A stretch of DNA of 64,000 nucleotides from Moniliella sp. 'wahieum' (taxonomy: Eukaryota): positions 496,001 through 560,000 of the forward strand of contig RSEE01000035.1 in assembly GCA_003971905.1 (NCBI GenBank), read 5' to 3'. The position numbers and the translations under genes were made by a program. The notes under the pieces are model-generated. The model was not told the origin of the DNA. It searched no databases and worked only from the letters and a program-made list of their open reading frames with translations. How positions within the stretch are numbered: position 1 is the stretch's first letter; each line of letters opens with the position of its first letter. Shown piece by piece: positions 1-64,000 of the stretch.

Positions 1-433
1 GCGTAGATCGCCAGCCCTCGTCCTCGTCCTCAGCACTCAGTACTCAGTACTCAGTTCCCCTAGTCCGCGTGAGCCCTCCTTGTGCCGCGCCTCGGTCCCG
101 CCCAGTTTAGCCGCGTGTGATACTGTCCTTCGCCACGCCGCTCCCGTCTCAGCCCAGCCTCAGTTCAGCAGCGTGGGTCCTCCGCTGCCTTCCCCTTCCC
201 CGAGCCCGAAGGCTTCAGACACGCTACTGCCGCCCAAGCCGGTGCTACGCAGCCTTGCCACACTTGCAGCCGCCTCTGCTATACGCCGAGAGGCCTCTCC
301 TTGTCCCTAGCTCCGCAGCGGACCCACCAACCAGCCCAAGCGCGTAACTACCGTGAGTCGTCCTTAGGACCCCAAGGGATTGTACCCCTTAAACCCCCGG
401 GGCGGGCCCCCAGGTGGCGCCCGCCCCATGACA
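1..433 (+). mobile_element. Partial LTR (end of an LTR retrotransposon terminal repeat, truncated by the window start), same family as the solo LTR at 13939-14795
   Basis: Ends in ...CCGCCCCATGACA at 433. Positions ~22-433 align, with divergence and indels, to the reverse complement of 13939-~14270; shared blocks include GGCTTCAGACACG, AACTACCGTGAGTCG and AAGGGATTGTACCCC. Confidence 0.8.
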
Positions 434-2857
434 TCACTGTCGGAGATACTGCATTTGCAGATATGCTACGTGACTGTGGGGCGAATCTTGTCTTTACGCC
501 GGATTTGCAGACCGTGCAGAACCCCAACCCACTCCCCGGCTTCACGTCTTCAACCGTGTTGAATACCAACACCCTTGACCCACCGACACAGGAGGTCAAT
601 GTCATCAACAACCCCCTCTTCTCGTTTGACTGGTCCTTTTATGGTGACAATCCCACCGTCGCGCCGGAGCTGGAAGACAATGACCCGCTCCGAGAAATCA
701 TGTCTCTGACACCGTATTAGGTTCCTGTCCCTCTTTCGTCCTGCTCCCTCCCCCTTTTATCATCCGAGAGAAGGGGGTTGGGCTTAAAGCCTAGGCGGAC
801 TCATCCTATTCTTCCTTGGCCAATTCTCCATCATATCGCCTAGTCATCCCTGGCAGCGTATCTACCGTTCTTTCCTCTAACTTCCTGCGTGGTTTATATG
901 CTTGCCTGTGTGGTGCTTTTTGCATTGATTCTTGTTTGAAGATAAGTTTCCTCTTTTCTTACGCGCTTCCTTTATGCTCTCTGCATCTTCAACGATTGTA
1001 CGAGCTCCAATTCTCACTCCTTGAAGCTCGTCATAATACCAACGCTCACCATCTATACGATGAATTCAACGTCCCCCTCCCCCATATGGCCACGCATTCT
1101 CTTTCCCAACAGAAGCCTTTGTTGATACTGATATCTCACTCATATTGTTGCTTTTTTCATATAAAAGCAGAAGGGACGGTTCTTGCTGTATGGTAGAGCA
1201 ACAGAGATCCCTATACTGTGAGCGTTCCAAACGAAACGAAGGACAAGGCGGCGGCGGGGGATGTGTAGAATGTCAGGCCTGTCAGGCTTGAATTGTGAGA
1301 AACTTCGAGCTCTCGCAACGTGCTGAACGCGTTCAGATCTACATATGTATCCGTGCGGGGCCTGTGGCGCCCTTCCTCGACGGCGTAACAACCGCCTCTT
1401 AGCTGTTCCCAAGACCGGTTGGTGAGAACCGCGCACAGAAAAAGCGCCATCCTCAAATCGTCTCTGATGCTCTCTTCGGTGTGGGCGGCACAGGGCGGTA
1501 CCTGCGGCACCCGTCGCCTCTCCAAAACCACTTGTCCCCATGGTCATCGGTCACATGGCACCTGTAAGATCTAGGACCGACGTTGGCCCGAGCGCCCAAC
1601 GCACTCAGCCACATGTCATAAATGTCACATGTCACAGATCTTAATGAGAGCTTACGCGCTTACATGCTTAATGCTTGCGTGTGTTGGTACCATACACTAA
1701 CATAAATCATTTCTTCGTTTGATCTCGATTCACGTTTCGATTACCACGGCTCTTACAGATCCCGGCGTTGCGTGCCTCTCTGACCAGATAACACAATCCA
1801 CTGCCAGCCCTGTTAAGCGCTGGTGCCCGCGGCGTGGGTCCTAGCGATCTGGATTAGAGTTCCTACTTCGGATTTTTCGGCACAGCTATAATATAAGGAT
1901 CACTCATCGACATCAGTCTCTCTCTCGATATTCAGTTCCTAAGTTAAAGTACTTGCACTGCATATCCATACAGGGACGGACCGGAAACGGTTCGCCCACA
2001 TGCCACACCAGAGACTCACACTGTCAGCGATGGTTCATCCTCATCCGTTGTTACGTGTTGGCGGCACTACCTCATACCACCCAAATTAGCAGTGGCCAAT
2101 AACTGTGTGGCGCCGGCAGGCCCCCCTTGGCGGTTCAGTTCAGCTCAGCCGCTCAGCGCGCTCACCCCCGCCCCGCTCGTCTCAATTTCATATTCACAGA
2201 AGCGCGAGCGGGGAGTAGGATGAAAACGTATATTGATGAACGTGGTGAACTAATACAAGCGATGGGCGATCGAGATGACGGCGCCATCCAGCCTTTCAGG
2301 CCTCGGCCGCTGACCGCTGACCGCTGAAAGCAATTTCCAACAAGATCCTTTGACCTGAAATCTCCTGATGAGGTACTATCCGCTAGCCACTGTTACCATC
2401 AGTTTCTTGGGGATAATATTGGGCACAAGTAGTAGTAGTATGCGCGTGTTGCTGTACTGTGGGTAATATGCATGGGAGTCTCGTCCAAATACCCCGAAGT
2501 GCGATTAGTTATCGTTGTTTGCAGTCCGCAATATTCGTTTGGTGCTCCGTGGACGAGAGTAAAGTGAGCAACCGCGCATCATCCTGGAGAAAGCGTAGAT
2601 ATATGTACTTTGTAGTAGGCTTATCCATGTGACAAAAAGGTCTCTCACTTCTCACTGAAGCCGTCGCTTCGACGAATCTGGTGACTTTGTATGCAGAGAG
2701 GAAGGGATCATCATCAATCCCCCTTTTAGTGCCATAACTAGCCCCCCTCCCCCTTCCACACAATACGTATAGTACCGAGAACGAAGCATGTGGGGCGCAA
2801 AGTATGTGCTACGACTTTCCATTTCTTCTCGCCCTTCCACCTTCTACCACCCTTACG

Positions 2858-2992
2858 AATTTACAACTCACGTCGATTATGCTGCAAGCCTCAGTTACTC
2901 TCAGGAGGGCTTGCTCTTCTTTAGGACTCCATCTGACTCCGCTTACTACAACACGTCGAGTGTGGTAACGCCACCGGGAACAACATTACCCC
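2858..2992. repeat. Diverged dispersed repeat, copy 1 (copy 2 at 53027-53144); probable transposon relic
   Basis: TTAGGACTCCATCTGACTCCGCTTAC...TCGAGTGTGGTAACG here matches TTAGGACCCGTCTGATTCCGCCTAC...TCGAGTGTGGTAACG at ~53075-53122. Confidence 0.6.
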
Positions 2993-3802
2993 GGAGCTCC
3001 GGGACTCCTTCAAAGTAGTGTCTGACGGCCTATGTATACGCGGCTCCTGCCTTAGAGGGTCTGAGCTACTGCCCTTGCACGCCGGTAGCCACCCAAACTA
3101 GAGGGTCTCTCCCTTGCCTTATACCCACTCGGTTCAACGGTTCAACGTTCAACCAGGATCTCTGAAGCAGGACCTAATAACGTACGTGGCTCCGATTGGC
3201 CGTCCAAGGGTTTGTGCCCCTAAACTATAGGGCGGTGGGTCGCACCTCGGGCCTCCATGGCACACTCCGGGCACCTTGTTTTCAATATCGGCATTCTGGA
3301 GATAGTCGTTTTGCTTTTGCCAACACGTCATCCATCAGATGATTCTCACATGAATATCATGAATCTAGTCGCGGTACCTATATAGATGCTTTTTGTGGGT
3401 TGGAACCGTCGGTAATCTACACCGAGCGATCTCGTCCGTATCCAGTTTCTCTGTTACGCAAATAGTCATGCCAATCTTGGTGCATATGCCGTCCGGGAAC
3501 GTCAAAACCGTTACAATAAGCAACCATGGTCGCGGTTCATTCTCAGCGCTGGATGAGGTGAACCATGCAGCGGAGAACTATGGAACGCGAAGTATGGAAC
3601 AATAGATTAAGGACCGACATGACGGCATTTGAATCACTCTCAGGCCAGGCCATAGGCCTGATAGTCTCATTTAGGACATCAATGGTAGGTGAGTGAGAAT
3701 GTCCATTAGTCCATCCCGGTATACAGATAGGACGTGGATGGAGAACTTTTTCCTTGACGCGAACGAGTGATGCCATCCATGGCAGTCAAACGCTGCCTTC
3801 CC

Positions 3803-4729
3803 TCAGATTTCCCCGTACAGTTCCGTGCGCCGCTGCGACCACAATGGCATCTCCGCCTGTCGAAGCCAAATGGCTCAGATCAATGTTGGCCAGGCAAAGG
3901 CTGGGCGGCAGGGGGCATGTCGGAACATTGGGCCATCACCGTGCCAAAGGGATCGATGGCCATCGCATGACCCCATGAGGTCCGAGCCGTGCCTTCATGT
4001 TGCCCTACACAACGTCACACCCTACATGTTCAGTAGTTATCCAAGTGGGTGTGAAATCAAGAGGAAAAGAGGGACGCACCTACTTGCGCAGCACCAGGAC
4101 GTAGCACTGCGTCTCAACCGCCCGTGCACGCAGCAAAGCTCCCAATGGGCTGCACCCGTGCGAACGGTAAATGCCGAAGGATAGGTCAGGATCTCGGCCC
4201 CCTTGCGTCGGAGGTAGATGGAAGACTCGGGGAAACGCAGGTCGTAGCAGGTCAAAGGTCCAACTGCCCCACCGGGGATTGTACCACCTGGCTGGGCATT
4301 TCGCCTGGGATGGTGGTATTGGACTCCAATATGGTCAGTCCGCCTGCAATGTCCACGTCGAACAAGTGCAATTTGCGGTACCGCTGCACCTCTTTCCCAT
4401 CGGGCCAACCAGTAGCTGGTAGTAGCACGCGCTTGCGCCGCCTCAGTCCTGACCACGCTCTCTGGGTCGACTGGTGGCTCATGGATACCGACGGATACAA
4501 CACCTTGTGAGCCAGCGCTGCATCACGCATCGCTTGGACAAAAGAAGCGTTGGCGTGAGACCGAGCCAGGGATGGAACAATGCCGTGGGGGCGCGATGAA
4601 ATCGGTTGCCTCGGGGAGAAGACGGCCTTGGCGCGGCTTGCGACGCATGCTGGATCAGCCCCACAGCCGCGGCCGCGTTGAGGCCACATTGCCCCCACTG
4701 TTCATCTGACACACAGCAGCCAACCACAT
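3803..4729 (-). CDS. NIT2: Nitrilase-superfamily amidase, Nit1-type (deaminated glutathione amidase; yeast NIT2 / mammalian NIT1-like); several frameshifts
   Basis: Stitched across frames: [11 protein letters not shown]..AKAVFx[82 protein letters not shown]. The E-K-C triad motifs are present. Intron 4005-4079 (GTGCGT..TAG). Confidence 0.9.
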
Positions 4730-5060
4730 ACTGGGATCGATGGTGTCCGTGGAGGACGCTCAACGAGTGGTGGGCAGGAGGAGCTGGCTATCTGTCCGCG
4801 GGGAACCAACGGACCCCGGACCCACCAAGCAGATAAGCGCTGAGCGATGGCCGATGGCCGATCGATGATTGTATCAACAACATTTCAAAACCAGCTGCTG
4901 CCGAGCCGGCGCACATGCTGGAAATGTTCACATTTGGTCGTGGGCGACGTTCAAATTGCTGCGGCCAACCTAGGATATACGCAACCCACTTTCTTTCGTC
5001 GCGCAGGTGGTGGTTTGCGTCCGGGTAGCCTCTTAGGCCAGGCAGACAACACGATCCAAG

Positions 5061-5678
5061 ATGGCTACGGTGCAGACGATCCCAAGGAGGCCGCTGCTGT
5101 TGCCGCCCCCAAGGGCGCGGTTCCTGCTGTTTGGCAAATACGATGTGCAGGACGTGGAGGTGAAGGACCTGTCGCTCCAAGACTACATCTCGCTCCGCAA
5201 CGCGGTCTACGTGCCGCACACTGCTGGCCGGTACGCCAGCAAGGCCTTTAAGAAGGCGTCGATGCGATTGTTGAGCGTCTGGTCGATGCGCTGATGATGA
5301 ACGGTCGCAACAACGGCAAGAAGCTCATGGCTGTGCGCATTGTCGCCCACGCGTTCGAGATCATCTCGCTCTTGACGGACCAGAACCCGATCCAGGTGTT
5401 GGTGGACGCGATCATTAACACGGGCCCTCGTGAGGACTCGACCCGGATCGGCTCTGGCGGCACGGTCCGCCGCCGCAGGCTGTCGACGTGTCGCCGCTCC
5501 GCCGCGTCAACCAGGCCATCTTCTGACGATTGGCACGCGCGAGTCTGCGTTCCGCAACGTCAAGTCTATCTCGGAGTGCCTTGCGGACGAGCTGATCAAC
5601 GCCGCCAAGGGATCCTCCAACTCGTACGCCATCAAGAAGAAGGACGAGCTGGAGCGTGTGGCCAAGAGCAACCGTTAA
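5061..5678 (+). CDS. RPS5: 40S ribosomal protein S5 (uS7); several frameshifts
   Basis: [112 protein letters not shown]. Confidence 0.97.
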
Positions 5679-7233
5679 TGCCCTCAAGTAATATACCACA
5701 CGAGGTGGCGGGAGCGCCAATGCCTCCCCGTAATCGCTTGTTGATCCTGGCTACGCTTGCACCCCACCGGGGTGCCCTGCTGCTTGCATTCGCTGCGCCT
5801 GCCCTGCTTTGTTCCCATAGTGCATCCGGGAACACGGCGGGCTCCATGTCCCTGACCTTAGGCACCCACTGGCGCTGCCACCGGCGTTTGTTTGTGTACT
5901 GTACCCCCACCCGTGTACCTGCTCCTGGTACGCCTGATGCAAAAAAAAAACCTTTGGAACGCATACTTTCGGACCACATAGCCTCCCCTTGGAGAAGATA
6001 GGGAAAGGCGTTATATTGGCCGCTTTGGCATGTTACTGCCCTGTGTGTATGCGTGAAGCAGATGCTAGTGTGAGACGGGGGTTTCCACTTGATGGCATTC
6101 CAAAGCGAAGGATGTAAGCGCTAAGCCTTCAGAGTTCCTCCCAGTCTCCCCAATCTTGCCGGCATTCTCAGCCTCATCAACGCTACACTCACTGAGGAAC
6201 CCAGCAGGGGCAGGCAGTGTTCATTTGCAATGTGGACGATACTCTACTTGTATGCCTGATGCCTGGCGATAGCGACTGGAGGAGGATGGGTACCTCGAGC
6301 ACCTCGGAGACAGGAAACACCGAGGCGCAGCGGAATATGAATTGCGAGCCAGCTTCTGGTTGCTCTGGGTTAGGGGGACCAGGGACAGGGGTGCCCAGTG
6401 GGTACGCGGGGGATCGCCGGTGATCTTTTCCAGTGACTAGTGGGCGCTGGTGAGAGTGTCGCGAGTGCCTGTGACATGTGACATGTGCATGTGAGCGATG
6501 CAGTGTGCGACACGCTACAGTCGGGCCGAGCAGAGACAGGCAGATGCGCCACTGCCGCTGGAACAATATATGTACGGCAATGATTAATGAGAAGCGGCTC
6601 AGGAAGCCTGCGCGTAGCGCGGTGTGAGGGCTGGTGCGACCTGGCCAGCATTTTGCCTTCTAGTTTGGATCGAGAGGATTGGGCACACTGCCCCCGTGCG
6701 AACGCCTCTTTCAGCCACGTTTGCCACCCGGCCGCGTTGGTTAGCCGGTTCGCCCAGCCCTGATTGCCCGGCAGCACCAGGCCAGTGTCTGCAACATGAA
6801 TATTGATATTACTCGGTAGCGTTCCATAGTCCATGTTCTGAGGGCCGGCACAGTGCCAGTGCCCGGAAGCTTCTTCCCGGGCAGGCCACTGCAGCAGTGT
6901 CCGCCGTATTTGCCCGTGCAGGGGAAATAAAATTACGCATGCTGCATGCAGCCTGGGGCCTGAGGCAGCCAAGGAACCGTCCCGGTCACCGGCCGATCTG
7001 CAGCGCTAACGCTGAGACGCTGCGGCTCAGCACTACAGGCACCCCCTTCTTCCTCGCATGGCGCCAGTCGCGGCAGCGCGCTTGCCCAGTCCAGCCGTAC
7101 CTGCCCATAGACTAGAGTCTCAATCCAAGCCCAACCCAGTCCTCGCAACCTGGTATCGCCCCCTGTCGTTGTGCGCCCTGCTGTGCGCTCCACACCCCCC
7201 GCTTGCTCCCTCTCGCCTCCCCACCACCATCCC

Positions 7234-9192
7234 ATGGCGTACCGGGAAAGCGGCCCGTCGGTCCTGTGGGGACTCAACCAGTTCCTGCCTGACCAGGACG
7301 GCTCGCGCCCCCAGCCGCCGAGCCAGGCGCTTGCTCCCAACCCGTCTGCTGCCCACACTGCCGCCGCCAGGCTTCACGCGTCGGCTCCCAGCCCCACCTC
7401 ATTCCACCTCGACGCCATGTCGCCTGACACGGCCCACTTCACTGACCAGCTCGCTCTCTGGACCAATGCCTCCTTCTCCTTCGATGGCCCCACAGGCCAT
7501 GCCCTGATGGCCGACGAGGACAAGGAAAAGGAAAAGACCAAGGAGGAAAAAACGAGGGGACAATGCTACCGTCTCCCCCTCGTCTCTCCCCCTTCCATTG
7601 GCCCCGACCAGGAGGGCTGCGGTGAACGGGAGCTTCGCTTGGACCGTGCGCGCGCGCGGTACAGCTACGCCCCGTCGCGTCCTGTCCAGCAGCCTGCGTC
7701 TGACCCCCTTGCTCTCCGTCGGCACCGACGGAGCGCGCACCAGCCGGAACCAGACAATGGCACCGCAGGTGCTTAGCAACTTTTCCGGGTCATCGGTGGG
7801 CTCAAACGGTGCCTCTCCTCAGCCTGCTCCTTCCCAGTCGTCTCAGTCAACCGCACCCCACGTCCTTCAACAGCAACTCCTCTCGGCCCTGGGAGTCAAC
7901 CCGCTTGCGCTCCTTCCGTTGAGCCAGCTTCTCTCCTCCCTGGGTGCGTTGGGGGGTTGACCAATCTGTCTGGTTTGGGTGGGCTGAACCAACTGGGTGG
8001 GTTGGGCGCATTGGGCGGACTTGAGAACTTGCCCGCCTTGCAGAATCTTCAAGGTCTTGGGGCTTGTTGGTCAAGAACATCAAGGCCAGCCCATTGGCCA
8101 TCCAGCTGCCCAAGGGCAGGCGCCGCAGCCCCAGACTCAGGCTCAGACCCAGGCCAGCCTCTGCGTCCCTTGTCCAAACACTGCAGGGATGCAACAGCCT
8201 GCGCCCGTGCCCCAAGCGCAGCTGGTAAGCCAATTGCAGCCACCGGTTCAGCCGAGGAGCCCAGGTCTGGCCCTACAGGCCCCCGGTCCGCACCCTTCTC
8301 CCCTCGTGCACCAACCGACGCCCAACCAAGATTGGCTGCAACAAATGCTGCGTACATCCTTGCAGCCAACGTGCGGCTGCACCCCCAACCCCGCCTACGC
8401 TACCTACGGCGGCGCCGGTGGCTGCCGCCCCCACGGGTCCGGCTTCCACTCTCGCCTCACCCCTGCCTCGGTCCTGGCTACCTCGGGCACACCAGCGCAC
8501 GGCCCAGCTTCGGTCCTGGACCCACCCCCTGCTACTCCAGCCAGCTCGGCCCACGGACCTAGCCCAGCCCGTCCGCCCCCGCCCCTGGACCTGCCCCCAA
8601 GAAAAAGCGGGGCACGTCCCGAGCCGGTGCGGCGAGTAAGCCTACCTCTCCAAAGGGCGGGGGACTTGCCTCCGGCGTTGGGCAAACGAGGGAGCCAAGG
8701 AAGCGCCAGCGGAAGTACGGCCGCCCACCGTGCCGACATTGATTCCTCTACCATCCCGCCGCTTGTGCTGGTTGACACGGGCAATCCCGAAGCCGATGCG
8801 GAAGCCAACCGACTTGCGATCGAGGAGGACAAACGGCGCGCAACACCGCGGCCAGCGCACGGTTCCGGTTCAAGAAGAAGCAGCGCGAGGCGGCGCTCGA
8901 GGCGGACCACAAAGAGCTGCGCGACCGGGTGGAGGAGTTGGAGGTGGAGAATGCCAAGTTGCACACGGAGAATGGCTGGCTGCGCTCCTTCTTCACGGAA
9001 TCCAACCTGGCCCAGGCCCAGGGTTCATTCTCTACCCCGCCCGGCTTGGTGATGGAGAACCCTTCGGCAACGCCCGCTTCCCCGATTGGTACGGCACGCC
9101 CTTACACACAGCGTGCCTCGCCCTCCGTTCTGTCTCACCCTGAGCCCAGCGAATTCACTCGCGCCAGCCACAAGCGCTCCCGGGAGAACTGA
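7234..9192 (+). CDS. metR: bZIP transcription factor, MetR/Cys-3-like (sulfur regulator family); several frameshifts
   Basis: N-terminal DQLALWTNASFSFD motif and a Q/P-rich middle. The C-terminal basic region reads RLAIEEDKRR(R)NTAASARFRFKKKQREAALE across an indel, followed by the zipper LRDRVEELEVENAKLHTENGWLRS. Confidence 0.8.
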
Positions 9193-9520
9193 TTTGACTA
9201 CCCGTCCTTACCTTTCTCCTCCCCCCTTCCCTCTTTCCCCCCTCCTGTATCATGAGTTCATGCCCACTCCAGTTCGGTACTCCAACGGACCGACTGAAGC
9301 GATACCCCACCCTCCAACAGGCGGGTTCTGAGCGAATTCACCCGCCAGCCACATGCGCACCCGGGAGGACTGATTTGACTACCGTCCTTTCCTTCCGTTC
9401 TCTCTCTTTCTCTCCCTTTCCTCTCTCTCTCCTCTTGCATCATGAGCTCACGCCCACTCCAGTTCGGTACTCCAACGGACCGACTGAAGCGATACCCCAC
9501 CCTCCAACAGGCGGGTTCTG
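9148..9520 (+). repeat. Tandem duplication (9148-9330 and 9331-9520) covering the bZIP C-terminus, stop codon and 3' UTR
   Basis: Both units start AGCGAATTCAC and end in an identical ~69-nt block GCCCACTCCAGTTCGGTAC...GCGGGTTCTG. Confidence 0.92.
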
Positions 9521-11019
9521 CTTTGTGACTGCGATCACGGTCTTGTTTTGCTTCCCGCTCCCATGCCGCTGCCAGTGGTCCTTTCCCTGGTGCTGGCTTG
9601 AGAGTGCAATGGAATAATTAGAATCAAAGTACCACGTATGAGCACTGCAGTGTGCTGGGGAGGACGGCAGCCCTAGAAGGTTATTGTTTGGTAGCTATAC
9701 TATGGAGGGTTAGGACGAGGAAAACTACGACGGGTGCTGTGAGACCAGTACTTGGGTGAGGAAAGGAATAACCCGATTGATTCAACCCGATCCAGGGAAG
9801 AAATGTTCCTCGCAGAACTACGATCCATACCTAGAAAGAGGGCATGGGATCAACTCATACCGCAAGTCCAACGTGGGGGAAGGAGCTTCCCAACCCTGCG
9901 CCCTGACCGGCGGGATAGGGTCATCAGGGTGGGCTGCCCCCTCCCTCCAAAGAGAGAAGAGGGCAACAAAGAAGCCTCCGTCCCACGCCGTTCTTCTTCC
10001 ACGATCGTAACAGCCAGAGGACCATTGAGGGAACAAAAAATGCCCCGGTCCAAAGCTTGACATGATGGTGGGGAAAGGGAACTGACAAAAGAAAAAAGAA
10101 GATAGAAGGAGCCAGTGCCTACGCACGAGGCAAGAGCAGAGGAGCAAAGGGGACAAAGATGGATGAGAGTCCATTGTTAGTATGTTTGTCTTAGCATGCG
10201 CACTCCTCAGTCCTGATGTCGGAGGGCAAGAAGGTGAGGTGGATAAGGAAGAGCAGGCGGGATGGAGGAAAGAGGAAGAAAATTCCTGTTGCGGGAAAAG
10301 ATAAATAAGCTACCCTGGCCATTCCGCTGGGGCGGAATGCGAAAAAAGTGGAGTTTGCGCTGAGCATTCCAGCGGCGGAGCCTTTCTTGAAACATTTCAC
10401 CACTGGAACCATCTTCTCTTGGAGGTCAGCTTGACCGCTGAGGCGCTGAGGCCTGCTCAGGCGCTCAGGGCTGGCTAAGGCTCAGCCGGTCTCTCGGACT
10501 GCCTCGCCTCCACTTTCAAACCAGACGGAATCGAAGCGCGAATGCCCCTGAGGTTCAGGACGTTCAGGATGCAGGTCCCCCTCAGGCAGGCGACGGCGGC
10601 TCAAGAGGTAGGCTGTGGCCGGCTATTTTGGCGGGCAAGGGAGAGACGGGGCCTAGACATACATTGCACGGGTAGCCAGTCGTCGAGTCACTGGAGTCCA
10701 GACACTAGTCACCAGCGCAACACAACGGAGCCACGCAAGGAAAGGTGGATGTACATATTTCGAGCGAGCGACGGGAATAGGCCTGGGAGGGAGCGACTGC
10801 GTTGGTCCACCGATCCCAACGAGAACAACGCCCAAGAGGGTATCAAGAGGGTGTGAGGACGAAGAGGAAGAACGGGAAAGGACAGGGGAGAGTGCAGCCA
10901 GCGGCGCTGGTTGCGGTGAGTGGGGCAGGCAGCACGAGAGAGACACTTGACAAACGGCACCAAGTCGGCCGGGACAAGAAAAGGTCGTGCCAAGAACCAG
11001 GGGGGCGCAGACCCAGCAT

Positions 11020-12575
11020 TCAAGGCACCCACAGCTTGACCGACAAATCCACCGATCCTGTCGCCACCACATTCACCGTCCTCCTCGTGTCAGACGAGCC
11101 ATTGGCCGCCGCTCCGTTCCGCCCATCGGCAGGCACATCGGGTGCCGCCCCCTCCACTTTGGCCCGACCCCAGGCGACCGTAGTAATAAAATGGGAGTGG
11201 GCTTCCAGTGTGCGGGTAACTCGGCGGCCTGACGCCAAATCCCATACCTTCATCGTCTTATCATCCGACACCGAGATGAGGAACTTGCCATTGGGGGCAA
11301 ATACCAACCCCCGGACCCAATTGTCATGTCCTTGAAGCGTCTTGAGACAAACACCGCTTCGGGTGTCCCAGATCTTGATCGTCTTGTCCCGGCTGCCTGT
11401 GGCAGCGAAGAGACCGGGTTGTCGTTCCTTTGTCTGCAGGTCAGAGTTAGTCACTGGTTACTGCTCAGGGGGCTAAGGGAGAGAAGACGTACCACTGGCA
11501 TACCCGCCAGCTCACATAGGGCTGGATACGCAGTCACGGGGGCAAATACTGCCACCTCGACCACGTGCTCGTGTCCGCGGAGCTCATTTTTGGTATCTCC
11601 TGTAGTTGGATCCCACGTACGGGCGGTCTGGTCGTTGGAAGCGCTGATGAGCATTCTTCCATCTTCCGAGGGACTCAACCAGCGCACCCATTCCGAGTGA
11701 CCAGTTAAGGTGCGCGTGCAGAATCCACTGGCCACCTCCCACACTCGGATTGTCCGATCCCGACTGGCGCTGGCCAAGTAGGTGTCACCGGGGAGAAACT
11801 TGACGCTGGAGATGCTATGGTCATGACCATAAAGCGTCTTGACTGTCTTCCACTCGTTGTTGGTATCCCAAAGGCGAATGGTAAGGTCAGAGGAGCAAGA
11901 TGCTGGAAGATCAAATCAACTGTCAGTCCTTCCCGTTCATAGAATAGAGCAGCCAGCAGGAGAGAGAACGGGCTACTGACCCAAAAAGTTGCCCTTGGAG
12001 TCAAAGTCCACATCTTGGACGGGTTTGGTGTGGCCCTTGAGCGTACGCTCAAACTCGCCCGTCTCCCAGTCCCACACTTTGATCGTCGCATCTTCCGAAG
12101 CCGAGACAAGGAGAGAAAATACGGGGTGAAACGTGACGCGGGTCACGGGGCTGCGGTGCGAGGAGAGCGAATAGCGGGCGGGCATACGGGGCGTCCAGTC
12201 GGCCTGAGACGCCGAGCGGCGGGTACCAGCCGGGGTCGAAGCAATCTCTTGCATCAACGCTGCGTTCTTGGCCTCCAACTCCATAATCTTCTTTTGCAGC
12301 CTAATCACGCTCGTCCACTTCTTCTCCAGTAGACCAGCATACTTGGCTTTGGAGTCAACAACAAAGTCGTCTTGCTCCGTCTCCATGGCCAATGCCTGGA
12401 ATGAAGCAGTAAGACCATTGGTCTGAAAGTAATCCAGAATGGAGTGGTTCCTGTTCAAGAGAGAGTAACGCGGGAAGGAAGTCAATACGCAGGCACGATT
12501 TGCAGTTTTGCGAGTGAAGCTGCGGCAGACGTACAGCTCTTCCTTCTGACGTTGGGATAGTAGTGAGCGTGACAT
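11020..12575 (-). CDS. LIS1: LIS1/NudF/Pac1 dynein regulator (LisH + coiled coil + WD40 repeats)
   Basis: [85 protein letters not shown]. Introns 12451-12534, 11903-11980 and 11434-11492; the frame is intact after splicing. Confidence 0.97.
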
Positions 12576-13938
12576 GGTGGGTGGGCACGAAAACGATCGT
12601 TGCGAGGCGGGAAGGGGGGCGAGTCAAGGAGAGAAAACAAGCGCCAGAAAGCAGCCAGAGGAAGTGGGGACGCTGGGCTGGCAACAAACACAGGAGGAGC
12701 AAGGGCGGCCAAGGCAACGCAAGCAGCACACACACAGTCCACGACAGGTCCAATCCAGCGCGCGCGGATGGGGCAAGGGGGAGGGCGAGAGGAGGGATAA
12801 GCGCAAGCGCAAGCTCGAGCACAAACGCACGCACACGGGTAAGCACAAGCACACGGGCCAAGAGCAGAGGCGGGCTCAGACAGCCTTTGGCCAGCAGCAG
12901 CAGATGGTGGGAGAATGCCCAGCCGTCGTCTCGCACTCACAACGGGGCCCGCGCACCGGTGGCAGGGGCTGGGCCCAACCCTAGCAGCCCACAGCGGTGC
13001 TGTGGCTATTGGTCACGTGCCTCCCTCCGACATGCCACGTAGGCAGTCGTGACTCCGGGCAACCCTAGCGCGTGCGCAGGGCATGGTGCGTGATATGTGA
13101 TCGGTGATCATCGATCAAGGTGATCCCTGGGGCCTGGGCGGACGTTGGAGGATAACACCACAAAAATGCTCTCATGCTCCCGACGTGGTTCGCTGCTCTT
13201 GTTGCTCCCTCTTGCATGTCCATCGCCACCACCACCAGTCGCAAGCACCAATATATTTCAGCACACCGACGCATGTTCCAGCTCCCCTCACTGCGCACGT
13301 TTGGGCACTTCGAGCGATGGGGCTCTGTGGCATCTCTAAGTTGGTTTATCATCAGCTGAGTACACTCATGCAATCGCATATATAGTTTTCGAAGGCAAGC
13401 CATCGAACCCGGGCCTCTCCACTTTTCACGTGGCTGCGTTAAACAGACGTCAGGTATCCATTCAAGCATAGAAGGCTTGCCCCGAGCGCCCAGTCTAATA
13501 CATGCACCTGTCTTCAGCAAGAAATGACGAGATGGCGTCTCATGATGTCTTGGGCTTGAGACCACATTGAATGTCTGTTCGAAAGCCCCACTATAGATCT
13601 TCATCAATCGTCCTGGCCTGAGATTTTCATCCGTATCTTGCCCACTCTCTTTGAACTCGTTGGTAGACGATAGTCTCCCCCATGCCACTGCCATACCGAG
13701 GTTCGACTTGAGGGTCACACAACGGCCACAATCAATCCATATGCAGAGGAGGAGTGACCAATTCTGTTGCTGGGACAAATACCAGGCCTCACAGGGCCCA
13801 GTTCTCCCGTCAATGCAATACACAGAACCAAGGACAGTACCGCTTGTAACGTGCAATGCCATCAGCCTGCTTCAGCACGACAAAAACAAACAAGTTCATC
13901 GTATATTAACCATCACCTCCGTACGTCTCCGTGGTCGG

Positions 13939-14795
13939 TGTCACGGGCGGGCGCCGCCAGGGGCCCGCCCTGGGGGTTTTGGGGTACAATCCCTTAGGAG
14001 ACGGTAGGTCGACTCACGGTAGTTTCGGGCTTAGGCTGGTTGGTGCGTCCGAGCGGAGCTAGGGACGAGGAGAGGCCTTTGGTGGGGCGGCTGCACGTGT
14101 GGCAAGGCTGCGTCTGCACCGGCTTGGGCCGTAGTAACGTGTCTGAAGCCTCCGGGACTTAGGGACGGGAGGAGGCAGCGGCGGACAAACACTGCCTTGA
14201 CTGTGACTGGGAATCGCCGCGACCAAAGGAGGGCTCGCGCGATTGGACTGACGAAGGGCTGGAGGACGAGGTCGGAGGAGAAGTCGGACGCTAACAAGAG
14301 GAGCTGCCTGTACTGGATCAATTGGCTGGAAACGGGCAGGAGTCGGACAGGATAGGCGGGAGGGTAGACGAGGGGGTTGAGACGAGAAGGACGAGAAGGA
14401 CGAGAATGGAAGGTGGGGGAAAAGATCCCCATCAACCAGGGGTACAGGCAGGATCAAAAGGGAAACGGATACAAGAGGGGGTGTAGAAAGGAAGACACGT
14501 CAAAAGCGGAGTTGGTCGCCGCAGGCGCGACCGAGAAAGGAAAAGGAAACGGGGACGAGGCGGCAGACGCCGCCACGGCATTGGAAGCTCGGTGGCCTTA
14601 TTTAGGCCGGCCGACGTGGACTTGGGCGGGAGGCGACTGTTGTCGCGCTGAGCATGGCCCTTCGGCCACGATACTTAATTTAGCCAACCATCATCACACT
14701 CGGTTGGCCTGCGGAGCACGCTCTACTGGGCATGTGCGGAGCAGGCGGGCCTTAGCTTCGGTCGGACCATCTCGTGTCCGCCGCAGCCCGTGACA
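13939..14795 (-). mobile_element. Complete solo LTR (857 bp) of an LTR retrotransposon
   Basis: TG...CA termini with a perfect 10-bp inverted repeat (TGTCACGGGC / GCCCGTGACA) and a 5-bp target-site duplication GTCGG (13934-13938 and 14796-14800). Homologous to 1-433. Strand is inferred only from a TATA-like CTAAATAAG on the minus strand. Confidence 0.9.
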
Positions 14796-16672
14796 GTCGG
14801 GCCCGAAGACCCAGAGGATTTACATTCTGTACTCAATAATGAGCTTCCCTCAGTCTGATACAGTGGTACTCCTGGGGAATATTAGCTTGCACCCGAAGTG
14901 TACTTCCCCATCCCACGGTCACAGGTGCACACCTTGGTTACGTCCGTGTGGCTTTGGTATACCCCTTCAGCAGTAATGGTATACGACGACCCCTGGTACA
15001 GGCCGGCGTGACTGGAACGGAAATGGCAAGAAGGGAAAGATATGTCCTCAGGTGCGTGGACGACGCGTAGAGCCGCCCTTCCATGCCAGCATCTGAGGTG
15101 TATGCAGACGAAGGTACCGTCAGGCTTGTTTGGCGCCCACGTTACTATGCAAGGTATGGGGGCATTTGGTTGTGAGCACCTCACTCCGAATTGGATACCT
15201 TTTCCCAGCCACAATCATCACTCCTCCCTCTCCTGAGGCTACCGGCAAAGGTCCTGTAGAGGAAGCCAAACCACATCCACACTCTTTGGCCCTGCTGAAC
15301 ATAGTCTCTTGTCTGACTGTGATGAGTTTGTGAGCATTACAACCCCCTCGCGCATGCAAAGAAAACGTAAAGTATAGCACATGGGGGGGTTCACATTTTG
15401 GGCAAGGTTCCAGATGGAAAAGCAGCCAAGAGGCCTTCCATTTATCGATAACCCGGCGCTCTCCATCTTATGGCATGTCACGCACGGAATGCGCTCTAAG
15501 AGACTGTGCCCCGCCTTGCGGCCACCTGAACCTCTAGGTGACGAACCAGTAAGCCACATTTTCCTGTCACTGACGATGCAACGGCGTCCTACGCCCCACT
15601 GAATATGATAGAATGTTAGCCTATATACTGTTGCATGCTTCTGGAACGGAGGATAGCCTGGACGATGGAACGGTGAAACAGCGTCAGAGCGGGGAAAGGG
15701 GTCTATGGAACGGTGAACATGGGGGGAAATATACCCGTGGACCGTCGCCATCCGCACGAGGATGGGCTGGGGCAAAGCCCCAACAGACCGAGTCCAGTAG
15801 ACCCGGTGGTACCCTCTTACCCAATGATATGGGCCTCTGACGGTCATCAGATTGCGCGCCGTCTCATTTGTGAGGGTACGCGCCGAAAGAATCCCTATGT
15901 ATCTAATAGGCAAAACCCGCACGTACGGAAGAGAACCAACTGATGAGAGAAACAAAAACTCACGAAGATTCCATAGTAGTTCCTGTCAACTGTCAAAGTA
16001 TGCACAACTTGCACGTTCTTTCCTCCTTTCACCAGTATTCGCGCGTCTTGCCCTATGTCCTTAAGTTTTCATAACATTTTTGCGTCTGTCAGTGTCTGTT
16101 GACTTTGTGGTCGATATACTACGGTGTAGCGCTCTTGTATCTTTGTTTGGGGGGGAATGTTGATGTCAACGTTGCCAACACTGTCAATTAATATTAATGT
16201 ACTTAAAACCCTTCACATTCACGTGTCGCAGGCGAAGTTCCACCAGAGAAGACTGTGAACTCTAAATCATGACGGCTCCTACACCAGAGCTTGATTGATG
16301 ACATTTGAGTCATTTTCGTTTGTGTCCTGGTCATTTCCCCTGGGATGAGCATTAACGCTTTTAACTGAGTACAACACAACTCTAGACTATACTTCTGCCT
16401 CGCCAGGCTCTATGTTCTGATCTTTTGTTTCTTCTCCACACGAGCGACTTCTCCACTGTGGAGCTTCTCGTCGCCCTCTTGCCTTGTTTGTCCTCGACTG
16501 TGACATGCGACAGCGCATCAGCGCCTCCTAGAGAGGCTTTATGGGAATATCTCAAAAATGTATGCATCAATACCCCTGGTGATCAGGTGGCCTGACGTTT
16601 TGCCTTTTCAAGTGCCTCCGTACTTGGCCACTGCACCACAAGCTGTCACAATAATGCGCGGGTAGCAGAAGA

Positions 16673-16765
16673 CGATGAGATGTCGATTATATGTCGATGA
16701 TATGTCGATGATATGTCGATGATGTCGATTATTATGCCGATTACGAGTATATTATGTCGATGATA
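16673..16765. repeat. Degenerate minisatellite, ~11-bp unit ATGTCGATGAT
   Basis: GATGAGATGTCGATTATATGTCGATGATATGTCGATGATATGTCGATGATGTCGATT... Confidence 0.8.
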
Positions 16766-17671
16766 CAGATGATGTGTTAATGATTGAGGTCATGCTCCCC
16801 GTGAGCTGCATGGACAATCTCTAGAGAGACTTCCCAAAAGCTTCAAGACGGGAGATCAAAGCCACAGAGAGAGAGGGGTCTCAATTCAGATCATTCAGAC
16901 AGGATACTGGGGTCTCGAGGGCGGCTGAGTGCTCAGGCTGAGCATTATGCAGTTGGCTGAGTGCTGTGAGTCTCAGTCCTTAGGAGTCCTTATTAGCCCC
17001 TCGGGCCTCAGACTGGCTCGCTGAGCGCGAGGCGCACCGAGTTTTTCCAGTTGTAGTAACCCTTTTGAAGGCGGAGAGGTGTGGAGCAAGTGGACTGTGC
17101 GGGGTGTTGCCCAACGGGGGTGGGCCTCCAACGGCACGAGGGGTATGTACTTTAGGTGGCTGACAATGCCAGGCTGACGACAGTGGCGCCGGCCTCTGTG
17201 CTGAGGCGCTGAGGGCCTGCTGTGCTGATGCGCGGCGGCACTGCGGCACTGAGGCCTGCCTGCGACGGATGGCTTGGGCCGCGCACAAAGATCGAAACAC
17301 AGAATGTGTTTTGGCCGTCGTCTTATTTGTTGTCAGCATCAGCATCCGACGCGCAATAGCCTCCGTAGCCCATCCTGCTTCCCGTCCGCGCTCAGCGTAG
17401 GCATTGCCGTGCGTGCGGCGCACCCCGACACGCAGAGATGCAGTGGGTACTGAGCACGGAGCATTGCGCGACTCTCTTCCACTCTCGCTGACTCCGCCTC
17501 GGTATCTTCTGTTTCTGTTAATTACCTTTTTGGCCCACATCTAGCCCCTTCCCCGTCTCCGTCTCCTCCTTCGCTCCTCCCTCCTACACTCTCCGCCTCC
17601 TCCCACCCACAGGAGTCGGCACTAAAGAGAACGGGCAACCACATACCTGCTTCTCTGACCTCCCCCACATC

Positions 17672-19066
17672 ATGCACGACCCTCCCACCAACCCCAGCTC
17701 TGTTACCCAGCGCTCTTCCCCGTCCGATGGACAGGACGGCCGCTTCTTCGATGCCCAAGCGTCGCTTTCCAACCCCCAAGTCTCCGAACAGGGAGAGCGG
17801 ATTCGCCCGCTGGATACCGACACATACGCCGACGCTGACGATGGCACTTTGATTGGTTCGGCCAAGACGAGTCAGGTGGGCAAGGGCCCCCGTCCCTCGG
17901 GCGTGAGCAACGCCTCCACAGCTCGAAAGCCTGTGCCGGACTACTCGTTGGGGCACCAACTCTCTCCCCAGTCTGAAGAAGAGGGATGTTCAGAACAAGA
18001 ATCCTCTCAGCCAGGCACCCAAGGCATCCAGTCTGGACTTCACGATGTGGAGAAGGGGACAACCCCCCTTGAGTTCCAACAGGACCAGCCTCGTCGTGGA
18101 GTGCCTCGGCGCCCGATCGAATATGGCCTAAGCCAGCGCCACCTTGCTTGGGGTGCCCCTTTCCCCGACAGTGGCTGCGTTGCTCCCGCCAAGCCTTCTT
18201 GGTGGGACATGTGGCGCATCCCGGGGCCTTTGAGCTTTAGCACGCGCCAGGGATGGTATGTGTTGGTCTTTCACGTCTTCGCCGCCATCATCATTTCCGC
18301 CGCGGCCAACTTTGGCATCGCTTGCGCCATGTACCGTAAGCACTCGGACAATAACGTGACCATGTGGGAGCTCAAGCACAACACTGTTGCCGGCGACACG
18401 GCTGTCACCATCCTGATCCAGGGTACGGTGACCTTTGCCATTACGTCGACCATGGTGCAACACGATCTCACCACTGGTCTCATTGCTCCGTTGCGCCGTC
18501 CTTGGCCGTATTTGTTGCATCTTCCCTCGACACCCCAGCGACATGGCACAAGTGTGCTGGGAACACGTTTGCCCTCTCAAATACCCGAAGGAGCCGAATT
18601 GCCCATGGGCCCCCTAGTCACGCCCGAATCGTCTTCGACCAAGACGTTTTTCCTATGGTTTGTCCGCTTCCTGTTTTGTGGAACGGAGCGTAACGACCTT
18701 CTTGCACCTTCCATTGGGTGGGGCCAACGGTGTGAGCGGCTGATCTGGACGCTGCTGCAAGGCCTTGGGCTTTCGGCTTTGGTTTTCTGGGCCCCGTTTT
18801 GGGGTATCTCCCTGTGCATTATTGCGCCGATTTGGACGCATCACCAGATGGCCCATACTTGGATTGCACCGGCCATCAAGTGCACCTATGGTGGCATCCT
18901 GGCCCTCGTCATCAACCCTTTCTTTTGTCTCGTTGCCATGGGCGCCGAGTCGAACGTTAAGCGGGCATACCCCGAGTTGCAGCTCTGGAAGGAAGATGGG
19001 CTGAACCCGATCAATGCGCTGACCATCCGCAAGGAGCCCGAGGCCAGTGCTGATGCTGAAGAGTAG
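17672..19066 (+). CDS. Uncharacterised fungal multi-pass membrane protein (resembles the DUF2456 family, from memory)
   Basis: Intact 464-aa ORF with a disordered N-terminus. Hydrophobic helices include IISAAANFGIACAMYR, TVAGDTAVTILIQG, FWAPFWGISLCIIAPIW and IKCTYGGILALVINP. Confidence 0.75.
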   Translation: MHDPPTNPSSVTQRSSPSDGQDGRFFDAQASLSNPQVSEQGERIRPLDTDTYADADDGTLIGSAKTSQVGKGPRPSGVSNASTARKPVPDYSLGHQLSPQSEEEGCSEQESSQPGTQGIQSGLHDVEKGTTPLEFQQDQPRRGVPRRPIEYGLSQRHLAWGAPFPDSGCVAPAKPSWWDMWRIPGPLSFSTRQGWYVLVFHVFAAIIISAAANFGIACAMYRKHSDNNVTMWELKHNTVAGDTAVTILIQGTVTFAITSTMVQHDLTTGLIAPLRRPWPYLLHLPSTPQRHGTSVLGTRLPSQIPEGAELPMGPLVTPESSSTKTFFLWFVRFLFCGTERNDLLAPSIGWGQRCERLIWTLLQGLGLSALVFWAPFWGISLCIIAPIWTHHQMAHTWIAPAIKCTYGGILALVINPFFCLVAMGAESNVKRAYPELQLWKEDGLNPINALTIRKEPEASADAEE

Positions 19067-19259
19067 GCATCTTGATATCCCCCCCTTCCCCTCCTTTCCC
19101 TCTCTGTTGAGATCATCACCATCACCTTGACCTCTTCCTCCACATGTCCTATACACGTGCTAAAGAGTAGGTCTTGATATCCCCCCTTTCCCCTCCTTTT
19201 CTTCCTTCTGAGATCATCACCATCGCCTTTTGGCCTCTTCCTCCACATGTCCTATACAC
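19059..19259 (+). repeat. Tandem duplication (19059-19162 and 19163-19259) of stop codon plus 3' UTR
   Basis: Both units begin AAGAGTAGG..TCTTGATATCCCCCC and contain GAGATCATCACCATC and CCTCTTCCTCCACATGTCCTATACAC. Confidence 0.9.
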
Positions 19260-19398
19260 ATATTCACACATGATGCCCCTTGATCGACTACCATACCCTT
19301 GGGTCCTAGTTTGGAGGGGATTCTTATGCCAGCATCTAGCGCACCCCCACCTCTTGTCTACCACGCGAGGGTTTCTGCAGTACATACAATACAGTGCT

Positions 19399-20640
19399 TT
19401 AGGCCATGCGCAACACAAGAATGAAGATGGCAACTTGGGTTGCCAATGTTCCCAACGCAACCCACGCCACCACATTGCCCGCGGTCTTGAAGTGGGACAC
19501 CCCGTGCAGCGCAGGCTGGACCGAATCCCAGGCCAATGCCCGAGCCCGAATTCTGGCCCGGTCCCAACGCAATTGGCGTTGGTAGCGGCGGAATTGCTGC
19601 CGCTCCAGTTCGGCCTGAGAGGGTGGTGCACCAACCTCGGTTGATGGCCCTGCCTCCATCGACGGGGGGAAGAAGGAGAAAGCGGAGGCTGAGCCGTGTT
19701 CTGCGAACGGACGTAGCTGCTCCGATGTCCGGAGTACCAAGGTGCTGTTCACCAATTGGACCGGCAAGTGCAAAACATCTTGAAGGCTGAACCTGCGTCG
19801 GGGGTCGGGTGGATGCAGGAGGGGGTCCGAGAGTTGATTGGCTTCGCTTGCGCGGCGTGGCACGATAGGTCTTGCTCTCTCTTCCTGTCCTGGTAAAAGC
19901 TCAGTTGGACCGCCATCTCGCCCCTCATCATTGGTCCCTTGTTCTTCTTCCTGTTCCTGTTCCAGTTCCTCGGCCTGCTGCTCGCGCTCGCTGTGATTCC
20001 AGGACCGAGGCAAGGCATGGTCCAGCACCGCATGCAACTGGTCAGCCATTGGCTCCCACCACGGCGTCGGTGCGTCGGAACGCGCCATGCGATACACATT
20101 TTCCCGGCCCAGATTCGACCGGTACCATGCTGCGATCGCAAGAAAGACAGCGAGCGCAACGGATGCCACGCCAATATAGTAGAACGAGTGTTGGAACAGT
20201 TTGAGCACCAGCAACGCGTACGAAAGTTCCGCCAGGGCCGAACGCTTGTACGCGCCATCAAACGTACGCTGGTACGCCATCAAGTCCAGCAACACTGCCG
20301 AGCGGTCGGACGCAGCAGCAGTCTCTTGCTTCGATGGAAGCGCAAGCGATTCTCGTCCATGCGGGGTAGCGCTCGAGCTGGGATCGCCGCGCCGCTGGTG
20401 TACCGCAGGCGGGTGCCGAGCGCCCCAGTCGGATGGGGGAAGCGGAGGCCCACCTAGCAAGTGTGGAACGGGAACCCACTGGGGCGGACCAGCAGCCTCG
20501 GCATGGATGTCGGCGGTGGAGCGACGAGAAGGCGGGATGGGGCGTGACGCGGTGGGATCAGTCTCGGGCGGATCAGGCACACTTGGGACACAAGGTGCCT
20601 TGGAGCCGGTCGCTTTTGCGGAGGGCAAGGGTGCGGACAT
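19399..20640 (-). CDS. DUF202-domain membrane protein with a long insertion
   Basis: AYQRTFDGAYKRSALAELSYALLVLKLF..IGVASVALAVFLAIAAWYRS and a C-terminal FKTAGNVVAWVALGTLATQVAIFILVL helix. Intact ORF, ATG at 20640. Confidence 0.75.
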   Translation of the reverse strand: MSAPLPSAKATGSKAPCVPSVPDPPETDPTASRPIPPSRRSTADIHAEAAGPPQWVPVPHLLGGPPLPPSDWGARHPPAVHQRRGDPSSSATPHGRESLALPSKQETAAASDRSAVLLDLMAYQRTFDGAYKRSALAELSYALLVLKLFQHSFYYIGVASVALAVFLAIAAWYRSNLGRENVYRMARSDAPTPWWEPMADQLHAVLDHALPRSWNHSEREQQAEELEQEQEEEQGTNDEGRDGGPTELLPGQEERARPIVPRRASEANQLSDPLLHPPDPRRRFSLQDVLHLPVQLVNSTLVLRTSEQLRPFAEHGSASAFSFFPPSMEAGPSTEVGAPPSQAELERQQFRRYQRQLRWDRARIRARALAWDSVQPALHGVSHFKTAGNVVAWVALGTLATQVAIFILVLRMA

Positions 20641-22924
20641 GGCCCTGACCACGGGTCGAACGAAGGTGGGTGCGCTTCAGGCAGAAATGGAACGGGGAGA
20701 AGGCACTGAGGTCGTCGGCCACGTCGGTGCGCAACGTTGCCGTCTGAGCCGCAGCACCGCCAACTTGCGTTGGCCTCGATGGACTCGATGAACGCCGTAC
20801 GCAGGGCCGGCACGCTGCCCAAGAAGCCATGGCGTGCTGCCAAGTGAGGAGCACCCACTACGTACACCTGCAGCGAAGGGCACCTGCTGACATTTGAAAC
20901 GGAATATTCGCTAGCAGGTAATCAACGTATCAACGTAATCAACGTAATCAACTTTGCATGACGTGCATGACGTCACGCCCGCATCAAGATGGCCGTGATC
21001 GACGCGATCGACTACCGATGGCTGAAAATAGTGAGGACATTCTCTGATCAATCTAATCTCAGGTCCACGAGCCCACCCCCACCATCGATTTGCCACCAGT
21101 GTATCGACGAGCCTTTGTCTTATGTCTGAAGAGGCGAATGTAGCATGTGGGTCTGAGGTTCTCAGAAGGGTGGGGACTGAAGCCGAGGTTACCACAAAGC
21201 AGAGGGAGCGTCCAGGCGGATGCACGAGAGGGCGAAGCCCCGTCAGATCTCATCGAGATCATCAGAGAAAACCATAGACATAGTACTAGTGACACTCAGT
21301 CACTAGTCACTAGTCATGGTGCAGGCGTCGCGTGAATGAGGCATTGCGTCCACGCCTTGTCCAGGACATGATGGGGGGCTTTTGACCTTCTTGTCCACCG
21401 TCGTTTATAGCTCCCTCAAGGAGAGGACAAAGAAAGCAAGAATTGCCCTCATCACCGTATCCTCGTTTTCATAGGATGCCACATAGAATCTTTCTCCGCG
21501 GTGTGCGCAGCGTCTGCCCAGGCCGATAGCACCCACATCACCATCACGGGACGCGATTGCGCGGCTCTCATACCCCATAGCACCCATTCGTACAGAAACA
21601 AGGCGTGGGAGAGGGGGGCAGTGCTTTGTGTGGATGACTTATTCTGCATCAATTTTATGAGAACGGTGCATCGTCGCCAGCATCTTACTGAGGCTCGGTC
21701 CCCCCACCTGCTGGCCCAGGGCGACCGTGGTACCATTGCGGCTCAATTGCTCCCAAGGCACCCGACCTGAGGCATATACCGAGTAGAATGGTGCCGAGAC
21801 CAGCCACGAAAGAAAGAAAAGGAGCGCATGACCACACCTACGAGAACCATGCACTGGTGGGGCGCTGCCCCCATCCCGCAACATGATAGCCGCCCTCAGT
21901 TTCCTCTTACAGCTATGAGCGTGTTTCTTACTTGTTAGCGACCATGATGTGCGGTGCTTGCACAACGTTCAAGTGACTATCTCGTCTTTCTGCGATAACG
22001 CCAACTTCTCCTTGCTGACGTCGTGATCGTGCTGGTCCCTAACAGAAGCGTCATCTTGCCTTATGGATCAAAGAGACTGATGGCCACAATTCTCTCAACG
22101 ATGTTGTGAAGACTTCATATCGCCCATCACCTGATGGTACCCCCGTTGAGTGGCCCTCCCCGCCGACCTTTCAATCGTGCTGCTAATCCAAGCCCCCGGA
22201 CTTTGGGCAGTTCAGTTTGCCTTTGCGGCTCTGAGATCTGACAAACGATTGGTAGGGCCATGCGTCGCTGTTCCTCATCATAGTTTCCCTGCATTGGTAG
22301 CCCCGCTGGACCGGGACGGGACGGAGGGGGCGAGGTGGGCTACGTTTGTCACTATGAGGCCTGAGGTGAGGCGTGCGAGCCGGGTGAAGTGGGCCTGCAC
22401 AGGGTGGGCGAATGCTCATCCTCCTGGTCCCTCCTACCTCGATCCCCCGTTTCTTCCCCTTCATCACCTCCATCTGTCAGCGGGTGAACCGAGGCAAATG
22501 TACATCGAATCAAGTTTCACACGCCAGAACCGAAAGAACAGTTGTGGCCAGTGTTGGTCGCGTGGTATTGGCTAAAGAAAAGAGGGAGAAGTGCGGACAT
22601 GATGACAGAGCGGAGAGGGAGTCGAGCGGGGGGGAGGGGTTCGAAGCAGATGCGATCAACGAGAAAAAAGAAATGGGGAAAAGGCAGGCAAAAAAAAGTA
22701 GAGGGGGAAACAAGTTCGCTGGCCAGGCGACTTGTCCGAGGCGGAGTGGGGGGCCTAGTTCCGATGGTGGGAGTGTCTGGGGTCGTAGGTTGGGTGCGCA
22801 AGGCACGTGAGGGTGAACGGCACCGAGATGGGGGCCTGGAGGGGGAGGGGGAGGGGAGGGGGGAGGGGGGAATGCAGTGGATCAATGAGAGAGGGATAGC
22901 ATATGGCTAGATCACCCTTCGACC

Positions 22925-23572
22925 TCACAGGACAATGCAACAGCCCGAACTTGGCGAGGATTGAATCTGCCCTCGTTTTTCGTTCGCCCGGGTGGCAGCG
23001 GTGGTGACAGGACCTTGTTGGATGTCCTGGTCGCGCACCATGATCGCCGCCCGAGTCGCCGCTTCAAAGACGGCATCAACGCCCTCGTTGTTGAGTGCTG
23101 ATGTTTCTAGGTAAACTTTGGATCCAATCGTCTTGGCCATCTCCTGCCCCTGCTTTTTCGTCACACAGCTTTCGGGCGAGGGGGACTGGTCGCGCAAGTC
23201 GCGCTTGCATCCGACGAGGATGAGGGGATGCGTTGGCCGCAAATTTGACGCACCTCGTCATTCCACTTGTACCGCACATTCTCCAGGCTGTCGGGCGTAT
23301 CGAGCGCAAATGCAATCAGAATGACGTGCGCATGCGAGTAGCTCAACGGACGCAACGTTCATACTCTTCTTGCCCCGCCGTGTCCCAGAGGGCGAGGAGG
23401 ATGGGTTTGCCATCCAGACGGATCTCTGCAACATAGTTCTCGAAGATCGTGGGCTGATACTGGTGCGGAAACTCGCCCAGGGCAAAGACACACAGCAACG
23501 ACGTCTTGCCGCACGCGCCATCGCCAACGATGACCAGCTTGCGGCGGCGGATCGCAGCGGCGAGGGTGGCAT
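22925..23572 (-). CDS. RHO2: Rho-family small GTPase, Rho2-type; frameshifts
   Basis: [97 protein letters not shown]-terminal CCIVL (CAAX). Confidence 0.92.
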
Positions 23573-25768
23573 GGCGAGACGAGCGGCGTAGCGTGGGGAG
23601 GGGGGGAGCGGGCACTGGTGTGCGCGAGACCAGCACGATACGAGGCGGGCGTGGGAGCGGGAGGAGGGGCTGTCGGGAGCGGTGGTGGCCGCGGGGGAAG
23701 AGGAGGCGGGGTGGTGGTGGTGTGGGTGGAGCTGGAGTAAGGAATGAACGCCCCTAGGCCAGGCCCGGAGCCTGAGCGGCTGAGCGGCGGCAACGACGGC
23801 CGCGGCGGCGCTGCTGCCACCCACACCCGATCGCTGAGCGATGCGTGATGGCCATGATGGCAGTGCGCAGGCGATCGGTGCAAGCGGACACTGCGGTCCT
23901 GTGCCTGCCGGCCGCAGGATCCGCCGCTGATCGCCCGGATCGATGGCTGATCGGGCGCCTGGCCGCTTGCCCAAGCAGCGCCTTGGCGCGACTGTGCTGG
24001 GGCCACCGTCACGCGTCACGCAGCACGCGTCACCCGCCCACCCCCAGTATCAGCCGCCCCAATCGCATCTGCCAGTCACTAGTCACCGGCCACTGGTTCA
24101 CCGTCACGTCACGCGTCACGGCAGCAGTGCTCAACCCTAGCGGCACTAGCCCAGCCCCAGCGCGGGCGGGCCACCCGCGGCCCACCGAGGTACTGAGTGA
24201 GTACTGAGTACGCTGCGTGCCCAGACCGACGCCTGAGCCGGGCGCACCGCCTCGACAGAAAGGCCAACCTGTTTCTCTCCGAAGAGTGCTGCTGGTCCAC
24301 AGCGTGCACGGTGCCCCAACCGGTGGGTGTGCCCTCGTCTCACCTCATTCGTCCTTGCTCTTCACCAGTCCGCCTCGGACGTTCAGAATTCAACTCATCC
24401 TGCTATCGCCTCACAGTCCCCTCTGGGAACGCCTCTCCTTTTGCCCGCGGTTCTTTCACTGGCCGTGCACTATAATGGAGAGAGATCTGTCGTGGGCCTC
24501 GAATCCGGTGGGTGTTTCATAGAGCTTCTTCAACTGGCCCTATGGCGCTTCCGCCTACGGCTTAGGTCGCTTAGGCCCTCACAACAATATCCCGGGGCAT
24601 AGTGTGCCTTGCGCCCAGGCTCCGAATTGGTCACTTGGTGCTGCGTTGATCGCAAGGCAGGAAAACATGCAAGATGGAAAGCGGTGCATGTGGGTGGTAA
24701 TAATATGCGGAGTTGGGGGGACCGGGGCAACAAGCAACCGCGGTGCATGGCGGCGGCGGCCCGACACGGGTCCGGTTTTTGCCAGAGTGGTCGGTAACAC
24801 TCCGATCGCCCCTGGTAGCCCCTGTGTTGCCATGCGGTATGAATATGCCGAGGTTATATCCTGAGCTCGCTGTTGCGATTGAGATAAGAGCTGCGCCATG
24901 GTGGCTCTGTTTTTTTTAGCTGTTCACTTTCTTTTCAACCAAGTCTGGGAAGGACCCTTCTTGGCACTGTTATTCTGTTCAAGCTTCAAGCTGCTCCACA
25001 CTCAAAAGGGGATCCCGAGCAACAGGCCTGGACAATATCGACTCACTGGCTGTTTCTTTGAGCTCCCACGCACGGTGGGTCGCTCCCTACTGTTACGGAA
25101 CAAGACTCGGCTCACATGCTGCCCACGCGTCTTTGATGAACTTGGAGTTGATCGATGATGTAACACCCTATAGGACCGAACGAGGCCCCACCTACTAGTG
25201 CCTTCTTCGCTCATATCAGTAAGCTGAGTGACGATGTAGTCGCCAAAAGCCCGATGGGTCGTGCCATGTAGTCTCCATGATCGATGATCAGGACGACGGG
25301 GATATGTTCACCGCCCAGAGCATCCGGTCTACTAGCGCGAACGGGACCAACAGCACTGGCTTCTCCCTCGAAGCCCACCCGTTTCCCCCCGCGTTTGCTC
25401 CCCCTCTCCGTGTCTCTGGAGTCAAGCTTCAAGCTTCACGTGACTTTAGCTTCACTGGTCACTTGGTAGTCACTCGTCACTGTGTGCTGATCGACGGGCC
25501 GCGTCGATCGATGACCCCCAGACCAGCCTGAGCGGATGTCCTGTTTCCACAAGCCAGAGTGCGACGTACTAATGCTTTCCGCATCCTGTCCTTTCCCACA
25601 CACCACTGTCTGTCCGCCTGGGGCGTTTTATCTTCACTCTCCGCGTCACATGTCACAGCCCTGTGAGCCGGCGCGGCGCTCACCTGACCTCAGGCCTCAC
25701 TACTGTCGGCCAGGGAGAGACTCCAGGCCAAGGGGAAAGGGCGACCCCAAGCAAGTATGCGTGTGCAG

Positions 25769-27255
25769 TCATTGTGAGTTGTAGCGAGACAGCAGAGAAA
25801 AAATGGGAAAAGAAATGAAGCAAAGCTGGTGGAAGAGCAGCCGGAGCAGAAGAGGGAAGAGGGCATGGCAGCGGGCTGGGCTGGGCTTCGTGCATCGGGG
25901 CGCACTACCTGTATGCGAGCAGTCTGGGGGTGTGCACAGACCCAGGCCGAGGGAAAGAGACCGAACGCTGGGCAGGTTGGCACACTCGGCACATTCATGC
26001 ATGCGTGGAGTGCGAGGTGGAGGTAGTAGTGGTAGTGGTAGTGGTGGTGGTAGTGCTGGAGTGCACATAGGGGACTTTGCGACCACTGACCCCGGGCCGT
26101 GCATAGGAGTCGGGGGCGGGGATGGCCTTGGCCGAGTGGGAGGCAACTTGGAAGAAGGAAGAGAGACTGGTTTGGCCTTGCCGTTGTGGTTCCATCGACG
26201 AGCGCGGGCGCGAGCCCAAGCAAGACGGGGGGGCACCGCTGCGCTGGTGGTGGTCACTTGGCGAGGCAGGGAAGAACGGCCGATCCGGGCAGGAGCACCG
26301 TGAAGGATGGTACTCCGAGAAGTGGGCATGCTGGCCCGCGGGCCTGCCCTGAGTCCGCGGGTCAAAGGCAAGGTGCGCCCTTGCTCTGTGGCCAGCGCGT
26401 CCTCCTGCGCTTGATGCATCCGCGCACGACGATCAAGTTCCGCGGCAAACAGGCGCTTGGGCTTGAAGCGCGGATTCGCCCTCGGGTCCAGCTTGGGACG
26501 TTTCGTTGCGCCCGCACGCTCGCCCGGCCTGCCCAACGGATCGCCCCTTGTATCCTCTCCTCTTCCTCCGAAGAGGTTAGATCTTCTTCGGTTGAATCTT
26601 CGGGATCCAAGTACGTCACGCGCTGCCCACGGCTGTCAGGGGAAACTAAGTTAGCAAGGAAAGGTGCCAAGCAGAGGTGGGGGGGGTAAGGTAGAACCCA
26701 CAATACGTAGGTCATTTTTCCCCGTTCGATGATGGGCTGCTTTTTGGATGGGTGGAGCGGGTGCGAGCCGTCTGCTGTCCGTTTTGTGCCCACCTGCGGG
26801 CGAGAAGGCATGAGCTGCGACGATCGAGGCAAGCTCGCCCCCAGGGGGGACGTGTTAGCTGTGCTGGTTGTGCTTGACGACGAGGCAAAGGGGTTAGACG
26901 GGCTGAATCGGCGAAAGGGAAGGCGAGTACAGAGAGAGGCGGGCCACGAGAGAGTCCGCTCCGACTCCTGCTCGCCTTCGTCATCGCTCGAAGCGAAGCC
27001 CTTGCGCTCATCGCCACTGGAATAGACCCCTTGCTCCTCGTCGGCCCACGTGTGGTCAGAAGAGGGGTTGAAGACCAGGCCGCCGACACGGGCTGCGAGG
27101 GCAGGGCCAGAGGGGGGTTGGCGCGCATCCGCATCCGGCCCGGCGCTTGGGGCGGCACTTGGGTCGATGGTGCGGGCCAGCTCCTGGCTGGGGTGGGGTG
27201 GGGACGCCATGGGGGGGACGAGGGCGCCAGAGGCCGGGCGGGGCGCGGAGTACAT
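25769..27255 (-). CDS. Hypothetical low-complexity (P/S/R-rich) protein with putative NLS
   Basis: Two overlapping long ORFs with protein-like segments (SSDDEGEQE, TKRPKLDPRANPRFKPKRLFAAELDRRARMHQAQEDAL). Probable intron 26633-26706 (GTATTG..GCTAAC..CAG). No family recognised. Confidence 0.45.
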
Positions 27256-28397
27256 GGCGCAGGGGGCGGCGCAGGGGGGGCGGGCGCGGGGGGAGGAGGC
27301 GAGGGCGAGCGGGGTCGGCTGGGCGGAGGATGGAGGAGGATGGCGTCTGTCCCCAGCACCAGCCAGCGCCCACCTGCTCCCGCCCGCAGCCCGCCAGCGG
27401 CCTGGGGAACGCGACGCGATCCACACCTGGGACTCGGAACCAGGCACACTGGCCCCGTGCACCCCCCGCGCGCAGACGCGTCGGCTGCTGCCCAGTGAAA
27501 ATTCCGAATCGCAGACGCAGTGCCGCGCGATCGCGGGTAGGCACGGGGGCAGTGCCACGCCTTTTCTCGCGCAACCCGCGTGATTGGTTCAACGTTCAGA
27601 CGTTCAGGTCCAGCCTGCCCGCCCACATCCCGAGTTCCATCCGCCGCGTGCAACCGCAGCCACCTCCAACCACCGCCACGCCACCGCCACGCCCACCACC
27701 ACCACCTGCGCGTCGGCCGCACCCACCACACACCTCGTGGGGACAGGTGCCCGCGGCGGCTGCCCACGCGGCAACCCTGCCCATCGACAACACGCATGCG
27801 CCCCCGAGGGGACACGACGTGCAGCGGCCGGCACTGTCACCGCTTGATCACACGCGCTGGCACGGCGCGACTCGCGTGCGCACGCACGCTCCAGGTAGGG
27901 TTGTCGCGTTCGAGTATATTGCGAGCCCCGGTTGGCATCCAGCCCTCCAGCGCGGGGGCAGTCCACCACGCATCGCATCCGTCGGGGCACGCGGGCAGTG
28001 CAGCGGTGTTGACCGTTCTTCTAGCTCGGCCAGTCTTCTGCCGCCACGGACCACGGCGCATCCGTGGGGTACATAACCCCCTTCGCTCCAGCCCCACCTC
28101 CTTGCCGTCCCGATGAAGGTGGAGGGATGTGCTGCGTACCATGCGCACCCTTTCTCCTGGTGTGCGCCAACGCAAGCGGGGCGGGCTGTCGTCAGTGCAA
28201 ACAGCGTTGTCCGCGCGTCCTTTTCCTGTGCCTTGTTGCAATCGAGAGTCTCTTCTACTGAACTGCATCCTGGGTAATCATCCAGTGGGTTACCTTCTTC
28301 CCCATCTAGGAACTACGTCTCCACCCATCGTCCTCCCAGCCCGTCCTCCTGTCCAAGGCAAGGAAAGTGTGGATGGGTAAACCATTTTATTTTACTA

Positions 28398-31300
28398 TTA
28401 AGATGCGCTCGCAAACAAGTCTTGGAGCTTGGTGGGAACGTAGTCTCCCGCCGCCTCGAGCCTCCAGACCACATTGTCCAGCACATAGAATGTCGTGCCT
28501 CGCTTGCCGTCCAGGCTGCGCGCCAGGCGGTAGAGCGTCTGGCCGCTTTTCGGCTCGGTCTGGTGCAGGGGCAGCACCAGCAAGTCCGCTTCGGCTGCCT
28601 GTTGCTCGACCAAGTGACGGAACGACAGTTCCTCCTCCCGGGTCGGGCGAGGCGGGGGGCACCGCGCGTGGCGCCGAGGGTTTGACCGGTTTGGTTTCCC
28701 CCCCACAGGGCGAGGTAGGCTAGTGCGATCGCCTTGTTCCTCCAAGTCCATTGCGCGGTCGATGAGCTGGAGAGCGGCGTGGGTACCGGACCGAACGGAG
28801 GCCAAGTTCGCCACGGGTTCCAGCACACTTTTCCACCAGCTGAACCAATCCCCTACTTCGTTCAGGCTGGCTTGGGGCTGGACAAGCCATGCATGCAGCA
28901 CTGAGAGCCAAGGTGGGAAGACATACTCCCACAGCCGCTCGGCATCTTCCCGAGCCAACTCGGGCGTCCATGCCAACAAGGCATCTAGCAATCCCATGTC
29001 CTGCTGCGAAGGGTCGATGCGTAGCTCGGTCTTGAGCGCACGCCGCAGCGTGGCGACGACCGTGTTGTGGGTCAAGCGGGCCCATTCGTTCTTGCCAAAC
29101 ACGTGGCGCCACGCGCTGATGCCTTCCATCGGAGGCGACGGGGGACGCCAGGCACGCAGCAGCGCATGCACCACGTGCCTCGAACTGGACAACAATGTCC
29201 GTCCTGGCGCCAATGGGAGCCAGGGAAGACAACGAGATGCAAGGCGGGCAGAGTCGAAGGCTCGGCTTGGCCCCCACCTCGCCCAGGTTTCTCCTTGTAG
29301 GACTCGACAAACCGAAGCACCTTGGGCACCACCAGTTGTTCCATCACATTGTCCCGGATGAACCGAGGCCAGACGCGCGCCCATGCTTCCACCAGCGTCA
29401 CTGCCGGGTGCGCATCTCTTGGAGACCATTCGTTGTTGAGCACGGAGCGGATGCGGGGCATGATGATGTGCCACAACATGGCCTCGTACGGTGTCATGAC
29501 CCGGTTGCCCGTGTCTTCTTCGTCCTCGTCCCTCCGTAAGAGCGCAGACCAAGACGCCAGCTCATCGACAAACTGATCTGGCTGTTCAAGAGGGGACCAC
29601 GCCTGGACCAATCGGCGCAGCAGCGGCGCCACCGCTCCCACCACAGCTTCGTCCAGTCCTAGCTCCCGGACGTCACCCCGATTCAGGGACATGAGCTCAT
29701 CAAGCAGCGGGTCAAACACGCTCAGGCCTGCCCCAGACTGCTGCTGCGACGCTTGCGCCACCTGCTCCAACCGATCCAGAAGCCCTACTACCTGCTGCAA
29801 CCGCGCAACTTGGGCTTGTTCGGCATCGAGGATGCGCTGGTGGGCTTGCAAGTCGCGCTGGGTGAATTTGGTCCGGGCTTGGAGGTCGGCACCTTGGCGC
29901 GCAAGCTCATGCACCTGACCTTCTGTCTGCACGGCCAACTGAGCCATATTGTTGACCAGCTCCGGAATGTAGACCCCTTGCGCCTCGCTTGTCGGTACGC
30001 CAGCCAGGGCGTGACCGGCCAATGCGTCCGCCACGGACGACACCACTTTTTGCTCCCGTCCCGTTGCATCGATCACCGGCCCACTCGTGCTCGACGGCAC
30101 AGTACCAGCCTGGTCGATCAGTTCCTCATAGGTGCCATACGCGACTTTGCGACGCGGTTGTTTTCGTTTCCAAGCAGGCGGCTGAGACGAAGCGGCCTTA
30201 GGCTGGGCTTGGGCTTGGGCTTTTCCTTTTGCATGGGGCCTTGGGCCTGCTTCCTCGTCCAGATCGACCAGCTGACCGCGCCGCTGCGCCTCGGCCCGGT
30301 TCTGCGCCGTCATCTCTTTCCGTCCCCCATAGCCCATCCCAGCACGTTCGGGCCGCTGTTGAACATCAATCGGAGCTTGGATTCCTTGGCCTTCCTTGCC
30401 CAACCCACCGCCCGACCAGCCCATCTTGGCCAGCATCTCCGCCGCATTGAACCCGCTCGAGGTGGCAAGCTTGATCGACGTGCCATACTGCGTTTGGTTG
30501 CTGGCCGCCATCCCATTGGCGCGTCGAGACGGCGCGCCCCGCCGCGACGCAGAGGCGGGAGCCGAGGTGGAAGTGGAAGTGGAAGCAGAGGTGGAGCCAA
30601 GGCCAAAGGTCTGCCGCCCGGCCAGTCGCGAGGAGGAGCAGAAGGCGGCGCGGAAGTGGCAGTGGAGGAAAAGGAGGTGGGCAGGCCAACGGGGGGAGTG
30701 GGTGGTGGGCCAGGGGGCGGAGGGCGGGGAGGGTTGGAAGAGGACGGAATAGCCGTTGTCCCAGCCGAGGCAGGGGGGGCGGCGGCTGTCACGTCCTTGG
30801 TGACCGAAGCGACAAAGGAGGGTGTGGACGAAGCCGAGGCTGAGGCGGACCCCAGGCCCGCTCGGGCACCCAAGCCCGGTCGGGGTGCTGGGCTGTCCTG
30901 CTCGACACTGGGTCGGGAGGCAGTAACAAAGGAAGGCGTGGAAGAAGCCGCTGTGGCTGACGAGACAAAGGTCGGGGCAGAGGAATTGAGGCCGGGCCGG
31001 GCGCGTGCGGCGCCCAAGCCCGTGCGAGCCGGCGGCTCGTCCCACTCGTCTGCGTCCGCATCGGCGTCCGACGCGGCTGTGCCCAGGCCAGCGTGCCGTT
31101 TGCGGACCCCGTGCTCGTCGCGGTGGTAACGATGCCGAGGGAGACAAAGCCGCCCTGCTGCCGCTCGTGCTCGGCTTGGGCAAAGGCCGACGTGGGGCCG
31201 CCGTCAAGACCGGGGCGGCCAAAGGCAGGGCGCAGGACAGACTCGTCCTCGGCGTCCGGCGCAGCGACGGACATCTCATCCGGCTCCTGGAGCTCTCAGG

Positions 31301-31556
31301 CGGGTGGGGCGCGTCGGACACGGCAGGCGCGGCAGGGGCCGAGGCGGGGACAAAGGCGGGCGGCGCTGGGTGCGACGGGCCGTGGTGCGGGGCGAGGGGC
31401 GGGGCTGTCGTCGTCGTCGGCAAAGATGCCGTAGAGGGCGTGCTCGCGGCGGCTGATGCGGCTGCGCTTGGCGCGCGGCGTGTCGGGGTCGGTGGGGTCG
31501 AAGGCGTCGGACGAGTCGGAGGAGTAGTCGGCGGCACCGCCCTTGCGTCGCGCCAT
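28398..31556 (-). CDS. SPP382: Spliceosome disassembly factor Spp382/Ntr1/TFIP11 (G-patch + GCFC domain); many frameshifts
   Basis: N-terminal EHALYGIFADDDD (TIP_N-like), G-patch AAEMLAKMGWSGGGLGKEGQGIQAPIDVQQRPERAGMGYG, IPELVNN, MTPYEAMLWHIIMPRIRS, LRIDPSQQD, FPPWLSVLHAWL, EVGDWFSWWKS, LSFRHLVE. Confidence 0.92.
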
Positions 31557-31914
31557 CGCAGTGGTTGCCTCCTGCTCGCCGCCGCAGCCCGATGGCGCCG
31601 CCTATTTTGCCCCCGCCAACCCCCGCCCGTCCCGTGACCATCGGTGCAATGCCTGCGGCAGTCCCGTGACCGCCGGTGCAACAGCTGGGGTACTATGCAC
31701 TGATGCATGATGCATGATGTATGATGCACGATACTAGAGACGGCCTGGTCTACGCCCAGCGACTATGGAGGCTGGCATCTGTTCTAGGCATACCCCCACA
31801 CACATACCGTAAGTGGGTGCCGCTCGGGTTCTGAGAGGCCGCAGCCACCGGTAAAGTGGCCACAGGCTCGATTAGCACGACATACATAGCAGTACAGCGA
31901 GAAAGATGAGTGGA

Positions 31915-33494
31915 CTAAGCGACTTTGACCCTCTTCGACGTTGGCGCATCTTCAGAGGGAGACACGGGCGCTTCACCAGCAGCATGCTCAACTGCCTGCA
32001 CTTGCTCTGATGCCACGTTTTCTGGCGGCCAGGATTTCCCCTCGAGCAAGGCCCGCGTCTTGTCGCGGTACGCGGCCAACACCAAGCCTGGGCCCGAATC
32101 GGGCGGAAGGTAGCGGAGGTAGGGCTGAGCAAGCCAATGCGCCACATACGCCGGCCTTGGTTCGGAAGTGGGGGTAATGTGTTGGTACAGTTCCAGCGGA
32201 AGGACCCCCGCTTTGACAGGCCGGTTGCAGGGTAAGGGTTCCGAACCGGGCTTCTCACCGGCTTCGGATGGGGCAGGCACCGCGGCAACTTCCTCGTGCG
32301 ACTTGACAAACGAGGTGGGATGGCTCTCATCTTCCTTGAGCTTGGCCTCCAATTCGTCCACCACTTCCACCAGCTCTTTCGTCCGCTCTTCGCCTTCCTT
32401 CTCCGGGCGGAAATTGGCGCTGCCCAGACGGGGGCGCAGTTCGGGATGCTTGGACAGCGCCGCATAGAGCATTCGGAACATGTGTCCTCGCACAGCCGCA
32501 CCCGACGTGGGCGTCTTGAGCGTAGCCAGGATGGTAAGGTACTCCCGTGCCAGAGCAATCACGTGCGGGTGGGTAGGGGTCGGGGCGAGGATGTGAGGTT
32601 GAGGGGTAGGGGCAGGGAATTGGGTGGCAAAGATGGCGGGGTTGGCCAGGTGGCCATCGGCCGCCATGATGGCGTCGGCGCCGGTCGCTTTCAAGGCGTC
32701 GTCCATGTCCTGGGGGAGGAGGATGTTCCCATTGGCAATGACGGGTACGCTGACGCTCTGCTTGACAAGACGAATCTGGTCCCAGTCCGCCAAGCCGGCC
32801 TGCTGCGCTCGCATCTCCCTTGTACGGCCATGGACAGTGATGATCTGTGCACCGGCACGCTCGAGCATCCGCGCGTACGCCACCGTCCGCTCCGGGTCAG
32901 GAAAGACACGCATCTTGGCCGTGACGGGAACCTTGCATCGACGATGGAGCGTGTTGACCAATTGGAAAATCAGCGGCCATTCGTCCTGCAGAAAGGAGCC
33001 ATAGTGGCCCTTTTTGGCAATGCCCTGCGGACAGCCCAAATTCAGGTCGACCGCATCGCACTTGTCGGCCAAGTCATTGGCAGCAGCCAGCAGCAGCTCT
33101 GGGTCGTCTCCGCAGAACTGGATCACCAAGGGCCGGTCTGTGTCAGGACGAGAATTGCCGAGGTCAACCTGGCTTGCGCCTTCTTCCCCGAGGCGCTGGT
33201 TGAAGGCGCTTTCGCGGAACTTGGCCTTGCCTGGGTCGGCGGCGGCATACATGCGGGAGTGGATCATGGGCGTGTAGCACAGGTCTGCGCCGTGGCGGCG
33301 GGCAAGAACACGCCAAGCAAGTTCGCTTCCATCCACCATTGGCGCAACAATCTTCTTTGGCTCGCCCAGCGCACGCCACAGGTCCCAGGAGGCGAGTTTG
33401 GGGTGCTCTGGCTCGCCCGTGGGCGGGAAGGCAGAGAGGGCAGGATGGTTGGAGAGGCGGCGGGTGAGGCGGGGGCCTTGTGTTTGCGAGCCAT
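31915..33494 (-). CDS. DUS1: tRNA-dihydrouridine synthase 1; one frameshift near the 5' end
   Basis: KKIVAPMVDGSELAWR, YTPMIHSR, DRPLVIQFCGDDP, DAVDLNLGCPQGIAKKGHYGSFLQDEW, PVTAKMR, TVHGRTRE, ADWDQI, PVIANGNI. Confidence 0.95.
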
Positions 33495-34083
33495 GGGGGG
33501 AAGGGATGGGGTGGAGGGGTGCTAGGTGAGGACAGGCGGGAGGAAGGCTGGTTGGGGGGCCACGCGGGTGGTATTCGTTTGCTGTTTTGCAGCCAGGGCG
33601 GACTTGCTCAGGCTGGCCCAGCCTTGGAAAAAGTTAGGTTAGCTAAAATAGAAATAGAGAGCAGGCCGCGTTTTTTTTTTCTCTGTTTCTTTTTTCATTG
33701 TTTTTGTGTCTGTTTTGTTGAGTGGAACTAGACAGCCCAGGCAGCGCACGCGGGCGGCAGAGCAGCTGGCGTCGTCGCCGCGTCGATGAGATCATCCGTC
33801 GGTGGCTGATGGACCGCGCCCACGCTCGCAGGCGATGCGATCGAGGCTGGCCGATGGACGAGGCAGCATGGCAGCCGCACTGGAGATGATGCCCAGCACG
33901 TCCAACCGCATCAACGACGACGCGACCACCACCCTCCTCCTCCAGCCGCCACCACAGTCTCATCGCACACCGCTACCACACTGGAGGAGCGCGTGGTGAC
34001 TTGGTAGACACGCCGGCGCAGCGTCACGTCCCCCAATCGCCCCTGCCTCCCTTGTCCCCCCCCCGCCACCACCAGCACGCGCC

Positions 34084-37000
34084 ATGGCTGCCTGTCCTTC
34101 GCCCGAGTCGCTGCCCCATTCACGCCTGAATGCGGTCCACGCCGCCTCGCCGCCCGCCCCCGCTCCGCCTCCCTCCGTCCGCCGCATGCGTCCCCGCCCG
34201 CCCCCGCCCGCTCCCGCCTCCTCCTCCACCCCCACACGCCGCAGCCAACGACGCGCCCAGATCGCCGGCCACATCCACCGCGCCCGCCCGGCTTCGCTCC
34301 CCTCCCCTCCCAAGCCCATCTCTCCCCCGCCCCTCCCCCCATCCGAGCCGCAACACGCGTCTGAAACCATCTTTGTCCCCACGTCCGAGAGGGACGACGA
34401 TGAGATCGACCCACTCATCGCCTTCTCCAGCCCCATGTCCAACCCATTCAATTGTCGGCAGAGCCGGGTCTACCAGCCCCCCAGCCCTCATCGCTCTTCT
34501 CTCTTCAGCACCGCCACCCCGCACACTCCAGCAGCGGCAAATGCGGTGGATCCTACCAGCCCACTTGGCTCCAGCCCTACCTCCTCTCCCCCCCGGCCAC
34601 ATGTGCAGAACAAGACACCCCCTCCTATACGCAGCACTCCCACCAAGCCTGGTCTGCCGTCCAAAACGCTGTTGAGTCGTTCGCGAAAGCGCGCCATGCC
34701 GCCCCGCTCTGCTACCACCGCATCTCACCCTCGCCCCTTGCCAGGTTCTTTCCGCCGAGCTGGCACTGTCCCCGCCCCTGCCGCCTCCCCTGCCATGAAA
34801 CGTTGCGGCGCCTCCCCGGACCCCGACGTGCCTTACCCGCCGTCGTCTCCGAGCCAGAGAATGCAGTCCGCACGCAAGGCCCGTGCGTCGTCCAAGTTGC
34901 TCTTGCCTGATATGGTGCCAGAGACCTCGGCCGAGGCATCCCGCTCCGCCGATCCGCCTCCCGCGCCCGTCTCGTCTACCCCCAGGGCGTTTCCCGCGGC
35001 GCCCATCGATGCGGGCGGGGAGGCAGACACGAGCGAGGCAGAGAGTGCGAACGAGGTGGACGCATCGGTGTACTCCCATGCGGCGCCGTCTCCTACCCCC
35101 GCCAAGAGGAAGAAAAGCATGCTCATGTCCTTGGCCAAAGCCAGAAAACTCCAAGGCGTCGGCAAAACAGTGGATCCCCCTTTGGTCACGCTGGCAGCCG
35201 CGGTCAAGACCGCGGCAGAATGGAAGAACCAACGTGTTGACTTCAAATCGTCGCCCAAGGCTGAAGAAACCAGCCAGAAGCTTCATCAACCCACTCATTT
35301 TTTCAAGGCACGCCTCTCCGACACCGCTGGGCATATCAGCACAGATACTTCCTTGTTAGAGAGGTCATCGGGAAGCACCCTTACTTCCATTCCTTCCTCT
35401 TTTTGGGACAACAGTCTCCGTCTCCCTCCTCAAGCGCCAATCAAGCCTGCCGATAAGCTTCTTGACACCCCCCAACCCCCCCTGGAGGGAAAGGAAGCTG
35501 ATTCTGCCACCGTGAAAGCCGAAATGGGAGAGCAACTACCACCCAGTTTGCCCAAGGAATCCTCCCCCGTCGCGCCCCATCCTCGGCAGGCGAAGCTGAG
35601 GCGGGGCTGGGCCTCCTGAGTGAGGACACGAGTTCACTTAGTGATCCCTCCGACGAGGCTTCGCCGCTCATCTTCAACGAACCTATTGCACGCAAGAAGA
35701 CACTCCTGTCCAGTGACAGCGAGGACGACGGCTTTGTTCTCCCCGCTTCCTTTTTGAAGAAGGAACCGTCCCCAGTGTCAACCGCCCCAGCCCCACCGCC
35801 GCCACACCTACTACGGGTGCATCGTTTTTGGAGGCTATGCGGGCTCGTGCCGCGGCCCAAAACGCGGCCCAACCGCCCCCCGCCACACCCTCTGCGGCCG
35901 ACACGACAGAAGATCTGGTAGCCAGGTTCAAGGCCCAGGCTGCAGCGCGTGTAGCTGCCCGAAGGGCAGGCCAACCCATCCCCGTTGCACCCTCACCGGC
36001 CGTGCTCAACTCCTCAATCGATCTTGGTACTCGTCGCTCTACTCGTCCCCGTCTGACTCCCTCCCAGACCCCCTCCACCCTGACCCAGCCATCCAAACCC
36101 AGCTCGTCCAACTTTTAGATCGGCTCTTGGCCCAGCGCCAAAAGGAACGCGCTGCTGGCACGAGCACCTCTGCCATGGACGAGTTTAGTGCCCGCGTCTT
36201 GGCGGACGTGGAATCTGGGCGACACTTGGAGGACGAGAGCGTGCATGAGCCTCAGCGACAATCCGATTTAATGGCACGGCACCAAGAGCAGGCGCGCGCT
36301 TGGGTCCGAGCTTCCTATGACCGTTGGACCCATGTGGGCTCCACATTCAACGGTGTGATGGGTGAGCGGAGCGGACCAAGCTCCCCCAGTCCACCTCCAT
36401 CTCTGCCGAACCTGAGGTAGGCAACGAGTCGATGGAAATGCGCGCGCTGCTGGCCGAAGTCAAAACTGCCTGTTCGCCCAAGCGCAGGCGCGGATCTGAC
36501 TCTTCCTCCGATGCGGACGAGAGCAGTGTGGGCGAGAAGAAGGTCCCGCCACGCAGCCGGGCCAAGAGGCGGACTACCAAAACAACAAACGATGTGGATG
36601 TGGTCAAGTTGGTCCAGCAGGACGTAGAAGCCGGGGCCGACCCGAATGCAGAATCCGCCGAGGCAATTTTGGAAAAGCGCATGTTCTTTACGCCCCATCC
36701 TGTCTACTTGCCCGATCATCTGCCACCCTTGCCCGCACTGCAGATCACGGGCGGTGCTCAAGATGAGTGGAATCAACTCAAGACGCATTCTTCTGGTATG
36801 TGGCATCTCCCTCTTGTGAGAATTGGTATTCTGACCCGCCCCTTCTCTCCTTTCTCTCTTGTTCATTTGTCTACAGACCCAAATGTTCTTGCAGCCTACC
36901 TCGAGATGGGCTTCTTGGCTCCCGACCGCCTCGCCCTGGTGGACAAATCCCTGCTGCGAGCAAGTTGGGAGGCTGGCTTTTCTCGCTTAGCTTACTGGCA

Positions 37001-38260
37001 CCGGATCCCCTGGCTGTATCGGCAGCCAACTCGCTGCATCTGCTTGCGGTATCATCACCCGTGCCCGCACGGGAGGCGCTCATTCAAGGCGCGATCGACG
37101 CTCTACCCAGTGTTTTACTAGACTTGGGAGCAACGAAAGAGGCCATCGCATTTACTTTCCCGCATACTGTGGGTGGGACAAACGCATATCCCACACCCTC
37201 TTCTGTCCAGGACAAAGGGACCGTGCTTACTCGCCCTGAGCGTGCCATCCGCTTGGCCCGGGTGTTCGACATGGTGCAATGTGCGGCGCGATTGTGCCAC
37301 CCGACCCCCGACAGGGTTGACTTGGCTGTGCTGTGTACGTCTGGGTATGGACCCATTCGAGGCGCCAATAGCCCGCTGCCGCGCTCTCTGCCAAGAGTTG
37401 GTCGACGGGCTACGGCCAATGGCGATACCAGGACAGGGATGAGCGCTGAGCAAGTTGACCTACTGCTTCGCCGTACTTTGCACTTCCTTTCCCTTTCCCC
37501 CTCACCGAGGTCTACTTTGCTGCTGTGCACTTGCTCCCAATCAGCTCGGATCATGGCCGATCGATGACACGACGAGTGGCTGCGCGCTGCCTTTTGTCCG
37601 ATACGGACGACGCTTCTTGCGCATCCACCTGGGGTGCCAATACCGATCCCGACGCCAATACCGATACCGATACCGATGCCGACGCTGTCACCGTGACGCG
37701 CTTGGCGATCCTGTCAGAACAAGCGGCCCACAACCCACTCGCATCTGGCAACCCTTACGCCTCCCAAGCGTCGGCCAACGAGCAGCCCGACTGGGCGCAG
37801 ATTCGCGCGCCGCCGCGCACCTCACCTCCTTTGTCGTGGGCGATGTAGCGGCCTTGCGCCCTGGTCCCAGCCGAGGCCCTGCACGCGCTGGCCTGCCCAA
37901 GTCTTCCGGTGCGCCGAGCATCTTGACCGACCTTGCTCCGACCGACACAGGCACGCAGGGCACCCCACCCGTACCCGTACCCGTACCCGTACCCGTACCC
38001 GTACCGGTTCCTGGGCCGGTGTCGGCGCAGCAGGCCGCGCTCATCCGTCTCGAGGCCGCGCTCCGCTTACAGAGCGGAGGCATTACTGACAACAATGGGG
38101 CGGTGCTGGAAAAGTCGTTGGCGCGCGATGCGCTGCTTCGTACGTCGCTCCAGTTGCGGTACCTTTTGCGAGCGGTGGGCGCGACCCAGCGCGGCATCGT
38201 CTAGCCATTTGGACTTGTTGGTGCACCGTGCACTTCTACTTGGCCGGCTTGGTTCATAAA
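34084..38260 (+). CDS. Large hypothetical protein (long disordered S/P-rich N-terminus, helical C-terminal region); multiple frameshifts, end approximate
   Basis: Chain of plus-strand ORFs (34084-35619, 35828-36118, 36127-36420, 36432-37121, 36767-37567, 37455-38204) with protein-like composition. Likely intron near 36797-36876 (GTATGT..CTGAC..CAG). Confidence 0.55.
37967..38004. repeat. (CCCGTA)n hexamer microsatellite encoding a PV repeat
   Basis: About 6 perfect copies of CCCGTA. Confidence 0.85.
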
Positions 38261-38867
38261 GACGATGAGGAGCGCTGGCTGCTGCAGCAGTACTACTCTC
38301 TTACATCCTGCTCCCGTTTTCCTCTTCCCCCTGGCAATGGGAATTGGGTGTTCCCATGCACACATGTAGCGGTCTGGAATGGTTGTGTCGGTAAAAGACA
38401 GAGGGAGATGATGGATACTCTGTGGGTTATACAAACAAAGGAACCACCCTCCCCACCAAACGCACAGGTTTACATGGTCGCAGAAAGTAAGTGTGACAGG
38501 CCAATAAGGTTACTCGAGAAAGGGAAACTAAGTGCCTAGTATGGATGCAGATGATTCTGAATAGTCCGACATATAATACAGCAGCCAAGCGTGGCCCTTG
38601 AATCACACGTCCCTTGACGGGAAGAGAGGTGGGCCCAACCTGGTCAGTGAGGAGTAAGGAAGCAACTAAGAAGCAGTCGTCCATACACGGATTTGCCGCG
38701 AGTGCTTGGGTGCTCGAGTCGTCTATTTGCTGTGGGCATAACGTACAACATATGCAATCATGGCATTGGGGCAAAGATGATCGATGAGGGTGGATATCAA
38801 CAGATGCAGTGAGATGGATGTCGGAGGTGGGAAGAGGAAAGCAGGGAGCGTACTGCCGAGCTCAGCG

Positions 38868-41194
38868 TTAACTGCTGAAAGGGATCAGGCGCCGCAGCAG
38901 CTCCGATCCAGCTAGGTTGCGCTCGATCTGAGCGGCTCCCTTGACCTTGTTGCCATTCTCGTCGGTCGAACCCGACATGACCGACTTGTTCTCAATCGAG
39001 CGGCGCACGAGGTACGGCATCACCAGGTTGAGCGGGCCATAGGGGATGTACTTGAGCACCATATGGGGTCCAGCACCTCCCGAGTAAGGGTCAAATGCAA
39101 GCTGCAGACGACGGGTCAGGCCATCTGCCATGCCGAGAAGTTGGCCAAACACAATCCGACCGCGGATGTGCGGCTCGAGTTGAAGCATGACCAGCTCCGG
39201 TTTGTCCGTGGTGGTAGCCACCGCTTGAGGGTCTGGCTGTTCGTAGTGGTCTTCCACTTCCTTGAGCCGCTGCGTGTTGGGAGGCGAGGCGAGACCCAAG
39301 TCTACCATGCGGCGGGCCACCTTCATGCTGCTCTGCCAGTTGTGCGTAGCAAAGATGACGCTGATCCGGGGCCAGTGGTCGTCATTGACAGCAATGTCCG
39401 ACGCAATCTCATCAATCAACCGCACTGCACACCCGTCAAAGCAGCGGTCCGTCAACGTCTTGTTACGCCACACAGGCGAACGCCATTCCGATTCGTCCTC
39501 CCCATTCTTCGTCTCGGCCCGTACCAGTGCCTCCGCCTCGGTCGAAGCCGGAGGAGTCAGGACGTCTTCTTGGCCCATTGCTTGTTCTCCGACTCAACAT
39601 AAGCCCCGCGCACCAGCTTGACGCCAACAGTATATCCCTGCGCACGCGCACGTTCAATTGACGCGGCAAGGTACGAGGGGGTACGACGAAGGTAGGCCTG
39701 GTAAGTGTTAAATATCAGAGGCCCCGGCACGTCCTCGCCATTCTCTGGCAACGACGTCTGAGCGTTACTGGTCTTACTCCCCCAAGGCAGAACGCGCCTG
39801 TACCATGCGTCGCGTGCGTTCCCGCCGCGCTGGGCAGCGGCAGGGATCCGATTGAATTCGTTGGCCAGCGCTTCGTACATGGCATCAATCGCCGGTTGGA
39901 ACCAACTGTACTCTGCGTCCACCACTAGCCGTACATTGCCCACGTCACGAGCTTTGATGGCCAGCTGGCGGAGACTCTGGTACAGCTCCTTGAGCGATTC
40001 CTGGTCAGCCTTGGGAAGCCCCGCAATCGGGATGGCCAAGCCGGCCGCCGCACCAAACGCGCCATTCACAGTGAAAGGAGGGGCCGGGGAGGGCGGGGAA
40101 GAAAAGTGTTCACGCGGAACGATCACACTGCTCGCTCGCTCCAGCACAGTGGGGTCTTTGAGCGCCCCCGAGAGTTTAATGGCAATCATGGTGGATCCGT
40201 TGCGCAAGGGACGCTCTTTGAGCTCCAGGGCTTCTTCCGACGAGAGCGCGCCTTGCGTGTCCGGAATGTGGGCAAACCGACCTGCCACTTCAACCGACTC
40301 CATCAGATCGTCAATGATCGAGTCATAGATGAAGCGGTAGTTGGGCGGGGCGGGGTTAGCTGCTTCGGCCATCGCAGCCTCAGCTTCCTTGCCGCCACGG
40401 CGCATGCGGATACGGCGCTTGGCCTCGCGCGTCTCGGCATCCAGGTCGGTCGTCGAGCCATCACTGGAATGGATCATCTCCACACTAAAGTTGAGCAAGG
40501 CACCCAAATTGTCACGCGACAAGTTCTGCATCAAGGGAATGCAATCCTCGGCACATTCAGCCCCGACAAACTGATGAGATTACACCAGGTTAGCTCAATG
40601 TTAGCGGAACAGTAAGGGGAAGACGGGAAGGACATACCTGCTTGAAGAATGTCTTCTCGATCAGCCACGTGGTGGCCATGCTCACACCGGGGATCGATGT
40701 AGTCAGCCCCCAATCAAGCAACCCCGGGGCAACATCAATCAGCTGGGGAATGCAGCACATGGAGTAGACGGCAAAGCGAGAGATCAGGTCGCTGGTGGCC
40801 ATGTGACGGAAAGGGGGGTCAACATAGGTAAGAGCTTCGCCATTGACAGGAATGAGATGGGCCTCTTCAAATGGCACCCTAGAAGCGCCCAGACCCGAGA
40901 GCGCTTTGCGGTTCTTGATCACCGCCTCGTGGGCTGTTTCGGGGGAAGTATTGTTTTCAGTCTCAAGATCCAGTAGCTCGAGCTTAGGTTGTTGAGCCGA
41001 TTCGGCAAACAGAACACGGCCCGACTGGACCGTCGCCAACAGCACCGTGAGCGTGGCAGCGGCAGTGCCCCAGCGAACGTAGTCCCGTCGCACGGGCGGG
41101 GGGCGATGAGCAGAAGAGGAGGCGTGCCGGAGCATCAGATGCGCACGGCGGGGCGCGAAAGCGCGGCGCGTGACAGCACTCAGGGGGGGAGCAT
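38868..41194 (-). CDS. PUT1: Mitochondrial proline dehydrogenase (proline oxidase); frameshifts
   Basis: IEKTFFKQ-FVGAEC, IAIKLSGAL, RLVVDAEYSWFQPAID, IFNTYQAYLR, GVKLVRGAYV, VIFATHN, FGQLLGMAD, KYIPYGPLNLVMPYLVRRSIEN. Intron 40571-40637. The ATG at 41194 gives an R-rich presequence if one C is restored in a C7 run. Confidence 0.95.
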
Positions 41195-42314
41195 GCTCGT
41201 AGGCGGTCTGAGTGGGGATGAGGCAAGGAGGTAGGAGGTAGGAGGGCGGCGCAGAAGGAACCTTACATCTTATACCCGGCCCGCACCCGCATCGAACCGA
41301 GATAACTAGTTACTTTTGGTATTGTATCCGCCCCGGTGTGCGCTATATAACCGCCGCCGATATTTAGCCGTCCCCCGCCGCACCTGGCCACTGTCCAAAA
41401 TCAGCCGCTGTCTGACCAGTGCCATGCTGCCGCATGGGACACTGCCGCCCTGCCTGGGTGATGGCAGTGTGACAGGCGACACCCCATGGAAATTACCTCA
41501 TCGATCATCTCGATCATCGGAGCCAGCCAGAGTGCCCAGCCCTTGAACTACCCAACGGAGCAAGTGTTCTACTACTGGCTTGAAGCTTGACGTCCGCCCC
41601 ATTCCCTGGCGCCAGTGCCGGTCGGGGCTGAGGCGCTGGGGCTCCTCCGCCTGGGCTGGCCGTGGGAGCGTGTGGCGTTGGGTGTGTGGTCCTGGGCCGT
41701 CCTGGACCTGTGGGGTGCAGCAGTGGTGCAGCTGACCAGCACTCCATTATGCACGCTTTGGTAACAAACTCAAATGTCAAGATTTGCCCCAGCCCCCCAT
41801 TGCGGCAAATTTTGCCTCGCCTTCCCACAACCCCGACGGATCTCACTTCTCACTCTTTATCTCATCTCCATCCATGCTCGGATCTCTCATTTCCGAGCTT
41901 GCCTCTTTGCCACGGAGTCTCTGCCAATTGACTACTTGCCTTTCCTCCGACCGATCTTCTTGGTTAATTCAGACATGGCCTTGGCAGAACTAACGAGGGA
42001 GGGCATAGGAACTCGCCTACGCCAGCCGCTCCGCTCTATCCGGCGTTTGCTGATACCAGCCCACCCTCGTAATCCAGGGGTCATGTGATCGATGATCCAT
42101 GGCATTTGAAATTTGACATGTGAAGCCGCAGTGCCCAGTACTAGAGTGCAGTGGAAATTCCGCTCATGTTCCGCACCCGGTGCCACCCTTTTGAAATTAC
42201 GTCATGGTTGCATCCACCGATTTGGCGACGAACTGCGATTTTTTCTTCGCCCCGCTTGCCCTCCCCACCCACCCGATCCAGACACTCTCCACCAACAGCC
42301 CACCTTTGCCCTCC

Positions 42315-43472
42315 ATGAGTACGACAGTGCAGAAGATCGCTGAGATCGAGTCCGAGATTGCTCGAACCCAGAAGAACAAGGCTACTTCCTACCACCTTGG
42401 CCAGCTCCGCGCCAAGCTCGCCAAGCTAAAGCGCGAGCTCATCACTCCCTCTGGCGGCGGTGGCGGCGGCGGTGCTGGTTTCGATGTGGCTCGCACAGGT
42501 ATTGCCTCTGTCGGATTTGTCGGATTTCCTTCAGTAGGGAAGTCAACACTAATGTCCGGCTTAACCGGCACGACATCTGAGGCGGCTTCGTACGAGTTCA
42601 CTACTTGTAAGTCTTCCCCCTATCCACTTTTTGATCTCGTCAGTATGCTGACGGCATTCCAGTGACGACGGTCCCTGGTACGATGTTGGTGCATGGCGCG
42701 CGGGTTCAAATTCTTGACCTGCCTGGTATCATTGAGGGCGCTAAGGATGGAAAAGGTCGTGGTAAGCAGGTCATTGCTGTCGCACGGACCTGCAACTTGA
42801 TCTTCATTGTGCTGGACGTGCTCAAGCCCATTTCCCACAAGGCCATCATCGAGCGTGAATTGGAAGGCTTTGGTATCCGGCTCAACAAAAGCCTCCTCTC
42901 ATCACTGTCAAGAAAAAGGAAAAGGTGGAATCAACATTACCCACACGGTGCCGCTCACGAAGATTGACCCGGACGAGGTGCGCGCGGTCCTGTCCGAGTA
43001 CCGCATTTCCAACGCCGAGGTGGCGTTCAAGGAAGACGCCACGCTGGAAGACTTGATTGACGTGGTGGAGGGTAACCGGATGTATGTGCCGGTCATCTAT
43101 GTGCTCAACAAGATTGACGGCATTTCGATTGAGGAGCTGGACCTGCTGTACAAGATTCCGTACGCCTGCCCCATCTCGAGCCGCCTTTGGCTCAATGTGG
43201 ACGAGTTGATTGAACAGATGTGGGATCGGCTGAACCTGGTGCGAGTCTACACGCGGCCCAAGGGCCTTGCGCCCGACTACACCGCGCCCGTCGTGCTCCG
43301 TACTGGCCGGTCGAGTGTCGAAGACTTTTGCAATGCTGTGCACAAGGACATCATCAAGGAGTTCAAATACGCCATGGTCTGGGGCAAGTCGGCCAAGCAC
43401 CCCAAGGGGCAGCGTGTGGGCGCGGACCACATTCTCCAGGACGAGGACATTGTCTGCATCTTCAAAAAGTAA
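42315..43472 (+). CDS. RBG1: Developmentally regulated GTP-binding protein DRG1/Rbg1 (OBG family); indels near 42885-42925
   Basis: [90 protein letters not shown], and the TGS domain [12 protein letters not shown]. Intron 42607-42662. Confidence 0.97.
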
Positions 43473-43871
43473 ACTCAGCCCGCCCGGCGGCGCGACGATC
43501 TGGGGAGAGAGAGGGAGGGGTAACTGCTCAAGTGCTGACTCTGTACCCGCCCTTTGCCTGTGATTCCCTTATGCATGGTGGTGGATGCGACGAGAGGGTG
43601 TTAGTGGAGGCAGACAGATGGACTACAGCGAGTTGCGAAGGGTGGATGGCCATAGAGTGAGCGGGACCGAGAGTGAGCCCGGCGGCGCCTGGTTGCACCG
43701 AGGGAAGTCAGTTCTGGAGAGAATTGGGTCTGTGGTGGGGTTTAACCCAGCGCTTGGATGTGAACATTTCAGCCCCCACTCTGCAGAAACGCGTCTCGGG
43801 GCGCCTTCGCCTGCCTGCCCGCCACGAAGTCATTATCCAGCGCGCTCGCCCTCGCGCTGCTCCTGGCCAGC

Positions 43872-45864
43872 ATGCCGACGGCCACCGTCCTCGACTCGGA
43901 TGACGACGACATCGTCGCCATCGATGTCGTGCCTCGCCGCTCGCCCCCGGCTCCCCCGCGTGTGCCGCACCCCACCTCCCCCGCTTCCAATACCTCTGCT
44001 CCGCCCGGCCAAGGAGGGCCGTCCGGCCTGCTGTGCGTCCCGCACCCGCCAGCACCTCTCCTCCGACTCGTCGGATTCCTCTGATGATGCCCATCTGGAC
44101 GGCATCCTCGCCCGCCTCGCACCCGCCCTGGCACCCGGCAGTCGCCCCCCCTGCCCGCCCCAATCAGACACGAGCCTCGTCCCACCCGCAAGCGCTGCAG
44201 GGGCCGCACAGCTTGTCCCACGTACAGGCATGCAACGCGCGCACACGGCTACTACTACTCGTGCCCGACCATTAGGCAAGCGCCCTGCGCCTAGGCAACC
44301 CTCTGCCGGCCTGTTCTCCAGTGACTCGAGCAACAGTGGCTTTTCAGCCGACGAGGGCCCTGCTGCTGCCCGTGCCATGCTGACCGAGTTGGAAGCATCG
44401 CAATCTCAAGCATCTACGTCCACAGCGACCAAGCGCCCCCGCACTGACCCAAGCGAGAAGGAGAGGATGGCACAAGCTAAGAAGGCATGTCCCGCTTTCC
44501 TTCTTCTCATCTACTGGCGACTGACTCGACTTCTCATCTGCAGATGGAACGGGAACAGCTCAAGGCCCAGCAGCAGCGAAAGAAAGCAGAAAAGGCCACT
44601 CAGGCTGAGCGTGACAAGGCCTGGCAGCAGGCCAACAAGCTTCGTACCGACAAGGCTGGAAGTATGCCTGAATTGCGCATCGAGATGGACTACACTCTTT
44701 GTTCGTCTACGGGGCCACTGCCTCGTGCGCACGAGCTCAAGCAAAACCTTGAAGAAGACGGAGCCGAGGTGGTGATCGCTTCGGAGACTGATGTGGCGCG
44801 CCGGGTCCGTACGCTCGCGTTGGCCGTCGATGAGGAGTTGCAAGCCTTGTTGGCTGGCTTGTCGACGATTCGGGTGATCCGAAAGAGTTGTGCGACGCTG
44901 GATCCGGTGAGGAGGACGTTTGTCCCGCTTGCGCCGGGGCAAGTGGTACTTGAGGAAGAGAAGACGATTTTTGTCCTTCTAACCCACATTCGCTTACTCG
45001 AATTGGTGGAACAAAAGGCGTTGCTTCGGACCATGCGGTCGTTTCGTGAGTGCATGGGGTACGAGACACACCAAATTGTGATGCTTACCTATGGCCTCGA
45101 CAACTTCTTTCGCCTGCGGAACCAAGCTGTTAATCGAGAGTATACGGAGCATATCCGTAATGATGTGGGACAGGGCGCTGGGGCTGTACCCACCACAAGG
45201 CCCACCGAAGGAGAGGTCAGCAAGTGGCCGATATCAGTGTAACACGGGAGCAGTTGGACATGGAGCTGTCCGGCTGCGTATCGCCGAACGGTGCTACCTG
45301 ACCAAGGTGGAAAAAGAGCACGATGTGGTGCCTTGGGTCATGAGTATGATTTCGGGACATCGCGATTCGACCGTACAAGTACGTGATCCTGTAATCGTCT
45401 GAATTGGCTTGCTAAAATTTCTTCAAAGGCTACTAGCTCGTTCGCACCTGCCGATGGCGGTTGTATCGAGTAAATTCCCCTCGGGGAGCAACGCAAGGGA
45501 AACATTCGAACTGATGCTTCAGCAAGTCGTACGTCCTCTCGTCTGTCTAATCCGGTTCCATTGACTGACCCTATCTTGGCAGCCGCGAGTTACCAAACAA
45601 TTTGCTCAGGAGATCGTTTCCCACTTTGGCACACTACGAGCGTTTCTGGACCGATGCGCTCAGGTCTTGGATGACTCGGGCGGGCAGATCAACAGTTATG
45701 GCCTGCCGACTGCGAGTGATGCACTGGTGCAAGAGATTGCCCAAATCAAGGTGGAACGTAACTCTCAGGCCCAGTTGGCAAGCCACCGCAACAAGAGCGC
45801 GTTGGCTCGTCGGATTGTCTTTGTGTTCCTTTCCCTCGACGCTCTGGCACTTATCAATGCGTAG
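43872..45864 (+). CDS. EME1: Crossover junction endonuclease non-catalytic subunit Eme1/Mms4; frameshifts
   Basis: ANKLRTDK..ELRIEMD, IVMLTYGLDNFFR, ELVRLRI..DIAIRPYK, TFELMLQQV-PRVTKQFAQEIV (HhH-like), SALARRIVFVF. Introns 44485-44543 (GC-AG), 45379-45428 and 45529-45582. Confidence 0.8.
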
Positions 45865-48171
45865 GCCCTTGTCGCTCTACTGTCGATCTTGTGCCTCTAC
45901 AACTCTGTGTTCTGCATCCCCTTCGCTATTGTTTCCTGCGGCTTGCATCCTGTTATAGTCTCTCTCCATTTCCAGCCATGATGGGAAACCACATGCCCTA
46001 GCACGGTCATCCTTTGGAGACTGAATTGCATGGTATCATCGTCCTCAGTGCCAAACATTGCCACTGTTCTTAAGCATTGCTATTAGGGTTTTGTCTAACT
46101 GATCGATCTCACCTAGAGGTGTCGGCCACCAACATGTGGAGAGTCATTTTTGTCGAAGCCAATTAACTTGAGCTGTATGAGCACACCTGCTGATGTACTA
46201 CTACGATTACCCAAGAGCGTAAAGTGAAAGTGAAGATCCATCGGCTCACGGTTGGCGAGAACATCCAACTGTTCACCAAGCGAAACGCGAAGGAAGAACC
46301 GACGGAAGAGTCGCGGGGATGAGAAGCCAATTGAGGTTGGGGAACCACGAGAGCCACAAGAACGCTGAGCTCAGCACCCGTTTAATGTGATTGTTATTTT
46401 TCCGTCAAAAGTTGCCAGCAGCACCTTGAGCTCCGACTCCATAACATTCATGCCGCCAACTTTTAGTCAGGGACGTAAAAAATAACTTGCCCACATCAGA
46501 TGCTGCTCAAGAATCCTCATCTCCCGCGTTGAATTGGCGTCATCTCTCCATCAGGAGATTAATGGCGCCACCAGCAGGTCAAGCCCCTCTGCCCCTCCCA
46601 TATACGGATCAGCATGGTGTGAATGTTGAGGTATCTCTTCTATCAGACTAGTTTTCTATAGTTCTTTCTGTGATTCAAACAATTTCTTCCACACTCTCGC
46701 CGATGACAGACTTTACCCTCGCGACCACATGACAGTCACAGTGGCTTTTAGGACCAATGTTGGTGCTGAATGTGTCTCTGTGGTACTTGACCTTCGTTCA
46801 GTTCCCGTTAAATGAGCGACAGTGGTGCAGAAATCTCCCTTCGCCCTCTTGCGTCTTCTCCGTCGAGCCGTGGACCTAATATCGTCGCGTTTTTGCCATC
46901 GGAAATGAACGCCTCCTTCATCGTCCTCAACGAACCCCTCAAGTTCCTGTAGTCCATCTCCATCCCCCTGATTCATCGGAATTAACGCACCTGCCAGTCT
47001 TACCATTCCCTAACCCGTCGAAGGCTGCCAGTGGTCAACAGCCTGTGCGTGGCAGCTTCTCCCGAAGGCTGTGATCAAAACTGTACAGCTTCTCCTGTAA
47101 CTCATGCTTACCCTTACTCACCCCGTTCTCACCTCCGTGACCGTAGAAGCACCGGGGCTCAAGCGATGCTCTCACTGGTGTATTCATACTCACAGCAAAA
47201 CGAATAGCGTAGTGCATGCTGAAGGGAAGCTTGAAGCTTGAAGCTCCAAAATTCGGACTTCATGCTTTAAGCAATTTAAGCGCCAAGCCCTCTTCACCAG
47301 CTTCGCCCCCACACAGATTATCAACTTATGGGTGTACGAAGCGCGGGGAACGTGACATGGACCATTCTCCCGCGCTAACCCCTCCGCACTGCCCCACGAC
47401 TGTGATGAACTAAAGAGCGTTCAAAACGTCACCATGCTATGATCGACGTGATCATGTTTTTGGGTAGAGTCACCATGTAACCCAAAGCCCATACGGCGCT
47501 TAGCGTCTGGCGCTTAGTGATTGGCGTTTATTGGAGGTGGCGAGAGAGAGATAATCGAAAAGGAAGCGTCTGTAGTCCATGGCTCAAGAATATATTAGAC
47601 AGTGGTGCGCACCAGTACGAATTTTTTGTTCATGTCGATGCGGTTGACACTTCCAGCAGTGACGCAGTGCCCCGCTGTGGCTTCGTTGGTGCAATTTTGA
47701 GGTAGGCACGGGGGCAGCGCGGGGGCGGTAGGCTGGCTGTCCCGACCCCGCATGGGGGCAGCCGACTGTAGTCCTCATATCACTCAGTTCAGCGTTCAAG
47801 CTTCGAGGGAGGGTGTGCGCTCAGGCTGAGCCCAGGCGCCAATTGGCCAGTATACAATACGGGCGAGATAAGTGTCGATAACCAGTAACTCGCCACTGTA
47901 GTAATTAGCGAGGTTGCCTACACAGACCAGCGATGACGCTCTGTGCCCAAGCCCCGTATCAGCTACGAGTCAGCTATCTTTCGCTCAGCCCTCAGGCTGA
48001 GCTCACACTCCAGCACTCGAGCACTCTACCCAAGCATCGGTGCTTCAACCGCCGAAAAGAGAGGTCTAAGCGCCAGCGTATTCGTTTTGCGACCGCCCGT
48101 ATCGCATCGATATCCTCAAGAGTAGGTTGAGCAATGTACCATTGCCATGGTGTAGACTCCGGAAACACAGG

Positions 48172-48178
48172 TATATAA
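48172..48178 (+). promoter_or_regulatory. Candidate TATA box of the dioxygenase gene
   Basis: TATATAA ~145 bp upstream of ATG 48319, followed by a CT-rich leader. Confidence 0.5.
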
Positions 48179-48318
48179 GTAGCTTACATTGGCTTGCGCT
48201 TGCTGTCTCTCATCAACCTCACCTGCACACACGTCTTGACCAACTCTCTCCACTGCCTCCTATCACTTCCTCTTCCTCCCACCCATCATCCCCAGTGCCG
48301 CATTATTCTCTCAGGAAC

Positions 48319-49537
48319 ATGGAAGTCATCAACAACCTCAACCCAGCCGTCGGAAAGGCCAACCTAGCCCCCATCCACGGTGTGCCGATGGGGGAGGAGT
48401 TGTTCGACCCTGCTGTGCATCTCGCGTACGAAAAGCCGCTCGAAGACGGATGCATGTCCATGGCCGACTTGGCTTTGGGCAACCTCAATGCACCTTCCAC
48501 ACGCGGTTGCTCCAGCCCTTTCCCTCTGGCATCGTACGAAGGCGTCAAAGCAATGCGACAGGCAATTTTTCAGCCAAACGTCCTGGACCACCACATGATG
48601 CAGTCTGCGCTGGCCGGGCCTCATGCCCAATTGCGCGGCATGGCCCCGGAGGCATCCAAGTTTGTGTATGACTTTTGGATGCACCCCAAAACGCTGGCAG
48701 CCGTCTCGGAAGCAGCTGGTGAAGAGTTGGTCCCCGTCTTTGACTATGAGGTACGTCCCAACCTTTTCATACTTATGGAGGTCATCAGGGAACTAACCGT
48801 ATCTTTTTCTTTTCACAAAGTTGGGGCACACAAACATCCAAATCCCAGCCGGGTGGGACCGGCGCGAGTACATTAACACGCTCTCGGCGGACCCATTTGC
48901 CAAATCGCATGTCTCCGTCGCACCCAAGGATGGGAAGAAGACAAAGCCCGTCGTGGGTTATCACCGTGACGCCTACCCTTGGGTTTGCGTTCTTATGCTA
49001 TCTGACGTCGAAGGCATGGAGGGGGGAGAGACTGAGATCCGACGTGGCGATGGGGAGGCGATCAAAGCAATTGGACCGAGCCTGGGATCGTGTGTGATGA
49101 TGCAGGGTGGCTACATTACGCATGCCGCTCTTCCTTGCAACAATGCATTTGAACGCATCACCATGGTCACCTCCTTCCGTCCCAAGCGCGCGACGGAAGA
49201 CATTACGAGCTTGCACAACATTCGCAACTGCTCCAACACGCACGAGGTGTACGACCAGTACGTCGTGTCTCGACTTGATCTGGTGCAGCAAACCCTTGAT
49301 GGCTACAAGGCTATGCTCGCTCACCGTCGCCGGGCCATTGAGGATGCTTACGGCCGTCGCGGAGGCCTCAAGGCCCCAACGGTTGATTTCGATGAACTCC
49401 GCCAGCTTAAACAGGTGGTCGACGGTGTGTTTGCCAATGCCTTGAACCAGATGAAGCCATTTGGTTTAGACCCTGAAGGCGACGACAAGTGGACTCCGGC
49501 TCCACGCATGGTCCAAGAGACCTCATCCAAGCTGTGA
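48319..49537 (+). CDS. Fungal 2-oxoglutarate/Fe(II)-dependent dioxygenase-domain protein, substrate unknown
   Basis: FDPAVHL, SSPFPLAS.EGV, FDYE-LGHTNI, HxD motif GYHRDAYPWVCVLMLSD, MEGGET, MQGGYITHAAL, ERITMVTSFRP. Intron 48751-48820. Confidence 0.88.
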
Positions 49538-50915
49538 ATGTGAAGTTGCGTACTCTGCATTCATAGACGCGTTCGGTGTACCATCCTGATTGGCATTTAC
49601 GCCTGTCCCTTCTTCCTCCCCATTCCCCTTCACCGCAATTGTGTTATATGTTCCAATTAGCAGCGTTCTTACCGCTCATGCCTGTCGATACCAACAACCA
49701 ATTGAAGCCAAATCATTCCAAGGAAATGTGACTCGAAGGCGGATCGGTAGTGCCATCCATCTCGATCTTGGGTCCCTTTCGCTGGCGGCGAACGGAAAGG
49801 GTCTTTGATGGAAAGGGGAGGGGGCGGGGGAGGAGCGCAGCAGATATCCGATCGATGAGAGTGTAATAGCCGTGCGTTCGTCGTCGTTATCATTATTAGT
49901 GGGACCTTTAATTGTATAATTTAACGCGCAGCACCAGGGCAACGCGCTTAAAAATCCTCTACCGTATCTCTGTTATCTGCAAGAATATTGATTCGATAAG
50001 CCCCGTTCGATCAAGATGACCGATGAAGGATCGATGAAGCTTGAAGCTTTGAAGCTTGGAGTTGATGAAGTCCATCCGGGTTTTCTAGTTCAACACGTTC
50101 AACAGGCGGGGGAGCGTATTCTCATTCAGGTGGAGGTACCTTGCATGTTACAGGGGATTTCTATAGTAACCGTCCTGTCCACCTCAGGTCAGTCAGTTTC
50201 ATCCTGCATCCCGAATCTATCGTCGTTCAAGCTTGATGATGGGATCATGCAACCTGCAGATGTCTCTCCTCCCGAACGGGAGTTCAAGCGGCGGTGTGTT
50301 CTTCAGCACATCGCTTCTGTACAGCCTCTGTATCTAACTACTAAGCGAGGGGGCCAACGGGCCTACGGCCCGGTCTTTCTCTCCAGTCTGTTCCTTAGCA
50401 ACCGTTGCGCCGCTCCACGCCGCGAGAGGCAAAACCTATCACCAATGTAACGTGCGGGGCTGGCTGCGTTCCCTAAACGAGGTTGGCGCTAACAAGCAAC
50501 ACGCGTCGGATTAACGGGTCGGTTTAGGCGCAGCGTTTCTTTGTCCCAGCCTTAAGCTCTGTCAATAATATGGTTACAGTATAGAGATTCGGGTCTAGAG
50601 ACCTGCGCCTGTTCTCTCTCCGTCGAGGGTGAAGGTGTCAAAAGCATGCTAATTAAAGCATCGAGCACTGGTGGGCTCCTGTGGCGGGAAAAGAGGTAGA
50701 GTATAATGCCATCAGTCGTGAACGTGTGAAGCCCATATACAAGACAGAAGCCTCTTCAAGAACGACAACCGATAAACCCGAATGCTCGACGGCCACGCCT
50801 GCGGAGGCTTCAGATCTCGAGGCGCGTGCATGTACCTAAGGAAGATCATTAATCTGATCAATATACCAGCAGAGGAGAGCTGTTATCCTTAGGGAAACAT
50901 GTAGGTATTGGTGCC

Positions 50916-52469
50916 TCAAGCATCTTCAACCTGCTCTTGATCTTCCGATGGTTCAAGGCCAAAGCGACGCTTGACCAGCCTGTACGAACATGTTAGTGCT
51001 CGGCATCACGATAGGGGGGGGGGGTAACACGTACATGACTTCCTCAGGGTCACCAGTGTTCTTGGTCAATTCGTCCGAAATCTTGACTACCGGCTGGCCA
51101 TTGAGGCTGCGCAGTTTAATCACAATGTTGAGCGCTTTGCTCTTCTGGGTTGGGTCTGAAGCACGGCTAAAGTCGTTGGTCAAGTTGGTGCCAATACCAA
51201 AGGCGGAGCCAATGCCAATCTCGTCGGCGTACGAAGCCAGAGCCAAGGCCCTCTCCACGTTCAGTCCATCGGAGAAGACGATCAACTTGGTCTTGGGGTC
51301 CACTCCAAGAGATTCATAAGCCGCCTTGGCTTTGCGAGCAAAATCATAACTGTCACCCGAGTCTTGTCTCACCCCCTTCCACCGGCGAATAATCTCACGG
51401 CCCCGCTTGATATCCGCCGCATCCTCTTGGGCATAACGGGGAGGGGTCCGGTCGCCAGGGAGAGGCGCGAGCAAGTCCTTCCAGAAGACCGAAGTGGAAA
51501 ATGTATCGGTAAGAGCGATGGTCAGGTCTTCGGCAGGCGTATGCGGGACGAAGGCGGGGGGCGAGTAGACGGCATCCCACTTTTGTGCACTTATCAAATT
51601 GACGCGGCGGTACCCCTCGAGCGCAGCAATGGCCATCGTCCATTCATGCGCAACCGTCCCACTTGGCGGGATACCAAACACCCGGGCGAGGTGCACGTTG
51701 GAGGTGCCGATAAGTGCTCCCACGCTCGCCGCTCCTTCCACCGGTCCGGCAGATTTGGCCTGCTCCGCACCCTCGCATAGCCCTTTGATCGCAACCTCCT
51801 GTACCTTGAAGGAACGGCGACGACGAGTGCCAAACTCCGAGTACTTGATCCCATGCTGGACCAGCTTCTTGCTCTTGGCCGCAGCCAGCTCTACAGGGAA
51901 AGGGAGGGAAAGGTGAGTAGTCATTCTCAAAAGCGTCCGGGAAGACCAGACATACCTTCCTGCCCATCCATGGACCAGTCGGTATCAACAACGTTGAAGT
52001 AGACTTCGGAAATAATGGCCATGAGCGGGACCTCGTAGAGGATCACATCGCGCCACTTGCCCGACACGGTAAGGTGCAAGTCAAGCCATCCTTCCTCCTC
52101 CGTTGTCGTTCCATCCGGTTGCTGGACTGTACGGGTAGCCGGGGTGGGGGAGAGCGTGACCTGGGTAGCAGGGTCAAAGCGGAACTTGGTGAGGTAGTCC
52201 AGGTACGCGGGCTGGAGGTAAGGGCACGCCTGCTCAAGATAAGCACGCTCATCAGGCTGGAGAGAAATGTGCTGCAGTGCATCAACAGCCACTTGGATGG
52301 CTTCGATCGCCTTCTGAGTGAACTTCATAGCGGGGGAACGGTTGGTAAACCAGTAGCTGACGTTGGCATCGGGATAGGTGAGCAGCACGGCCTGCTGCAT
52401 CGTCAGCTTGTAGAGGTCCGTGTCGAGAAGGGAGTGGATAACCGCTCCCGGAATATCAGTGGGGGCCAT
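50916..52469 (-). CDS. NPT1: Nicotinate phosphoribosyltransferase
   Basis: SLLDTDLYKLTMQQAV, ILYEVPLMAIISE, SEFGTRRRRS, GTSNVHLA, GTVAHEW, ALTDTF, GVRQDSGD, IVFSDGL, FGIGTNLTNDF, LNIVIKL, VKISD..KNTG. Introns 51891-51955 and 50980-51034. Confidence 0.97.
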
Positions 52470-53026
52470 CGTCGCGGTGGGCACAGTGGTGCGCAGAAAG
52501 AAGGTGGCGGTAGGGACGCTCAGCTGAGCTGGTGGTGGTGACGAGGAAGGCCGGGTTCGGTGTTGCCCAAGTCAAGCCAATGATACGCTCAGCTCAAAGT
52601 TCATCCCTGCGCCGCAAACTTTCAACTGCCTGCCAAACCATGCGGCGATATCGGCCAACAATCGGGGTGGCCCACAGGGTGGCCCAGGTGTTGGAAGATG
52701 GGGTGGGACAGCGACCGAGGGACTAACTACACCCGGTGGGAAGAACTGCTTCTGCCTGCTTACGCCTCTGGGTTCTGTGGCCCAAAGCGCCAAGGGATTG
52801 CTTTCCCTCGCGTCCGACCGGAGGCCACTATCACAGTTACGGTATCACACCTACTAGTAGTAGCTATTATTATAGTGTTTGCTTTCGGCACGTACTGGGC
52901 AGCACAAGCACGCCGTGGGGCGCTCGGGTTACATCTCCGGACACCGAGTCCCGCATTTCGTAGACCTCTCATCGAAGCACACGCCAGCCCCATGAGACTA
53001 TAGTGAGCGAGATCCGGCATGTGGGC

Positions 53027-53144
53027 AATTTACACATGCTGCGGTTAATGCTCTCAGCAGCACTTACTCTTCATTAGGACCCGTCTGATTCCGCCTACAG
53101 CAGCGCCTCGAGTGTGGTAACGACCAGATAACCTACGTTACCCC
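53027..53144. repeat. Diverged dispersed repeat, copy 2 (see 2858-2992)
   Basis: Shared blocks AATTTACA, CTCTCAG, CTCTTC.TTAGGAC, TCGAGTGTGGTAACG and TTACCCC. Confidence 0.6.
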
Positions 53145-54095
53145 CACGCTCAACGACTTATACATCCCTCCAGTCCGGGGTCGGGCTCCGGACTCGACCA
53201 TAGCTATGATGACGCCGGGACCAACGTTAGTTATACTGAAGCATGGGTGTCTTTGGTGCCGACGTGGACGTGGAGGACGTTGAGCTCAGTACCGGCTGAA
53301 TCCAATGCTTCACTGATCGACTCGAGCGTCGTCGTCACCTCACCCAGCAGACCCTCCCATTTCTCTGCATTTTGGGAGGTGGAGGAAACGAGGCGTCCAG
53401 AAGTGATCCAGGGGAATCTAGGGCCGGCAACCACCGTTCAAGGGGGAAAGGCGGTTCGAGAAAGGATCCGACTTGGGAGTACATACGCGCCGTGCGAATG
53501 GCCTAAACCTACACAGGGGTTTGGGTCCATGACGTGCCCGTCAGTAGTAGGTGGATATAGCCCACGACACGGTGATGCTCGAATTGGGCCAAAAATCATT
53601 GGATTAGTGGTTATTTTCATCAAGCACAGAAGCGACTCAGAAGCGGTCTCCGTAGGAACCAAGGAGTCAGGCTCGGGACGGGAGGTAAGACGCTGGGCCA
53701 TGCCAGGAAAGATATAGCCAGCCAAGGAGGTGAGGATCTTTGGGGGTGCTTTCCTGGGGGCAAGAGCAGGATGATGGGATTGGTGCGGTAAGACCAGACC
53801 GCTCGGTTGCATGCTGAGTAGGTTGAGGTCGGAGGAACGGGTGGGAAGGGACTGTGAGGGCCCCATGGTGGTCAATGGGTGCGCGCACTTCGTTGCACAC
53901 CGCACCCAATGTTGGTTGTGGTCCAGCCGAGGCCAGGCAGCGGGGCTCCGTGGTGCATGATGCTAGTCGGCTCCTGCAAATTCCAAGTACGTCAGTCAGA
54001 GGCGTGAGCAGCGGAAAGCGCCACGACCAATTCCGCCAGTCTTTTATTTCGCACCGCTGTCTACTCGCCTGCATTCGTCCTCGCCGCCACCCACC

Positions 54096-55982
54096 ATGTC
54101 GCTCGACACCCTCACGCCCTTGCCGCTCGAGATCAAAACACCTCCCGCGGATGCCCTCCAGGCTCTGGTTCAGGACGAGCTCGCTGCTCGTGCATGGGCA
54201 CCGCCTGACGACGGCGTCATGGCCGAGTACACGGTGGTTATGGCTGCCAACGGCAAGACCGGCGCTCAGGTGGCGGACGAGCTGCGCGACGTGATTGGCG
54301 CCGTCGACTTTGATCCTCTGTTTGTGGTGTGGCTGTGGAACACGGCCACTGCACTACTCCAGGGCCGTCCTGTTCCCCCTTCTCATTCGGCCACGGAGCC
54401 CGTTGCCCAGACCGCGGATGCATCCCTATCGTCTGCCTTTGCATTCGAGCGGGCCCGCTCCCGCTCTCCTATGCGTCGCAGTCGCTCGCCCCCATCCCGC
54501 TCTGCTGGGGGACGAGCAGAGCAGGAGCATTCCTTTCGGGGTCGCCCTGTACGTCCTCAGAAAGAGCTGTTCGAAGCTGCGGTGCACGACGCGGTCGCTC
54601 CCCCTATTCGTGTTCGCGGCCGGGGACAAGGCCGGGCAATGGACATGGACACGGACATGGACGACGAAATGTCTCATGTCCTGGGCCTGGACAGGTCCAA
54701 GCGCGAGGCCGAATTTCAGCAACGGGAAAATCAGCGTGGTGGGAACAAAAGGGAGCTCTTCCCCAACTCTCCGGCCTCGCGCGACGTCAACATTCGCGGC
54801 CGAGCGGGCAAGAAGCAACAACCTGCTTCCAACAAGCCTTCCATCTTTGCTCGCACTATGACCCCCAACCCCAATTTGCCTGAATTTGTACCTCGTACCC
54901 TGCAGACTGCGGAAGGTGGTCAGGATGATGAGAGCATGGACATCAACACCGACTCTGCTCCTACTTCCCAATCCCTCTTGGCTCGCCTCGGCCCGCAACA
55001 ATCGGACCCTTCCTCCGCATCTGCTCCCACCACTGCCCCCATCTCGCGGGATATCAACTCGGTGGATGTCCGCCAGTTCCCCTTGGAGCCCTCCAAGGAG
55101 GAGTCGTGTCGGTTTGGCTTGCGCTGCACCAACCCCATGTGCGTCTACAGTCACTCCACCCCGGTCCTGGCCAACTCTCCAAAGGAAGGCGATGCGATGA
55201 TGTTGTCTACGACCCACTGCCCTGCCGGCCCCAAGTGCCGCAACAAGGGGTGCACCTTGTCCCACCCTTCTCCAGCAGTCTCGGTCCTCGCCTCGCGGGC
55301 CCAAGCTGCGGCGCGGGCCCAGATGGCACGTGCCCGCCTGAGTGCCGTGGTGGCCTCTACCCCACAGGCGGGGGCGGCGACGACGGCGCGGTCGTGCCGC
55401 TTCCAACTGGCTTGCACCAACCCTCATTGCAGCTTTGCGCATTTCGATGCGCAGGGTGCGCCCATCCCGCCTCCAGCTCAGCAAGCTGGTACCCCCAATG
55501 TGGCCCGTGCTTCCCTCGTCCCTTCTTCGGATGCGGATGCGTCGCAGCCGGCCAGTTCGGATGGCTCGCAAGCCGTGATCGACCTGGACAAGCCACTCGA
55601 CGACACGGCAAGCATGGCGAAACCGTGTCGGTATGGCGTGCACTGCACCCGGGCCGGGTGCTTCTTTTCCCATCCTGCAGGCCGGGTGGAACCGCAAGCC
55701 GGTGCCGGCGCCGGCGCAGCCTGGGCCAACCGGCCCAAGCCCACCTGGTTCACCCCGCACCAAAGTACCGTGTTTGATGCGTCGGGCGCGCCACAAGCTC
55801 GCGCCCCGGCCGCGTGCAAGTTTGGTGCCCAATGCTACCGCGCCGGCTGTACCTTTTCCCATCCTCCCGAACGCCAGTTGCCCCCTGCCGCCGGCACGCC
55901 CACCACCTCCACTCGTCTCGCTGCCTTCGCCTCGGAGCGTGACCCGAACGAGGTGGAGCGCATCATCCCGTCTACTACGTGA
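54096..55982 (+). CDS. NAB2: Nuclear poly(A) RNA-binding protein Nab2/ZC3H14-like
   Basis: N-terminal PWI-like domain (DDGVMAEYTVVMAANGKTGAQVADEL..FVVWLW) and five CX5CX4CX3H zinc fingers (e.g. CRFGLRCTNPMCVYSH, CKFGAQCYRAGCTFSH). Intact 628-aa ORF. Confidence 0.85.
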   Translation: MSLDTLTPLPLEIKTPPADALQALVQDELAARAWAPPDDGVMAEYTVVMAANGKTGAQVADELRDVIGAVDFDPLFVVWLWNTATALLQGRPVPPSHSATEPVAQTADASLSSAFAFERARSRSPMRRSRSPPSRSAGGRAEQEHSFRGRPVRPQKELFEAAVHDAVAPPIRVRGRGQGRAMDMDTDMDDEMSHVLGLDRSKREAEFQQRENQRGGNKRELFPNSPASRDVNIRGRAGKKQQPASNKPSIFARTMTPNPNLPEFVPRTLQTAEGGQDDESMDINTDSAPTSQSLLARLGPQQSDPSSASAPTTAPISRDINSVDVRQFPLEPSKEESCRFGLRCTNPMCVYSHSTPVLANSPKEGDAMMLSTTHCPAGPKCRNKGCTLSHPSPAVSVLASRAQAAARAQMARARLSAVVASTPQAGAATTARSCRFQLACTNPHCSFAHFDAQGAPIPPPAQQAGTPNVARASLVPSSDADASQPASSDGSQAVIDLDKPLDDTASMAKPCRYGVHCTRAGCFFSHPAGRVEPQAGAGAGAAWANRPKPTWFTPHQSTVFDASGAPQARAPAACKFGAQCYRAGCTFSHPPERQLPPAAGTPTTSTRLAAFASERDPNEVERIIPSTT

Positions 55983-56604
55983 TTTCTACTACTCGCCTCT
56001 TGTCATTTTCGGAAAAACAGCCTGTGTCTCGAATTGCCTTGCATATTGCATGCTATACTCCTGATTGCTGAGCGTCACCAATATCCGGAGCTGGAACTGT
56101 GATAGGGGGTTAGATCTGGATTCGATATTCAGTATTTCAGTAGGCTGCCTAGCCATCGAATCAAACGGGTGTGCCAACGAAGCTTATACTAGTACGAGCC
56201 GATGACACGATGATGGCACGGCATAGCCAAAGCGAAGAGTGTGAGATTCATATTACGGACCGCCGTCGATTCTTTTGCCAATCTACTATAGGATAGTCAG
56301 GGCCGCAAGCAGGGATAGCAGTGCACCATGAATGGATGAAGGGAGATACAGGAAGAGCACAGCAAACGCAAGCTGGGAAGAGACAGTAGAATGTGTTGGT
56401 TAAGTATAGTAGGAGTCCATCGTGGTGGACTGAATGAAGGGCCAAAGTCGAACGGGATGCATGATGTGATGGCGAGCTGAGGCGTGAGCAGCCGAGGGAA
56501 TAGAGTAAGAAACGAGAGTGAGTGGAGAGGGGAAACAAAAACGCTGGTTAAGGAACCCTGGCGCCGGGGCACACGTTGCAGGGGGACACAGGAGGGGATA
56601 GCTT

Positions 56605-58485
56605 TTAGGCAGCCGGGGCCTCGGCGGCCTTTGCGGTGGAGATGCTGCCCACTTCCGACTCGACAGGCAGCGCACCACCTTCCTTGTCCATCCCACGGTC
56701 AATCTTGGCGCGCCTTGCGCCGCGTACGGGGCCATCGAGTTCGGCGCCCGTCTGGACCGAGGCGTAGGGCGAGCGCGAGCGGATTGTCTCTCCCTTCCAG
56801 ATCAAGATGAAAGGTAGCGGGATGGCAATGGCAATGAGCAGACTGAGCAGCAGGCCGGCGTACTGGAAACCCATGTTGTTGAACATTTGGTTGGTAAACA
56901 GAGGGAAACTGGCCGCCATCAGGTTACGAATGAAGCCCTGGGCGCCAATGGCCGAGGCGGACGACTCGCCATACGCATCGGTCAGGTACGCTTGAACCGA
57001 TTGGAAGATCCAGACAATGCCGATCAGCAGTAGCACCAGGCCAATCTCGGGTGCGATCCAGTGCACCCAAGGGTACGGCGCCGTAAAGGAAAAGATGAAC
57101 ATGCCAATCGTGCACACGATTCCACCCGCCGCACCGTAGTACAGACGCACCTCCGGAACCGCGTAGCCACCATGGGCCTCTGCCGACTTTTGGTAGAGAT
57201 ACGAGTCGTGGAAGAGGAAGCCCCAGCCAATGAAGGTGCCAAGGATGGGACCAATGTAAGCCAGACCGGTGTTGCCTTCGCCCCAGCCACGGATGTTGGA
57301 AAAGGCGATGGGGATCGCACCAAACAGGGCAAAGATCAAACTCCACACGTACGCCAGCCAGAGGGAGAAGAATAGCACAACAGGCTCCTTGACAATCATC
57401 ACGGCCGCACGCGTCGTCGACACCTTGAGCAGTTCCTGCAAGCTAGGCGTTTCCAACTCGTCGGGCGAACGGTAGCGGTTATCTCCCGTCTCCTTGCGCA
57501 ACTTTTTCGCGCGGCGCGAGAGCAACGCACTACCACGAGGCTCCCGCAAAAAGATGCACTCGAGAATGAGAACGGTGCCGTTGATCGCCATTTGGATCCA
57601 CTCGATCGCCCGCCACCCCAGGTTGTGACGAGCATCAATATAGCCGGCATAGAGCGGCGAGGCTGTCGTGCCCAGTACGGCAACCAAGGTGAACAAGGCG
57701 ACCGGCAACCCAATCTCGTTTGGACGCCAGATCGAGGCAAGTGTACCGGGGATGATGGTCGTTCCGGCCGCACCAAAGACACCCGAAAAAAACCGGCCAA
57801 TGATCACGGTCCAAATGTTCTGCGCCTCAAACAGCGCAATGAACCAGATCACAAAGCCGGCGTAGCAGGCCAGGTACACAGGCTGTGCGCCCAGGAACTC
57901 AGACACTGGGCCGAGGATGGGAGGGACCTGAGGAAGGTGGAAAGTCAGAAACAGAGGCATGGTCACTTTGATGAGCCAGGGATACGCACCAGAGAGAAGG
58001 CAACGTTGAATACAGTAAAGCCCAACCGACCCAGCTCCACCGCTATTAGGGTAGACCGAACACGAGCGTCAGTACAGATGGCAATATAAGAAGAGAAGGA
58101 TAATCCATGAAGAGAGAAGATACGTACAAGCATGAAGCTCCTTGCACATTCTCGACACACCTGACCCGTAGGCAGCGGTGGCCAGACCAATGAAGAGACA
58201 CATGGCACAGAGAAGGGAAGTGTTGATCCACTTCTTGCCCTTGGACCAGTTCATTGGGTTTTCGGGGTCGTCGGGCCCGTCCCAGTCAACAAGGATGACG
58301 TTGCCCTGGCGAACTTCCTGCATGATCTCGGGGCTGAGCTTCGTGCTGGTCGCGGGGACATCGGCGGTGCTGGGAACGGCAGTGTGTTGGCCGTCAGAGT
58401 CGCCAGCGTCGGCGTCGCCGGTGGCATACTGTTCCTTGCCAGGGAAGAAATCGGCACGGATGTTGGTTTGCTTTTTGAGTACCAT
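56605..58485 (-). CDS. MFS transporter, DHA1 (drug:H+ antiporter-1) family
   Basis: VDWDGPDDPENPMNWSKGKKW, GRFFSGVFG, GWRAIEWIQ, KAAMIVKEP-like TRAAVMIVKEPVV, PEVRL, HWIAP, YLTDAY..SASAIGA..RNLMAASFPLF. Introns 58043-58127 and 57928-57989. Confidence 0.95.
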
Positions 58486-60930
58486 TGCTGGTAAAACAAG
58501 GGGTAAGGGAGTGGAAGTGGAAGGAGAGTGCAAAGGTACGTTTTATGTAGTGGAGAGAAGATCACGCGTGCCGGTTGCTTCTAGCTTCGTAGGTCTAACT
58601 TCTAGCTTCCCGCTTCCCGGCGAGGCAAGGCCAGGCCTGGCTGCGCTGGAAGTATGACCGGATGTGGTGACATTCTGACATGTGGCACGCGACACTAATC
58701 CCCTCTCTCCTACCGCGGGGGGAGGCGGTGCGCTGGTTGAGTACCGAGTGCGTTGAACGAACGTTGAGCGTACCTTGGGCGCTGAGCGCGCTGAGCACGG
58801 AGGCGCTGAGGCAGTGAGATGGTGAGACCGAGATCTGAGATCTGAGATGAGATCTGAGAAGAGGCCTGCGGCTGGAGAGAGTGGGCTGCACCCACACCAA
58901 CACTCCGGAGGCCGATCGAGGAGGTAGGGGACAGGAGGTAGGAAGGTGTGGGACGGCGCGGGCGATGCCTGATAGACGATGGCTGATGCAGGTGATGGAA
59001 CGGAGCAGGCACACGATGGCGTAGCGAAATGGTGGGCACAGCCGCTGCGCCGCGAGCTGCTCTGTCGATGCGACAGTCAACAAAAAAACCTGCCGTGCTC
59101 CAGAGCCACGACCACTGGCCCCATGCGGGGACCGGCAAACCACAGGATCGATGATGCAACGATTGATGATGCCTGTGATGCCTGTGACATGGGATGCATG
59201 ATGCCTGTGACATGTGATGGGTGGCCACGCAGGTGCTGGGTGCTGCCGTGCAGGGCGCATGCCAGAGTCTGTCCGGCGGGAGAAAAGGTGCCGCGGGGGC
59301 ACTGCCAGTAGGGCACCCAAGGGTAGTTCGGTTGGAATACACACCGCTGGCGCACGCCTTTTCGATCCAGCCAGCAGATCCATTCGCCCTCGATCATCAA
59401 TCTTAATCATCGCTATCGATCTACCGCGCGCCCTTGGGGCCCATTCTCAGACGCTAGGGGGTGGGACGGGCTAGGGTGGGTTTCGTGGTCTGCGGTCTGC
59501 CCTGTTCTTTCGCTTAGGATCTAGTAACTACGGTACTTTCGACCTGCCATAAGTATACTTTTCGCCTAGTTCAAGAGCGTTCACAAGGTTTAAGCGTATT
59601 CTCAAGCTTCAAGCTTGGGCGGTCAGAGGCTCTTAGTACAACGTTCACTAGATGTTCACAGCTGAGTCCCTCCCATAAGCCGTTCTCATCGACGTCATAT
59701 ATGTCCTCTGTCACCTGCATCACACATGCAGTATGCACTCCCCAGCTTTTTGTGGAAGCAGAGAGGGAGCATCACCATGTGCATCACCCCGGCACCAAGG
59801 GGTTCAAAAGCTAGTAACTATAGTAGCTAGGAACTAGTAACTACAAAGCATCCGAGTAATACGACACGTGTTGTATAACAACAACGCAGGATGTGTGACA
59901 GCGATGCAACACAGATCCACTCCTTCTCGTCGATCCATACGGTTCATGCATTATGCATATGATGCAGCAATGCAAAGCCGTGGTGAACGACGACTGACTA
60001 GTGATTAATGATTAGTTCACTTCGCCCCCTTTTCTTTCTCCACAAACCACTCCGCATCCATCCCCAGAGGGCTGGATTTTCCACGTCGGTCCTTGTCCCT
60101 TCGTGTAAATTCCCTCATTATGCATCAACGTTCAACACGTTCAACGTTCAACAATGAATTGGCCTGTCCAATCCATTCTTACCTGAATTCAATGAGATTC
60201 AAATGCGGCATCATGCATCAGTAACAGTCTGCCTTTCTGTACTCTCCGTACGTACACACACACATCCCTGGGGCCTGGTCCCAGTTGGTACCCGGTGGCA
60301 CCTCCGGGTTCCCCCGTGTTCCTGGCTCTTTCCTCAGGCCTCGCCGGTCGTACCTCCAACGCCACCACCTTCACCGTTTCCTCCCTCCTCTCCGATCTCT
60401 TGGGAGAGGGGGAAAAACAGCTCAGTATACGAGTCCTGAGTGACTAGTGACTGAGTACATTAGCTGTGGCCAGCATGCAGCACTGCAGCCGAAATGCATT
60501 GTCTCCCGCAGATACTGAGTATGGAATATTGAATCTGAGTCCGGACAGGTGACGTATGGCTGACGGAATATAGGAAGAATCCCACAGGACAGGGGACAAA
60601 AACTGCCCACACCCGGCAAAGAAGATTTGGATGTGGGCCTGTGTGGCCAGGCGGTGCGGCGTCGGCGAAACAGAGACATGGATATGCCGGCGGCCCAAAA
60701 GAGTCTCACACGTCACGCGTCACGCGTCCCGACACACGTTGCACTTCCATGCACCATGGCGCCTCCAGCGGACCCTTGATGTACGAGGCTTGTACAGGCT
60801 GTACCAGTGCTGTGCCCTCCCAGCTGGACCTGTTGAGCACCCTTGTGCACCCTGTTGCATCAGACTGCATCCACGGTCTAGCATAGCATGCATAGCAGTG
60901 GCCGGTGGTACAAAAAGGGACAGCTTCCAG

Positions 60931-60974
60931 CAGGTACAACAGGTACAGCAGGTACAGCAGGTACGCAGGTACTG
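60931..60974. repeat. Short tandem repeat, ~9-bp unit CAGGTACAG
   Basis: CAGGTACAACAGGTACAGCAGGTACAGCAGGTACGCAGGTACTG. Confidence 0.8.
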
Positions 60975-61548
60975 CCTGTGGGACTGCGTAGGACCGTAGC
61001 TGTACATTCAGCAGCTAATTCGGTGCGCACTCTAGCTTTTCCGCCTCATTCCGCCGTGGGCCAATGGGGTTGACCCGGTAGTCACGTGATGCTCGAAAGT
61101 TGAACGTTCACCTGAGGGCGGAACGCTTGCTGCTTGGCGATGAAATCACTGGCAGGGGGCGCGTGGGGACGCTGATTCAACCATCCACCTGGACAGTTGA
61201 GCCCACCAGGAGCTGAATTGGGGGCTACACCCCCCGAGGAATGGGCCAGAGAGACTGGAGAGGCTGGGATGGGGAGGGCCATTGCCCTGCTGCCCCACCG
61301 GCCTTCTGTGTCCACTTGGAATGGGCGCCTGATGGGCGAACGACTGAGCCAAAAAAACGAAATAAAACCCGTAGAAACCCAAACGCAGCAATAATAACCC
61401 CCACGCCTCGCCCAACGGCAGAGTTGTATTTGCGCCACTGCCACGAGACGGGGGCGCTGCTAGCGGCTGCTCTGCGTGTGCACTTCCCGGCGGCGCTGTG
61501 CTGTGCTGTGCTCCACCCCTCCCATCTGGTACATGCCTCGCCACCCCC

Positions 61549-64000
61549 ATGTCCTCCGACGTCCACGACGCCCCCTCCCACCCGCCTCCTGGTGCCCAAT
61601 CTCCCCCGCCCGACCCACCCTCCCCAGCTGCCCCGCCAGTGCTGCCTGCACCACCGCTCGGGCCCGCTCCGAGCAGCCTGCCAGCCGAGCTTGTTCGGCT
61701 CGCCGCGGCGCTGGATCAGCGGGACTCCCACCTGGTCCTCAGTGTCCCTCGGCTGACTCTCCCCCTCTCTGCCCCGTCCTCGCCGCCAGCCGACGCTCCC
61801 CGCGAAACCTTGGATCGCGCTCTCGACACACTGCGGCACGCCATCCTTCGTGCGATCCACCGACTTGATCGCCCGTCCGTGTCTTCTTTACCACATGCTG
61901 CTCACGATGGGCGCACGCGTTCTCCCCCTCACGAAGGCAGAGACGACCTGGGCGGACGGGAGGCGGGGGAAGCGTCTGTTCAGGGTTGCGTCAAAGATGC
62001 GATCCAGCGTGTCTTGGCGGAGAAACAGGCCCGTTTGCTTTACCTTACTGCCCACCTCGCGCCGGGTACGCACGAGCGGGACTCGCCTTTGCCCGCTGCT
62101 TCGTCTGCCTCCCCCTCTGCCTCTGCCTCTGCCTCCCCCTCTGTCCCTGCATCTGCCTCGGGCGATGGCGAGGGCGAAGGCGAGGGCGAAGGCGAGGGCG
62201 AAGGCGAGGGCAACGAGGGCAAATTGGTAGCGGACATGGACAAGTTGCACCTTTTCCCTACCCCTGGCAACTCGGGCCCTACCCCGTCCCCCTCGCCACC
62301 GTCTGTGTCCCCGTCAAGCCCGCATCCTACCCCACGCCATCCTCCCTCTACTTCAGGGGCGCGCCTGTCGCTTCTCCCCCTCCCGTCCTCCCCCTCCTCT
62401 CCTTCCCCCTCCTCCTCTCGCGAATCACAGTCGAATGAGCACGTTGCTGCGTGCGAGGCGACGCGGAGCAAGGCGTTGCTCACGCACAAGGTGACCACGT
62501 TAGAGCGCGCGCTGGCGCAGCAGCAAGGAGTTGACCACGTGCCATGCCGACCTGGCCAGCTGGCAGACGCGATCGGACGCGCTGACGGAGCAGGTGCGTG
62601 AGGCGCACACCTCGGTGGGCGAGTACCGCGAGCGGGCTCGGATTGCGACGCTGGCCCTGGCGCAGGAGCAAGAGCGCGTACGCAACTTGGAGGATGCGTT
62701 GGATGCAGTGCAAGACCGCTACGAACGCGCCGAGGCTCGCTTGGCTACCACCCAGGAACATTTGGCTGTCGCGCTGTTGGACCGTGATGCGGCACAGGAG
62801 GAACGTGATCGGTTGCGGGCCAAATGGGAGCACGAGCACCACCCCGCCAGCCTGGAGAGCACGACGGCGCGACCGACACGCACACCGACACGCAGACCGA
62901 CACAGACACGGACGTTGCTCATCTCCACCACCAACTGGCACTGTTGACGCAGGAAGTGGACTTGGCCCGCTCGGCGCAGGAGGAGGTGGAGGTGGTGCGG
63001 GCGCAGTGTGCTCACTTGGACGGCGAAGCGCGCGCGGCCCAAGCGGCGTGCGAGCAGTGGCAGCAACAGACGCATACGTTGCAAGTGCAACAAGAGCTGT
63101 GGGCGCACGAGTTGAACACGACCAAAGCTGCGTTGCTGGACCTGCAAGGCGCCCATGACGTGCTGCTGCACCAGCGCGACACGGCCGTCGCCCTTTCGGA
63201 CGAGCTGAGCCAGACGCAAGCGCGTCTCGAAACGGCGCTGAGCGAGGCGCGCGCCCAGGCCGGGACTGCCACGTCGGAATGGGACAAGGCAAGGCAAGCG
63301 GCGTCGGCGACGAGGCAGAAGCTGATGCAGCTAGATCAGACCTATTGGTCTACCAAGGAGGAGTTGGCCGCGACCCAGGAAGAGATGGAAGACTTGGCGG
63401 AAGAACTGGGGGCGGCAATGGTAGAGACGGCCCAGGCCAAGGCTCATGTTGTCGACTTGGAAGCTAAACGGCTCGAACTGCAGAGCCAAGTGGATTCGTT
63501 GCACACGGCACTGGAGCAGGCCAACGCTTCTTCGACTGTAGGTTTGGCTCTTCGCTCCGTGGGCACGCGTGCCTCGACCGATTCGCCCCCTCGCCCTCCC
63601 CCTTCTCCCCCGCGCGCTCGGTCCTATTCGCCACAAGAGCAAAATAGGATTGCCCAGCTCACGTCCCAGTTACGCACGACACAACAAGAACTGGTGCGGT
63701 CCCAACAACAAGCCGAACACTACCACCAAACCGTGGAAACCCTGTATGTACCTTCTTCTTTTTCTTCTCCATTTTCCTCTGCACGCGTCCAGCCTGACCC
63801 CTCTCCTTTGCTTTGGTAGGCGCCGCTCGCACACGGAATTGGCAGCACAGGTGAGCGCGCACACCCAATCCGAAGCCGAGCTGCAAGAGCAAGTGCGGAC
63901 GATGATGGAGGATCTGCAAGCCAAGGCCGAGGAGATTGAGCACAACGACGATCGGGTGATTGAACTCAAGCGGTCAATCAACAAGTTGGCACGGGACAAG
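61549..64000 (+). CDS. Hypothetical long coiled-coil protein (runs off the window end); frameshifts
   Basis: ATG at 61549 and a (GE)n repeat at ~62161-62220. Extensive heptad-like E/Q/L/A-rich ORFs cover 62480-64000. Intron 63744-63819 (GTATGT..CTGAC..TAG) resumes in frame with RRSHTELAAQV. Confidence 0.7.

Follow-up and report, generated by a model that had tools for sequence, protein, structure and literature searches.

TSA-anchored palindromic units in a 64-kb window as probable excision scars of a cut-and-paste DNA transposon

We analyzed a stretch of DNA of 64 kb from a smut-related fungus; this stretch is referred to as the window. The window contains 47 exact units in which two copies of the same TSA trinucleotide (S is G or C) enclose a 4-bp palindrome. 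We think that these units are probably footprints, or scars, left by the excision of a cut-and-paste DNA transposon, each made when a hairpin-capped break was rejoined. The set of scars is dense and unusually uniform.

Abundance of the units and their relation to the flanks

The 47 units group into 41 loci. The anatomy and the statistics of the units can be read directly from the sequence, and the loci are listed in Table 1.

Table 1. Loci with 4-bp palindrome units (positions in the window; strand in brackets where one is assigned). "Scar" means putative excision scar; L, left flank match; R, right flank match; LR, both.
35-55: scar array (ACTCAGT)x3, palindromic target AC-TCA-GT, two units, LR
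1623-1636: scar TGTCACA x2, LR
3140-3153: scar GTTCAAC x2, LR; 8-bp variant GTTCAAC-G-GTTCAAC from 3132
6470-6483: scar TGTGACA x2, LR; partial third copy after it
6579-6590 (+): scar AA-TGA-TT-AA-TGA, one-sided, L
6797-6806: core unit TGA-ATAT-TGA, without flank match
13106-13117 (+): scar GA-TCA-TC-GA-TCA, L
21243-21252: core unit TCA-GATC-TCA, without flank match
21298-21316: scar array AG-TCA-CT-AG-TCA-CT-AG-TCA, LR/L
22230-22241 (+): scar TC-TGA-GA-TC-TGA, L
22355-22366 (-): scar TGA-GG-CC-TGA-GG, R
24007-24020: scar CGTCACG x2, LR
24074-24085 (+): scar AG-TCA-CT-AG-TCA, L
24107-24120: scar CGTCACG x2, LR
24198-24209 (-): scar TGA-GT-AC-TGA-GT, R
24979-24990 (-): scar TCA-AG-CT-TCA-AG, R
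25149-25158: core unit TGA-TCGA-TGA, flanks one mismatch short of a match
25278-25289 (-): scar TGA-TC-GA-TGA-TC, R
25422-25438: scar array TCA-AGCT-TCA-AGCT-TCA
25646-25657 (-): scar TCA-CA-TG-TCA-CA, R
25688-25699 (+): scar CC-TCA-GG-CC-TCA, L
27587-27598 (+): scar GT-TCA-AC-GT-TCA, L; degenerate third copy after it
31701-31719: scar array (TGATGCA)n, 5' edge of the ORF of a G-patch/GCFC gene
37440-37451 (-): scar TGA-GC-GC-TGA-GC, R
38776-38787 (+): scar GA-TGA-TC-GA-TGA, L
41498-41518 (-): scar TCA-TC-GA-TCA-TC, R, then 9-bp variant GATCATC-TC-GATCATC (41503-41518)
41579-41590 (+): scar CT-TGA-AG-CT-TGA, L
42086-42097 (-): scar TGA-TC-GA-TGA-TC, R
42105-42123: two abutting scars TT-TGA-AATT-TGA-CATG-TGA, the second without flank match
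47230-47243: scar CTTGAAG x2, LR
50035-50046 (-): scar TGA-AG-CT-TGA-AG, R; more degenerate copies after it
58834-58859: two scars of TC-TGA-GA, LR, then R
59206-59217 (+): scar TG-TGA-CA-TG-TGA, L
59602-59613 (-): scar TCA-AG-CT-TCA-AG, R
59995-60013: two abutting scars TGA-CTAG-TGA-TTAA-TGA-TT, the first without flank match
60125-60152: compound locus on GT-TCA-AC: R scar, 9-bp variant GTTCAAC-AC-GTTCAAC (60130-60145), LR scar
60209-60220 (+): scar CA-TCA-TG-CA-TCA, L
60439-60452: scar AGTGACT x2, LR
60711-60724: scar CGTCACG x2, LR

Markov simulations of orders 1, 3 and 5 (100 each) gave mean unit counts of 1.84, 1.7 and 3.4, respectively, with a maximum of 9. That is, the units are real and their frequency is far beyond chance. 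An earlier note on this DNA had expected about 2 units by chance and had listed 44 positions, all of which proved to be exact matches. We found three more, at 6797 (ATAT), 22232 (GATC) and 37440 (GCGC). The number of palindromes in use, given there as 12 of the 16 possible, is now 14, with TATA and CCGG still missing.

The spacer was palindromic in 47 of the 83 same-anchor TSA-N4-TSA 10-mers (24 of 43 with TGA and 23 of 40 with TCA). Each of the other 62 trinucleotide anchors gave at most 6 cases with a palindromic spacer, and only 2 units with unlike anchors (TGA...TCA) had one. At other spacings, palindromes were found in 6 of 26 spacers of 2 bp and 4 of 52 of 6 bp, and in none of 8, 10 or 12 bp. 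The enrichment is limited to the TGA and TCA anchors with a 4-bp spacer.

The dinucleotide adjoining the unit was identical to one half of the palindrome in 42 of the 47 units, compared to about 6 expected by chance. The match was on the left only in 13 units, on the right only in 15, on both sides in 14 and on neither in 5. Because of this relation, the true unit is ab-TSA-b'a'ab-TSA-cd, in which a prime denotes the complementary base; that is, a net 7-bp insertion into ab-TSA-cd. The conserved anchor, the 7-bp spacing and the self-complementarity of the spacer described previously are borne out by these data, but the spacer sequence is not free as had been supposed.

The extended 12-mer xy-TSA-y'x'-xy-TSA occurred 56 times in the window (both strands) compared to 0.1 in simulation; control DNA from unrelated or distant sources (629,534 bases) contained it only 7 times. 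Two was the only common length of the inverted part. By anchor, the counts were 30 for TCA, 26 for TGA, 5 for TGG and at most 3 for all others; the five TGG-anchored copies mean that the anchor is not absolute. TWA-centred sites were spared: about 16 events would be expected from their number, but only 1 was seen. Copies with one mismatch numbered 37 in addition, against about 5 expected, so that the putative scars show a range of ages.

In rarer variants (Table 2), the complete nnTSAnn 7-mer is duplicated and the copies are parted by two or one inverted bases. The direct target duplication flanking the junction is 5 bp in the dominant form or the full 7 bp, and is TSA-centred.

Table 2. Variants with 9-, 8- and plain 7-bp periods (no strand assigned).
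1271-1286: 9-bp variant TGTCAGG-CC-TGTCAGG, the 2 nt complement the end of the left copy; non-palindromic target
3349-3364: 9-bp variant CATGAAT-AT-CATGAAT
10553-10568: 9-bp variant GTTCAGG-AC-GTTCAGG, non-palindromic target
16884-16899: 9-bp variant ATTCAGA-TC-ATTCAGA, non-palindromic target
20918-20952: period-9 array (GTAATCAAC)x4, AATCAAC + GT repeated
20957-20972: 9-bp variant CATGACG-TG-CATGACG, non-palindromic target
50088-50103: 9-bp variant GTTCAAC-AC-GTTCAAC
58781-58796: 9-bp variant GCTGAGC-GC-GCTGAGC
2143-2157: 8-bp variant GCTCAGC-C-GCTCAGC, 1 inverted nt
10437-10469: 8-bp variants GCTGAGG-C-GCTGAGG and GCTCAGG-C-GCTCAGG
17200-17214: 8-bp variant GCTGAGG-C-GCTGAGG, opening a degenerate period-8 array
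2309-2322: plain 7-bp duplication GCTGACC x2 (non-palindromic TSA-centred 7-mer)
2643-2656: plain 7-bp duplication TCTCACT x2
41841-41854: plain 7-bp duplication TCTCACT x2

With TSA-centred 7-mers, all 10 two-base and all 5 one-base inserts were the reverse complement of an adjacent end, whereas other 7-mers stayed at the chance level (11 of 81 and 14 of 28). The simulated counts for the two TSA classes were 0.00 and 0.07. Non-palindromic targets also carry direct 7-bp duplications, for example at 10553, 20957, 1271 and 16884. The earlier note mentions neither the flank relation nor the 7-bp duplication, and the variants with 8- and 9-bp periods and transposon excision are likewise missing from it.

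Proposed origin by transposon excision

We infer the transposon, the hairpins and the nuclease described below from this anatomy, which bears the marks of a 7-bp target-site duplication with P nucleotides; as in P nucleotides, the bases at the junction match the reverse complement of the neighboring end of the flank, both in the matched units and in all 15 inserts above. An element would target nnTSAnn and duplicate the 7 bp ab-TSA-cd, with TSA strictly central. On excision, the transposase would seal each flank covalently into a hairpin whose tip coincides exactly with the boundary of the duplication, and a Pso2/Artemis-type nuclease of the host would nick each hairpin on the 3' side, 2 nt from the tip. 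The duplex would then end at ...ab-TSA and TSA-cd..., with self-complementary 4-nt 3' overhangs cdd'c' and b'a'ab. Because the overhangs are equal in length, end joining could ligate them opposite each other, and replication or the loss of one overhang would fix either ab-TSA-b'a'ab-TSA-cd or ab-TSA-cdd'c'-TSA-cd. The site would have a net gain of 7 bp and would read TSA-(4-bp palindrome)-TSA. The less common variants (9- and 8-bp periods and plain 7-bp duplications) may result from less regular opening or joining.

The L and R forms were equally frequent (13 vs 15), which agrees with a process in which either of the overhangs may become fixed. Palindromic targets (cd = b'a') made up 13 of the 41 loci compared to 8.4% of the other TSA sites, and we propose that they are over-represented because their overhangs would be truly cohesive. 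This enrichment could equally reflect a preference of the transposase, since partially complementary overhangs were not favored (matches in 4 of 28 and 7 of 28).

Several results count against excision scars. Five units match neither flank, some copies are anchored by TGG instead of TSA, and the form that keeps both overhangs, with an 8-bp spacer of two palindromes, was seen at none of the 41 loci. We found no transposon copy and no pair of terminal inverted repeats with a matching duplication in the 64 kb of the window, and no transposase domain in its 151 ORFs. None of 80 metagenome loci came from a close relative; their protein identity was at most 49%. The earlier note had offered hairpin or template-switch repair that writes units into non-coding DNA. 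This was right in spirit, because the 7-bp duplication and the P nucleotides point to repair via opened hairpins, but transposon excision was not considered there.

Known systems and rival explanations

Footprints explained by the hairpin model (Ac/Ds and other hAT elements, and Pso2 repair in yeast) likewise keep the target duplication on both sides and contain short inverted copies of the flank from opened hairpins. The first nick of hAT elements, however, lies 1 nt into the flank and leads to odd or complement-type junctions. In the window the palindromes are even, the 3-nt form predicted from such a nick is at background (1 observed vs 0.47 simulated), and one outcome is dominant, whereas known hAT and Mutator excision footprints are much less uniform. 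Because the predicted odd palindromes are absent, hAT, the best-known hairpin family in fungi, does not fit unless it is modified. Target duplications of Mutator-like elements (MULEs) are usually longer than 7 bp, and no MULE transposase was seen in the window. The transposase of Muta1, which is Mutator-like, forms hairpins on the flanking DNA, and both flank strands are complete in its product (43+43 nt), which we read as a hairpin tip at the boundary; in yeast, however, Muta1 was excised precisely in more than 90% of cases (PMC5499845).

Pso2 opens hairpins 2 nt 3' of the apex, and the hairpin of the V(D)J coding joint has its tip at the exact boundary, with an opening roughly 2 nt away from the centre (PMC3299998). 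The P nucleotides formed there from RAG hairpins by Artemis likewise come from a self-complementary 4-nt overhang with 2 inverted nucleotides. However, V(D)J joints have no target duplication and are heterogeneous, with deletions and N additions, whereas in the window the two ends have 7 bp in common and are joined in nearly the same way throughout.

Target duplications of hAT elements are usually 8 bp (PMC12730594), compared to 7 bp with a strict TSA centre in the window. The 3-bp TWA duplication of PIF/Harbinger does not agree with the 7-bp duplication or with the sparing of TWA-centred sites. In the literature surveyed, hAT7 of Pucciniales and Kyakuja of Laccaria are the only basidiomycete groups with a 7-bp duplication, which they share with the window; the passages on them in that survey report no TSA-centred target and do not give the excision chemistry (PMC12730594). 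Kyakuja has the termini 5'-CA..TG-3' without inverted repeats. The earlier note had suggested that the units may generalize an intergenic heptamer (TGAATCG)n of Ustilago maydis; literature searches yielded this string only within PCR primers (PMC2219887).

The layout of duplication, palindrome and duplication superficially resembles a Tc1/mariner-style footprint, in which a 3-bp TSA duplication would flank a palindrome formed by the 2 nt at the start and the 2 nt at the end of the inverted terminal repeats of the element. Donor sites of Tc1/mariner and Stowaway elements do contain a small duplication and a short palindromic insert (PMC4561436). In those elements, however, the duplication is TA and the insert comes from the constant termini, whereas here it is derived from the flank of the host and changes as the flank does. 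The 14 different palindromes mean that there is no constant terminus, and complete 7-bp duplications exist. This footprint is contradicted by the flank relation, and we regard it as scarcely credible.

It is improbable that a host nuclease or domesticated transposase, with no resident mobile element, makes TSA-centred staggered breaks with hairpin ends whose repair writes the units. The window is without element or transposase, the target is very strict and the outcome very uniform; but two hairpin ends that share 7 bp need a prior duplication, which transposon integration makes and a simple staggered break does not, and the absence of an element from 64 kb is weak evidence if the element is low-copy. 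Replication error without a double-strand break, that is, template switching or slippage at short quasi-palindromes that gives inverted-plus-direct micro-duplications, could account for direct and inverted copies of local sequence and for the growth of arrays of 3-5 copies. A 2-bp stem with a 3-nt loop, however, cannot stabilize a switch, the strict TSA centre, the fixed 7-bp duplication and the inverted length of exactly 2 are left unexplained, and the pattern is lacking in control DNA of other organisms, so that we consider this origin quite improbable.

The excision reading also bears on where the scars lie. Pfam-supported ORFs cover 18,328 bases (28.6% of the window) and contain 442 of its 1,797 TSA sites, yet they hold only one scar locus, that at 31701/31708, which sits right at the 5' edge of its ORF (binomial P for at most 1 of 41 loci, 1.4e-4). 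The earlier note had placed all units outside coding sequences, which holds for the other 40 loci with respect to these ORFs. An intergenic location, often between divergent genes, might suggest a functional cis element, at which a factor binds TGA half-sites 7 bp apart and reads the symmetry or DNA shape of the spacer, as the note had proposed. The palindrome, however, is not free but copies the flank and looks like a repair product rather than a binding site, the variants of 8- and 9-bp period follow the same inverted-copy rule, and the decay of the units resembles that of neutral DNA; we therefore think such a function highly improbable. Excision scars would survive only outside coding sequence because they frameshift genes. 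Two more units, at 13108 and 27589, lie inside long ORFs without a family match.

Palindromic spacers and their flanks

The window contains 47 exact units of the form TSA-(4-bp palindrome)-TSA, in which S is G or C. They lie at 41 loci and use 14 of the 16 possible palindromes. All 44 positions listed in the earlier note proved to be exact units, and three further units are present. When all of the 10-mers TSA-N4-TSA with the same anchor on both sides were collected from the window, 47 of 83 had a palindromic spacer (24 of 43 with the anchor TGA and 23 of 40 with TCA). The mean numbers of palindromic units in Markov simulations were 1.8 (order 1), 1.7 (order 3), and 3.4 (order 5), and the maximum was 9; the enrichment claimed in the note thus holds against these controls. 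The anchor specificity was also borne out, as no trinucleotide other than TGA and TCA had more than six palindromic cases. The enrichment was limited to a spacer length of 4, and unlike anchors enclosed a palindromic spacer in only two cases. The pattern is real and highly significant.

The 7-bp periodicity usually spans 12 bases rather than 10, a point which the earlier note overlooked. The dinucleotide abutting the unit is identical to one half of the palindrome in 42 of the 47 units. This match was left-sided in 13 units, right-sided in 15, and two-sided in 14; 5 units had no match. The left form is the reverse complement of the right form, and the two are therefore one structure, xy-TSA-y'x'-xy-TSA (a prime denotes the complementary base). 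This structure occurs 56 times on the two strands, compared with 0.1 times in the simulated sequences.

Compared with a site ab-TSA-cd, a unit has gained 7 bp, consisting of five bases copied directly and two bases copied inverted. The palindrome is a by-product of this direct-plus-inverted copy structure and not an independent feature, and the idea of the earlier note that a factor reads the shape of the DNA found no support. A model of a 3-bp duplication plus element termini was ruled out by the flank relation.

Target site and junction variants

The TSA centre is strict. Sites centred on TWA (W, A or T) yielded one event, compared with about 16 expected from the number of sites. TGG yielded five events, about one tenth of the per-site rate, and these copies of the 12-mer structure are well over chance; they suggest that the third position of the target may be relaxed. 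Among 28 reconstructed empty sites, a preference at positions beyond TSA was not visible. Palindromic 7-mer targets accounted for 13 of the 41 loci, compared with 8.4% among the other TSA sites.

We enumerated the junctions of a duplicated 7-bp target U (ab-TSA-cd), allowing 0-3 inverted bases to be added or 0-3 bases to be trimmed at either end. The dominant junction had two inverted bases on one side and lacked two bases on the other side. Junctions with two or one inserted bases (U-2nt-U and U-1nt-U) were found on plainly non-palindromic targets.

Junction variants and TGG-centred copies (window positions)
1271: U-2nt-U, TGTCAGG-CC-TGTCAGG
10553: U-2nt-U, GTTCAGG-AC-GTTCAGG
16884: U-2nt-U, ATTCAGA-TC-ATTCAGA
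20957: U-2nt-U, CATGACG-TG-CATGACG
10437 and 17200: U-1nt-U, GCTGAGG-C-GCTGAGG
1996, 13126, 28421, 60267 and 60747: 12-mer structure with TGG replacing TSA, for example CC-TGG-GG-CC-TGG

When U was centred on TSA, the insert was the reverse complement of an adjoining end in 10 of 10 two-base cases and in 5 of 5 one-base cases (simulated counts, 0.00 and 0.07, respectively). With all other 7-mers, complementary inserts stayed at the chance level (11 of 81 two-base and 14 of 28 one-base cases); the 11 two-base cases with an inverted insert, 9-bp duplications not centred on TSA, were therefore excluded from the count of scars, that is, of units and their 7-, 8-, and 9-bp variants read as excision footprints. 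A period-9 array at 60928-60972, (CAGCAGGTA)x5, fits the rule of a duplication plus two inverted bases, with a centre other than TSA, a class in which such cases are at chance level.

There were also three cases of a non-palindromic TSA-centred 7-mer duplicated plainly as U-U. Together with the U-2nt-U and U-1nt-U junctions on such targets, they rule out a duplication of 3 or 5 bp. A 5-bp duplication with two inverted nucleotides on one side only was ruled out by the full 7-bp duplications on non-palindromic targets, and it is also contradicted by the mirror forms, which are one structure on opposite strands. In the same regions, Tandem Repeats Finder reported numerous short arrays with periods of 7, 8, and 9.

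Putative excision through flank hairpins

We think it probable that the units are scars left by the excision of a cut-and-paste transposon which forms hairpins and duplicates a 7-bp target centred on TSA. A kept target duplication with short inverted flank copies at the junction is the classical sign of excision via flank hairpins, and the P nucleotides in V(D)J joining arise by the same chemistry. Such hairpins are formed by hAT, Transib, RAG, and the Mutator-like element Muta1. This type of scar is already known; here it is unusually clean, dense, and diagnostic. Both flank strands are present in full in the Muta1 product (PMC5499845). Pso2, a fungal nuclease of the Artemis type which opens hairpins 2 nt 3' of the apex, is credited with more than 95% of the repair following Ac/Ds excision (PMC3299998).

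The formation of a unit may be considered as follows. Two hairpins, each ending with ab-TSA-cd, would be nicked 2 nt 3' of the tip, and the duplex would then stop at ...ab-TSA and at TSA-cd... The 3' overhangs, each of 4 nt and self-complementary, would be cdd'c' at one end and b'a'ab at the other. Since they would be equal in length, each 3' end would meet the recessed 5' end of the opposite side, and both strands could be ligated with neither synthesis nor trimming. A heteroduplex would result, or one overhang would be lost once the first ligation had taken place, and one or the other mirror form would be fixed. We infer all of the steps from the hairpin onward from the sequence and the published biochemistry. 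This model accounts for the fixed gain of 7 bp, for the apparent anchoring on TSA (the centre of 2+3+2), for a spacer that invariably has 4 bases and is palindromic, for the flank relation, for the near equality of the left and right forms (13 and 15), and for the missing other spacings.

The excess of palindromic targets may arise because only palindromic targets give truly cohesive overhangs. No enrichment was seen for partial complementarity of the overhangs, and a preference of the transposase would therefore explain the excess equally well. The model also predicts a form in which both overhangs are kept (an 8-bp spacer with two palindromes), and this form was found at 0 of the 41 loci. 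At 16673-16743 there is a period-11 array of about six copies, the TGA-anchored spacer of which, TATG-TCGA, differs by one mismatch from a both-overhangs-kept scar (TATA-TCGA). This array may have originated as a rare 11-bp scar and expanded later, or may be unrelated.

In canonical hAT elements the first nick lies 1 nt into the flank, and the 3-nt junction expected from such a nick was absent in the window. The palindromes of even length require a hairpin tip placed precisely at the duplication boundary. Basidiomycete transposons reported to have 7-bp duplications include hAT7 of Pucciniales and Kyakuja of Laccaria (PMC12730594), and the KDZ elements of Cryptococcus make 8-bp duplications (preprint 10.1101/2024.08.15.608186).

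No such element lies in the window: its 151 ORFs contain no transposase domain, and inverted repeats directly inside TSA pairs or identical 7-mers gave chance-level matches only. A conventional resident transposon might be dispensed with: a transposase-derived hairpin nuclease retained by the host, or a wholly undescribed kind of element, would repeatedly break and reseal TSA-centred intergenic and promoter sites, and 7-bp palindromic insertions would be written continually as built-in regulatory variation. We regard this as very improbable. The literature searched contained neither a description of the TSA-palindrome-TSA motif nor a characterisation of an element with a strict TSA-centred 7-bp target, and searches for the Ustilago maydis heptamer mentioned in the earlier note matched primers only.

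Density of the putative scars, neighbouring genes and control DNA

About 60 perfect events of all classes lie in the approximately 35 kb of likely non-coding DNA in the window. A further 37 copies with one mismatch were found, compared with about 5 expected. A low-copy element can leave far more scars than copies if it continues to move, and a modest hopping rate sustained over a long period would suffice for this density. The coexistence of perfect copies with decayed ones indicates that the activity was long-lasting and probably recent as well.

The Pfam-supported ORFs hold 25% of the TSA sites and only one scar locus (P = 1.4e-4), which lies at the very 5' edge of an ORF; none of the 8- and 9-bp variants lies inside them. 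The scarcity in ORFs agrees with selection against frameshifts, and an element that favours intergenic DNA would fit equally well.

If the excision reading is correct, the window preserves a natural record of excision, with roughly 60 perfect and about 30 decayed events in some 35 kb of likely non-coding DNA. Scars from a single transposon family would then be a major source of small insertions in a compact fungal genome, and likewise of its mini-arrays of 7, 8, and 9 bp. The element implied would have a TSA-centred 7-bp target of unusual strictness. The record would also be in vivo evidence, evolutionary rather than assay-based, that hairpin ends in a basidiomycete are opened at 2 nt from the tip and that the overhangs are joined to each other. 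A seemingly mysterious regulatory code would become the simple diagnostic xy-TSA-y'x'xy-TSA, which could be counted in any genome to trace the past activity of the transposon family.

The window is GC-rich (0.51-0.67) and eukaryotic, and the genes in it are of the ordinary housekeeping type: nitrilase, ribosomal protein S5/S7, a bZIP protein, a LIS1-type WD40 protein, a Ras GTPase, a G-patch/GCFC protein, dihydrouridine synthase (Dus), proline dehydrogenase, a DRG GTPase, NAPRTase, Nab2, and an MFS transporter. Among named species, the Dus protein has its nearest relatives in Ceraceosorus guamensis (53%) and Tilletiaria anomala (51%), and the G-patch protein shares 36% identity with that of Pseudozyma flocculosa. 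These identities point to a source in Ustilaginomycotina without a close named relative.

A metagenome scan with the Dus protein alone as the query found no relative, and a scan with a Dus alignment gave 80 loci, none of them close (identity of 49% or less). The 629,534 bases of these 80 loci, which encode distant Dus relatives, served as control DNA. The 12-mer xy-TSA-y'x'-xy-TSA occurred seven times in it, indicating, for a sample that holds no close relative, that the pattern is not general to DNA or to fungi at large.

Other repeats were also seen in the window. The segments 66-445 and 13935-14241 form an inverted pair (about 300-380 bp, 77-96% complementary, 13.5 kb apart), and each overlaps a long ORF without a family match. 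With housekeeping genes in the interval, the pair is more likely to be a gene start duplicated in inverted orientation than the two ends of an element. At 9148-9520 and 19054-19259, CT-rich DNA downstream of ORFs contains two local tandem duplications (190 bp and 102 bp, two copies each, 87% matches). Hexamer arrays, (ACCCGT)x6.5, (TCTGCC)x9, and (GGGCGA)x9, lie at 37967-38005 and 62104-62211 within long ORFs without family matches, and are probably coding low-complexity repeats.
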